From: Botryllus schlosseri
Taxonomy: Eukaryota
NCBI GenBank assembly: GCA_051294905.1
Contig: CM119371.1
Span: 32,180,001-32,244,000 of the forward strand
DNA: 64,000 nt
Reading direction: 5' to 3'
The translations under genes were made by a program, and so were the position numbers. Of this stretch, positions 1 to 64,000 are shown in pieces (positions within the stretch are counted from its first letter, which is position 1; each line of letters opens with the position of its first letter). The notes beneath the pieces were generated by a model, which made no database searches, was not told the DNA's origin, and saw only the letters and a program-made list of their open reading frames with translations.

Positions 1-51
1 GCTTCGTAGTACCGGCGATGAAATGTAGGCGTGTGGCGCAACGTTATATGT

Positions 52-650
52 TCATCATCATCATCATCATTGGTTTATTAGCAATTTTATCAGTTCAATA
101 CACCACAAAAAATGCGATACAATGAAAAGACAGGAAGATGTCGAAGCGACAAGGAGCAGTCTATGGAATCTGACACCCACCTTGGCCTAGGCGATGTAAA
201 GAGGAGGCATGCACACTGAATGAAAGTAAAGAAGATAGTATAGAAAAAAGAAAGCGACAATAAATAGGGCGGCATGTCATGGGAAGCGAGATCGATAGGT
301 CAGTCGTGGTCCGGTAATCTTGAGGATGGACTGTATTTATTTAGTAGTAATTGCTTGTATTTCGACTTGAATGTGGACATGCTCGTCGACTGTCGGATGG
401 CCGGCGGGATACTGTTCCACACATCAGGTCCGGCATATTTGATAGAGCGATGATCTTTTCGGTCGATCATATGATATTTGGACGACGTGGACGCGCGTGT
501 GTTGTACTTGTGCGCTTTTGATTCCGAGGTAAAGAAGTCATTGAAATATTCGGGGCAACGACCGCAGTGGAACTGATACATAAACTTGGCGATTTCTAGT
601 TTCCGCATATCCGCATATCCGCATATCCGCATATTCCGCATGTTCCAGCC
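52..650 (-). mobile_element. 3' end of a CR1/L2-clade LINE (ORF2 C-terminus, 3' UTR, (ATG)n tail)
   Basis: ORF 300-641 has FMY..HKYNTR..SIKYAGPDVWNSIP..IR..S..TFKSKYKQLLL, typical of CR1/L2 ORF2 ends. On the minus strand AATAAA is followed by an (ATG)n tail at 52-70. Confidence 0.85.
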
Positions 651-1309
651 TTATACTTTGAGATTTGAGAAGTCGAGCAGTATTTAGATATTCGGAATCA
701 GTGCGACCATCTTAAATTCAATTATTATCTGTTATTATAAATTCTAAGCTATTAACCATGAATTACGGTATCAATGGTGAAGCTTGACCCGTCTGTGCAT
801 AGCTTATCGTTTCAGGCTTTATTTTCGAATAAGTAATATGCAAATTCCCTAATTTAGGGCGGTAAATGTTCAAAATTCAGTCATTCATGAACATCGATAG
901 AAAATGACAATAGTGATTGAAGGTTTCACAATTTTCGTTCACTCATCCTGGCGACAGGTGACGAACTGCCTCATTTGGCTCCCCTGACCCCACGTCACTG
1001 ATGTAACGCACCTTACATTGGGTATATACTGCTGTAGTGACCTTGAGTTCTCGCAATTGAAAGGAGCATCACTACGAAGCTGCGTTCTCGTAACTCAAGG
1101 TTCGCATGCTCGAATAAGGTTATACCAGCATGATTAGTACGAGTATTTACGAAGAAAATGAGGCACAACACGATGAACCCCCTGTAGTGAGATTGTATAA
1201 GAGCTAAAATGACGTCACAAATTTTCAATTGTGACGTAACAGTTGATTGACATGTATGGCTCTTTGGGAGTTAAAATGGGAAAAAATCGGCTAAAATGGC
1301 TCTTCCGAC

Positions 1310-1380
1310 GAACAAGGTTCCCGACCACTGACCTATACCGATCGATGAGCCGGACGCATCACCATTACACTATCTCGCCC
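1310..1380 (-). mobile_element. tRNA-like SINE head fragment
   Basis: Minus strand GGCGAGATAGTGTAATGGTGATGCGTCCGGCT matches the head of the SINE at 47450-47713. Confidence 0.55.
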
Positions 1381-2455
1381 GGTGGTCACAGCCTTGTCCC
1401 GAAGTCAAATGAAATAGGTATGGTCGAAAACAACAAATAATTTGTAATGTGATGTGGGAGTGGCATTATATTCCTTGTGATCACATAAAATGAACATATT
1501 TGACCGTGTCATTTCAGCTGCCGATTTTGACTAGCCATAGTTATATAAATGTCGGAATTGTGAACCTCACTGCTGATTGTTACATCACAAGTGTTATCTA
1601 CGCGTCGTCACTGACTATCCAAGCTTGGTAGAACCTAGGTATTTGACATGGGCTAGCGCTAGCTTGACTGATAGACTAATGCTCTGCTATAGTTCTGGTC
1701 ACCAGCAAGTACCGCTAGCTCCTATCGAAGGGGAGTGACAAGCAACACTCGATTAGGGCTTTTCTGAATCGTGCATCTGTTGCAATTAGTAAAACAGATG
1801 TATGTTCGTGCTTTCGCCATTTAACCGAGATTTGGTTTTTGCTGCTGGGCGAGTAGTGCGCAAATCGGGTAAGAGCTCCTCAAACGATTATAGATTTGAA
1901 AATCTTTTACCCGTCCAATAAGACACACATCAAGTCATGAAAACTCAGTGGTTGCTCACAGTGATCGCATCAATCGCTGGCTCGAACAGTCCGTGCTAAT
2001 TGAATGAATTGTTGGTACTGGTATTCAATACTTGTGCTATTTTACGTGACGCATTATTTGTTATTGCATAATTTCGTGTCAATTTAGTTGGCGTTTGATT
2101 GATTGCTTGGTCGACTCCAGCCTATCTTTTCCCTTTATCGCAATCGTGTGGTGTTTTGCAACGATGAAAACATAACAAACTGAACTAATGAACTGATACT
2201 ACCAGTGCGACAGAATGGATATCTTGTATCTGACTGCAATATTAGACCTCGAGACTCAAAGTCACCATACAAATTTGCATTAGGGGACGCTCATCGCTCA
2301 AGTGAAAATCATTGATGTTTTTATCATATTAGTTGAATACTTGGTAAAATTGTTAGGTTCGTGCCAATCATTATTTCCTCGTGTGCCTTGCTTCGTATTT
2401 ATACCCTGTTTTCTGTGATCTACTGTGCTTTATCTGGACTCCGGATAGTGATCAT

Positions 2456-3375
2456 TAGGGCCATTTTACATGACCTTAAAAATCAATAACAAGACGTTAT
2501 ATTTCGGAAAATACGACTTTGTGTGAAAATCGTGTATTTTTACATGCGAACAACGTCACTCACGGAGCTAAAGAGTAAAACATACGCAACATAACAGTAA
2601 TGCATATCCATTTTCATCTTAAACCACTGTTGTAGTACAGTTTCTTGTAGTTGAGAATGTTAGAATCTTTGAAGTTACGATTGGGACGTAAAAATGACTT
2701 TAGTAAGGAAAATGAGCGCTCCACAGACGGTGATGTGGATTGAAACTTCTGCAGTTTTGCATAAAGCGATGGTGAAATATCTTGTCTTTGTAGCTCCATA
2801 ATTTGCTTCACATCGTTTTTGTCCAATCGCTTCTTAATGTAATTTTTGAGCTCAAGCTGATCTTTTCCGAAATCAAGGGCATTTAGAGCAGCATGGGCCT
2901 CTTCGATGGTGTACGTACAACTTTTCATTTTCAGTATCAAGTTTGAAATATTATTGTAGTGGAGACATATTTCTGTTAACTGATCGTTGACTGAATTTTT
3001 GACGCTTTTAAAAATAACTCCTTCTCCTTCCCATGCATGCTTTATCTTGTAGAAGTCTCTCGGCATAATATTGGGCAGCATTCAACCAGCTTCCCCAACG
3101 AGTAACTGCCTTACTTTCTCAGGGCTTAATTGTTTCACCGCTGTACTTTTTACTTTCAGTATACAACAATATGTCTTTATAACTAAAAATATAACTATAT
3201 AACTTGAAAAGCTGATTTATGACCTAACCAGGAAAATATGACTTTATGTGACTTTATGTGACTTCATAACTTTCTTAATATACCTCATAGGGATGCGGTT
3301 TTTGCGATAAAATTGATTTCACGACTTTCTGATGCATAGAAAAAAATAAGACTTTAATGACTTTAAATGGCGGTA
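2456..3375 (-). mobile_element. Deleted hAT-like element carrying a transposase C-terminal fragment (ORF 2614-3081)
   Basis: The ORF ends STSPSVERSFSLLKSFLRPNRNF, an hAT dimerization-type motif. Imperfect TIRs TAGGGCCATTT / AAATGGCGGTA; flanks gtgatcat / gtgacttc match only partly. Confidence 0.7.
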
Positions 3376-3689
3376 GTGACTTCTGCTGTATAAACTTGAA
3401 TATATTGGATTCTGATTGGAATTCCGTCGTATATGTTTGCTGTTCTAGACGATGAACGTAGAACGGAACAAAAATCCTCCGCCCGCAGGAGAGAACAAGG
3501 TTCGGGTCTCGGTGGAAGCACGCCTCGAAGTGTCCAAGCGCTGTAAAAGTTCACCGGGAATCCCTTTCTATATATAGCATAGTGGTTCGCAAACTTTTTC
3601 GGCTTGTGGCACACTAGAAAAGTTATAAAACTCTCGCGATACACGTGGGCCAAGAAAAGATGCTTTAAGAAAGATCGATGGTTTTTTTA

Positions 3690-4265
3690 TTACATCAACA
3701 GAACATATACAATATACAGGAGGTTGAATTGTCCACTAACTCACCCGGATTTTGTAATGTACATAGTAAAACCCTAGATATTAAAAGGATTTTTGGATAT
3801 GGCGAACAAAACGGTTTGCGTTGTGATCGCCTAACAAGCATAATGAACAACAATAATCCGCATTTTGTCATCAATTCCAAGCAGTGTCTCTCCTTTACAG
3901 CTTTAATAACCATATGTCCACCTAGCCATGAAGATGCAAATTTTAACACAATATTGATTGCTTTTGCATCGATTATGGAATAGGATTTGCTAGCAGACAA
4001 CTAAAAATCACCTAATTTATTTTGAAGAAATAGCTTTAAATTTTCGTAAAGCATTTACCTGCTCTTCTATGGAAAAATTGCTTGATTTAATAGGATGCCA
4101 TAACTATTTCATTTTCACTTGTGCTTATTTATCAGCTGTTGAAGAAGTTGAAGCGTCTGTAAGTCGCGTATACTATAGTCTTCAGGCCTTTTTCAAAATA
4201 TTTATAGTTATTTTCCAAAACTCCAATATCGTTCGCGGCACACCTGAGAATCTGTGGCGGGTGGC
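3690..4265 (-). mobile_element. Buster/Charlie-type hAT transposase relic
   Basis: Frameshifted Y..I..KAINIVLKFASSWL..IK..K.R..L resembles the Buster C-terminus. A CGCGGCACAC motif lies near 4235. Confidence 0.5.
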
Positions 4266-4342
4266 TTTAGCCAGGTGAAGTACGAATAAAAAGCGAATGG
4301 AAAGAGCATGGGAGAGCGTCTAAACACGAAATAGGTCTACAG

Positions 4343-5691
4343 CAGTGGTTCTCAACCGCCGGTCCGCGGACCGGTGCCGGTCCGTGACGACATTCCTGCC
4401 GGTCCGCCAGGTATATTACAATTTTATACCTTAATTTCAAGTTGCAATGTTGAAGGCTTGTCCATTGATAAAATAAATAAAACATCAAATTTAAAATAAT
4501 TCAGAACTTCGTGAGGTAACATTAGGACCAGAAACATGTTCGATTTGACTTAAAGTTCAAGACCTGTCATTTGACGACATGTGAGCGACAAGTACAGAAC
4601 AGATACGAGCTGACTCATCGCTAAACTGCGCAGTTTGCGCGATCATTCGTTTTCGATTCATTCATTTTGTGCAGGACCGTAACTGGGGCACCCCAAACCG
4701 CCCAATTGGAGAGGGACCGAGCTTGAAAAAAGCCCAAAATTATTTTTCAGATGAACATAAATCATAGCGTATTTTTCTGAAACTTTTTCCAACATTTTTC
4801 AATTTCTTTTCGCGCTTTGCGCGATTTAGTTTCACTAAACGTCTTGCTTATATTAGGTGCCCTTCTTCGAGAAATACGCATGGTTTATAGAAATAGGCAT
4901 TCCGGCGTCAGACATTACCGTGCCACGACGAACCAACGCATAATGAAGTTTAAGCTAACATGGGACTCCGAATAGTGTGCCAAAATTTCGGCAGCAAAAA
5001 AAAACGATTCAGACATGAATTATCGATAATTTTCGCTATTGGCGCGATTTAGCCGCATAAACTCTCTGCTTACACTGAGTAGAATGAATGTGCTCACAAG
5101 TACAGGTGAAAAAATCCACCCAACTGTGCGGTCTGGGGGCGAAGCCCCGGAAGTTTGCCTTATCGCCCTGTGGGGCCCAAGACCAGAGTTTTTGGGGTGG
5201 GCTAACGAAGTGCTTTTACGGCTCGAATTTGCGGATGGCCGGTATAGTTTGCTGCAAGGTGTTTTCTTGCGGCATGCATTGTATTCGTGGTTGCCAGAGT
5301 AGCCTATGCGTCTGGTTGCAGTGGGCAATGAGCAAGGTAGCACGATAAGGTGCTTGGTTCGAGTTGGCGTGGCCGGTTAAACCCACGGCCTTTGGCGCAA
5401 AAGTATGTAAACGACTCTCAGCGGTAGCACGTTCAACCGTTCATCTGGATAAGGCAACTTTACCTCGACTCTGCAGACTGACTACCATTAAATCGCATGG
5501 ATGCCATCATGAAGATAATTAATTACGATCAAAACCCTCTAAATGACACTCTCTAGCACCATATAATTGCAAAAAAACGGTTGCATATACTTTACATTCT
5601 GGCTTCATTTCAATTTTCAAAGTTCACCGGTCCGCCAGACATATTTTAAAATTTTACCGGTCCGCGAGGTGAAAAAGGTTGAGAACCACTG
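4343..5691. mobile_element. Non-autonomous hAT (Buster-type) element, family A copy 1
   Basis: TIR CAGTGGTTCTCAACC / GGTTGAGAACCACTG with a perfect 8-bp TSD gtctacag. Homologous to 51111-52458 and 61967-63147. Confidence 0.95.
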
Positions 5692-5779
5692 GTCTACAGC
5701 CTAGAGCCTATCACTATCGGACGCTGTTACATCTGACATTACATGTAATGGCCAAGGTGGGTGTGAGATTGAGAGACCG

Positions 5780-6058
5780 TTTGTTGTTTGTTTGTGTTAT
5801 TCATGGTGTTTGTCGACTAACAATGGCCATCTAAGCCAGGCCGATTGTCTTTATTTTGATTCCGTATCTGCCGACTCGTAGCACGGCCCACTTCTATAGG
5901 CTTATTTCAGACACCGCTTGCGCGGATCAGATGGCAAGGAGGAGCCTAGATAAATCTCCAACACTTAGGTGGGAATTCTGGAGTCGACCTCGGTCGGACT
6001 CGATCCAGCAACCCATTGGTGTTGCAGCTGTGGATTATACCGCTGCGTTATCTCGCCA
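5780..6058 (-). mobile_element. tRNA-derived SINE (family S1)
   Basis: A/B-box-like head on the minus strand and an (AAAC/AAC)n tail. Homologous to 14680-14929 and 15390-15520. Confidence 0.75.
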
Positions 6059-8329
6059 ACCTTCAGAGTCCGTGCTTGTCGCTTTGGCATCCTCCTATAC
6101 CTGTTAATTACATCTCATTGTGTCTTATGGGTCGCATTGTATACATTGTAGCTCTTGAGCGGGTAAAATAAGTTCAGTGTCTGGTTACAAGACTACTATA
6201 CCAGTCGGTTCGACAATTTCCTTTCTCTTCTCATTACATCACAATCTTGTGGTGTTTTTGAATGGGTACGAATATCAATAAATGGCTGACTGACTGAATA
6301 GAACCACCGATAATACTATTATTTTTATAGATGTGCAAGACCGAATACAACGCATTTTCGCTACGCTCGATGGATATTGTATGGCCCGCTGCTCTTGACT
6401 GCTGCAAGCAATAGTGCACTTCGAACAGACATTGGGGGTTTCACATTCCACGGAATAGTGACGTACCAGACTACAGTTTCAAGGACTCGAGTAAGATCAA
6501 GGGCGCTATACCGGAACTTTGTGTGGGCAATATCATGTACAATATGCGGTATACGCTCTACTGTACAGATCATAACTGCAGGGCCAGTTTTCATGATAAA
6601 AATCGGTGATTATTCGGATGAATTTCTGCTAAATCAGTGAAGATATCGAGAATATTTCGGTATTGTGATCATGCAGTCGTTCGTAGTTAGATGTGGAATG
6701 TTATGTAGTAGATCGATCAAACATCAAATAGACTGTTCTGCTTCGTGATATAATATAAACCCATTGTTATATGGAGAATTCAACGTAACTAGGCCGAAGA
6801 ATTCTTACCTTACTTTGCAGAGGTGCAGGGCTAACTTCCGTAGGGTAGTTAATATAATGTAACACGAGAATTGAGTAATTTGCCTTTACAGCGTACACAT
6901 GCAGTCATGCATATGTGTGCGTCAGAAATGCCGGTCGGTATCGACATATTTCAGGAATTCGGGGATTTAGAAAACGTATACTGGACATGGCCATTTTGTG
7001 TCGCGATCGACATATTGTAAAACTACACTACACAATTTGGAATCGTATCCAACCATATCGCTCAGCTAAGGAGTTCCTATTACGAGGTTAACAGTTCAGT
7101 TCCGCCCACAAATTCCCACTTATCTAATTCAGAGCAGCCGGCTTCAGTTTTCTCTTGCATGAGCTATATACAGCACGTGTAATGAATGATGCAGAATTTA
7201 CGAACAGTTCAGTGATGATAGATGATTAGTTGTAGCCAGAGCTGCAGATAGCAGGACCTGGACCATTTGAGCGGGACGTGATGCTACAGATCCATCGCGA
7301 AGTTCAGAGTAGGCTACATGTTGAGTCACAATGAATAAGTGGAAGATTTGTAGGGGGGCTAATAGTTCATACTGTGCACTCAACGTTACGGAGCTTCGCG
7401 TGGTTGCGTATACTATGATCACAGCTGACTACACCGACAATCTACTATGGAAATTTGTTGAATTGGCCGCGGTTACTGAATTGTTTGGCTTCCGCAGTCC
7501 GTAACTGAATTCCCGGCAGTATCCCATATCAGAAAAACACAAAATCTTTGCTTCATCCGAATCTATTTGTTGTTTATTGAATTCGGAAATAGTATAATTT
7601 GTGCCGACAGTTCCAAGTTTCAACAACGGCATTAATCCTAAATATATTACGCTTTTACACGTCATAATTGCGTCGTACCATCCACACGTCGATGCTGGAT
7701 TGTGACTGATAGCGGACATAGCGCCGATCAGAAGATGTCTCTGAATTCGGAGTAACTATGGTGAATGCTTGTAAGTGTTAGGTGATGCTTTTATCATCTG
7801 TCTGCCGAGCCTCTGTGCAGACTGCGTAGAAAGACGCTACGTATGGAGAAAAAAGATATTTTATTATATAAGGTCATGTCGTATACCATCATGTATAAAT
7901 GTTTGAATCTAAGAAAAAAGGATTTATATCGAAGATGCTTCAATGCCGAAGTAGCCATTCCGAGTATACTCAATTAGGACGCATTTTGTGGAACGCCACA
8001 CTTAAGATGCGCATTTTCTGGCAACCTAAAAATGATCAATTGAATTATTCTCTTGCCGAACACCAGCTACCGGTAGAGAAAAAATGTTTGTCCCATGAAT
8101 AAGTTCGGAATTTGAATAACGTGCGGCCCGCGCCATTTGATTTTGATTTAGCTGATGGTCAGGTACGTTTCAGCCAAGCTCAAGTCTAGAAATAGAACAT
8201 ATTATGGACAACAAAATTGCTAAAATAATTATATGCTAAGTGCTATCATTGCACATGATTATTTTTGACCAAGTATGCAACTCATGATTTACCTCCACCT
8301 CATAACTATTACTCTGTGTATAGTTATAA

Positions 8330-8490
8330 CTACATAATTGAGAGGTCTCTCAACATTCATAACCTTCCATTCCATGAAACTATGCGTTGGGATTACTAGC
8401 ATTCTGGTTGCATTTTGTGAGACGATAAGGGGCGCGGCATTTTTCACTATCATAAAGTGGGGCGTGTCTAAAAAAGTTTGAGAACCACTG
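8330..8490. mobile_element. Truncated hAT MITE (family D)
   Basis: Ends TTTGAGAACCACTG; reverse-complement similarity to 49435-49600. Confidence 0.6.
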
Positions 8491-9199
8491 TCGTAAACGG
8501 TTCGATACTTATAGTGTGAACACAAACTATTATACAAGGTTCGCTGTGAACATGAATATAATATATCGTCTAGTGCAGTCACAATCCTATTCCAAACACA
8601 AATCGCTTTTGGTATTCCTTTCTATGACCGTGAAAGTATAAGATATTACCGCAGTAGAGTAGTCACGTAGTGTATACTCTTAGTAGCATTCGTAAGATGT
8701 CGCTAATGACAGTTTCTGACTGGAAATGCCTGCCGTGATATTATAACAGCTTCTTGGTAGAAATTATGATAGATGTAGGCCGTAGGGCCTGTAAGATATG
8801 CTTATTTTCACCCATCAGTATATCAGGATTGACGTCGTTCGCCGATCCATTCAACCGTGCTTTGTGATACCGTGGTATCACCAGCAAAATCCCTGAGCCG
8901 CAATTGATTTTTGGCGCTATTAGGTTTATCATAATTGACATTGAATGCATTTCTCGATGTCACTGCAACGCAGCGGCTGATAAAAAGTTGAAATTTAAGG
9001 AGTCTTGATCACAAATGTTAACAATGTCGGAAAATTATTTTATTCCGCCGAAAAATTCGTAGTGTGGGACGTAACTAGCTTCGTTTGCGAACGCGTAGAC
9101 CTACCTCTGAATTATCAAGGTTCACGTTGCCTGTATGGTTCACTATATCTCTACCGCTGATTGCAAATACCCAAAGTGAAAAATTACACAATTCGTCCT

Positions 9200-9645
9200 T
9201 ATTGAAACGTATTCGCATACTGTAACCAAGGCAAGCACCACAGACTTGATAATTCTAATTGTCTAATTATCATATGGAATGCATTACCACCACATATCCG
9301 TGAATTGCCTTATAATAGATTCAAAAAAGACCTACTTGATCATCTCCTGTCGTTATACTACTAACACTGTTGCCCTGCCTCGCCCAGACATTGCTTCATT
9401 GATCATTTGCTACCATCGTTTAATTTTTATTCTATTTTCCCTTTTTAACTAAACATTTTTTACAGCGATACTGTTCAGAGTCAAGTGTACCTGTTTGATG
9501 CTGGTGTGATCAGACTAGATGACCTTCACCGTCTCATCGATCATTCCTATCTAATACCGAATACTGTGCAGTGTGCATGCATATTTTCTGTACCACCATC
9601 ACTGCCGTTTGTTATGTATTTTGGTTGGATGAAAATAAAGACTCT
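9200..9645 (+). mobile_element. CR1/L2-clade LINE 3' end
   Basis: Translates as IWNALPPHIRELPYNRFKKDLLDHLLSLY, followed by a 3' UTR with AATAAA at ~9634. Confidence 0.7.
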
Positions 9646-9804
9646 CTGTAATTATACTATAATTATAACTAAATGGCGGTCATTTAATTATAAAATAATT
9701 CGTTAAATGTTTCTACGCTTCAACTGTAATTCTAATCTAATTGCTGGTTTTCCTGAACATGTCACAGGAGAAGGGTATGGTATGAAACGAGGCAAGCTGT
9801 GCAG

Positions 9805-10241
9805 TAGGGCTGTACAAAAACACTTTTCCTTCAAATTTCACTGGCTACTCGATAAAATTGTTAGGTTGGTTAAAAAAACGCTGCACACCAACTTTGGCTC
9901 AATTCCAACCAGTAGAAGCGAGATTCTTGCAGTAGAAAGTTTTGAATTTATCATTAAAAAATTATAAAATAAAATATCAAAATTTTCAGTCGACCACATA
10001 AAATTGTTAGGCTGTCTGTAGAGATGATGCATACCAAATTTGGCTCAATTCCAACCACTAGAAGTGAAGTTATTACAGTAGAAAAATGTCTAATTCCATG
10101 ATTTTATACTAAATAATTATGGAGTTAGTCACCGTAAATACTATTTTATTCAAATCCAAATTTGTCTACCGCAATACCTTCGCTTCTAGGTGTTGGAATT
10201 GAGCCAAAGTTGATATGATGAGGATTTTTTTAACAACCCTA
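9805..10241. mobile_element. Deleted copy of palindromic MITE family I
   Basis: TAGGGCTG...CAACCCTA ends; clear similarity to 27090-28196; flanks ctgtgcag / cagtgcaa. Confidence 0.7.
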
Positions 10242-10370
10242 CAGTGCAATGTGGAGTGTGCACAACTGCACATGCTTCACACTATTCTCGTGCTTACGTG
10301 CACTGTGCAGACTTGGACAACTAGAAAATGTTCAGCTGTTCCAAATTATATCAAGAAACACAACTATAAC

Positions 10371-11517
10371 CAGAGGTGGTCAGTAACGAAGTACTTCTAC
10401 TTTTTGAAAGTACTCAAGTAGTTTTCCTCTACTTCTGGTACTTACTCAAGTAGATCTGATTTTCTCTACTTCTACTTCTACTTCGTAATATTTTGTGATC
10501 TACTTACTTACTTTTCGCTATTTTCAGTTTGTCAAGTAGAAGTAGTTTAATCCCCCAATACGAAAGAGAGCCTGAACAATTTCTGGGCTGTTTTCGCGGA
10601 GTACCAACATTTAATATTCATAAAAGTCAAGTAAAGCCCAGAAATTTTGTTGCGCTTCGCGCACAGTAGTTATGGAGTGACAAATATGTTTGCACGATAG
10701 TATCAGTGAATTTAACTTATGTACCGGATTGCTTATAGAAAAATCCAGCTTTTTGGAACGTTACACCTTTGGTCACCTTTGAAGCTTTATGTACAAAAGG
10801 CATGAAATATATTGTCCAAATTTTAGAAGTGGTATTCGTATTTCACTTTCAATTCCGAGTATGATACTTGAAGTATTATACTTTGGGATCTAAATACTTT
10901 CAGTTCTTTTGTCTGCAGAACATACATGTTGAAGCATAAAAGAAAGTGTATAGTAATGCCTCTATTCTCGGAAAATAAAGATACACTATATATAAATTTT
11001 ACAATCCACAATATTTGTCATCAACGTATACTAATCGCGAAAAGTGTTGAAACCGTATCCAATACAAGTTATCGGTATTGCTCTTCGCTTAAACTAGTGG
11101 CCTTAAAATATGGGCTAGGGCGCCATGCCACGATATTCTCTAAAACGGGGTCTTCTTGTAAACAAAGAGTTAGTATCGCATTTTCATATCACTACTATAA
11201 TTTGCATCCCATGATGCGAAAGAATGCTGATTCTGTCGAAAATTGATACTTCCTGGGTTGCATAATTACGAATCAAGCTCTCTGCACCTTCCGCATAGCT
11301 CAATTTTCAGCTTTTGGCAGTCCATGCGAACGAATTAAGACTGTTTTCAAAACTACTTACTTACTTGAGTACTTTAAAGTCGGTCAATTCTACTTCTACT
11401 TCAAGTAGTTTTAGGTGGCTTATGGAAAGAGTACTTCTACTTGTACTTGAGTAGATTTTTTCGTCGCTACTTCTACCTCTACTTGAGTAGCTTTCTTGAC
11501 TACTTTGACCACCTCTG
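10371..11517. mobile_element. hAT-type MITE family G with (A/T)AGTA/TACT subterminal repeats
   Basis: TIR CAGAGGTGGTCA / TGACCACCTCTG with a perfect TSD actataac. Inverted copy at 25504-26820. Confidence 0.93.
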
Positions 11518-12070
11518 ACTATAACCACACAGTTTTTTTTCTAAATTAGAATAAAATCATAATTATAGATTAGATTACAGTTAGAATTATCGATTTCGCG
11601 CCAACTTCGACATTGAATAAAGTTCACTCCATATCGAATCATAGTTCCGCATTCTCACGAGCTTGACAATTGCAAATATCTGCACGGCAAGTTTGGCACG
11701 TTTCGCACTACGCAGTTCTCCCGTAGCATTTATAGAAAATCCGGAAATTAGATTATAATTAAGATTGGGGCATAGGAATATTTTTCAAATTAGATTACCG
11801 ACATTTCGCTCCAATTATAGTCAAATTACACAACTAAAATTATCTAGTTATCGAGATATCTGAACTGTGATTTGATATGAGCTTAGCTTGATTTTTGCTG
11901 AACTTCTTTCTAATCCGGAATCAAATTCAATTCCCAGGTTTTTGTGAATGCAGTAGTTCTGATTCAAATATAATCTGGAAAGGCTGAGAATTTTCCGGTC
12001 GCCGGACTCTGCCTGCGCAGTTCTCAGAGACTCGGCAAGCTACCGTAGCCATCGCGCAAAGAGTAGCAAA

Positions 12071-14092
12071 ATGAATTTCTGGAGAAAACGCGAAAGAGGA
12101 CTGCATCTAGTCACCGCGTTGGACATCATCAGAGCAAATCCCAACACATGCGACTTCGAAGTGAGATTCTGCGGTCAAGTCTTCCGAGCGCATCGCGCCG
12201 TGTTAATGGCTTCGTCTGACTATTTCAAATCTATCCTCGCCCGCGACACGACCGAATTCAAACAAGGATTTGTCGAAGTATCAGCCGTCATTAATGCTGC
12301 TGCATTCAAAAAATGCTTGGAATATCTATACACCGGTGAAATAACGATCGATTTCAATACGGTAGAAGGCATTCTACGCGCCAGCCGCATTTTAATAATG
12401 AAAGAAATTGATGAGATATGTTTCGATTTCTTGAAAGAGAACCTGTCTTTGAATAAAACTCTGTACGTTTTGAGCTTGGCCACGGTTTACGACTCGCCCA
12501 GTACGGTAGAAGATGCTCTCAAGTTTGTTATCAGACATTACGCGGAATTCATAGAGACGGACGAATTCAAGGCCTCTGATATTGAAGTCGCCATTGAATT
12601 ATTGAGGTCAGTTTTGTCGCATCCTACTGAGGTCTTGTGGAGAGGCGTAGTCAATTGGATTGAGTATGATATCGCCAAACGTAATGGGGATTTGATACGC
12701 TTTTTGGAAGAAATCAAACAGTTTAATCTCGAGTCGACTTTAGTGCATATTTTCCCCCATCCTCTCGTCAGCAAGAACAGAGAAGCCACGAAATTCATAG
12801 TAACTAACGTATTCTTTGAACACCGCGCTAACATCTGGCGGTATCTCGACCCCATCAATTGTTTTTTGGCTTACAACTGGACGCAAGACTACAACTCCGA
12901 CCAGAGACACGCCGATTTTCTAACTGTCGTCTTGAAATATATGAAGTCGTACCTGAACAGAATCTTTGAGAACGATCAGCTTGTTATTCTTAAAAAGGAA
13001 GACTTCGCCACCATTTTGGCGTCTAAAGAAGCCAGTTTCTTTTGCGAAACCGTACGATGGAAAGCTATAATCAACTGGATGAAAGGCGACAAGTCGCGTG
13101 AAGCGGATTTCGACGACCTGTTTCCGTTGTTAGACCTTAGGAATATGTCAGTTAACTTCTTACAAGATTACATACGCCCGCATCCTCTGATACAACGATC
13201 GCAGCAGCATAAAGAGCTGATAACAGACGAGATGTTTTTACATACACAGAGAAAAACGCGCGTAAATTCGTGCCTGCTATTCGATAATACAACAGGCCAT
13301 TTGCATTGTCATTACCCGGTCGGTTGGCAATCTTCTCCACCTAGTAAAAAGCTAGTTACCGGTACTTTGCTAGGCGGAAACGGGGAAGGGTACATCTTAA
13401 AATTTCCAAAGCTCTACAAGATAAGACCCAACGGGGCTATTGAAACCAAGCAGTCAAGCCCGATTGTAGCAGTTGTTAAAATAGCCCTCATCCATTCCGG
13501 TGTGATATACGTGTTTCACGAACTCGGAAAACACTCAACCTTTGACTTGTCTCATTGCAAATGGCGTATGGCGTCTCACAGCTTCGATATTCCGGAAGGT
13601 ACGGGGGTGTGTTCTACTGAAGAAGGAATGCTGTTTTTAGGCGGGGGAGATGACGGTAAATTCACCAAGCTTTACGATCCGGCGAAGCCTTATGAAGTGT
13701 CGCGACAAATACCGCCCATGCAGTACGGTAGGTCGCACGCTACTTGCGCTGCGGTAGGTACCTCTGTGTTTTTAGTGCGAGGTCAAGATCACTTTGAATT
13801 CAGCTCTGGAAGTCGGACAGATGTTCAAGTGTATTCCTTCAAAGCGAATTCGTGGTCGATTTTGAACGAGTCTTATCTCACGTTCGCGGACAACGTGGTG
13901 TGTTGCTGTGGTTTGGATTCTGCGTTTTTGATGGTCGGATACAAAACCATAGCCGTGGGTAGCATGAGCAGAAAACGAAGGGAAGGTGTACTGCAACTGC
14001 AAGAGATATCTGCGTGGGAGGTGTCCACGATTAAGGACGTGCCGATGCTACGCCACGCGCAAATCGCCGGCTGGATTCTGCACGAAATGTAA
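12071..14092 (+). CDS. Intronless BTB-BACK-BACK-Kelch-like protein, paralog 1 (673 aa)
   Basis: BTB motif CDFEVRF..FRAHRAVLMASSDYF..LEYLYTGEI; two BACK-like segments; Kelch-like LFLGG..YDP..PM..GRS..CAAV..VF..WS. Uninterrupted ORF. Confidence 0.92.
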   Translation: MNFWRKRERGLHLVTALDIIRANPNTCDFEVRFCGQVFRAHRAVLMASSDYFKSILARDTTEFKQGFVEVSAVINAAAFKKCLEYLYTGEITIDFNTVEGILRASRILIMKEIDEICFDFLKENLSLNKTLYVLSLATVYDSPSTVEDALKFVIRHYAEFIETDEFKASDIEVAIELLRSVLSHPTEVLWRGVVNWIEYDIAKRNGDLIRFLEEIKQFNLESTLVHIFPHPLVSKNREATKFIVTNVFFEHRANIWRYLDPINCFLAYNWTQDYNSDQRHADFLTVVLKYMKSYLNRIFENDQLVILKKEDFATILASKEASFFCETVRWKAIINWMKGDKSREADFDDLFPLLDLRNMSVNFLQDYIRPHPLIQRSQQHKELITDEMFLHTQRKTRVNSCLLFDNTTGHLHCHYPVGWQSSPPSKKLVTGTLLGGNGEGYILKFPKLYKIRPNGAIETKQSSPIVAVVKIALIHSGVIYVFHELGKHSTFDLSHCKWRMASHSFDIPEGTGVCSTEEGMLFLGGGDDGKFTKLYDPAKPYEVSRQIPPMQYGRSHATCAAVGTSVFLVRGQDHFEFSSGSRTDVQVYSFKANSWSILNESYLTFADNVVCCCGLDSAFLMVGYKTIAVGSMSRKRREGVLQLQEISAWEVSTIKDVPMLRHAQIAGWILHEM

Positions 14093-14114
14093 AACTGATG
14101 AATAAGATGTGTAA

Positions 14115-14490
14115 TAGTCACTGTATCCTGTATGCTAAACCCTCATTTATTTAGAATTGGATGCTCAAATAACCTGTTCTGTCATCACTGCACTGTCTCT
14201 GAAACTGTCGACCATTTTCTTCTCAACTGTTCAGGATATGAGTTTCAACATTCCTTGCGCATAGAATACTGCCACAATCGTAATGGATTCACGTCGTATA
14301 AACTGTTAGTTTTGTCTGAGCTAGGATTAACCCCAATCGCCGAGTTTGTGATTTCATGTCGTAGATTCCTATAATTATGATCAGTAATGTTCAAGCTAGA
14401 TAAACTCACGAAGTATTTTGTAACAGTAGGTGATTATAAACTGTGGCGCACCATTCCTTTATAAGTTAAGCGCCACTATACTTTTACAAT
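14115..14490 (+). mobile_element. 3' fragment of an I/Nimb/Jockey-group LINE
   Basis: LNPHLFRIG..C..C..ETVDHFLLNC zinc-knuckle-like ORF2 end, then a GTGGCGC...GCGCCAC stem-loop at 14443-14477. Confidence 0.7.
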
Positions 14491-14679
14491 GCTTATAATG
14501 ATAGTAAGCCGAAGATTCGCCTATTTCCACATTTTATTTCTATTGGCCATCTGGAATCGATACGAAGAATGAACACGAGAGTGCGTGTTGCTGTTTATTG
14601 TATTTGAGAATGAGCATCGCGCGTCTTTGAGAATTGTAGGCCTAGGCCTATTTGAGAGTGCGCTAACCGGATTAGAAGC

Positions 14680-15840
14680 TGTTGTTGTTAGTGGGATTCA
14701 TGGTGTCTGTCGACAACTATGGTCATTCACACCAGGCCGTTATTCCTTATTTTCGATCCGTATCTGCCGACTTCTAGGCTTTTCGTAAGACACCGCTTAT
14801 GCGGATGAGATTGCCAGGAGGGGCCTAGATAAACCTCCAGCACATAGGTAGGAATTCTACGGAGTCGACCTCGGTCGGACTCGAACCCACAACCCATTGG
14901 TGTTGTAGCTGTGGAATATACCACTACGCCAGGGGCGGGCAACTTCTCCAGTCGCCGGGCCGGATATACTTGGCGGGCCGGATTGCTCAATCGATACATT
15001 ATTCTCCCATTTATCCACATAGACAAGGTGTAAATCGTATTTAATAAATGTATTTTAACGATAGCAATGTCACTTCAAAGCCATTTCTCGCCGATGATGA
15101 CGAAGACAATTTGGATTTGAGAACAGCATTGTCATACAGGCGCCGCCATGTCTGCTTCTCTCTGATCAATCAACACACGGTGCAATCCCTAATTAAGATT
15201 TCAAGGCGTTCGATAATCCCGGTACCCCAAATTTACCAAGATATCAATTCATTAGGGCTGAGTAGGTGACGAGATAGGGTCGTTGCTCAACTGTGTGGCC
15301 TATTTTATCTCGATATTGAATTCACGCGGACCGAGACTTCTACGACATTTGAAAAGTGCATCGCGACCAATTTTGAGTTGGCAACCCCTGGCATAAGCGG
15401 TGTCTTACAAAAGCCTAGAAGTGTGCCGTGCCACATGTCGGCGACTACGGAATCAAAAATATGAAATATCGGCCTGGTGTAAATTACCATTGTAGTCGAC
15501 AAACAACATGACTACCACAAACGATATTAGGGTTGAGTACATCGTAAATTCCTATAATGCATGTCTTCCCGCTTCGACGAACTTGAGCGTAAGCTCCACT
15601 ATCTCACGCTGCGCAGTGCACACTGCACAATGCACTGCACATGCATGTATGTATATAATAACAGTCACTAAGATTTGACGTAGTAAGCAAGTATAGAGGG
15701 GAATCTCGGCAGACTAGCCGCGGGCCACATTATCATATAAGACGGAAAACTGTCCGCGGGCCGGACAAAATCCCTTCGCGGGCCGGATCCGGCCCGCGGG
15801 CCGTATGTTGCCCACCCCTGCACTACGCTATCTCGCCACC
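14680..15840 (-). mobile_element. tRNA-derived SINE S1 split in its A-box region by a hAT MITE
   Basis: The SINE body 14680-14929 (B box GGTTCGAGTCC) resumes at 15821-15840 after the MITE. Confidence 0.75.
14930..15820. mobile_element. hAT (Buster/Charlie-type) MITE
   Basis: TIR CAGGGGCGGGCAAC / GTTGCCCACCCCTG with a perfect TSD cactacgc. Contains a partial S1 SINE at 15390-15520. Confidence 0.92.
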
Positions 15841-16002
15841 GCATTAGAAGTTTCATGCTACCGCTGGATTTTAGCAGTTAAACTGACCAATATATATATA
15901 TTTTGATATTCTATTGTTGCACGATCAGTAATGCTACTCCAACAATAGGGTAAATAATTACCGAATATATGAAATCTGTAGAACATAGTGTCGTATATAA
16001 AC

Positions 16003-16335
16003 TAGCGTTACCATGCGGTCATTTAAGTGGATTTGTCCTCTCTTTTGAAGCAATGTCCGCCCGTCGCCCAAATGTCCTCATTTTTGACAATTTGTCGTGA
16101 AATTTTGGCCTAATATAGACGACTGGTTGCGTGGGAGTCAAATCTGAAAAAAAGAGATATTTTAGTCAACGCCGGTAAATGCGGGTGAGTCAAATCTGAA
16201 AAATGAATTTTTTTAGTCAAAACAACAAGATTTCCAGTAAATATTTCAAAATCAGCTGTTTTCAATTTCGGTAGACAAACTTTTATGATTTGAAAAAGTG
16301 ACCTCCTTTCTCGATTACAAAATATGGTAACCCTA
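16003..16335. mobile_element. MITE family K (TAGGGTTACC termini)
   Basis: TAGCGTTACC / GGTAACCCTA ends with GTCCTC internal repeats, as in 18910-19220. Confidence 0.75.
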
Positions 16336-16781
16336 TGTAATGTTTCTGCGCGGCACGCGAAATGATCGCGTGGCGATTATAGGCGCAGAAGCCTGTCTAA
16401 TCTTGACGGTCGGTAACGCAGGTATAAATCGAACACAGCTATTTACTAAAATGATTGAATATAATGACGCAAATTTGGCAATGGCAGAGTAAACGTAGGA
16501 TTTATAACAATGCTTGACCGCAAATCGTCCACCTTCTTTACAGCAAAGTAATCAATAAAAACTTGTCTAGCAAGTGAATATATTTAAACAAGTCATTTGG
16601 GGTACAGAACTTCAAAATAACGCGACTAAATTAATAATATGAAGTTATTGTTTCGCGTTAATTGAATATATAGAGAAAGAAAACGCGACCGATAATGAAT
16701 GCACCGAGCAGTAATTAAATAGAAATACACAAATTTCACACGAAACAAGGTAACGCCGTATACGCAACGCACTCTGTAACA
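16336..16781 (-). mobile_element. Possible solo LTR
   Basis: TGTAA...TGTAACA (TG..CA) bounded segment lying between the end of MITE K and the second copy of its apparent TSD, atataaac. No clear LTR TSD. Confidence 0.35.
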
Positions 16782-17796
16782 TATAAACCCTCGTTGTCAG
16801 TAATGGAGTACTTTTTACGAGTACATAAAGTGGTTTCGGCCTACTTGCGCTGCATTGGTTACGTTTTAGACTACTTCCCTGTAGAAACGTGACTGACGGT
16901 CTGTCTAATATACGAGACGTGTAGTTCTCATGTATTCAGTCTTCAGTGACGACCAAGCACCGAAGCATGCACCTGCGATGTCGTCACACCCTAGTGGCGC
17001 CATAGAGCTACCACTACATTCCCCTTCTAATTCCCAGTATTTTAGGCAAAAAACTAATTACTTTTTGCACTTTCCACGTTGCAAAGTAGAAAATAGTTTT
17101 GAGAGATGTTTGCATGACTTTTGTGAGCGAAATTTCAGTATAAATAGACTTATAATAGCCCCTATATCGCAGTAACTGAACAATGAACATATTTTTCAAT
17201 ATCGCACATTTTTGTACCCTGCTATTTCAAAATAAGCCACCTCCGATATAATAACTGCTAATGGTATTTGATCTCTCGACCTAATCTACATCTTGAAACT
17301 ACTTGGTTGAGTTCCTTTCAGTCATTCATTTTAAACTCCCATTTGAAGTATAGCTTTGAAATCGACAAACTCTGTATGACTTATCGAAGTCTCGTATATG
17401 AGGACAGATAATTGAAGAATAAGCCCAGAGACTGCACGTCTTTAATCTAATTATTCTCTAATGTTCACGAGTCTGCGCGCACTCACCAACTCACTGCGTG
17501 GTCCCTTGGACAACAGAGCGTAACGACTAAAAAAAGTTCATCACTTCGGCCTTTTTGTGCGAAGCTTAGATTTTCTGTGCACAGAGACCGCGTGTCAGCG
17601 TGGCAGTAGTAATTTGAACTTGATTTCAACACGAAACCGAACAGTAAACACTATGACTCGGACTCGACCCGTTGATCCCTGACTTGGACTCGGACTTGAC
17701 TCGGTTGTGAATTGAAAATGACTCGACTTGACTCGAGTCAAAACTATACAAATTTCAAATTTACTTGTGATTCGAAACGTAGTGGCTTGGTTATAG

Positions 17797-18747
17797 CAGT
17801 GTTGGGATCAAGTCACTAACTTCGAGTCACGAGTCATTTCGAGTCATTGCACATTTTGACTCGAGTCAAGTCAAGTCAATCGATTTTCGAAGGTGACTCG
17901 AGTCAAGTCAAGTCACCCGATTTTTGGCGGTGACTCGAGTCAAGTCACGTCAAGTCACGAGTCAAGTCACAATTCAAGTCAAGTTGCCTTTTCAAATCAT
18001 GGGGCATGATTACGTCATTTTATTTTGCTATCGGTCTGAAATACAGATTGAGTGGTCATTGATTCTGAACCGATGAACGAATCTATAGTTAAATATACAC
18101 GTAAGAAGGTGTTGTAGCCTATCGCTCACGTATATTGTATATGCAGAACTGTTAAACTACGTAAGTAATTGCATAGCCTCAGTTTATAGTTCCCAGCAGA
18201 GTAGAGAATAGAGAAACGAATTGATAAGATGCAATACATTACCCGCTTATAAATTGATATGATACAATTCGAGCCCACGCCAAGGGTTGAGAACTATATA
18301 AACTATATTCGAATTCAATTTCAATAAAACAAGAGGTTTGGTTAAGGTAAGAACAGAAATAGACATTTTGACGTTAAATTATTTTGCTATGGTTTACGAC
18401 AACGTAAGCTGTAAGCTTCGATCACTTCGTTTGCGGTCAATTTATTTGTGAGAGAACAATGGAGGCTCAGTAAAACGCACGATCATTGATGATTGCTTCC
18501 CACGGGTTACACCAGCGTTTCGCGAACATTCCGACCATATGCAGGATACAGTGATTTTTATCGACACCGATTACTGCATGACTTGAAATTGACTCGTGAA
18601 TTTTTCTCCGAGTCACGAGTCAATCCACATTTCTGATACGCCGAGTCAAGTCAAGTCAAGTCATTTTAGCAAGGTGACTCGAGTTAAGTCAAGTCATACG
18701 AAAAAAGTGACTCGAGTCAAGTCATGACTCGAGTCATCCCAACACTG
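17797..18747. mobile_element. hAT-type MITE with GACTCGAGTC/CAAGT subterminal arrays
   Basis: TIR CAGTGTTGGGAT / ATCCCAACACTG with a perfect TSD ggttatag. It abuts a truncated related element (17620-17795). Confidence 0.93.
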
Positions 18748-18752
18748 GGTTA

Positions 18753-20530
18753 TAGTCGGGTAGAATTTTTGGTCAACCTAGAAAAAATTATTATAAAGAC
18801 GTATTATACTGTTGAAAAGATAATTTTATCAGCTTTTCAATGATGGGTTTTGTCATTTCTTTTACGTTGGAAAAAAAAGTTATGACAAAAACGTGCCAGG
18901 GGGTAAAACTAGGGTTACCATACGTCCTCTTTTAATAGGATTTCTGCTATTTTTTCGCTTTTTTGAAAGTGTCCTCGGAGGACGCCCAAATGTCCTCTAT
19001 TTTGAGAATTTTGGTTAAGTATAGAGCCAAATTCGACTGAGATACACAGCACTGTAGTAATGCTCCGGCGGCAATTTCGGGAGCTGGGCCGGAAAATCGA
19101 CCTTTATTTTTTTTTTAGTCAACCGACCACGAAGTGTGAAAAATTTACCTATTTTTCAGAATTTACCTCTGGTTTTGATAAAGTGTCCTCTTTTCAGATT
19201 TCCAAAATATTGTAACCCTAGGTAAAACACTATAGGCTATATCTATTGCCCAACATTATAATACAATTATAAGCTAAAATACGATAGGCCTACCTTCGTA
19301 ACTGAATGCCACACCATAAATTGGAATATTCATATCAGCAAAGCAAACTAACAATCGGACAGCAAAACAATACTGTAGTATTTGTGCATATCATTCCGCA
19401 ACATTCCTTGCATGACGATTGACGATGTGCATGTTAAGCCCACTTCCCGACAAGAGCAGCGTCTGTTACATGATCCCTGCAGCTACGTCGAATGATTTTC
19501 AAGACATGTTCTGGTGCAGCAGCTACATCCACCATAACTGGAGAAGACATGTCATCTTTCGTTTGCCAACCCCATGTCAAGGGGTTCAAATCTGAGTTGC
19601 TCAAAGTTCTCTAAACTTTCAGCTGGTGATATACTCTGAAGCCGTGGTGATAGGCAGCTCGTGGTGATGGTGGAAGGAGAGCTGGATCTACGTGAGAACG
19701 ATTAGAGATGACCATTTCCTCGTACCTCTGTTTCCTGATTTGCGGTAATAAAGTATACGTAGACGAGTTTAAAAATTCGAAGAACCGTATCGAAGCCCTG
19801 TCAGCTTGATTCGGAGACACGTCGTCTTCGTAGAAAACATCGGCAACATTTCGCAAACTGCTTGGTTTCAACTTCCTAAATACAGATCCTTGCCCAATAT
19901 ATAGGAACTGCGAAAGTTGTATCGCAGCCCGTAAATGCATGAGCGAATAACAAGTACTCCAAAACAATGACATATAACTTCGCAGTAATATCTCTAACTC
20001 GGTAGCACTGTCTTTACTAGCAGTTTTTTCTTTTTGTAATGTTTGTCAAGAAGATATCAGGACAGTCGCGGTGCATAGCATGATGCACTAGCAAGCAAAG
20101 GACATCAGTATCGTCGGAGTAGGTGTCCCACCTACCGAATCAAAAGCAGAACGATTGTTGTATCTGCATCACTAGGGCACAAACGATCTTTGAAACCATT
20201 CAACTCCAGTTGTTTTGATAAAGCCACCACAAATCTGTGTCTGTTTGTATAATTTGAGATAAAGATGTTCCTTTCAGTTGGGCAAAGATTTCGATTATTT
20301 AATTCAGCAGTTTGAGACGTCGTACCAGAGCGCTTTGATGGGTCGAATCTTCGGTTGACACCCTGTAGCCATCAAAAACAAAGCTTTCGCATCTGTTTTT
20401 CTTCAAAATATCATCGCGTGATTCCTAATCTCTTATTATGGTGTCCCGGTCGCATCATCAGTGAGCCATTTCCCTTCATGCTTCTATGGTTTCGTTTCAA
20501 AGCAAACCATTGAATGAGGGAGCTTCGCTG
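18753..20530 (-). mobile_element. Academ(X)-like DNA transposon relic (XPG/PIN-like nuclease region + Cys-rich C-terminus)
   Basis: Minus-strand frameshifted motifs in order: VFDGY (~20375), DDTDVLCLLVHH (~20100), AHAFTGCDTT (~19930), LPPSPRAAYHHGFRVYHQ, WGW (~19570), CNRRCSCREVGLTC..CKECCG..C (~19400). Putative TAG terminus at 18753. Confidence 0.75.
18910..19220. mobile_element. MITE family K
   Basis: TAGGGTTAC / GTAACCCTA with a perfect TSD ggtaaaac. Confidence 0.92.
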
Positions 20531-20926
20531 ACGCTGATAGTTGTAATAAATAAGTTGTTAAATATAAGTCCTTCTAATCGCAATTTTCTGAATTTTGCAA
20601 TGCTTTGGGTTAAACTACATCGGTGATCGCTCTGAGACCAACACTGCGCTATTGATCACCCAACGATATTGAATTGAAAGATTGTTTACTTCTGTGTTGT
20701 GTGACGTGTCCAGTGTGTGTGTCGAGTGGCGCACATACAATTGACTGATTGAGCTATTAGAAAATATATTAGAATTAGGCCCAGGCGCAATGATTAGAGT
20801 ATTCGAATCTGAACTGAGTATCATTTCTAATGATTCGAGTCGAGTAGTTAGACATGACATTTTTCGAGCATTAAAGTTCTGTACCTTCAGTCCAACTGTC
20901 CAAGAAGCTCTTCTGTGAAATAACGA

Positions 20927-21636
20927 CAAGGCTGGCCAACCTTTTCAGCCAAAGGGCCACATTCGATCGACGAAATATTGCGCGGGCCACTAGCCGCGCC
21001 AAGCGCGAAAATTTTTTGAAGTTCATAGGTCAATAATATTGTCACTTGACTATATTGCGGGCATGTTGTATATCGCTGGGCTAATTTTGCGAGGACTGGG
21101 CTATTCGGCGCATGGACATATCGATATCGAAAGCTGCAACCAACATGCGTCAATCATTTCGTGCCTAGGTTTCATAGTCGACGGTCTTACTGCGAGCGCA
21201 AACGCAATGTCGCGTATGTTGAACGACACTTTGTCTTGTAATCGCGAATATAGTTCGACTCAATCTGATACATTAGGCATTCTTCCATTTTCACAAAAGG
21301 GCAACCATATTAAAAACAAGAAATCGAGTGACAACATGTTGCGCCAAGCTTGTTACAAATTTTTTTTTAGCTTTGATAAATCTATCGCGAATTATTCTGC
21401 TTTATTGTAGTGTGCGAAGATATACCAATATGTGAATAGCTGATGGATCTGTCAATGCGTCGGAACTGATATTTTAGTCATCACATCTCAAATGTTGCGG
21501 CCAGACTAATCAAATTTTTGGTTCGCCTTGCAAGTTCACAATCTGTGCAATCCATTTTTGATGATATTAGAAATTTCGGAAATTACCTCGCGGGCCACTC
21601 AAAACCTTCTCGCGGGCCACGGGTTGGCCGGCCCTG
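20927..21636. mobile_element. hAT-type MITE family N
   Basis: TIR CAAGGCTGGCCAACC / GGTTGGCCGGCCCTG; TSD aataacga / aattacga. Its 3' part recurs at 58225-58423. Confidence 0.85.
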
Positions 21637-22150
21637 AATTACGAGCTCCTTGCCACTAAGAGATAATTTTTGATTGAAAGTGATTGTTTCGACACTATTT
21701 TCCGCTGTGGACGGCTGTAAACCTCAATTGGTCGTATCGTGGCTTCTAAAATATGCAGTACAAAGCCACTGCTACGCATACTGGTGGAAATGATATATCT
21801 GTGAAGTTGTGATCAACATTGTCACAATGAAATCCGCATGTGGTCAAAAAAAACAAATAATCTTCAATATCCTGTATAACTGGCGTTATATTATATAATT
21901 TATTTCAACTTTGAACAGTATTTATACTGTCGTGACGTAATGAGTACTAGGCTAATCGATTCAGTATCGAATCGCTCAGGTACATGATATTGTCCAGTCC
22001 TAATTGCAATAAAAATGGGTACGGTACTTCTATGTCTAGCTGAGCAGATACAACTGCACTACGGTATATAAGTTGCACTGCAATAAAAATGATCATCTCT
22101 TCAGAAGCCATTCCAAGCGAATCAAATGGTGTAGGCCTACTGTGTGTATA

Positions 22151-24172
22151 ATGGATTTCTCAAGGCAGAGAGAAAGAGGATTACGTCTACTCCTTGCGAT
22201 TGACATTCTGAGACGACACAGTCCATCTACTTGTGATTTGGAAGTGCGATTTGGCGGGCAGACATTTCATGCTCATCGCGCTGTATTGGCAGCATCTTCG
22301 GATTACTTCGCGACAAAACTGAAATCCGGTAGCGACGAAAAGACGGATCTATATATCGAAATTGTTGGATTGGATGAGGAAAGCGTTCGTAAATGCTTGG
22401 AATATCTTTACACTGGAAAAATAGTCATTGACTTTGAAAGTCTGAACGTCATTCTTGAAGCCTGCAGTAAAATGAAGTTGGACGACATAAAAGAAATTTG
22501 TTTTGATTTCATGAAGGCTAACTTATCAGTCGACAAATGCTTAGATATCCTGGAATACGCTACTAAATATCATTCACAAAGCACCATTGATGCAACGTTC
22601 GGATTCATTTCTGATAATTTCCAAGGTTTCATTGGAACGGCAGGATACTGCAACGTTGAGAGAGATATGGCACTCGAATTTATTCGGAGATCGAAAAAAG
22701 TTGCAGCTCGTGTGATGTGGCGTGGGATTTCTAATTGGATCAATCACGATCCATCCAGTAGGAAGAACGATGTGATGCTATTTCTCAACGAAATTCCTCA
22801 ATTCGATCCCAAATCAACTTTGCATGACATTTTGAGTGATCCCCTTGTTTTCGGCAATGAGGACATTACACGATTTCTAGTTGAGACTGTATTTTTAGAT
22901 AAAGATGAAGATTTGGAACAACATCTTGATGACAGTAATTGGTTTCTTGCATACGAGAGTTTCGTAGTATGCTCGGCCGACCATCGTTGTGATCCATTCA
23001 GCAGAGCTATCCAAAGATATGTTTTCAAGAATTTCATGGTATTGTCGAAGCAACAGCAACTTCTTCGTATTGGTGAAGAGGATTTGTTTGTCATTCTCAA
23101 GGCAAACGAAACAACTAATTACTGTGAAACAATCAGATGGCAAGCTGTTGTTGATTGGATCGCTGTTGATAAATCCAGAGAGATTCATTTCGAGAAATTG
23201 GCGTCATTGATCAATTTCAAAAATCTTTCACCAAAGTTTATCAAAGAGCAAATTACAACTCATTCCTTAATGAAGGGTGCACCTGCTTTAAAAGAAATCA
23301 TCTTCAATGACGTTTTCTTTCACATGCAAAAAGGTACGAAATTAAACTCGTGTCTGTTATTTGACTCGTATTCCGGTGAGCTGCACTCTCATTTGAATGG
23401 CTCGTGGACACAGATATCGTCGAATAAGGATATCGCTAATGGTACATTGCTTGGAGGTAACGGAGAAGCATATGTGTTGAAGTTTCCGAAACTTTACAAG
23501 ATAAGGAAAGATGGTGCTGCAGAAATCAAAACACCGTGTAATAGGCTTGATGATGTGAAGGCAAAGGTAATTCATTCTGGAAGAATTTTTGTTTTCCACA
23601 GTCATAAAATGTATTCAAAATTTGATTTGTCGATTTGCAAGTGGGAAACTGGATCCATTGGATTTGGAATCCCAGTAGGATCAAGCTGTTGCTCTACCAG
23701 TAAAGGAATCTTGTTTCTTGGTGGAGTTGGGGGTGACCAACGATTTACCCAACTGTTTGATCCCGATTATCGACTCAGAGGCTATGGCCATATCAAATCG
23801 ATGCCAAACGGACGGTCATACACCAGCTGTGCAGCTGTTGCCAACACTGTATTTGTGGTTGGTCGAACTGGTAATCTACCTTATGGCGGACAAGTGGATA
23901 TTCAGATTTATTCTTTTGAATCAGATACCTGGTCTATGTTGGACACATCTATTTACCGTCTTGCGAAGGATTTGATATGCTGTTGTCCGGGGGAGTCTGT
24001 CTGTTTCGTGGCGGGGCACGATGGTGAAAATTGGTCCGAACGGGAACTACGAATACATAGTATGTCGGCCTGGGGCGTAAGCGCCCTGCAGCAAATTCCA
24101 AAAGTGAGTAATGCGCAGATCACAGGCTGGGCATGGGACAAGCCGGCTATTTCAGAAGCTCTGACTCAATAA
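22151..24172 (+). CDS. Intronless BTB-BACK-BACK-Kelch-like protein, paralog 2 (673 aa)
   Basis: ATG at 22151 (MDFSRQRERG) aligns with the other paralogs; the ORF-track TTG start at 22073 is unlikely. Same domain motifs as paralog 1. Confidence 0.92.
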   Translation: MDFSRQRERGLRLLLAIDILRRHSPSTCDLEVRFGGQTFHAHRAVLAASSDYFATKLKSGSDEKTDLYIEIVGLDEESVRKCLEYLYTGKIVIDFESLNVILEACSKMKLDDIKEICFDFMKANLSVDKCLDILEYATKYHSQSTIDATFGFISDNFQGFIGTAGYCNVERDMALEFIRRSKKVAARVMWRGISNWINHDPSSRKNDVMLFLNEIPQFDPKSTLHDILSDPLVFGNEDITRFLVETVFLDKDEDLEQHLDDSNWFLAYESFVVCSADHRCDPFSRAIQRYVFKNFMVLSKQQQLLRIGEEDLFVILKANETTNYCETIRWQAVVDWIAVDKSREIHFEKLASLINFKNLSPKFIKEQITTHSLMKGAPALKEIIFNDVFFHMQKGTKLNSCLLFDSYSGELHSHLNGSWTQISSNKDIANGTLLGGNGEAYVLKFPKLYKIRKDGAAEIKTPCNRLDDVKAKVIHSGRIFVFHSHKMYSKFDLSICKWETGSIGFGIPVGSSCCSTSKGILFLGGVGGDQRFTQLFDPDYRLRGYGHIKSMPNGRSYTSCAAVANTVFVVGRTGNLPYGGQVDIQIYSFESDTWSMLDTSIYRLAKDLICCCPGESVCFVAGHDGENWSERELRIHSMSAWGVSALQQIPKVSNAQITGWAWDKPAISEALTQ

Positions 24173-24539
24173 GTTCAAAACAAGACTACTACGATACTGA
24201 TACCATAACCTACCGAAGATATGGAAATTATTCACTGTAGTTATGCGTAATTACATAGTTCTTTTAATCTTTTGGGTAGCAATTCTTTTTAGTAGCAATA
24301 ATAAGTCCATTGTTGGGCATTGTTGACATCAGCGAATGCTTGCTTGATTTGGAAGTGCATCGAAAGGTATTATGCAAAGTACTTCGTAGTGGTGTCTTAT
24401 TGATTGCTTGTTTTGAAGGTGCAATAGTGTAGATGTAGATTTGTTGCAAGCAATCATGAAAGTCTGTTGTGTGTGTGGTCTCGGCTTTTTCCAGCGGGTT
24501 TTCCTGCGTGCTGACTCTTGTCACTTCATTTTCACCGTT

Positions 24540-24725
24540 TGTCCTATTTACGTGATCTTCAGTTGCTTTTTATTCAATGTGCAATGTGCATGTTTCTTAT
24601 TTAATTATTATTATATTAGCATATGTATGCCGAGGTGGGTGTTTTATCGTGAGTGTTATCCAAGTCGTTTCACTTTTTCCTATCAATTTATTTTATCGCA
24701 ATCTTGTGGTGATTTGAAATGATGA
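24540..24725 (+). mobile_element. CR1/L2-like LINE 3' UTR remnant (duplicated at ~37060-37225)
   Basis: Motifs TGTGCATG..GCCGAGGTGGGTGT..TATCGCAATCTTGTGGTG resemble the 3' UTR of the LINE at 52-290 read on its sense strand. Confidence 0.5.
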
Positions 24726-25211
24726 CGCACAGTGCCTTCCTTGGTTTGTTATGATTCATTAAATTATAATCGCAAGCTTGTGCTGCTCTTCGTGACTTCA
24801 TGCGGTAAGCAACAGGGTTGTTAACAGGAATATATTTGATCCAAATTCAACGATTTTGCACTTTTGGTGGTCATAGGTCAGCACGTCAAACCAGGGTTGT
24901 AACAAAGTCACAATTCAATTAGACTTTTATTGTTTTGACTCGAGTCATTTTCAAGTCACGACCGACCCAAGTCCGAGTACAAGTCAGGGAGAAGCTGATC
25001 GAGTGTTAACTGTTAAGACCGGAGTCTCGGTCATAGAGTTCACTGTTCAGCAGGCCTATTGAGTTCAAGTCACTCCTGTAAAACTCTGAGTAGATTTGAA
25101 GGCCTCGGATTCATAATATACTCAATACCCATTTTTCTCACCCTAGACATGTATTTCGAAACATAAAACACGGTTTCTGGGCCTATTTTTCAATTATTGG
25201 TCCTGATATAC

Positions 25212-25362
25212 TAGGGTTACCATATTTTGGAAATCTGAAAAGAGGACACCCTTTCAAAATTTTCAGACTGGCAATACAAAAAGAGGACATTTGGGCGTCC
25301 TCCGAGGACACTTCCAAAAAAGATAAATTCTCTTAAAAGAGGACGTATATATGGTAACCCTA
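25212..25362. mobile_element. Short MITE family K (duplicated at ~46917-47082)
   Basis: TAGGGTTACC / GGTAACCCTA; TSD tgatatac / tcatatac. Confidence 0.85.
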
Positions 25363-25503
25363 TCATATACGAGATTGCATAAGTCATAGAATTTGTCGAG
25401 TTATATGACTTGGTCCGAGTCACGCGAAATTAGTTCAACATCTCGTCTTTTCGTGATCACCCCCTGCGGTAACACAAGTCCATACGGATTTGATAGATAT
25501 ATA

Positions 25504-26820
25504 AAGAGGGGGTCAAAGCAGTCAAGAAAGCTACTTAAGTAGAAGTAGAAGTAACGGGGAAAAATCTACTCAAGTACGAGTAGAAGTACTTCTTCCATAA
25601 GCAACCTAAAACTACTTGAGGTAGAAGTAGAATTGACTAACTTAAAATCTACTCAAGTAAGTAAGTTGTGAAAACGATATTAATTCGTTCGCATGGATTG
25701 TCAAAAGGTACAAATTGAGCTATGCGAAAGGTGCCGAGCTTGACTCATATTGATGCATACCAGGAGGCATTCAATTATATTGACAGCATAAGCATTCGTC
25801 CGCATCATGAAATGAAAATTATAGTATTGATATGGAAATGCGATACTAATCCTCTGTTTAATCGAACAGCACGTTTTAGAAAATATCATGGTATGGCGCA
25901 CTCCCCCATACTATAAGGCCCGTAGTTTAGCCGAAAAGCAATTCGGGGAAGTTGTACGTATAGGATCCGGTGTACAGGTACACACTTTGAGCGATTTGTA
26001 AACGTTAATGAAAAATATGGTGGATCGAAAAAATGCCATACTGTGTGGCTTTATTTCCGGAAATTAAAGGCATTACTATACTTGCTTTTATACTTCAGCA
26101 ATGTATGTTACCCGGACAAATAAACTGAAATTAATTAGAACTCAAAGTATTTGATACGGGGATTTGATAGTGAAATATAAATACTACTTCTAAAAGCGTA
26201 AAATGCGTTTCATGTCTTAGTCCAGAAAGTTTCAAAAGCGGTATGCTAAAACAGCTCTAAAACTAAAAAAAAGTCAGAGTCCACTTTTCCAGATTAGGAC
26301 ACACCATAGACTGCTAGATTACTATATTATAAGTAAATACTAGATTGCGAAACATCGGTTTCAAACGTTATGATGAGCCATATATTATATACTGTGAAGA
26401 AATATTTCATATGGGCGAAGGGCGACAGTATGGTGTGAAAAGAACCACGTCAACCCGCTACCTAAATTACATTCACCGATACTTTCGTGAAATCATACTG
26501 GTTACTCCGTCCGTATCCTATCCACTTAGCGCGAAACGAGACGAAAATTCTGGGCCTTGCTCGACTTTTATGAAAATTAAATGTTGATATTCCGTGAAAA
26601 CAGCCCCGAAATTACTCAGGCTATCTTTCTGATTGGTGGATTAAACTACTTCTCTTCGACAAACTGAAAATAGCGAAAATTAAGTAAGTAAATCACAAAA
26701 TATTATAAAGTAGAAGTAGAAGTAGCGAAAATCAGATCTACTTGAGTAAGTACCAGAAGTAGAGGAAAACTACTTAAGTAATTCGAAAAAGTAAAAGTAC
26801 TTCGCTACTGACCACCTCTG
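25504..26820. mobile_element. MITE family G, inverted relative to 10371-11517
   Basis: Ends TGACCACCTCTG; flanks gatatata / catatata; reverse-complement similarity across both arms. Confidence 0.88.
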
Positions 26821-27089
26821 CATATATATATATATATTAGGGTTACCATATTTCCGTGACGCAAATTCCGGACACTCTTTAGCGCCTACTAGCGGATTCA
26901 AAATGAACAGTAACACGTTGTCTGTCAATATGACGTCACACTAGCAAAGCATTGCCTGTATACCTCTGTATACAATGGAGTGGACCGTAGGTCATGAATT
27001 GGGCCATCTGTAATGTGAGCTCTGTAGATTGCTACTTTCTAGGGTCTGCAATAAATTTCTCCACGGGCCGGCTGAAATCGTCTGGCGGG

Positions 27090-28196
27090 TAGGGCTCTTC
27101 AAAAATGACTTTTTTTCTCAAATCGTACTGGCTACTTGATAAAATTGTTAAGTTACCTAATTTAAGCCTACACACAAAATTTGGTTCAATTCCAGCCAGT
27201 AACCGCTTTGCTACAGGAGAAGAAAGTTTCTATTTATTATGTAAAAATAAATAATAAATAATTTGGAAATTTTCTGTTCACCCCATGAAAGTGTTAGGCT
27301 GTCTATAGAAACGATGCTCGCCAAATTTGGTTCAATTCTAACCAGCGGAAGCGGAGTTATTGCTGTCGAAAATTTTTGATTTTAATAAAATAGTATTTAC
27401 GGTGAGCACAACTATAATAAATGAACAAAGAATCGGTCACCGTAAATACTATTTTATTCAAATCCAAAATTTTCGACGGCAATAACTCCGCTTCCACTGG
27501 TTGGAATTGAACGATATTTGGTGAGCATCGTTCGTTGGAGTATTTGGTTGTATAAGGTAAGCATCGGCTCTCTGGACGCTGGCCGGTGCGAAACCCTAGT
27601 GGTACAACCGATACTTCCAATCACTCTCACACCCAGGAAGAGTATGGCCTTTGGCCTTCATATTCCGAACCCGGGGATGCTGGCAGATTGGTGTCTCTCT
27701 CCCCAGGCACAAGTATGGTGGCGGCGGGACAAGTGTCCGCAGACGCCCCCAGCCAAAGCCTACTTGTGCCAACTGTTTGAACCTTTGATGAAAAAAGATG
27801 AAACAAGGAAGTAAAACAGAAGCAAATCGAGATGAGTGCTTTAGTGGCCTACGACACAAAAGAGCCCTAATACGGCGCTTGTGAAAGACTGTGAAATACC
27901 ACAGTCTGTAGCAAGCGTTTCACCCCAGGGGGAGGTTTACTGCGGTTCCTCCAGACCCTTAAAAAAATGAGCATCGTTTCTATAGACAGCCTAGCACTTT
28001 CATGGAGTGAACAGAAAATTTTCAAATTTTTTATTATTTATTTTTACATAATAAATAGACACTTTCTTCTCCTGTAGCAAAGCGTTACTGGCTGGAATTG
28101 AACCAAATTTTGTGTGTAGGCTTAAATTAGGTAACCTAACAATTTCATCAAGTAGCCAGTACGATTTGAGAAAAAAGTCATTTTTGAAGAGCCCTA
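27090..28196. mobile_element. Near-fully palindromic (foldback-like) MITE family I
   Basis: TAGGGCTCTTCAAAAATGAC... arms are reverse complements for ~310 bp once the internal retroposon is removed. Perfect TSD ctggcggg. Confidence 0.93.
27533..27967 (+). mobile_element. Short retroposed sequence (non-LTR 3' fragment or SINE)
   Basis: Ends in A7 and is flanked by the 11-bp direct repeat tgagcatcgtt (27522-27532 / 27968-27978). GC-richer than its flanks. Confidence 0.8.
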
Positions 28197-29362
28197 CTGG
28201 CGGGCCGTGTCTGGCCTACCAGAATTGGGTTTGACAGCCCTGATATACTGTTAGGTCGGTGCAACTATCTTCTTTTTTTTTAAATCTGGACCGAAACAAC
28301 ATTTTATTCTGCCGCCAGTCCGCCCAAAAAAGGCACTGATGTTGGGCCCACCATAGGGTAAATAATATTGATTCTTCCATATATTAGGCTACTATGAAAT
28401 GCACCAACAGGTTGCACATCCGGTGATTTCCAACTTTTATGGTCGCGACTTCATTTCCAACTTGAAAATGTTTAGTGGTCCAGCTAAAAAATTGATAAGC
28501 TGAAGCTGATTACTTAAAAATATCAGCTTGCCCAAACTTACTCACGGCCAAGGAAGCTGATTGCGTCCAACATCATCGCGATCCCCAGATGAAGACAAAC
28601 GACCCCACGATTTGGAACCATTGACTGTGACTGAAGCATCCAATCGGCCTTAACCAACTCTAGGAATATACCGTTAGCTTATCATTGCGATTACAATCAA
28701 ACTTATTTCAGTAAATGATGGCTATTTATATTTATTTCGATTGCATTTTTGCGAGGATGATGCCTTGTGCCCCGTTGCATTACCGCGCGCGCGGCACGAA
28801 GAAGAATTTTGAATAGCACAAGTCTGCTAGAAAATGATATTGTTTATGTTAATTTACGAAAAAAAATTGAGCCTACTCCAAGCCTTCAAAATTCCGGACA
28901 TTTAGGCATATTTTAGAAATTCCTCCCGGACGCAGATTTTTCAGTGAAATTCCGGACATGTCGGGGAAATTCCGGACATATGGCAACCCTAATATATATG
29001 TCTTAAACTCTGAACAAGAACTTTGGTGGATCCCTCGCGGAAACTCTATACTACGTCTCCCAGCGGCTAATTCCAAAGACTATACAACGCAATGGCTCCG
29101 GTCTTGGAGGAAATTTGACAATTCCTTTTACAAAGTATATTTTCAGCTTCCTGAAATGAATATCATCATTGGTTCAATAGTTTAACACCGCTACAGCAGA
29201 CCAATAGATCATAGCATGAAGTGAAATAGCGTAAACTGAACTACGGTATGAATAATGCCTATATCCCAGGGTTTTAAGGACTCGAGTCATGACTGAAGTC
29301 GCAATTTTTTGGTGACTTGACTCAAGTCATTTTTTCAAATTCGTAAATTGACTTGGCTCGTG

Positions 29363-30171
29363 GGTTGCCGGAGAACCCGTCCCTACCAACTCGGCCCTCG
29401 AAGAACCCGGCCCTCGGTGAATTCCTCGGGAAATTTAGAAATTAAGTGTATTCACAAGTATTAATATGAATTAATAAAGTAATAATGTTATTATCAACTG
29501 ATTTGTCGGTCTTGTAAGGAGGTCAGGGCATGCGTAGGTCACGCAGTCACGGCGTGATCAGATCACGTGATCACGGATTGCGCAAGCGCCAAGCGCGGGA
29601 GAGAACGCGACGTTCACATATCGATATTAGGGTTGCCGGGGGTGGGATATTAGGGTTGGTGGAGGTGGGATATTAGGGTTGCCGGGGGTGGGATATTAGG
29701 GTTGCCGGAGGTGGGATATTAGGGTTGCCGGGGATGGGATATTAGGGTTGCCGGGGGTGGGATATTAGGGTTGGTGGAGGTGGGATATTAGGGTTGGGGG
29801 AGGGGGATATTAGGGTTGGGGTAGGATATTAGGGTTGCCGGGGGTGGGATATTAGGGTTGGTGGAGGTGGGATATTAGGGTTGGGGTAGGATATTAGGGT
29901 TAGGGTTAGGATATTAGGGTTGCCGGGGGTGGGATATTAGGATTGCCGGTGAATACAAAATTTCCCGAGGGCCGGGTACACATTTATTGCATTTTAATTC
30001 AAAATTGTTCGAGGGCCGCATTCACCGAGGTCCAGAGTAGTCGAAAAACACCGTGAATACCACAACAAGTAGACCACGCGTGCTTGATATGCAAAATTTC
30101 CCGAGGGCCGGGTTCTCCGAGGGCCGAGTTGGTAGGGACGGGTTCTCCAAGGGACGGGTTCTCTGGTAATC
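29363..30171. mobile_element. TIR element with 8-bp TSD carrying a G-rich minisatellite
   Basis: TIR GGTTGCCGGAGAACCCGTCCCT / AGGGACGGGTTCTCTGGTAATC with a perfect TSD ggctcgtg. Confidence 0.85.
29623..29950 (+). repeat. Minisatellite, 15 units of ~19-23 bp, consensus GATATTAGGGTTGCCGGGGGTGG, including TTAGGGTTAGGGTTAGG
   Basis: Units counted directly from repeated GATATTAGG. Confidence 0.95.
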
Positions 30172-30898
30172 GGCTCGTGTCAATTTTTGTATTGACTCGA
30201 CTTGTACTCTAAGTCATTGTGCATGACTCGGACCGAGTCGTATGACTCGAGACTAGGATGGCCAAGCCAGACATTTCATATAACTTCGAAGAATAGTAAA
30301 GTTACCACATTATTTGTATTTCGTCGATCAGTCCTGATACTTGGTCAATAAGGCCATAAACTGTTCTGTTAACACTGAAATGAAAATTCTATATTATGAA
30401 TGCGAGCCATTCTATATCACTCAAGCAGAGTTGAAAAAAGTGGGTTGAACAGGATTGAGCTTAAAACTAATCAGTGAACATAATGACTTGGACTCGAGTC
30501 AAAACACTATGACTATGACTCGACCCTCTACTAGATGACTGGGACTTGACTCGGTGGTGAATTGAAAATGACTCGAGTCAAAACTATAAGAATGAGATTG
30601 ACTTGTGACTTGGTTACAACCCTGCTATATTCATAGTAAAACTAATTCAGGTTATTGTATCAGTATAATCACTAGCAGAGGAAGATACTTATTTTTCGAA
30701 AGAAGCCACATCTGGTAACTGCTACAATCATGCGATCCTTCCATGAAATCTACTTGAGCACTTGGCCCAACATTCTTTTTCTACTTCCAGATGAAATAGT
30801 TTGACATGTCTTGGTAATTGAAAAGTTATTGAAAAGAAATTTAGGGAGTTACTTCTACTTAGTAGCAACGATGACTACGTCTGATGACAGGCTTGGTG

Positions 30899-32938
30899 TT
30901 ACGTAGGTTGAACTGAGCCAGATACTGTTTCATTAGCCGGCTTGGTCCATGCCCAACCCGTAATCTGAGGGAAACACACTTTAGGAATTTGCTGCAGTGC
31001 GCATACGTCCCAGGCCGTCAAACTATGTATTTGAAGTTCTTGTTTCGATGTATCATCACTATCACGCCCTGCCACAAAACAGCAGGAATCCCCAGTGCAA
31101 CAGCTAATGAAACAATTTGCAATACGGTAAACAGATGTGTCCAGCATAGACCAGGTATTTGATTCAAAAGAATATATCTGAATATCCACTTCTCCGCCAT
31201 TAGATTTATTACAAGTTCTACCAAGAACAAACACAGTGCTGCCAACAGCGGCACAGCTGATGTATGATCGTCCTTTTGGCATCGGTTCGATTCGGTCAGA
31301 GCCTGTTGACAGATTATCGGGATCAAACAATTTGGTAAATCGCTGGTCATTGCCAACTCCACCAAGAAACAATATTCCTTTACAGGTAGAGCAACAGCTT
31401 GACCCTTCTGGGATTACAAATTGATGGGATTTTGCGGAATAATACCACTCGCAAATCGACAAATTGAATTTGAAATACTGTCGACTGTAGAAAACAAAAA
31501 TGCTCCCCGAATGGAGTACCTTTGCCTTGACAGAACCAGTCAACAGACGAGACGTGGTTTTCATTTCTATGGCCCCATCTTTCCTTATCTTGTAAAGCAT
31601 TGGAAATTTCAACACATACGCTTCTCCGTTACCTCCTAACACTGTACCATTAGCGATCTCCGCACTTGACGATAAATGCGTCCATGCTCCATTCACATGA
31701 GAGTGCAGATCGCCGGAATACGAGTCAAATAACAGGCACGAATTCAGTTTTGTACTTTGCTGTGTGTGAAAGAAAATGTCATTGAAAATGGTTTCTTTCA
31801 AAGCCGGTGCACTCTTCATTAATGGGTGAGTTGCAATTTGCTCTTGAATAAACTTCGGTGGGAGATTTTTGAAATTGATCACCGAAGCCAATTTTTGGAA
31901 ATGAATCTCTCTGGATTTATGGGCAGCGATCCAACCTACAACAGCTTGCCATCTAATTGTCTCGCAGTATCTTTTTGTTTGGTTTTCGTTTAGAATGTCA
32001 TATAAGTCCTGCTCATCAATATGAAGAAATTGTTTTTGCTTGGTCACACGCATGAAATCCTTCGACAGATATCTTCGGATAACACTGCAGAATGAATCAC
32101 AACGAGGGTCGGCACCGCATACTGCAAAACTGTCATATGCAACAAACCAGTTACGGTCATCAATGTGTTTCTCCAAATCTACATTCTTATCTAAAAATAC
32201 GGTCTTAACAAGAAATCTTGTAATATCATCATTTCTGATAACAAGGGGATCACTCAAAATGTCTATCAGAGTTGATTTCGGATCAAACTGAGGAATTTCG
32301 TTGAGAAATAGCATCACATCATCTTGCCTAGTGGATAGATCATGATTGATCCAATTAGAGATCCCATGCCATATCAGATGAGTTGGAACTGCTTTTGATC
32401 TCCGTAAACATTCGAGTGCAATATTTCTATCTGAGTTGCAGTATTCTTCCGTTCCAATCAAACTTCGTAAATTATCAGAAATGAATCCGAGCGCTGCATC
32501 AAGTGTGCTTTGCGAATGATATCTAGTAGCGTAGTCCAGGATAACTAAGCATTTGTCGACTGATAAGTTGGCCTCCATGAAATCAAAACACATTTGTTTA
32601 ACATCGTCTAACTGCATCATACTGCAGGCTTGGAGAGTGCCGCGTAGACTTTTAAAGTCAATGAATATTTTCCCAGTGTATACATATTCCAAGCATTTGC
32701 GAACGCTATTCTCATCCTCCAATCCAAAAAGGTAAATACATCGATCGACTTCTTTATCTCGATCATACCTCAGTTTGTCTTTCAAGTAAACCGAAGATGC
32801 TGCTAACACAGCGCGATGAGCAAGAAATGCGGGCCCGCCAAAGTGCACTTCCACATCACAAGTTAATGGATTGTGTCTCAGCACGTCAAGAGCAGTGAGT
32901 AGACGTAGTCCCCTTTCTTTCTGCCTACAGAAATCCAT
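30899..32938 (-). CDS. Intronless BTB-BACK-BACK-Kelch-like protein, paralog 3 (679 aa)
   Basis: ATG at 32938 (MDFCRQKERG) aligns with the paralogs; intact ORF with the same motifs. Confidence 0.92.
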   Translation of the reverse strand: MDFCRQKERGLRLLTALDVLRHNPLTCDVEVHFGGPAFLAHRAVLAASSVYLKDKLRYDRDKEVDRCIYLFGLEDENSVRKCLEYVYTGKIFIDFKSLRGTLQACSMMQLDDVKQMCFDFMEANLSVDKCLVILDYATRYHSQSTLDAALGFISDNLRSLIGTEEYCNSDRNIALECLRRSKAVPTHLIWHGISNWINHDLSTRQDDVMLFLNEIPQFDPKSTLIDILSDPLVIRNDDITRFLVKTVFLDKNVDLEKHIDDRNWFVAYDSFAVCGADPRCDSFCSVIRRYLSKDFMRVTKQKQFLHIDEQDLYDILNENQTKRYCETIRWQAVVGWIAAHKSREIHFQKLASVINFKNLPPKFIQEQIATHPLMKSAPALKETIFNDIFFHTQQSTKLNSCLLFDSYSGDLHSHVNGAWTHLSSSAEIANGTVLGGNGEAYVLKFPMLYKIRKDGAIEMKTTSRLLTGSVKAKVLHSGSIFVFYSRQYFKFNLSICEWYYSAKSHQFVIPEGSSCCSTCKGILFLGGVGNDQRFTKLFDPDNLSTGSDRIEPMPKGRSYISCAAVGSTVFVLGRTCNKSNGGEVDIQIYSFESNTWSMLDTSVYRIANCFISCCTGDSCCFVAGRDSDDTSKQELQIHSLTAWDVCALQQIPKVCFPQITGWAWTKPANETVSGSVQPT

Positions 32939-34184
32939 TATATGACAGTATACTATATGATATAGCCTGAAATTTCCAGATACCTCAATTGAGTATAACG
33001 TCATTACACGGCAGTGCGGTGGTCTGGTCTACACTCATACTGTCAGTCTCAGAGCGGTCCCTGATGTTAACTGGAAGTTAATTTTACAAAATTCAGAATT
33101 CAAGTGATTAGAAGGAATGATCTTTAAGGTCAAAACGAGTTCATATAGATTAGAGAACAATACGCTTTACTAACAAGCATCAGCTGCTATTGGGCTGATA
33201 AAGGCCCCGTAAATAACGGAGGAAGCTTCTTCATTCAACGGTTTACTTTGCTTTGAAACGAACCCATAGAAGCATGAAGGCGGGAATGGCTCACGGTTAA
33301 TAAGAGATCAGGGATCGCATGAGGATATTTTGTAGAAGAAAAACAAAATCGAAAGCTAAAATAAGAGAACTAAACGAAAATTCAACGAAAACAACGGAGT
33401 TCCATGCTTATGCAGTAGGCTACTAATTTTTAGCTCGTAATATTCAAATACAAGTGGTTCGTGTGACACAAGTGACAGGTTATATTGCTGAAGGGCAAGT
33501 TTCAGAAGTCTGGGATTGTTCTCACCATAGCAATATTGCTCTCTGAAAGCAGCAGCACCGTCAGTACTGGGTCATCACTTCGGCTCGACTTCCGTATTTA
33601 TTGTTCCGAGGTTTTACCCAATTTTTACGAAGCTCCGACGTTCGCTGCGTCGGAGTCGAGCTTTTGATTGCATTTTAATACTTTTTATACGCAAAAAATA
33701 GGATATTAAGGCGTCCTCCGAAGACATGCACTTTCAATTTATTGAAAAAAGAGGACGTGTGGTAGGTGGTAGACCTATCTAATCTCTCAGCAAGACGTCC
33801 CTGCGGCCTTGAAGACTTCGGTGATATCGGGTCTCCCAGTCTGCCATGTAATATATATTTAGGCAAGTAAAAAAATTGTGTTGTTATTGGACGTGTGTAT
33901 GTCTGTGAACATTGTCCACACTGTATTTCATGGTTTGACGAATCAAAGAATTCTCTCTCTTGCTGTTATCATCCGTGTTTATACAGCTCAGTGGTTATTC
34001 CCTTCATGCTTCTATGGTTTTACGGTAAACATGTTTAGTTGTTTACATTGGATGATGGTTTCGTTTCTCAGCAACCCATTGAATGAAAAAGTTTCGCTTT
34101 ATTCTTTTCATGGCCCAACAAGCCAACAATCATCACTAGCTTATATGTGTCACTAAAACGTTTTGTCATCTACTTCTTGATTGG

Positions 34185-34410
34185 TAGGTCCTGGGCTGGG
34201 TTCGAACCCCGGCCTGGTTAGACCAAAGACTCGAAATCTGGTTTCCGCGGCTATCCTGCTAGGCACTCAGCAATCACGGATAGCATGGAGGAGAAAAAAA
34301 CAGGGGTGCAGACTAGATGACCTTGCTATTAAGACCGTATGGCATCTCCGTCGTCAAAGCATCTCGATGGTGCAGGCAAAAAAGAATAGGCCTACCATAT
34401 ATCTCTCTAT
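34185..34410 (+). mobile_element. tRNA-derived SINE (family S2), 5'-truncated
   Basis: B box GGTTCGAACCC followed by a body homologous to 47450-47713. Confidence 0.8.
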
Positions 34411-34669
34411 TTGGACTTGTTTTGACCGTAAAAATATTTACTTCTAATCGCAATTGTGAACAATTTTTCTGAATTTTGCAATATTTTATGCTCAATTACA
34501 TCAGTGACCGCATATATCACCATGTTGATGTTGCTAACTGCACTAAGTGCAGTGCACTGTAATCAATTTCTAGCGCTAATGAATTGAAGTATATATACCT
34601 GGACATTTAACATTATTTACTTCTCTGATGATCACCTTCAGGCTATATCAAATATTGTACTGTTTCATA

Positions 34670-36694
34670 ATGGATTTTTGTAGGCAGAAAGAAAGGGGAT
34701 CACGTCTACTGACTGCCCTTGACCTGCTGAGACATAGTCAATTACTTTGTGATTTGGAAGTGCGATTTGGCACGCAGACATTTCATGCTCATCTCGCTGT
34801 ATTAGCAGCATCTTCGGATTACTTCGTGACAAAACTGAAATCTGGTAGCGATGAAAAGACGGATCTACCGTATTATCTCGAAATCGTTGGATTGGACGAA
34901 GAGAGCGTTCACAAATGTTTGGAATATCTATATACTGGGAAAATATTTATCGACTTTGAAAGTCTGAACGCCATTCTTGAAGCCTGCAGTACAATGCAGT
35001 TGGACGAAATGAAAGAAATTTGTTTTGATTTCATGGAGGCCAACTTATCAGTCGACAAATGCTTAGATATCCTGGAATACGCCGCCACATATAATTCACA
35101 AACTACCATCGATGCAACATTCAGTTTCATTTCTGATAATTTCCAGGGTTTCATTGGAACGGCAGGATACTGCAACGTTGAAAAAAATATGGCACTCAAA
35201 TTTATTCGGAAATCGAAAAAAGTTGCAACTCGTGTGATATGGCGTGGGATTTCTAATTGGATCAATCACGATCTAGCCAGTAGGAAGAATGATTTGATGC
35301 TATTTCTCAACGAAATTCCTCAGTTTGATCCGAAATCAACTTTGCACGACATTTTGAGTGATCCCCTTGTTTTCGGCAATGAGGACATAACACGATTTCT
35401 AGTTGAGACTGCATTTTTAGATAAAGATGTAGATTTGGAGCAACATGTGGATGACAGTAACTGGTTTCTTGCATACGAGAGTTTCGCAGTATGCTCTGCC
35501 GACCCTCGTTGTGATGCATTCAGTAGAGCTATCTTAAGATATATTTTCAAGAATTTCATGGTAGTGTCTAAGCAACAGCAATTTCTTAGTATCGGCGAAG
35601 ATGATTTTTTTGTCATTTTCAAGGCAAACGAAACAAAGAATTACTGTGAAACAATTAGATGGCAAGCTGTTGTTGATTGGATTGCTGTCAATAAATCCAG
35701 AGAGATTCATTTTGAAAAATTGGCATCATTGATCAATTTCAAAAATCTCTCACCAAAGTTTATCCAAGAGCAAATTTTAACTTGTCCTTCCATGAAGAGT
35801 GCGCCTGCTTTGAAAGAGACTATCTTCAATGACATTTTCTTCCACACGCAAAAAAGTACTAAACTCAATTCATGTCTGTTATTTGACTCGTATTCTGGTG
35901 ATCTGTACTCTCATGTGCATGGCTCATGGACACATTTGTCAACGAGTAAGGAGATCGCTCATGGCAAATTGCTCGGAGGTAACGGCGAAGCATATGTTTT
36001 GAAGTTTCCGAATCTTTACAAAATACGGAAGGATGGGGCCATAGAGATTAAAACACCGTTTAAATGGCATGGTGGTCTCAAGGCATATGTACTCCATTCC
36101 GGAAGAATTTTTGTTTTCCACAGTCATAAAATGTATTCAAAATTTGATTTGTCGATTTGCAAGTGGGAAACTGGATCCAATGGATTTGGAATCCCAGTAG
36201 GTTCAAGCTGTTGTTCTACCAGTAGAGGAATCTTGTTTCTTGGTGGAGTTGGGAATGACCAACAATTTACCAGATTGTATGACCCCGATTATCTCTCAAT
36301 AGGGTCTGGCTATATCAAACCAATGCCGAACGGACGGTCATACACCAGCTGTGCAGCTGTTGCCAACAATGTATTTGTGATTGGTCGAACTGGTAACCTA
36401 CCCTATGGCGGACAACTGGATATTCAAATATATGCCTTTGAATCAAATACCTGGTCTATGCTGGACACGTCTGTTTACCGTCTTGCAAAAGATTTGATAT
36501 GCTGCTGTCCGGGGGAGTCTGTCTGTTTCGTGGCGGGGCACGATGGTGAAAAATGGTCCGAAGCAGAACTACGAATACATAGTTTGTCGGCCTGGGGCGT
36601 AAGCGCCCTGCAGCAAATTCCAAAAGTGAGTAATGCGCAGATCACATGCTGGGCATGGGACAAGCCGGCTATTTCAGAAGCTCTGACTCAATAA
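34670..36694 (+). CDS. Intronless BTB-BACK-BACK-Kelch-like protein, paralog 4 (674 aa)
   Basis: ATG at 34670 (MDFCRQKERG); intact ORF; C-terminus nearly identical to paralog 2. Confidence 0.92.
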   Translation: MDFCRQKERGSRLLTALDLLRHSQLLCDLEVRFGTQTFHAHLAVLAASSDYFVTKLKSGSDEKTDLPYYLEIVGLDEESVHKCLEYLYTGKIFIDFESLNAILEACSTMQLDEMKEICFDFMEANLSVDKCLDILEYAATYNSQTTIDATFSFISDNFQGFIGTAGYCNVEKNMALKFIRKSKKVATRVIWRGISNWINHDLASRKNDLMLFLNEIPQFDPKSTLHDILSDPLVFGNEDITRFLVETAFLDKDVDLEQHVDDSNWFLAYESFAVCSADPRCDAFSRAILRYIFKNFMVVSKQQQFLSIGEDDFFVIFKANETKNYCETIRWQAVVDWIAVNKSREIHFEKLASLINFKNLSPKFIQEQILTCPSMKSAPALKETIFNDIFFHTQKSTKLNSCLLFDSYSGDLYSHVHGSWTHLSTSKEIAHGKLLGGNGEAYVLKFPNLYKIRKDGAIEIKTPFKWHGGLKAYVLHSGRIFVFHSHKMYSKFDLSICKWETGSNGFGIPVGSSCCSTSRGILFLGGVGNDQQFTRLYDPDYLSIGSGYIKPMPNGRSYTSCAAVANNVFVIGRTGNLPYGGQLDIQIYAFESNTWSMLDTSVYRLAKDLICCCPGESVCFVAGHDGEKWSEAELRIHSLSAWGVSALQQIPKVSNAQITCWAWDKPAISEALTQ

Positions 36695-39146
36695 GTTCAA
36701 AACAAGACTGCTACGATACTGATACCATAACCTACCGAAGATATGGAAATTATTCGCTGTAGATGCGTAATTGCATAGTTCTTTTAATCTTTTTAGTAGC
36801 AATAGTAAGTCCATTGTAGGGCATTGTTGACATCAGCGAATGCTTGCTTGATCTGGAAGTGCATCGAATGGTATTATGTAAACTACTTTGTATTGGTGTT
36901 TTATTGATTGCTTGTTTTGAAGGTGCAATAGCGTAGATGTCGATTTGTTGCAATTAATCATGAAAGTCTGTTGTGTGTGGTCTCAGCTTTTTCCAGCGGG
37001 CTTTCCTGCGTGCTGACTCTTGTCACCTCATTTTCACTGTTTGTCCTTTTTATGATATCTTCAGTTGCTTTTTATTCAGTGTGCAATGTACATGTCTCTT
37101 ATTTAATTGTTCTTAGTTTGGCATTTGTATGCCAAGGTATGTGTTTTATCGTGAGTATTATCCAAGTCGTTTGACTTTTTCCTATCAATTTATTGTATCG
37201 CAATCTTGTGGTGTTTTGAAATGATGACGCACAGTGCCTTCCTTGGTTTGTTATGATTCCTTAAATTATAATCGCAAGCTTGTGCTGCTCTTCGTGACTT
37301 TATGCGGTAAGCAACAGGGTTGTTAACTGGAATATATTTGATCCAAATACAACGATTTTGCACTTTTGGTGGTCATAGGTCAGCACGTCAAACCAGGGTT
37401 GTAACCGAGTCGCAATTCAATTTGACTTTTATTGTTTTGACTCGAGTCATTTTCAAGTCACGTCCGACCCAAGTCAGGGAGAAACTGATCGAGTGTTAAC
37501 TGTTAAGACCGGAGTCTCGGTCAGCAGACCTATTGAGTTCAAGTCACTCCTGTAAAGCTCTTGAGTAGATTTGAAGGCCTCGGATTCATAATATACTCAA
37601 TACTCATTTTTCTCACCCTAGACATGTTTTTCGAAACATAAAAAACAGTTTCTGGGGCTATTTTTCAATTATTGGTCCTGATATACTAGGGTAGGGTTGC
37701 CATACGTTAGGAATTTCACTGTTCGAACTAGCGTCCAGGAGGAATTACTAAAATATGCCAAATGTCCGGAATTTTGACGTAGGCTCATAATTTTTTCCGT
37801 AAATCAGCATAAAAACAATATTGCTTGGGAATATTTATGCTGATGTATGATATTTTTCTTCGCACTGCGCGCGATTTACTATCACATTTATTGAATTAAT
37901 ATGGAGACTACCGTACCACCCTCGCAAAAACTGCCATAAAATATAAATAAAAACTACATTAATTTACTGGTATAAGCCAAATTGTATTCGCAATTATAGA
38001 AGAACGGTATATTCCTAGAGATCGTTAAGGCCGTTTAAATGCTTTATTCAAAGATAGTATGTTGAACGTAATCAGCTTCCAAAATAGCCCGTGAGTAAGT
38101 CTGGGCAAAGGTGCTGACTTCTTTTAGTAATTCGCTCGTAAAATTTCGATATGGCCCAGAGGGCCACGGAACAATTTCAAATTGGAGTTGGAGTCGCGAT
38201 CATAAAAGTTCGGAAACCACTGGTGTTTCTAAAGCTCCGTGGTGCGCACCGGCATAAGGCTGTTTAACAATCTTATCAGTAGGACATGAACATGACTTAA
38301 CGATGTGCTATTACGCTCCCAGTATTTTCGAAGTCATCATCCTCCTCCACCAGCACTACCGCTAACTCTGATCATGTGGGCGGAGAGTAGTATCTATAGA
38401 GTAATATATGGAACGGTCCGACATTATTGACAGAATTCATTCAAATAATTTAACGACCAGATGCATATAGAAACCAGATTCATATAGCAAGCACCCCCCC
38501 TTCAGAAGTTGCATCGATTACCCTATAGTGTGGGCTCAAAATCATTGTTTATTTGGGCGGGAGGGGGCTGAAAACATGTGCTTTCTGTCCCGGTTACACA
38601 ACACACAGCCACATACTCCTGCACCGGACCATGACCACCTCTGGTCTATTACTTCGTTTCCATGCACGGACGGCCGAAAGGCCATGTCGCATGCGTTGTA
38701 CAATGTACATGTCGGCCGTCTTTCCATGACCAGCCGTGATTCGGCCGAACTAAGTGGGCGAAGCGTTCGCGATGACGTTTTTGACTTACTTACTCAGTCA
38801 CAAGATTGCGATGAATGACTCGGCAGGAATGAGCCGAGACGACTTGTAGCGGTCATTCAATCAAACAACCCGTTTTGACCTTGAACACGTAGACCTAAAT
38901 CCATCCAACATGTAAAATATGGTCATGATGAACCATTGCTTAAAACTAACAGAAGATAAAATAAGATGGAAAAAAGATGAAAATTAGGTGGCATATCCTA
39001 GTATGTGGGAGATATAGATATGGGATATCGTGGTCCGATAATTTCGAACGCAGAATAGTAACTTGTCCATTAGTCTACCGCAATGATATATAGGCTATAC
39101 AATGATTGGAAACTCCAGTGAGCTCTACGTTTGAGCGCGTCGCGAG

Positions 39147-39661
39147 TAGGGCTGGGCACAATGATTCGAGTACTCGAATCTGAATCGAGTATTAATTGTA
39201 ATGATTCGAGTCGAGTAGTAAAAGATGAGTTTTTCGAGTACTGAAATTATGCGCTTCTCATACCTAAAAGTTAATTTACTATCGAGAATTATAGTTTTGA
39301 TACCATTTTCCACGGAGGAAGCCTTGAAACCTTGATTGGCCGTGTTGCAGCCTATGAGACATAGTACAAAGCTACGAACGTTACTGGAAATAACACATTT
39401 TAAAAGTCATCATCATCACACAACATTGTCAACAAGAGCAATGAAATCGGTATGGTCGAAAAAATACCAAAGTATCTTTAATGTGACGAATAACAGGCAT
39501 TATATTCTTTGTGGTGGGATAAAAGGTACATTTTTAAACTTTGACATATTATATTCTGTTGTGACGTCATAATGACTGATACTCGAATACTCGACTCGAC
39601 TCGAAGCGTTTTACGTGATTCAGAATCGAATCACTCAGGTACTCGGTTTTGCCCAGCCCTA
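39147..39661. mobile_element. hAT-type MITE (TCGA repeats)
   Basis: TIR TAGGGCTGGGCA / TGCCCAGCCCTA with a perfect TSD gtcgcgag. Confidence 0.93.
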
Positions 39662-42600
39662 GTCGCGAGTCATGCTTCACCAGCGGTATGAAATCGATGT
39701 AAACAAACGGTTCGCCAGCAATCTTTCTTCAGGAACTGGCGTTAACGTAGTGAAAAGTTTTTTATCGAGACCTCTGTTGCAGGTGAAATGTGTGCATACT
39801 GTACATTGTACAAGTTTTGGCCAATACCAGTAGCATGGCTTAATATTCAGACGAAACTGATGTACCAGTGTGCCTATACGTGATGAACACTGTGATCGGA
39901 GGTGGTCTCGCAGTATCAAATAACGGTGGATACTTCATAGTACGAGGTAGAGTTGGGATCAGGTCACTATCTTCAAGTCATTGCAAATTTTTAATCAAGT
40001 CACGAAGTCATTTCTAAATTTTTCAAGTCAATTCAGGCAGGTTCTAAAACTGACTCTGAAGTCAGGCCTTTTGAAGTTGTGAAAGTAGGCAAAACCTACT
40101 TGAGGATATCGCAATAAGCATCACGTTTTTGAAGTAATAATAGTCATTATTCCTTTGTTACGGAGATTCATCTTGTGATTCGAATGCTCATATATACAAT
40201 TGAATAAATGGAAATATTTTTGTTTGATACTTATCAGGAGTAATCATCAGCAGCTTGTATATACAGTATACAATTGACTAACAGATGTATACAAAGTATA
40301 GTCTAACTCAGTGGTTCCCAACCTCGGCCCTGAGGGCCGCATGCGGCCCCCAGCTAGCCTTCTTGCGGGCCCCAGAAAATATTAAGACATCGAGTTATGA
40401 CAAAAAGTAAAATTTATATTTATAAAATACACTTGCTTCGCTTGGAGTCTGGAGATTTTAATCAGGATTGCAGGAAAGTCGTGAGTACACTGCTATCGTT
40501 ACGTCACTGCTGCTATCGTTGCACTAGGTAAAGACAGGACCATAACTGCCGCACGCCAAACCCCCGATAGGGGGGGGGGGGAGCGAGCTCGAACGGGGCA
40601 TAAAATTATTTCGTGAATTAGTATAAATTATAGAGTATCTTATTCAAAAAAATTGCACTCTAGGCGTGATTTCATGCTGCCAAATATCTTGATTTTTCGG
40701 TACTCATCCCCAAGAAAAAAAAGCGTACGTTTATAGAAATGGGCATTGGGCAGATCGGCGTTGGCCATTACCGCGCCACGACGCACCAAGACATATTAAG
40801 TTTTAGGCCCGCGACTCCAAGAAGTGCTCCAGAACGATCGGCAGCGAGAAAACCTTGGCCGTACAGGACTGCCCTTATGATGACCGAAAACTTCGTTATA
40901 TATACAAAATACTACCTTGGCAATCTAAACCTCACGAGACAGGGAACAATTATATGCCAGTTAAGAAATACTAATTTGAAATCGTGTGCGTCATTTAGTT
41001 TAGAAGCCGCCTACGGTTGGGCGATTCTATATTTTTTGATATAGCAGACAGGAGGTCACGAGATAACATGTTACGGAATGATACTAACGGGCCCTACAGT
41101 TTCCAAGACACCTCACTCAGCTCTACCGGTTAATCTGATTATGTGAGCAGCGAGGACAAGAAATTGATAGCAATATATGTGCAATTCCCAATCATATTGA
41201 CATTGATTTTATCATGAATTATCGAAAATTTTCGCGCTTCGCGCTCGCCCACTTAACGATAAAACTAGTTTCATGGCAACAGCGAACAAGTTAATAGGGG
41301 TAGGTTTATCACCCTATGGCAGCACAAGATTCAAGTTTTTTTTTTTAGGGGGGGGGTGGCTGACGAAGTGCTGTTTACCCCCGAAGATGTTTAATTATTA
41401 TTGAGTGATCCTACCTTTTCAAACACACCTCCCTCGGCTCTACCTGTAAAACTGATTACGTGAGCAGAGAGAGGATAAAAATTGATGGCAATATATATTC
41501 GATTCCCGATCATATACGGCCGTAAACCAAACTTTACGCTGATTGGTCGAGAGACAGTGGCCATGGATACGACGCAGCAACGGAGGACGCTGCATTTACC
41601 TAAGCCTAGTTGGCACTACGATGTATTCCTATAGCCGTGTAGACTGCATAAAAACGACAAGATTACAGTTAAATGTTTATTACTTCATCAATAATAAAAT
41701 TAGGAAAGGATATTAAATATTTAGTAATGTATACTAAAATATAATGCCGAAATACTGCTGTGTTTATAAATGCAGTGTCACCAATGGCAATGAACTGGGG
41801 AAGAACAGATTTTTCCATTCAGTTCCTTCCAACGCAAAGGTCAGGATGGCTTGGGAATGCAGAGTAAGAAGGCAGGATTTCAAGCCTACTTCCACAAGCT
41901 TCATTTGCTCCTCATCGCCGACCTCACTGCAGTTGCAGTGACTTAAAAAGCCCAGAAATCACAGTGAGCCGAGCTACAAGTCAGCAGCTAAAGACCCGAT
42001 GAATCACGAGCCGATGCATGAGAGAGTGGAAAGAATGTCAAAGACAAGAATAAATGCATTGATCAGTTCAAATACTGTCATGTCGTGGAGCACAAAGCCT
42101 TAAACAGGCTAAAAGCACCACTGTTGTGTACAATAATAATAATAATATGCTACCACCACTTTTGCAAGGAAGATTTTGCTGCTAGAGCATTATAGATACA
42201 CCAATACAGTCACGTCTAAAGAGAGGTGCGATTCCCAGTCGCAATCTCCGTGGTGAAGCAGAAGATATGCGCATTGCAAAGAGGCGGACCCTGAACTCCA
42301 TGCCGTGTCAACTGTCTTCCTGCAATGTTGTGGATGCTGCACATGCGAATCTTACATTGTCATCTGGTGATCCTGATCTAGAATCGCCATCGTGTAGCCT
42401 TGAAATGGAATCTTCAGTATGAACAGGTATTCAATATTGTGGGGGTTATTATTGCACGAAGAAAGGGCCATTCAAGACTACTAAGCATCACTCATGTGAA
42501 TGTAGCAAAGATAGGTCTTGTTCTTTTTCCATATGGATATCTGGGTGCTTCACATGATAGAGTGGTTCTAGCTGAGCAGACCTCATCTGCCTTGGTGTGC

Positions 42601-42769
42601 TTGAGGTATCGTAACAGCACATGCGATGAGTTCATGAAATTTGAACTTGGGCAGAAATCACAGAAAAAGAGTTTTTATTTGACTGCTGCTAGATAATTAC
42701 AAGTAAATCACTCTTATTGGCATCAAATTCAGGCCCAAATGTGAGCCACAAATAATCCTGCCTTCTTAT

Positions 42770-44818
42770 CAGGGTTGTAATGACTCGAGTCATGACTCGA
42801 CTCGAGTCAGACTCGAGTCACGATTTTTTTATGACTCGACTTGACTCGAGTCATTTTCTTGAAATGGGAAAATGACTCGACTCGACTCGAGTCAATATTT
42901 GGATTGACTCGACTTGTACTCGAGTCATTACGCATGACTCGACCCAAGTCATTGACTCGGCTTATTTTATATGACTTGAAGATGAAGAAATTTGCGAATC
43001 ATAATGGCTAGATCAACGCATCCGACGAATTCTGCCGACATCGCTATTTGTCACCACTGCTTTCGTTGCACTTGTCTGATATATCAGATATGCCGCCGTA
43101 AAAACAACAGAAAATGATACATAGTAGCAATGCATTGTACAAAATCGTCCAGTGATGAAGAGGTAATGGATCCTCCGCAACTAAAGTACTCAAGACTTTT
43201 CAATTATACAAGCAAACAATTGAATCAAAGTTCAATTAGAGCCAATGAAATGACTCAGATGGTGAAGAGACTGATAAGCTCATGTGAAGATTTGAAGGCG
43301 ATGATTCTTTGCATTTTTGGGCGACTAGAAAGAATGAGTATTCAATGCTCTTCAGTGTGGTTCAAAAATGCCTATCAATTCCTGCATCTAGTGCACTAGT
43401 GGAACGTGTATTCAGTAGATGTGGATTCATTCTACGGCCATGCCGCTTTAACATATTTGAGGATCTCCTTTCCACATTAGTATTTTTGAGGTGTAACTCA
43501 TTGATTTCATCTGCTGTCTGTGAAAACACACAATGCCCTTCGTCCATTTGACGTTTTGTTAGGTATGTGCATTGTGCACGTGAGTAATAATGAATGGCTA
43601 ATGTTGTGTGATGTTTGTACAATATGGCTGTTCTAAAATAACTTCCTTTTTATTTTACTGGGTGGTTACATGATAAAATTGTTATGTTGCATAAAAGGAA
43701 CACTGAATCTGGCTTAATTTGAAAAAAGTGGAATCAATGATCGGAGAGGAGAATATTCTGGATTTGAAAATAAATGGAGTATTTTAGTGAGAAATTCTTT
43801 CATATAATATAATTACATAGTAGTAAGTCGACTATTTTTTCATATCCAAAACATTCTACTCTAATAACTTCACTTTTTCTAGTTGGAATTGAGTCAAATT
43901 TGCTATGAATCATATTTTTACACAATGTAACAATATCATGAGATAGCCGGTAAAATTCGAAAATCTCTATTTGTAATTAGTCTAAAATTTTCTTTCATAG
44001 CATTGCTTTCTACTGGTTGGAATTGAGCCAAATTTGATTTTTAGGCAATCTAGCAATTTTAAGAAGTAGTCAGAAAATTTGAAAAAATGTTTTTGAACAG
44101 CCCCATTGTACAATTATTTCTCCAATGCTGTAACTGCGATGTAGTCGGTAATGCAATTGGGAAAACCTTTAGTATAATCAAAAGGTATGTGTTCTGTTGT
44201 CACTGCACAATGCACATAGTGGCATGCACGCTTTTACAGCATGCTGGCCTGTTGTAAATACCTCAACATTGCATCTATTGATTCTCTATCAACTAGTATC
44301 TTGACGTGAATTTGTTGGTTCTCTATCAGATAGTATGTAGACGTGAATTCGTTGGTTCTCTATCAGCTATTCGTGAGCTATCGTCGATGTGTTCATAATA
44401 AAAACTGAATGCTTGTATTGGTGATGTATCAGACTGACAAGAGAGATATTTGATTTTAAGTTCTAAGATTAGTAAAGTTATCTTTAACATCGGTAAATGA
44501 GGCCGGGACCTGTCCGTTATCTGCCTAAATAAACACGTGCCAAGATTCTGATAGGGACAAAATGAGCATGTTTCGCAAACAGGGAATTCGATATCACCCA
44601 AGCAGGATTGAAAACATGAGTTGAACATGACTTCAATACTGTGACTTGGACTCGACTCGAGTCATAACACCATGACTCGGACTTGACCCTTTAAACGGTG
44701 ACTTGGACTCGGACTCGAGTCAGAGATGAATTGAAAATGACTCGACTCGACTCGAGTCAAAACCACAAAAGTATGATTGACTCGTGACTCGGAACCATGT
44801 GACTTGGTTACAACCCTG
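42770..44818 (+). mobile_element. hAT family F element with transposase dimerization-domain relic (43309-43500)
   Basis: TIR CAGGGTTGTAA / TTACAACCCTG with a perfect TSD cttcttat. FW..Y..L..LSIPASSALVERVFSRCG..L..LVFLRCN. Contains a family I relic at ~43790-44105. Confidence 0.93.
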
Positions 44819-45067
44819 CTTCTTATACTCTGCCTTCCCAAGCCTTCCTGTCCTTTGCGTTGGAAGAAAATGAATGGAAAGATCTGTTCTTCCCCAGTTC
44901 ATTGCCATTGGTGGCACTGCATTCATAAACACAGTAGTATTTCGGCATTATATTTCAGTATATGTTATTAAATATTTTATTTCCTTTCCGAATTTTAATA
45001 TTGATGAAGTAATAAACAATTAACTGTAATCTTGTCGTTTTTATGCAGTCTACACGGCTATAGGAAT

Positions 45068-45582
45068 CAGTGATGAGCATCGGAGCGGAGTCGGAGTGGA
45101 TTCGGAGCGGAGTTTTGCCGATTTTGTGACAGTCGGAGCGGAGTCGGAGTTTACTACAGATATTTTTTCGGAGAATTTCGGAGTATTGTAACTTTTGTCT
45201 CCGATATCTTTGGATAGCTCTGACCAGAATACACTCTTGGTTATGATTACAAACCAAAACACAGACCGTTGACACCTTGTAAAGCTGTAATATGACGGGT
45301 AACATGCAAAAATGATTGCCAAGTGCATAAAAATCAGCCATCTGCACTGCAATTTGGGACTGGAAAGTAGATAATACTGAGGTCAACCCTATTATCACAA
45401 TAATTTAGTAAAACACATTACCAAGCGTACCATGCTTGCTACTGTTTCGGATACTTGACGAGATTCATCGGAGTATCTCGGAGTCTGGGATTAAACTCTT
45501 CGGAGTCGGAGGGAGTTTTCCTCAGACACTAAAGTTGTCGGAGGGATTCGGAGTCTCGAAAAGCACTATCCGCTCATCACTG
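45068..45582. mobile_element. hAT-type MITE (CGGAG repeats)
   Basis: TIR CAGTGATGAGC / GCTCATCACTG with a perfect TSD ataggaat; sits inside the right TIR of the ISL2EU-like element. Confidence 0.93.
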
Positions 45583-47446
45583 ATAGGAATACATCGTAGT
45601 GCCAACTAGGCTTAGGTAAATGCAGCGTCCTCCGTTGCTGCGTCGTATCCATGGCCACTGTCTCTCGACCAATCAGCGTAAAGTTTGGTTTACGGCCGTA
45701 TTGACCGATTTAATCATGAATTACAGAAAATTTTCGCACTTCGCGCGTCTAGGCGATAAAAGCCGACTCACTAAACTGCCCCGAAAGCAGCATAATTGGT
45801 AGTCCTATAGCTCACGACCGAAACGTCCGAATAATTTGATAGGTCCGGTCATTATCGAAAGCTAGTGTCGCACTGATTCCAAAAATACGAATTGAAATCT
45901 CGCCAGGGCAATACAACTACTTTGAAATAGCCACCAAAGGTCGATTGTTCTGAACAATGGGAGCGCAGCAGCACAATCACCATAATGACCATAACAATGG
46001 CCAATGGCGTCGAGCGATTGATCGGAACAATGCCAATTTTCATATTTTGATGACTATTTTGGGTCTGTTTCATTGCCCTGGTATTCGTGCGGCCCCGACC
46101 GTACTCTGAAATTCTAAATTTGGCCCTGACACCGGAAAAGGTGATCAATAACTTGTAATATAGATATAGATATATTGCAAACGATATCAATCATCAAAAT
46201 ACTGCAATGATTACCAACCACCACTATACAATACAACTATAGTAGGATCTAGTATACTATCCACACCTAACTTAATGCTGCATTAAATATCACGTAGTCA
46301 ATCAAGTAGTGCTAATAAAATCAGCATTGTAGAAGGCGACAGTGAAGTGCACAGCTTTGTTTAGTCTTGATGTCAGGTTTTCCCAAAAGATACTTCCGAT
46401 GTGTTCAGCAACATTGTTTTATGTCAGCCCGACAGCAGAGCAGACAGTATATTCTGATCCTTGCGGGTCTCAGCTGCTTCAGTCATATCTTCCATCCAAA
46501 ATCAGGCTCCACAACAGACATATAGTACTACTTCAACTAACAAATCCTCTTACCAGAATATAAACCAATCGCTCTACTTCAAATGCCAGAATGTAAATAG
46601 CCTACATGTGATCAGAGTTGAGTACCATAATACGACTACGTTACCGAGGGATTTCTGCGTAATTCTGACGATGTCATTCGAAATGCTTTGTACATGACTG
46701 AGGTCTAGCATAGGTGAATCTCTGATGACTTCCACAACAAATCTCTGAAACGTTTACAACCAGAAATCAACAGCACAGTATGCCATATTTAGCACTGAAG
46801 CAGGTGCGCGAGAAAGTAGCTTGCTAACCAATTTATGGTTGCTATGCGTATCTAGTCACGTGATCGAAGTCCTGCAAATGGCCTATTTGGGTTGCTGAAA
46901 TATGGTAACCCTATACTAGGGTTACCATGTTTTGGAAATCTGAAAAGAGGACACTTTCTCAAAATTTTCAGACTTGCAATAGTAAAAAAGAGGATGAAAT
47001 CTCAAAAAAGAGGACATTTGGGCGTCCTCTAAGGACACTTTCAAAAAAGAGGACAAGAGGACGTATATATATGGCAACCCGATGATATACGAGATTGCAT
47101 AAGTCATATAGAATTTGTCGATTTATATGACTTGGTCCGAAATTAGTTCAACATCTCGTCTTTTCGTGATCGCCCCCTTCGGTAACACAAGTCCATACGG
47201 TTTTGATACATATCTAATATATAATATGTCTTAAACTCTGAACAAGAACTTTGGTGGATCCATCGCGGAAACTCTATACGACGCCCTTACGGGCGTAGCT
47301 ATTAGTTTTTCTCTTAGCAATGTCAGTTGTAGACTTGTAGTATCATTGATTCGTGCTCAGTGTTGCCAACTCCGGATGGAAGAAAATCGCTAATACTGTT
47401 GTCAAATCGCTAGATGACGCTAAATATTGAGAAAAAAAGCGCTAAA

Positions 47447-47713
47447 GAGAGAGAGAGAGAGAGAGAGATATGATATTCTTTCTCGCCTGCACCATCGAGA
47501 TGCTTTGGCGACGGAGTTGCGATACGGCCCCATGAGGTCATCTAGTCTGCGCCCCCGTTTTTTTTTCTCCTCCATGCTATCCGTGATTGCTGAGCGCCTA
47601 GCAGGATAGCTGCGGATACCATTTTTCGAGTCTTTGGTATGACCCGGCCGGGGATCGAGCCTACGACCTGCCGCTCGAGAAGCCGGACGCATAACCATTA
47701 CACTATCTCGCTG
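47447..47713 (-). mobile_element. Full-length tRNA-derived SINE (family S2) with (TC)n tail
   Basis: A box TAGTGTAATGG, B box GGCTCGATCCC, central GGTCATACCAAAGACT..AATGGT..CCTGCTAGGCGCTCAGCA, and a (TC)n 3' tail. Confidence 0.88.
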
Positions 47714-48739
47714 CATTAATTGCTAAAGATGTTAAATTGAACCAATATATCAATACATTCTTCTCAGCTATATTGTACTCGTCTGGGACCAAAGTCACTT
47801 ATCATATTTCTAGTTCATAGTACGCAATAGTCATCTCTAAGCGGGACAAAACGTGCTGTGCATTTCGATAAAGCAGATCGCTATACGTGACCACTGACCA
47901 GGTTTGCAGGCATAACCGCTCACTATATAAGCGTGCCTTGCTCGATGCGTCTGTGAATACGTGATGCGATATACCATAGAAATGCGCTTGACTTCTTCTC
48001 TAAACTGTGTTGGAGTAGCCTACCTGAACACGACATGCGACTTGACACACGTGTACATGATATGCGACTTGACCCGACACAACACGACTTGAACCGTGTT
48101 TGCCAGCCACTATAAGTAGAGACCTTAAGAAAATAATTAGAGGACCAACCAAGCTAGTGTCGCACTGATTCCGACAATATGAATTAAATTCTCGTCAAGA
48201 CAATGGAACGACCTCAGAACAGCCCTCAAAGCCTGAAAATCGGCATTGATCAGAACAATCGCTGGACGAAATTGGTCACTGTTATGTTCATTGTGTTGTG
48301 GCGGTGCCATTGTTGGAGCAATGCCAGTATTCAGACTTGAGGGCTGTTTCGAGGTGCATGGTTCCATTGTCCTGACGAGATTTTATTTTGTATTTTCGAA
48401 ATCCCGGCGACACTGTCTTTCGATCATGGCCAATTATATTAAATTTCAGCGCTCAGGTCGCCAGATGTAGCACTGCCAATTATGCTACTTTTAGATTACT
48501 CAGCAAGAGGAGACACTGTTTGCCCATGCGTAACCGCCAGGAGTTGCGTATCTACTATCTATCCGTAGGTTAGTAATCTATAATTATACATCATCGGAGT
48601 ACGCACTCTGGTGACCGGTATAGCAAATGCAGTCGTCAGCCAGAACTGATCTTTATATTGGTTATTTTCGGTAAAAAAGCGCTAAATAATCGCTAAATAC
48701 TTTTTCAATAATCGCTAGATTTATCGCTAGGCGCTAGAT

Positions 48740-49916
48740 CAGGGGTGGGCAAACTTTTGAGCTCGCGGGCCGCATTCAACATCTGAATCCATTTGCGGGC
48801 CGCACTATATAGAATTGGGATTATAAACCAAAACGCAATATTGGTATTTGATTACATAGCGAGGACATGGAGATAATGTAAGTGCTTATTTAAAACAAAC
48901 CAAATATTGTGTTGATGATATCGTACACGAGTCAGAAACATAATGGCGGGATTTCATAGGCTGGTAGACCTCTATAACCAATTTGTAAAAACTATAGAGA
49001 TGAAAGTCGGTTGTCCCGCTTTTTAGAACAGGATCGAAATTTAGATCTGTGAGCAGCGATCTGTTCATAGATTTACTAATTCCAGTTTTGGTTCTGTTCC
49101 ATGACACACAATGCTGACAGCATCATAACCATGTTAGCTTCAAACACGCTTCTTCTATGTGTAGATATAATATATTATTACCCCGATTCTACGCATACAG
49201 AGAACGAATCTACCTAAAACACGCGCGAATCGTTTTTATAAGCACATCACTGAAATAATTAAAACTGGAGTGGCCAATCTGAAATCACACTCGTGATCCG
49301 AATTATGTCAATCTCGTTTAGGATTTCTGTGATGTTCAGCAGTTGAAACCTTCCAAACTGCGTGGGTCTTGAGATCGGGCTGTCGCGCCAGAAATTAAAC
49401 ATAAAAAAGAATATAGGAAGTATCTACCCTAGACCAGTGGTTCTCATTTTTTTAAGACACACGCCTCCCCCCCTTATGATGGTGAAAGATTTCGCGCCCC
49501 CTTATCGTCACAGTGCAAATCGCAACCACGATGCTAGCAGACCTAACGGATAGTTCACTGGCATGGAAGGTTACGACTGTGGATGAGATATTTTGAAACA
49601 TGAAATTCAGACTAAATACAGAGCAAGAATTATGAATTTGAAGTAAATCGCACGGAGCGCGAAATTTTTTTTCGTTTAGCTCAGCTTCGCGCCCCCCTTT
49701 CAGATGCTTTCACGCCACCCAGTTTGAGAACCACAGTCTTAGAATTATCATGGTCAATTATACTAAGAAAAAGTTTAATCAAGTCCCTGCATTAATTAGA
49801 TTTTTTTGTACGCATTTTATCAATGTTTAAAAGAAGTTTCCATTGACTCTCGCGGGCCGCACAGAACGGTGTTGCGGGCCGCATGCGGCCCGCGGGCCGT
49901 AGTTTGCCCACCCCTG
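48740..49916. mobile_element. hAT (Buster/Charlie-type) MITE family C copy 1, with a nested family D MITE at 49435-49736
   Basis: TIR CAGGGGTGGGCAAAC / GTTTGCCCACCCCTG with a perfect TSD cgctagat. Confidence 0.93.
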
Positions 49917-50278
49917 CGCTAGATCCATATATTTTGGCGCTAAACCGGATGAAAAATCGCCAGATCTAGTGATTTTTTAAATACAACCCGATCTACAGCA
50001 GAATGCATTTCCCAAAACCAGCCTCCCAGTTTAATCTGACTTCGATCGGTACCGTAAAGTTATCTTCGCACAGACACGAGCAATGAGTTACATGCAGTAG
50101 TAATGGTGGTAGTAGGTCGAGCAGTAATCGAATGGGCATTATATAAATTGGCAGTGAGCAGAAACCGATCAGAATTCGTTATTTTCTTTTCATTAATCTC
50201 TCTTTTGTACAAGAACAGTGACGCATGGTGAAATTCTACAATAAGAGAAAACACGTGCGGTATATGCAATTGCCTGTT

Positions 50279-50534
50279 TTATGCGAGTTTTTCACATACA
50301 TAATTAATTCGGGCATGACAACTTAAGTCATCAAACTTCCAGTTGTAGAACTTTGCAGAAATCGCGCAATCCTGATTTCCCCCAGCATTATTTGGTTCTC
50401 CGGGATGAAAATTCACATCTCCCGCACTGTACTCTCGCCCGTCCCGCCAAACAAAAGTCCCCTCTTGAGCTATGTCGTCCAATCCTATGAATGTAGACTC
50501 CCCGCTGGGTATGATCAATTTGTCGAGAAGTTCT
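50279..50534 (-). CDS. Collectin coding exon 3 (C-terminal half of the C-type lectin domain, EPN motif, stop)
   Basis: Acceptor tttttacAG; phase 2 matches exon 2. FIGLDD..EGTFVWRDG..FHPGEPNNAGGNQDC..WKFDDLSC..NYVCE. Confidence 0.9.
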
Positions 50535-50919
50535 CTGTAAAAATTTCCATGGGCTAAGTTCGTAATATTGCCATTGCCATTGCTAAGTTAGACAATGAAT
50601 GTGTGATCAATATGGCTATTTTTTTTTGCCGAAAACGGAAGATTTTTACCTAAAAAATCAAAGCTTTCACATTTTCTGACTATACAAAACTTACTGCAAA
50701 ATAGGTGTTGTCGCAGTTAATGTTGGAATCGCACTACTTATCTTCATTTCTTGTTGGAACTGTCTGTACTTACGAAACAGCTTGGCCTGAAAAATTACTA
50801 TTAAACATACTATTTTGAATTGAAAACTGTCAAATCTTTACATTAAAAAACTTTATTTTAACGAAATCCGGCCCTATAAGGAATTCCAGTAGTTACATCA
50901 CGTATTATGGTAGAAATAA

Positions 50920-52620
50920 TTAAAATTTGTTGTAGTACAACGAAAGATACTTTCCTACATTCTCAGGTAGAAAGTGTCTGTCTTTGCTAAGTAGCTTGCC
51001 GAGAATGGACAAAGAACGTTCAACAGCAGCAGTTGTTGGCTGGCAACACCGAAGCAACACTGGTAACACTGATACACCGTGTTGATTTATTCTGACAATG
51101 TAGTCTACATCAGTGGTTCTCAACCGCCGGTCCGCGGACCGGTGCCGGTCCATGACGACATTCCTACCGGTCCGCCAGGTATATTACAATTTTATACCTT
51201 AATTTCAAGATGCAATGTTGAAGGCTTGTCCATCGATAAAATAAATAAACTTTCAAATTTTAAACTGATTCAGAACTTCGTGAGGTAACATTAGGGGTTG
51301 AAACATGTTCGATTTGACTTGAAGTTCAAGACGTGTCATTTGACGACACGTGAGCGACAACTATACAGAACAGATACGAGCTGACTCATCGCTAAACAGC
51401 GCAGTTTGCGCGATCGATCGTTTTTGATTGATTCATTTTGTGCAGGACCGTAACTGGGGCACCCCAAACCGCCCAATTGGAGAAGTGCTGGACTTGAAAG
51501 GGGCCCAAAATTGTTTTGCAAATGAACATAAATCATAGCGTATTTTTTTGGAACTTTTCCCAACATTTTTCAATTTCTTTTCGCGTTTTGCGCGATTTGG
51601 TGTCACTAAATGTTTTGCTTATTAGGTGCCCTTCTCCAAGAAATACGTGTGATTTATGGAAATTGGCATTTCGGCGTCAGCCCTTACCGCGCCACGACGT
51701 ATCAACAAATAATGAAGTTTAGACTAACATGGGAGTCAGAAAGATGTGCCAAAAATTCGGCAGCGAGAAACCCGATTCTGTCATGAATGATCGAAAATGT
51801 TCGCTATTGGCGCAATTAAGCTACTTGAACTCTCAGCTTACACTGAGTAAAATGAATGTGCTCACAAGTACAGGTGAAAACATCCACCCAACTGTGGAGT
51901 CTGGGGCGAAGCTTCGGAAGTTTGGCTTATCGTCCTGTGGGGGCCCAAGACCAACGTTTTGGGGGATGGGCTGACGAAGTGTGTTTTCGGTCCGAATTTG
52001 CGGATGGCTGGTATAGCTGCCATAAGGTGTTTTCGTGTTGCGCATTGTATTCGTAGTTGCCAGAGTAGCCTGCGTCTTTTGGTAGTGGGCAATGCGCAAG
52101 GTAGCACGACAAGGTGTTTGGTTCGACTCCGAAATGCTTCTTCTCTCGATATTGTCAAAGAGAAGAATATTATTCGAGTTGACGTGGTCGCTTAAAACTG
52201 TAAACGACTCTCGGCGGTAGCACGTTTATCTGGACAAGGCAATTTTACCTCAACTCAGCAGACTCACAATCGTAAAATCTCATGGATGCCAACATGAAGA
52301 TAACATTTACGATCAAAACCCTCTAAATGTCTCTCTAGCACCATATAATTGCATACATTGCATTTTGGCTTCATTTCGATTTTTGAAAGTCCACCGGTCC
52401 GGCAGACATTTTTTGAAATTTTACCGGTCCGCAGTGTGAAAAAGGTTGAGAACCACTGGTCTACATCACAATTTTTCATCATGCACTTCCAAGAACCATG
52501 CAATGCCCACGCTGTCTTGCTTCAATTAGAATATTGTGGTGCGTTGATCATATCACCATTCACCTTGTCACCCTGTTTTTTTTCTCTTCATTTCAACGTT
52601 TGTGATTCACGGTGAGTAGA
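50920..52620 (-). mobile_element. hAT transposase C-terminal relic split by a family A MITE
   Basis: CQPTTAAVERSLSILGKLL..RHF..N..KY..LYYN is similar to ORF 2614-3081; reading continues on the far side of the MITE (MMKNCDVD|YIVR). Confidence 0.65.
51111..52458. mobile_element. Family A element copy 2
   Basis: Same TIRs as copy 1 with a perfect TSD gtctacat. Confidence 0.95.
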
Positions 52621-52913
52621 CAATGGGCCGTCTACAACGGTAGGCCAATAAAGGAGGCTACAAGCTGTAATATGTAAAATGACTTCATCGACAGTGCAAA
52701 ATCTAGGATGCAAACGAAATGCTGGTTGTCAAACATTTTTGACTTTGTAAATAATTTTGACAATTTTATGACGTAACGCTACAATTTTGACAAAATTTTA
52801 ACTTAATCTTACAAGTCAAATATCGCCCTAGTGATCAACTGCTCGAGACGTCCCCTTTGAAGATTTCTGTAGGACACGCGTTTTATGTTTCCTTATCCGA
52901 CTATACCCTATAG

Positions 52914-53601
52914 CAGGGGTGGGCAAACTTTTTAGCTCGCGAACCGCAATAAATATTTGAATTCATTTGCCGGTCGCACTATATAAAATGAGGATACTGA
53001 GCCAAAATTCAATATTGGTATTGTATTATATGGTGACCGACCACATGGAAATATAAGTATTTGTATATTTAAAGCAAAAAAAAACACATTGATTTGATGA
53101 TAACGTACAAGCGTCAGGAACATTGACTAGAATTTAAAAGCTGGTCGTCCTCATTGTCAAAATTAGGTATGCATGTTGGTTGTATGTTGATTCTTACAAC
53201 TGTACGTGAATTTGAGTCTTTGAGCAGAGATCTGTTTATAGATTTGCTGATTGCGCTTTTGGTTTAACTCCAGGACTCACAATGCTGACCGCATCATAAC
53301 CATATTAACTTTAAATACGCTTCTACCATATATAAATATTATAAATATAAATGCTTCTATACATACAAAGAACGAATCTATCTAACACACTCGCGAATTC
53401 GTTTTTCCAAGTACAGCGCTAAAATTAATAAACTTGGTCGTGTTGCAAACGTAAAATCACACCCTTGGTCCGAATTAAGTCATTTCCGTCTCACTTTCTG
53501 TGATGTTTAGCAATTGAAACCTCTAAAAATACATGGCCTGGAGGTCATGCTATCACGCCATCAATGAAATAAAATAAAAAAGACTATGGCAGGAATATAA
53601 C
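52914..53601. mobile_element. Family C MITE copy 2 (left part)
   Basis: CAGGGGTGGGCAAAC start; collinear with 48740-49420; preceded by ccctatag. Confidence 0.85.
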
Positions 53602-55140
53602 CAGGGCCGTAACAGCACTCCGTCAGCCCCCCCAAAACGTTGGTCTTGGCCCCCCCATAGGGTGGTAAAACAAACTTCGGGGGGGGGCTTCGCCCCCCAG
53701 ACCCCCCTCCGGCTATACGCTCTTCACATTGGGTGTACGTTGTTTATTAATTGGGGATCCGTTTAGTGAGTCTGCTTTGCCTGCCTAAATTTATTTAATT
53801 CATGACTGAATCGGGCAATAGACACTATTTGCTCGCTTAATCGCGCCATGCGCGAGAAATTTCTATAATTCATGACTGAATCGGTCAATATGATCGGTAT
53901 TGCTTGTATATTGCTATAAATTTTTATCCTCTCTCTGCTCCCGTAATCTGATTTACCGGTAGAGCTGAGTAAGGTGTGCTTGAAAAGCTAGGACCCCTCA
54001 ATAATAATTGAACATCTCCGGGCGCATCCCCGTTGGCAGGATCGAAACAGCACTTCGTCAGGCTCTCCAAAAAACTTGAGTCTTGGGCTCCCATAGGGTG
54101 ATTAACCGACCCCCCCCCCCAATCACGTTGTTAGGTTTTGCCACGAAATAACAGATGTAAATAACGAAATAACGCGAATTTTTTTGACAATTCATGGTAA
54201 AAATCGGTCAATAAGATCGGGAATTGCATATATATTGTTATCAATTTCTTGTCCTCTCTATACTCAGCGGTAGAGCTGAGTGAGGTGTCTTTGAAACTGT
54301 AGAGCCCGTAAATAATAATTAAACATCCTCTGACGGACGGAATCGTTGGTATGACTTCGTTACATGATGTTATCCCGTCTGCTATATCAAAAAATATAGA
54401 ATCGCCCAAACGTAGCCTACTAAACTAAAAGATCACACGATTTCAAATTGGTTTTGTTTGTTTGTTTTATTACATCATTGGCGCTTATCGCTATTATAGT
54501 CATTTGCGCCCAGAACATGAATTTCATCTTGAACGCGATCTTTAGCTGCCATCTTTCTAGAGTTCGGCTCTTTCTTCGTCTGGGCTTTTCAATGCGCTGC
54601 ATTACAGCGGGATCGGCGATGAGGAGCCCAGATAAACCTCCGACACATAGAAACATGGCAGAGCCGAGACTCGAACCATCAACCATCGATGTCGTGACTA
54701 CAGTGTTTAACCAACTGCGCCACTCGCTTCCCCATTTCAAATTGGTAATTCTTCGCTGGCATCAAATTTATCCCTGCGGGATGGTATTTGTCTTGTGAGC
54801 TTCAGATTACCAAGACATTCGGCGCTAGTCATTTAGGTGCCTATGGATTAATAAACCTGTATGTATTTCGTATATATAACGAAGTTTTCGGTCACCATAA
54901 GGGCAGTCCTTTTCGGCCAAGGTTTCTCGCTGCCGATCGTTCTGGCACACTTCTTGGAGTCGCGTGATACATGGCCTAAAACTCTAGGATTTATATGTCT
55001 TGGTGCGTCGTGGCGCGGTAATGGCCAACGCCGATATGCCCATTTCGATAAATATTGCGTATTTTTCCTTGGGGGAAGAGTAGCCTACCCAACAATCATA
55101 ACATTTGGCAAGTTGAAATCGCGAAAAGTTGAACAATTGC
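53602..55140. mobile_element. Family B MITE, inverted, containing a tRNA-like SINE (~54540-54730, minus)
   Basis: Starts CAGGGCCGTAACAGCAC, the reverse complement of the end of 59873-61084. The SINE head has TGGCGCAGTTGG and GGTTCGAGTCTC. Confidence 0.8.
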
Positions 55141-55353
55141 TGCTCAGTTAGGAGAATGAAGTTTCGCAAATCCTTAATCCTGAGGTTCCCAAACATTCTC
55201 AGCTTATGTCAAACTTTAAAAATAATGAAACTCTTTCGACACACTTATAAAAGAAGAAAACTAGCTTTAAGAACATCCGTGTTCACAAGTTTCTGCGATA
55301 TACTGACTGAGAAGAGGTTTCGTTGCATGTCTTCGGTTTGCGGAGAATATATA

Positions 55354-56318
55354 GGGGAGATGTGGTACCGACGGATCAAAAATTGGAGAATGATCGCTGG
55401 CGCCAAAATGTTCAGCCAAAAACAGCAGATCTTTTGCTGGCTCAGCACTTCGATACAAGCTCTACCTATCGCGCACATATACATGAATATCCGTCTTTTC
55501 AAAAAATATTTATGGACGTTCAAAATTTGTTGCTCGAACGTATCATCGGTCCCCCCCCCCCCGGTGGGTCCAATGGCACACGACCCGGGTACCGATGACA
55601 CATATACCCTAAAAAACTCAGATGTGACAGCTTCTCTTGCTCAGTATTATAACCTAAGATACAGCAAACCAAAGAAGAATGTTTGGTCGCAACCGCCAAA
55701 AAATAGAATAAATATTAACTTAAATGTTGTCATAAAATCACGTTTCGATTTAGGGTCGAACTTATAAATATGAGGGTGCATACATATTGCCCGAAAATCG
55801 ACAGTGTGACTCCCAAATACCTCGTTATAGCGATAAAACATCATATGCAATTATTACATAAAGATTTTCTGTACGTAGGCATGTTTCATCTGTTTCATGA
55901 TTAGTATGCTCGATTATTTTGCTTGATTTGGCTATTGTATCATCGGTCCCAACCCTACGAATTTCATACATGAATCGAAAAAAATTCGACTCAAGGAAGG
56001 TACTGCAAAAATATTAGGTGCCATTATATAGCCTGATACAAGCCCTTAACTTCACGATAAAAATGATTGCCGGTTTGTTCGTGTTGAAGGTTACAAAGAA
56101 AAATGTATATGTCGATCTAAATTAAGTTTTCACCCCCCAAAACAAAAAACATCTGTGAGAGACCCCATAGCTCGCGCACGTCGAATTTTTTTGTATGCGA
56201 GGAAAGATTTTGCAAGCACGCAATTGTAGACAAGTTCACGGAGTGTAATGATGGAATTATCATAGAGAATTTTCAAAGTATTTTCGGTCCCAGTGATCCA
56301 TCGGTACCACATCTCCCC
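55354..56318. mobile_element. TA-flanked MITE (Tc1/mariner-pogo type)
   Basis: TIR GGGGAGATGTGGTACCGACGGATCA / TGATCCATCGGTACCACATCTCCCC, flanked by TA on both sides. Confidence 0.75.
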
Positions 56319-57624
56319 TACGTCGTGATTTCGCAATTGCGACCCTCAAATCTTAATAGGTAGGCTATATGCTGCTGCGAACTCAGCCGAGTGTCCACTG
56401 TCCAGTAAAATGGCGTATGGCTGGAAGATGAAATGCAGACTATATTTATATCAGCTATACCCCTAGGTATGTTACTGGCCAAAGTATACAATATTATTTT
56501 TATTATTATTATTAATCATGAGTTTTAGGTGATGCATGTCGCCGTTTCGCCAAGGAGAAAATGTGTTCTTCAGGATCCCTTGTTCATATGCTTAGTACAT
56601 AGGTTTACAATAAACATCTAACTATATATACATCGGGTTGGATTTAAAAAAAAGGTGTTTTGAAACATGTTTCAAACAGTATTTTAACAAATGCCTTTTA
56701 AAAAATGTGCATTTTTACAAACGTTGTATAATTATGCCATAACTGTTTAAAAACGTTCGAAAAACACGTAGTATGAGCCTACGGACGATTTCCACCCGGT
56801 ATAGTCGACCTATACGATATGGAGTGGCTGGAACCCTGTAAATCGTTGTGGTTCAACAGTTTAGCTTTTAGATATAGATATAATTGGTACCGAATGAGTG
56901 TTCTGATGATGATGCTCGCCGATCGTCAAAATGCTGCATAACAATGTAGTCCTGGTTAAAGATACTTTTGGTCTGTTTATGACAGTCGTCGGAAACCCTT
57001 TTCGTCGACCGAACCATATTAACCCTATATTTTCAATTGTCAATGCCGCTCAACTGTGACGTGGCAATCAAAGATTCGTGACATCATGACTAGAAAAAAC
57101 ATGAAAACAAACACACAATAAAAAACAAGTTTTTAAACAGTTTTGTTTATTGATGTTGTTTTAAATGCAGCCCTTTATGTCAGTGAGGGCAACATACGGC
57201 CTGCGGGCCGGATCCGGCCCGCGACGGGATTTTAATCGACAACAGATGTCTGATTGACTTCAACAACTATTGAAGTAAATTAGGTTAATATATTCATTAA
57301 ATACTGTTTGGTATCTATGTTTCAAAATTAAAGCTTACAATAAATACGAATTGTTCTTTGTATAGGAAAATAAATACTCGATTAATGTATCGCCTCTGTA
57401 ATCCGGGCCGCCAAGTACTTAATTTTCCCACATCAGACCCACAGAGCGGAGAAGTTACCTGCCCCTGCTACATAATTCATGAAACAATAAACTCGGCGAC
57501 CCGGGTAAATAATTGCGACAGAGTAAGTAAGTTAAAGTGGTATGTTGAGCGTGGTACGGGCGTCGGCAAGGAATGTCCGGTGAAAACAATACAATATATT
57601 GCAGAGATAGGCATTGATAATTAC

Positions 57625-57796
57625 CTTCGAACTGTAACGTTAAAAATGCCATCCACCGCAAGTCTAGCACCGTACTTCATGCAATTTTTCAAACCATCCG
57701 TGTAATTACCCTGCTTGAACACTTTGTATAAGTTGCCGTTACTTGCTTGATACCAGGTCACCAGCTCTTCCAAGATTGCGATTCTCTCATATGCAG
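57625..57796 (-). CDS. Collectin coding exon 2 (neck end and N-terminal half of the lectin domain)
   Basis: Acceptor tttaccAG, donor AG|GTAATT, phases 1 and 2 are consistent. AAYERIAILEELVTWYQASNGNLYKVF..Y..G.KNC.KYGARLA. Confidence 0.88.
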
Positions 57797-58083
57797 CTGG
57801 TAAATAAACACACATTCAGATATACATGCATTGTATATAGGCTAGGCAGGACATTGAAAATTCTCATGCATATAAAATATGATTAAATTGCGTATAATCC
57901 TACATACCAATTCATATATTGATATGTTCTAGATAACGATAATTCCTTAGTTTCGCCTTGGATATCATACTTGACGGAGTCACCTGGCAGACTGTTATAG
58001 CAAAAAGAGATGATCCTCATCATGGACATACTGTTTTGCCATATGAATTAAAACAGCAGGATTCTGGTCGTGGCGCTGCAAAC

Positions 58084-58587
58084 CAGGGCTTTGGAGCCGG
58101 AGCCCGGAGCCGGAGCCCCGGAGCCGTGCATTTTCACTGGAGCTGGATCCGGATCCGGAGCTCTACATAAAATTCAGCCGGAGCCGGAGCTGGAACCCGA
58201 TTTACTGAAAATGTGACTGGACCCTGGATCTGCCAATGCGTCGGAACTGATATTTTAGTCATCAACATCCCAAGTGTCGCAGCCAGACTTGTAATTTTTG
58301 GTTGGCATTGCAAGTTCACAATCTGAGCAATTCATTTTCGATGATATAATAGGAAATTACCTCGCGGGCCACGCAAAACCGTCTCGCGGGCCCCTCATTT
58401 GGCCCGCGGGTTGGCCACCCCTGATATAGCAGGCCCATTCGATAATTTCAGAGCCGGAGCCGGAGCTGGAGCCGGAGCAGTGGTAATAATGCGGCTCCGG
58501 AGCTGGAGCCGGAGCTAATGTATGATAGAAGAAAGCTCCGGAGCCGGAGCTGGAGCAGTTTAAATTTACGGCTGCTCCAAAGCCCTG
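58084..58587. mobile_element. hAT-type MITE with (GGAGCC/GGAGCT)n arrays
   Basis: TIR CAGGGCTTTGGAGC / GCTCCAAAGCCCTG with a perfect TSD ctgcaaac; includes a family N 3' fragment. Confidence 0.93.
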
Positions 58588-58882
58588 CTGCAAACTAAAC
58601 GATTTACATCCGCGTATTATGCTCGTACGCATTTCATACTTCGCCAAGTTGTGTCACCATCAGAAATAATCATATACTCAAAAATGTGTACTACAAATTC
58701 TGTGTGTACGAGGGAATTTTCAGAGCAGTTTTTAGAGCATTCGTGGTCATTGTGACTAATAATTGCTTTGGTGATAAAAACGTGAATGTTTATCCAGTCA
58801 CCAAACCGTTCGGAGATTTCAGGAGTTCCGCATCAGCAGGCTGGACACTCATGCAAACAGCATTGTCATAGGCATGGATTAC

Positions 58883-59213
58883 CTTCCAATTTCTGGTCAA
58901 TCCACGCACCGATGCGGTTATAGTCAACTTCTGCGCTTTTTCCAGGAGGTCCCCTTATGCCAGGACCTCCCTCTGGTCCAGATGGTCCGACCGGTCCAGG
59001 TTCACCTTTTACTCCGGAATCTCCTTTGGGACCACGTGCTCCTGATTTGCCGACTCGGCCGATTAGACTGGATGAGCTGCTTGCGGGAAAGCAGAATTGA
59101 TTCATTTGCAACACATGGGAGCACAGCGGCCCCGAGGGGCTAGCTGAGACCGTAAATCCAAGCAGAATTCCCAACAAAAGTGAAGTGGATGTCAGTATAC
59201 AGCTAGGATTCAT
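58883..59213 (-). CDS. Collectin coding exon 1 (signal peptide, 2 Cys, 14 Gly-X-Y triplets, neck start)
   Basis: Hydrophobic leader, CSHVLQMNQFC, collagen-like GRV…GKS, donor AAG|GTAATC (phase 1). Confidence 0.9.
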
Positions 59214-59872
59214 TTTCTGTCTGTGTCTGAATATATATATTATGCAATATTAACATGTTTAAAAACTCTGGTCGCATTGTTGGCATCAATACGCAGGTTC
59301 CCTCAGTTATGAAGAGCAGCGTCCTTATTATTATTTATAAACATAATTCCACAGTTCGGTAACACATTTATGTTGGGATAGCTCAGTAGGTCTATTGTTT
59401 ACCACGATATCAATGTACAGTTTGTAAACCTTGATGAAATGAAGGGGGATGGAGGAATATTCTCATACACCGAACTGCAGTTGACTCCATGAGGCACGGT
59501 CAGATTAATCCTAAATTATGCTTGCAATACGCTATGGGAATGAGCGCAGCAATGATATGCCATGTTTTATGCCGGTTTTTCAGAAACAGAGGTGCAGCTG
59601 TCGACGGCCTGTTCTGCATAACCAGAAAAGTGTATTTAATTCCTGTGACATACTGGGCATGTCGATATAAAGCTATCTAGGCTATCTCGAAGCTCCAAGC
59701 ACAGTTCGTAAACGAGTTTCGAAAAGATAAGCCTATTGAATTGGAAAAAAAGGCAAAGACATGTGTTGACTGATGTCCACTCTTCGACTCGATCTACAGA
59801 ATATCAACAGAGCTATCCTATCAGTATGCCTAAATTGTATACGTCAAAACTTGTACAATACAGTCATACGCA

Positions 59873-61084
59873 CAGGCCCGTAATTGCCGCACCCCAAACC
59901 CCCCAATTGGGGGGGGGGGCGAGCTCGAAGGGGGCCCAAAATTATTTCGTGAATTACCATAAATTACAGAGAAATTTTTGAAAATTTATGCAACTTTTTC
60001 AAATTTTTTTCGCGCGATTTCAAGTTGCCAATTATCTTGAATTTTGGGTACTCTTCCCCCAAGAAAAAATACGCAAGATTTATAGAAATGGGCATATCGA
60101 CTTTTGCCATTAACGCGCCACGACGCACCAAGACATATAAAGTAGGCCATGTAACATGCGACTCCAAGAAGTGTGCCAGAACGATCGGCAGCAACAAAAC
60201 CTTGGCCGAAAAGAACTGCCCTTATGCTGAGCGAAAACTTCGTTATATATACAAAATACTGTCTTGGCAATCTGAACCTCACAAGACAAATACCATCCCG
60301 CAGGTAAAAACTATATGCCAGTGAAGAAATGCCAATTGGAAATCGCGTGCGTCTTTTAGTTTAGTAGCCCACGTTATGGCGATTCTATATTTTTTATATA
60401 GCCGACAGGAGGTCACGAAATAAAATCATGTTAAGGAGTCATACCAACGGGCCCTACAGTTTCCAAGACACCTCACTCAGCTCTACTGGTCAATTTGATT
60501 ACGCGAGCAGAGAGGACAAGAAGTTGATAGCAATATATATGCAATTCCCGATTTTATCATGAATTTTCGAAAATTTTCGCGCTTCGCGTTGGCTCACTTG
60601 GCAGTACAGCCCATTTCGTGGCAAAAGTGAACAATGTGATGGGGGGGTAGGTTTATCACCCTATGGGAGCCCAAACCCCAAGATTTTTTGCGGGGTATAC
60701 GCCCGAAGATGTTTAATTATAATATTGAGGGGTCCTACCTTTTCAAACACACCTCACTCAGCTCTACCTGTAAATCTTATTACGTGAGCAAAGAGAGGAT
60801 AAAAATTGATAGCAACATATATGCAATTCCCGATCATATTGACCGATTGAATCATGAATTATAGAAAATTTTCGCGCCTCGCGCGTTTTGGCTAGAAAAG
60901 TTGACCCACTAAACGGCCCCCAATGTATAGGATATGTAGGTTGCGGTAATTAGCGAATGGTCTGAGGGGGGTCTGGGGGCGAAGCCCCTCGGAAGTTCGA
61001 TTCATCAACATATGGGGGGCCCAAGACCAACGTTTTTTTTTTTTGGGGGGGGGGGGGGGGCTGGCGAAGTGCTGTTACGGCCTG
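59873..61084. mobile_element. hAT-type MITE family B, intact copy
   Basis: TIR CAGGCCCGTAA / TTACGGCCTG with a perfect TSD catacgca; internal ~120-bp duplication. Confidence 0.93.
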
Positions 61085-61966
61085 CATACGCAGATATGAT
61101 ATTGACATGAGAACTTGAGGGTAGGCCTACTTCAGAGAAATAACATCATTTTCTGAAATGTACCGGGATTGGTTGGGTCCCAGATTACATCGTTCCAAAA
61201 TCTTATTCCAAACAGAGTGGTCAAGAGCGGCAATACAGATTATACAAAACGTTTGATCTCAAGTGTCATTGAAGAAAACCTTCCACCTCTCCCTCTCTCA
61301 AAGGCTGTAAACTGAACATAAATTAGGTTTGCAGTGAGAGCCTTCGACCCCCAAAACCCACCTTTCGACTACGCCACTGTTGGTAGTGCTCAATCTGAGA
61401 GATAGCAACAGCTGAAAGAACATCACGCAATAGAACACCGGTATCACGATTCCTCAAAACGACGACGTGTGTTTTCTGGTTGTTTGGCTAATATTTGTTT
61501 AAAGCGCAGCTGGAAATACTAAAACAAAGAATAGTTAACTGACCGTCAATTAATATGTTAAATTTGTTGTTGTCTACCTATTTACAGATTCCCAACTTGT
61601 CTACAGCTACCGAACATATGCTTGTTTTCTTCCACATCTATTTTCGATATATATGGACAGTTGGACACATATCGCGTACTTTTAGATACTGTGCTATGCT
61701 CTGTATCTACCATATGGATATTAAAATATAATGATCTCATATAAGTGGATCGCGAGGTGTGTGTGTCCTGTGAACTATGACGTGGATAAGATTACAGAAA
61801 TCGGTTCGTGGTATGTTTTTATTAAGGTTATCGCTAAATGTTTATTGCTTTTAGATCTTATTCCTCATTTTTCGTGCTACGCTCGAATTGTCGCCCTCTA
61901 ATATATGTTCCACATTTATCACCGTTTCTAGACAGTTATTTATGCTTTTGCGAACGTCGTTTAGGC

Positions 61967-63147
61967 CAGTGGTTCTCAACCGCCGGTCCGCGGACCGGTG
62001 CCGGTCCGCAAGGTATATTACAATTTTAAACTTCAATTTCAAGATGTAATGTTGAAGGCTTGTCCATTGATAGAATAAATAAAACATCAAATCTTAAAAT
62101 AATTCAGAATTTTGTGAGGTAGGCTATCATTAGGGCTTGAAACATGTTCGACATGACTTGAAGTTCAAGACGTGTTATTTGACGAGCGACAATTACAGAA
62201 CAGGTACGAGCTGATTCATCGCTAAACAGCGCAGTATGCGCGATCATTCGTTTTCGATTCATTCATTTTGTGTAGGACCGTAACTGGGGCACCCAAAACC
62301 GCCCAATTGAAGAGGGGTCAAGCTTGAAAAGTGCCAAAAATTATTTTGCAAATGAACCTAAATCATAGCGTATTTTTCTGAAACTTTTTCCAACATTTTT
62401 CAATTTCTTTTCGCGCTTTGTGCGATTTAGTGTCACTACATGTCTTGCTTATTAGGTGCCCTTCTCCGGGATATACGCATGATTTATAGAAATAGGCATT
62501 TCGGCGTCAGCCATTACCGCGCCATGACGTACCAACCCTAATGAAGTATAGGCTAACATGGAACTCCGAAAGGTGTGCCAAAAATTCGGCTGCGAGAAAA
62601 CCGATTCAGTCATGAATGATCGATAATATTCGGCATTGCCGCGATTAAGCTACATAAACCCTCTGCTTACACCGAGTAGAATGAATGTGCTCACAAGTAC
62701 AGATGAAAACATTCACCGAACTGTAGGGTCTGGGGGTGAATCGCCGGAAGTTTGACTTATCTCCCCGAGGGCGACCAACACCAACGTTTTTTTGGGTGGG
62801 CTAACGAAGGGCTTTTGCGGCCCGGATTTCCGGTATAGTTGCGGCAAGGCGTTTTCCTGCGGCACACATTGTATTCGTAGTTGCCAAGAGTAGCGTATGC
62901 GTCTGATTGAAGTCGGTAATGAGTAGGCTAAGGCAGCACGGCAAGGTGCTTGGTTCGAGTTGGCGTGGTCGGTTAAACCCACGGCCTTCGGCGCGAAAGA
63001 CTGTACACGACTCTCGGCGGTAGCACGTTTATCTGGATAACGCACTTTTACCTCGAGTCAGCAAACTGACTACCATAAAATCACATGGATGCTATCATGA
63101 GGATAATTAATTACGATCAAAGCCCTTTAAATGTCATTCTCTAGCTA
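61967..63147. mobile_element. Family A element copy 3 (interrupted)
   Basis: Left TIR and body collinear with copy 1 up to ...ctctagc. Confidence 0.9.
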
Positions 63148-64000
63148 CAGCGGTTCTCAACCGGGGGTCCGCGGACCCCTAGGGGTCCGCGAAGCAATTT
63201 CAGGGGGTCCGCGAGACCTCTAAATTTTTAAAATGGTTAATAACCTAATTTTTATTTTATTTTCTCATTTGAGAAAGCATGAGGCAGTTTCGCACCATAA
63301 CTGTTAAAACCTCATGACTCATATCATCATAATAATTGTCTGACATGAACTATCGCAATGTGGAAATTCATTTTCATTGCCAATTTTCCATTAACCTGCA
63401 GATACAAACACATTGCTGTCTAGAGACGTTTTATTGGGGTATGTGAAAAAATATGGAAATAGTAACGTCAATCAGGGTGACTTCGTAATGTCTGCGAAAC
63501 CTTCTCGATTTGAAGTTGTCAGTCGCATCAAATTAGTGTACAGTCGTTTAAAATAAAAAATTCCGAAGCATGTCCCTAATTTGCCCCAATGCAGGGATTG
63601 AAACCTCACCACGAAATCCGTTTTGTCCTATGATATACATAACCACTATTTGAACAGCTTCTTGGAGGTACAGAACTTCAATATACAATTAAATAGTATA
63701 TTCATATTGAAATTAACCCGAATATTTTCGGCTGACACTCGTCATAAATCGGACAACCTGCTAACCTACTCTTAAAGCTCGGCTATCAGATTTGGCGCAT
63801 TCTTATTGTGGATGCCCTATATCGACAAGGCTGTTTTTTTATGAACAAGTAGTGTTTCGTTGCTATCAAAGAATTACGCTCCAACCCTGAAACTCATATG
63901 ACCAGTTATATTGATATGCAGCCTTGTCATGCTAATGTTCAATTGTTCATGGTCGAAAATGATTGCTCGTAAATATATATGTAAACCCGAACAGAACAAG
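63148..64000. mobile_element. Another hAT-type element inserted in family A copy 3; its right end is not seen in the window
   Basis: Begins CAGCGGTTCTCAACCGGGGGTCCGCGG with GGGGTCCGCG subterminal repeats. Confidence 0.65.

What the first reader, a model, noticed from the sequence alone, without database searches (positions are those of the whole stretch)
12071..36694. Cluster of four intact, intronless BTB-Kelch-like genes with an unusual doubled BACK region
Seen: four uninterrupted ~675-aa ORFs survive in heavily transposon-invaded DNA, and none of the many insertions hits a CDS. After the BTB domain each has two BACK-like segments (paralog 1: LSLNKTL..EVLWRGVVNWI..HPLV, then LDPINCF..ETVRWKAIINWM..HPLI), followed by a very degenerate Kelch-like region. 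Established: KLHL-type proteins have one BTB, one BACK and about six Kelch repeats and act as Cullin-3 substrate adaptors. Inference: a lineage-specific, diversifying family of Cul3 adaptors with an extended helical arm, possibly for intracellular defence, like expanded F-box or BTB families in other animals.
Basis: partly seen in the sequence, partly recalled or inferred. Interest (0 to 1): 0.72.

Follow-up and report, generated by a model that had tools for sequence, protein, structure and literature searches.

The report
Double-BACK Kelch adaptor gene cluster
Four intact genes encode a variant of the Kelch-type protein-destruction adaptors in which the helical spacer is doubled, a design shared with a large, apparently unstudied sea-squirt family, and three of the four seem to have lost the usual docking site for the ubiquitin ligase.

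Summary
Confirmed. Four uninterrupted ORFs (673-679 aa; the third on the minus strand) each carry BTB, two BACK domains and a degenerate but complete six-bladed Kelch propeller. The doubling is not local: 41 of the 150 best database relatives have tandem BACK units of about 134 aa, two to six copies, ending in Kelch, Deltex-C or other tails; all 19 named hits of 30 looked up are Styela clava. All 40 first units form one group in a tree, so one old internal duplication founded the family. The genes are under purifying selection (dN/dS 0.30-0.45; no domain above 1), with low-level RNA support for g1, g2 and probably g4. New point: the Cul3-docking loop is near-canonical only in g1; g2-g4 carry Lys at the KLHL3 M78 site and lack the hydrophobic phi residue. 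Best reading: a long-armed CRL3 adaptor family whose young copies here are Cul3-impaired decoys or scaffolds. Cul3 binding was not testable; a defence role has no direct support. No description found in ten literature searches. New variant of a known kind; interest 0.5.

The parts
12071..14092 (+). g1, 673 aa BTB-BACK-BACK-Kelch gene, old paralogue (about 40% identical to g2-g4), Cul3 loop near-canonical
   Evidence: RNA pieces
12119..12442 (+). g1 BTB domain (residues 17-124)
   Evidence: KLHL3 BTB-BACK is the best solved relative of the four-gene profile, E 2.5e-26
12230..12256 (+). g1 alpha3-beta4 Cul3-contact stretch (S54, I55, T60-T61-E62 = KLHL3 A77, M78, M83-S84-E85)
   Evidence: residue roles from PMC3616122 passages
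12458..12859 (+). g1 BACK unit 1 (residues 130-263): 3-box, BACK body and closing helices
12860..13252 (+). g1 BACK unit 2 (residues 264-394), the duplicated spacer
13259..14083 (+). g1 six-bladed Kelch-type propeller (residues 397-671)
   Evidence: strand pattern; Z 22.0, rmsd 3.1 over 254 residues to the KLHL17 Kelch domain
22151..24172 (+). g2, 673 aa; Cul3 loop degenerate (T55, K56, S61-D62-E63)
22138..25217 (+). 3.1 kb segment duplicated with 34658-37692 (89% identity): g2 plus 1 kb of 3' flank, only 13 nt of upstream sequence shared
30899..32938 (-). g3, 679 aa, head to head with g4; Cul3 loop most degenerate (D54, K55, R60-D61-K62); no RNA seen on the part laid
34670..36694 (+). g4, 674 aa; Cul3 loop degenerate (T54, K55, S60-D61-E62) and disordered in the model
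34636..34641 (+). acceptor-like site 28 nt upstream of the g4 ATG (counterpart near 32967-32972 on the minus strand for g3); possible 5' UTR intron or trans-splice acceptor
   Evidence: seen by eye; not shown in RNA

Best explanation
The four genes are functional members of an ascidian family of BTB-(BACK)n-receptor proteins. It arose when one KLHL-type ancestor duplicated a 134-139 residue unit (BACK plus its closing helix) internally. SHOWN: architecture, single old origin of the doubling, complete six-bladed propeller, purifying selection, low-level RNA, degenerate Cul3 contacts in g2-g4. INFERRED from KLHL3/KLHL11 structures: the BTB dimerises; BTB plus the first 3-box docks Cul3; the second BACK has no BTB in front of it, so it acts as a spacer that moves the propeller, giving a Cul3 ligase adaptor with a longer or re-angled arm. 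g1 probably still works this way. The young trio g2-g4 kept arm and propeller under selection but lost the Cul3 clamp, so they most likely bind targets or paralogues while recruiting Cul3 weakly or not at all: KLHL39-like inhibitors, decoys or scaffolds.
For: Two BACK stretches in 4 of 4 proteins. 41 of 150 best representatives have tandem BACK units, first spacing 126-139 aa. First units: 40 of 40 on one side of one branch (SH-aLRT 92; shuffled mean 33 changes, 0 of 500 shuffles as low). Propeller matches KLHL Kelch domains at Z 21-22, rmsd about 3, and BTB-BACK matches KLHL11 at rmsd 5.4-6.1, while whole-chain fits to full-length KBTBD2, KLHL22 and KBTBD4 give rmsd 26-35. dN/dS g2/g4 0.30 (0.23-0.39), g2/g3 0.45 (0.36-0.56), g3/g4 0.41 (0.32-0.51). 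Family keeps the Cul3 motif: M/L/I at the M78 site in 38 of 39 tandem-BACK and 100 of 107 single-BACK relatives; Glu in 32 of 39 and 99 of 107. Lys at the M78 site occurs in 0 of 39 and 1 of 107 but in all of g2-g4. KLHL3 A77E, M78V and E85A severely disrupt Cul3 binding (PMC3616122 passages). The loop is a helix in the g1 model and pLDDT under 50 in the g4 model. KLHL39 is a precedent for a KLHL that lacks these contacts and inhibits KLHL20 (PMC4818519 passages).
Against: No binding or activity was measured or modelled. The phi residue is not essential in every case: vaccinia A55 F54E loses only 7-20 fold (10.1101/461806 passages), so g2-g4 could bind Cul3 through other contacts or a co-evolved Cul3. 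g1 itself has Thr at phi (as do 10 of 39 and 11 of 107 relatives), so its adaptor role is not secure; a full phi(MLFIV)-x-E is present in only 21 of 39 tandem-BACK relatives. The altered loop is nearly unchanged between g2 and g4 (1 non-synonymous change in 18 codons), which may mean constraint rather than decay. The alpha3-beta4 loop is also disordered in unbound KLHL11, so low pLDDT there is weak evidence. Arm geometry rests on models with pTM 0.69-0.73 and no coordinates were available. The BTB+BACK1 tree is weakly resolved (7 label changes, main group support 83). RNA depth is very low and no RNA was seen on the part of g3 laid.
Confidence: 0.55

Rival explanations
1. All four are active Cul3 adaptors that recognise foreign or pathogen proteins and diversify in an arms race.
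For: Large, fast family with mixed C-terminal modules. Top-face propeller loops vary more than the rest of the Kelch domain among g2-g4 (40 of 83 against 56 of 179 sites, p 0.009) and reach dN/dS 0.65-0.77 in pairs with g3 against 0.33 in strands. Expanded ligase adaptors in nematodes are speculated to serve immunity (PMC12951971 abstract). A collectin-like gene lies 14-22 kb away, a weak hint.
Against: No domain or loop set of the propeller is clearly above 1; top against bottom loops is not significant (40 of 83 against 15 of 42, p 0.25); g2/g4 top loops 0.38. Cul3 contacts are degenerate in g2-g4. No challenge or tissue data.
Confidence: 0.2
2. All four are Cul3-independent structural or scaffolding dimers in a restricted cell type (for example germ line or cytoskeleton), with the doubled BACK as a spacer between two binding heads.
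For: Even g1 lacks a large hydrophobic phi residue. Very low bulk RNA with a 3' pile-up in a single-cell run fits a restricted cell type. Many BTB-BACK-Kelch proteins are implicated in actin dynamics (PMC1257465 passages). Single-exon, testis-restricted calicin is a recalled precedent, from no call.
Against: Most relatives keep M78 and Glu, and some end in a Deltex C-terminal domain (P0011, P0015, P0016), which points to the ubiquitin system. No cell-type data were obtained.
Confidence: 0.15
3. g2-g4 are redundant young duplicates on their way to decay; the Cul3 loop loss is early pseudogenisation.
For: DNA-level duplications in repeat-rich sequence; Cul3 loop evolves at about the neutral rate in pairs with g3 (1.2-1.3, wide intervals); no RNA on the part of g3 laid.
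Against: dS 0.27-0.46 with no stop or frameshift in 3 of 3 genes, and gene-wide dN/dS intervals below 0.6; no repeat inside any CDS.
Confidence: 0.07
4. The intronless cluster is derived from a large DNA virus (poxvirus-like BTB-Kelch genes).
For: Single-exon CDSs; viral BTB-Kelch proteins exist and appear among Atlas look-alikes (rank 19) and fold matches.
Against: Closest sequence relatives are chromosomal Styela clava genes; no relative among viral contigs (127 pattern matches, 0 confirmed); the top 16 viral fold matches are 8-13% identical with whole-chain rmsd 20-36; no other viral-looking gene among 146 ORFs scanned.
Confidence: 0.02

Closest known systems
BTB-BACK-Kelch proteins (KLHL/KBTBD; KLHL3, KLHL11, KEAP1, KBTBD2)
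   Same: Long-form BTB, 3-box/BACK directly behind it, six-bladed Kelch propeller at the C-terminus.
   Different: A second full BACK unit; whole-chain fits fail (rmsd 26-35); Kelch sequence motif almost erased; BC loops of blades I-III only 2-4 residues against an average of 12 in KLHL structures (PMC3597819 passages); Cul3 motif degenerate in g2-g4.
Styela clava tandem-BACK proteins in RefSeq (e.g. XP_039258012, XP_039274250, XP_077966279, XP_039253596, XP_077967859), labelled 'uncharacterized' or 'kelch-like'
   Same: Same two units at the same spacing, homologous unit by unit.
   Different: Only about 20-30% identical to g1; most keep the Cul3 motif; some carry canonical Kelch repeats, a Deltex C-terminal domain, or six BACK units without Kelch. 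No paper describing them was found.
KLHL39 / IVNS1ABP (NS1-BP)
   Same: BTB-Kelch protein with non-conserved Cul3-contact residues that does not bind Cul3 (PMC4818519 passages); proposed analogue for g2-g4.
   Different: No orthology was tested; its inhibition of KLHL20 is shown by experiment, nothing is shown for g2-g4.
LZTR1
   Same: A Cul3 adaptor with two BACK domains (architecture recalled; seen only as search listings).
   Different: Kelch is N-terminal and each BACK follows its own BTB; here two BACK units follow one BTB.
Ciona robusta Klhl7-like expansion (Klhl7a-g, PMC7517041 Table S1)
   Same: Tunicate-specific multiplication of divergent BTB-BACK-Kelch genes.
   Different: One BACK each by eye (Klhl7a has none); relationship to this family not tested.

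Membership tests
KLHL/KBTBD (BTB-BACK-Kelch) | N-terminal long-form BTB domain | tested here: met
   Pfam BTB E 4e-15 to 1e-20 in 4 of 4; alpha1 helix 3-20 in both models
KLHL/KBTBD (BTB-BACK-Kelch) | 3-box/BACK directly after the BTB | tested here: met
   BACK starts at residue 130-131 in 4 of 4; aligns with KLHL3 and KLHL11 BTB-BACK
KLHL/KBTBD (BTB-BACK-Kelch) | A single BACK domain between BTB and Kelch | tested here: not met
   Two BACK units in 4 of 4; so not filed as canonical KLHL, only as working like one
KLHL/KBTBD (BTB-BACK-Kelch) | C-terminal six-bladed Kelch propeller (fold) | tested here: met
   Z 22.0, rmsd 3.1, 254 residues to the KLHL17 Kelch domain for the g1 model; same strand pattern in the g4 model
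KLHL/KBTBD (BTB-BACK-Kelch) | Four to seven recognisable Kelch sequence repeats | tested here: inconclusive
   One Kelch_1 hit above cut-off in g1, none above cut-off in g2-g4
Cul3-binding BTB adaptors | phi-x-E motif and KLHL3 A77/M78-equivalent contacts, gene g1 | tested here: inconclusive
   S, I and T-T-E: Glu and hydrophobic M78 site kept, phi is Thr as in 21 of 146 relatives
Cul3-binding BTB adaptors | phi-x-E motif and KLHL3 A77/M78-equivalent contacts, genes g2-g4 | tested here: not met
   Lys at the M78 site in 3 of 3; phi is Ser, Arg, Ser; Glu replaced or shifted in g3
Cul3-binding BTB adaptors | Physical binding to Cul3 and substrate ubiquitylation | not testable with these tools
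KLHL/KBTBD (BTB-BACK-Kelch) | BTB-mediated dimer | not tested
   No complex prediction was run; dimerisation is inferred from solved relatives
LZTR1 type | Kelch N-terminal, two BTB-BACK modules (recalled definition) | tested here: not met
   One BTB, N-terminal; Kelch C-terminal
KLHL39-type inhibitors | Loss of Cul3-contact residues in the BTB | tested here: met
   At sequence level for g2-g4; KLHL39's own residues were not compared
KLHL39-type inhibitors | Blocks another KLHL-Cul3 ligase | not testable with these tools
   Needs co-IP and ubiquitylation assays
Poxviral BTB-Kelch proteins | Close relatives in viral genomes | tested here: inconclusive
   0 of 127 pattern matches confirmed in viral contigs; only distant fold matches; the scan is insensitive to distant relatives
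Rapidly evolving defence adaptors (nematode F-box/MATH-BTB type) | Positive selection on the substrate-binding domain | tested here: inconclusive
   Kelch dN/dS 0.34-0.46; top-face loops 0.38-0.77, upper bound 1.04; three sequences give little power for single sites

The most novel reading that the evidence does not exclude
In these ascidians the BACK domain has become a true tandem repeat: a modular helical ruler of two to six 134-residue units that sets how far a swappable receptor (Kelch, Deltex-C, other) sits from the Cul3 catalytic centre. The family also throws off Cul3-blind copies (g2-g4) that tune neighbours such as g1 by heterodimerising or shielding substrates, possibly in immunity or self/non-self recognition.
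Probability: 0.25. Interest if true: 0.72.

Novelty: new variant of a known kind. Interest (0 to 1): 0.5.

Why it matters
In BTB-Kelch ligases the single BACK domain fixes the distance between substrate and E2. A natural series with two to six BACK units makes it testable how arm length changes CRL3 substrate range, and offers ready-made spacers for engineered degraders. The family is large (at least 41 clusters at 50% identity among the 150 best hits) yet was not described in any paper found, and RefSeq labels hide it under names such as 'kelch-like 12'. An apparently Cul3-competent gene beside three Cul3-impaired paralogues would be a compact case of adaptor-to-decoy evolution.

Tried and rejected
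No whole genome is held, so the genome-wide copy count was not possible. Word-index homologue searches were nearly blind: 3 hits for g1, 3 for the family profile, 2 for the P0074 BACK pair; they are no evidence of absence. ESM Atlas gave only generic BTB-BACK-Kelch or BACK clusters. The run search listed no RNA holder on record; expression rests alone. Careful tree of BTB+BACK1 did not finish; the quick tree was used. Left out of the unit tree: P0039, P0044, P0065, P0105, P0116 (irregular or partial units; 5 of 45 tandem-BACK proteins), and all but 24 single-BACK proteins. dS to g1 is saturated. No complex prediction was run: no Cul3 was available, and a BTB dimer would pass by likeness to solved structures. 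Rejected: assembly or frame artefact (DNA runs of several studies hold up to 88% of g2's words; same architecture in RefSeq Styela genes); cluster-specific doubling; retroposition for g3/g4 and g2/g4 (flanks are duplicated too). No tRNA. Earlier scan notes: nothing by sequence, place or the full word set; 8 unrelated BTB notes from other genomes. Literature searches without a description of tandem BACK domains: (searches were for background); the Styela genome paper has no 'kelch' or 'BTB' in its text or its 1 held supplement. The library lacks most subscription papers; bioRxiv supplements were closed.


Full report
OBSERVATION. The window holds four long ORFs and no further copy or fragment: g1 12071-14092 (+), g2 22151-24172 (+), g3 30899-32938 (minus strand) and g4 34670-36694 (+). 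From the aligned ATGs they encode 673, 673, 679 and 674 residues. g2 and g4 are 84% identical, g3 is 69% identical to both, and g1 about 40% to all. Pfam finds BTB and two matched BACK stretches in 4 of 4. AlphaFold models of g1 and g4 (33 and 34 aligned sequences; pLDDT 85.7 and 86.3; pTM 0.69 and 0.73) show BTB, the same helix series twice about 134 residues apart, and a beta domain. That domain superposes on KLHL Kelch propellers over about 250 residues (best Z 22.0, rmsd 3.1), so it is a complete six-bladed propeller although only one repeat in one gene passes a Pfam Kelch cut-off. Its BC loops in blades I-III are 2-4 residues long. BTB-BACK alone fits KLHL11 at rmsd 5.4-6.1, but whole-chain fits to KBTBD2, KLHL22 and KBTBD4 give 26-35: same parts, different overall geometry in the model.

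SURROUNDINGS. At least 31% of the window is repeated within the window, in about 50 blocks, none inside a CDS. This is what purifying selection gives and is not itself surprising. Only one transposase remnant was identified among 146 ORFs. g3 and g4 lie head to head, 1.7 kb apart. g2 and g4 share a 3.1 kb duplicated segment. Their 3' flanks differ by only 57 of 997 bases while dS in the CDS is 0.27, which suggests recent conversion at the 3' end (inference). g3 and g4 have an acceptor-like AG 28 nt before the ATG, so 'intronless' is shown for the coding sequence only.

THE FAMILY. phmmer of g1 against 1.84 billion cluster representatives gave 6218 hits, the best 150 listed. A BACK profile built here finds tandem units in 41 of the 150, including 36 of the top 44; the first spacing is 126-139 residues; P0007 and P0021 have six units. 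C-termini include canonical or degenerate Kelch, Deltex C-terminal domains (3 of the 30 scanned) and tails without a Pfam hit. Of 30 hits looked up, 19 carry a name and all 19 are Styela clava; 17 of them are in the tandem class. The rest are unnamed assemblies. The window's proteins are only about 20-30% identical to the Styela ones, so the window is another species, probably a related ascidian (inference). In a published Ciona robusta Klhl set (PMC7517041; passages and Table S1 parts 1, 3-6 of 6, cells cut at 400 characters) I saw 28 Ciona entries: 24 show one BACK followed by the Kelch region, 1 has none, 3 could not be judged; this is by eye only.

ORIGIN. In a quick tree of 112 BACK units, the 40 first units fall on one side of one branch (SH-aLRT 92), the 8 middle units on another (98), and g1-g4's second units group with other last units (few columns, many open forks). 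The slow pair P0074/P0162 (48% identical to each other) still shows 33% identity between its two units. One old internal duplication of BACK plus closing helix, before the family radiated, is the simplest reading. The BTB+BACK1 tree agrees loosely (7 label changes against 37.3 shuffled; 40 of 43 tandem proteins in a group of support 83) and joins g1-g4 with the unnamed P0008.

SELECTION AND EXPRESSION. Nei-Gojobori dN/dS is 0.30 (g2/g4), 0.45 (g2/g3) and 0.41 (g3/g4); by domain it ranges from 0.25 to 0.58, all intervals below 1. Top-face propeller loops are faster in pairs with g3 (0.65-0.77 against 0.33 for strands) but not above 1, and not significantly more variable than bottom loops (p 0.25). 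RNA was laid on 11600-31599, which covers g1, g2 and the 3' third of g3, not g4. Bulk run X23 (6% read) gives depth 0.1-0.8, by my arithmetic about ten reads on g2 and one or two on g1. Contigs of X17 and X18 (RNA is a guess) cover parts of g1 and the 3' part of g2 at depth 3-6, including a gap-free 1051-base piece on g1, while a unique intergenic bin has zero depth in these three runs. Single-cell run X21 has almost nothing on the CDSs but 17-24 same-orientation reads at 24680-24712; two of their three listed differences are the g4 letters, so they probably come from g4 or from a converted g2 allele. g3 shows no depth in three runs and 0.23 in one. Expression is low but probably real for g1, g2 and g4.

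CUL3 SURFACE. [quoted passage not shown] Mapped through, relatives mostly keep these sites (M/L/I at M78 in 38 of 39 tandem and 100 of 107 single-BACK proteins; Glu in 32 of 39 and 99 of 107). g1 has S, I and T-T-E, near-canonical with a small phi. g2 and g4 have T, K and S-D-E; g3 has D, K and R-D-K. Lys at the M78 site occurs in 1 of 146 relatives. The loop is helical in the g1 model and below pLDDT 50 in the g4 model. Against over-reading: vaccinia A55 tolerates a phi mutation (10.1101/461806, passages), the loop is disordered in unbound KLHL11 too, and it is conserved between g2 and g4.

MECHANISM. Most likely (0.55): the family works like KLHL adaptors, with BTB and the first 3-box docking Cul3 and the extra BACK units acting as spacers; g1 retains this role and g2-g4 are Cul3-impaired decoys or scaffolds, as KLHL39 is for KLHL20 (PMC4818519, passages). 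Architecture, origin, constraint and motif loss are shown; dimerisation, Cul3 binding, arm length and the decoy role are inferred. Rivals: active defence adaptors (0.2), Cul3-independent structural proteins (0.15), decaying duplicates (0.07), viral origin (0.02).

NOVELTY. BTB-BACK-Kelch adaptors and lineage-specific BTB expansions are well known (PMC1257465, passages; its 'two BACK domains' refers to a dimer). LZTR1 has two BACKs, each behind its own BTB (recalled). Tandem BACK units behind one BTB were not described in any paper returned, nor in the Styela genome paper (PMC7540406, passages and 1 supplement); subscription papers are largely outside this library, and the architecture is visible in public Pfam annotation of the Styela proteins. 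Verdict: a real, apparently undescribed architectural variant of a known kind, with an open and testable function. Interest 0.5.

Noticed in passing
window 59210-50282 (-): Collectin-like gene: first exon with a signal-peptide-like start and Gly-X-Y repeats (Pfam Collagen, E 2.2e-7), a probable middle exon near 57815-57624 (by eye, no Pfam hit), and a C-type lectin exon at 50282-50587 (E 6.4e-11).
   Followed up: partly
window 29600-29955: 23-nt minisatellite with a TTAGGG core, about 12 copies, between g2 and g3.
   Followed up: no
window 43288-43548 (+): hAT transposase dimerisation-domain remnant (Pfam E 8.8e-9); ORF 2614-3081 (-) also looks like a transposase C-terminus by eye but has no significant Pfam hit.
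   Followed up: no
window 4335-5698, 51103-52465, 61967-63145: Three copies of a 1.2-1.4 kb non-coding element, 79-84% identical, and a related 1 kb element at 40534-41515 and 59872-60839.
   Followed up: no
window 24173-25217 and 36695-37692: The 3' flanks of g2 and g4 differ by 5.7% while synonymous sites differ by dS 0.27, and differences fall off in the last 70 codons: possible gene conversion or a constrained 3' UTR.
   Followed up: partly
proteins P0011, P0015, P0016: BTB-BACK-BACK fused to a Deltex C-terminal domain instead of Kelch; P0011 is a Styela clava RefSeq protein. P0035 looks similar by eye.
   Followed up: no
proteins P0007, P0021, P0039, P0065, P0105: Members with three to six BACK units: P0007 (Styela clava) and P0021 have six and no Kelch; P0039 and P0065 have four or five irregular units before a Kelch-like region.
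   Followed up: partly
window 13052-14102: A contig of run X17 differs from g1 at 26 of about 1050 bases (2.5%), which suggests high allelic diversity in this species.
   Followed up: no
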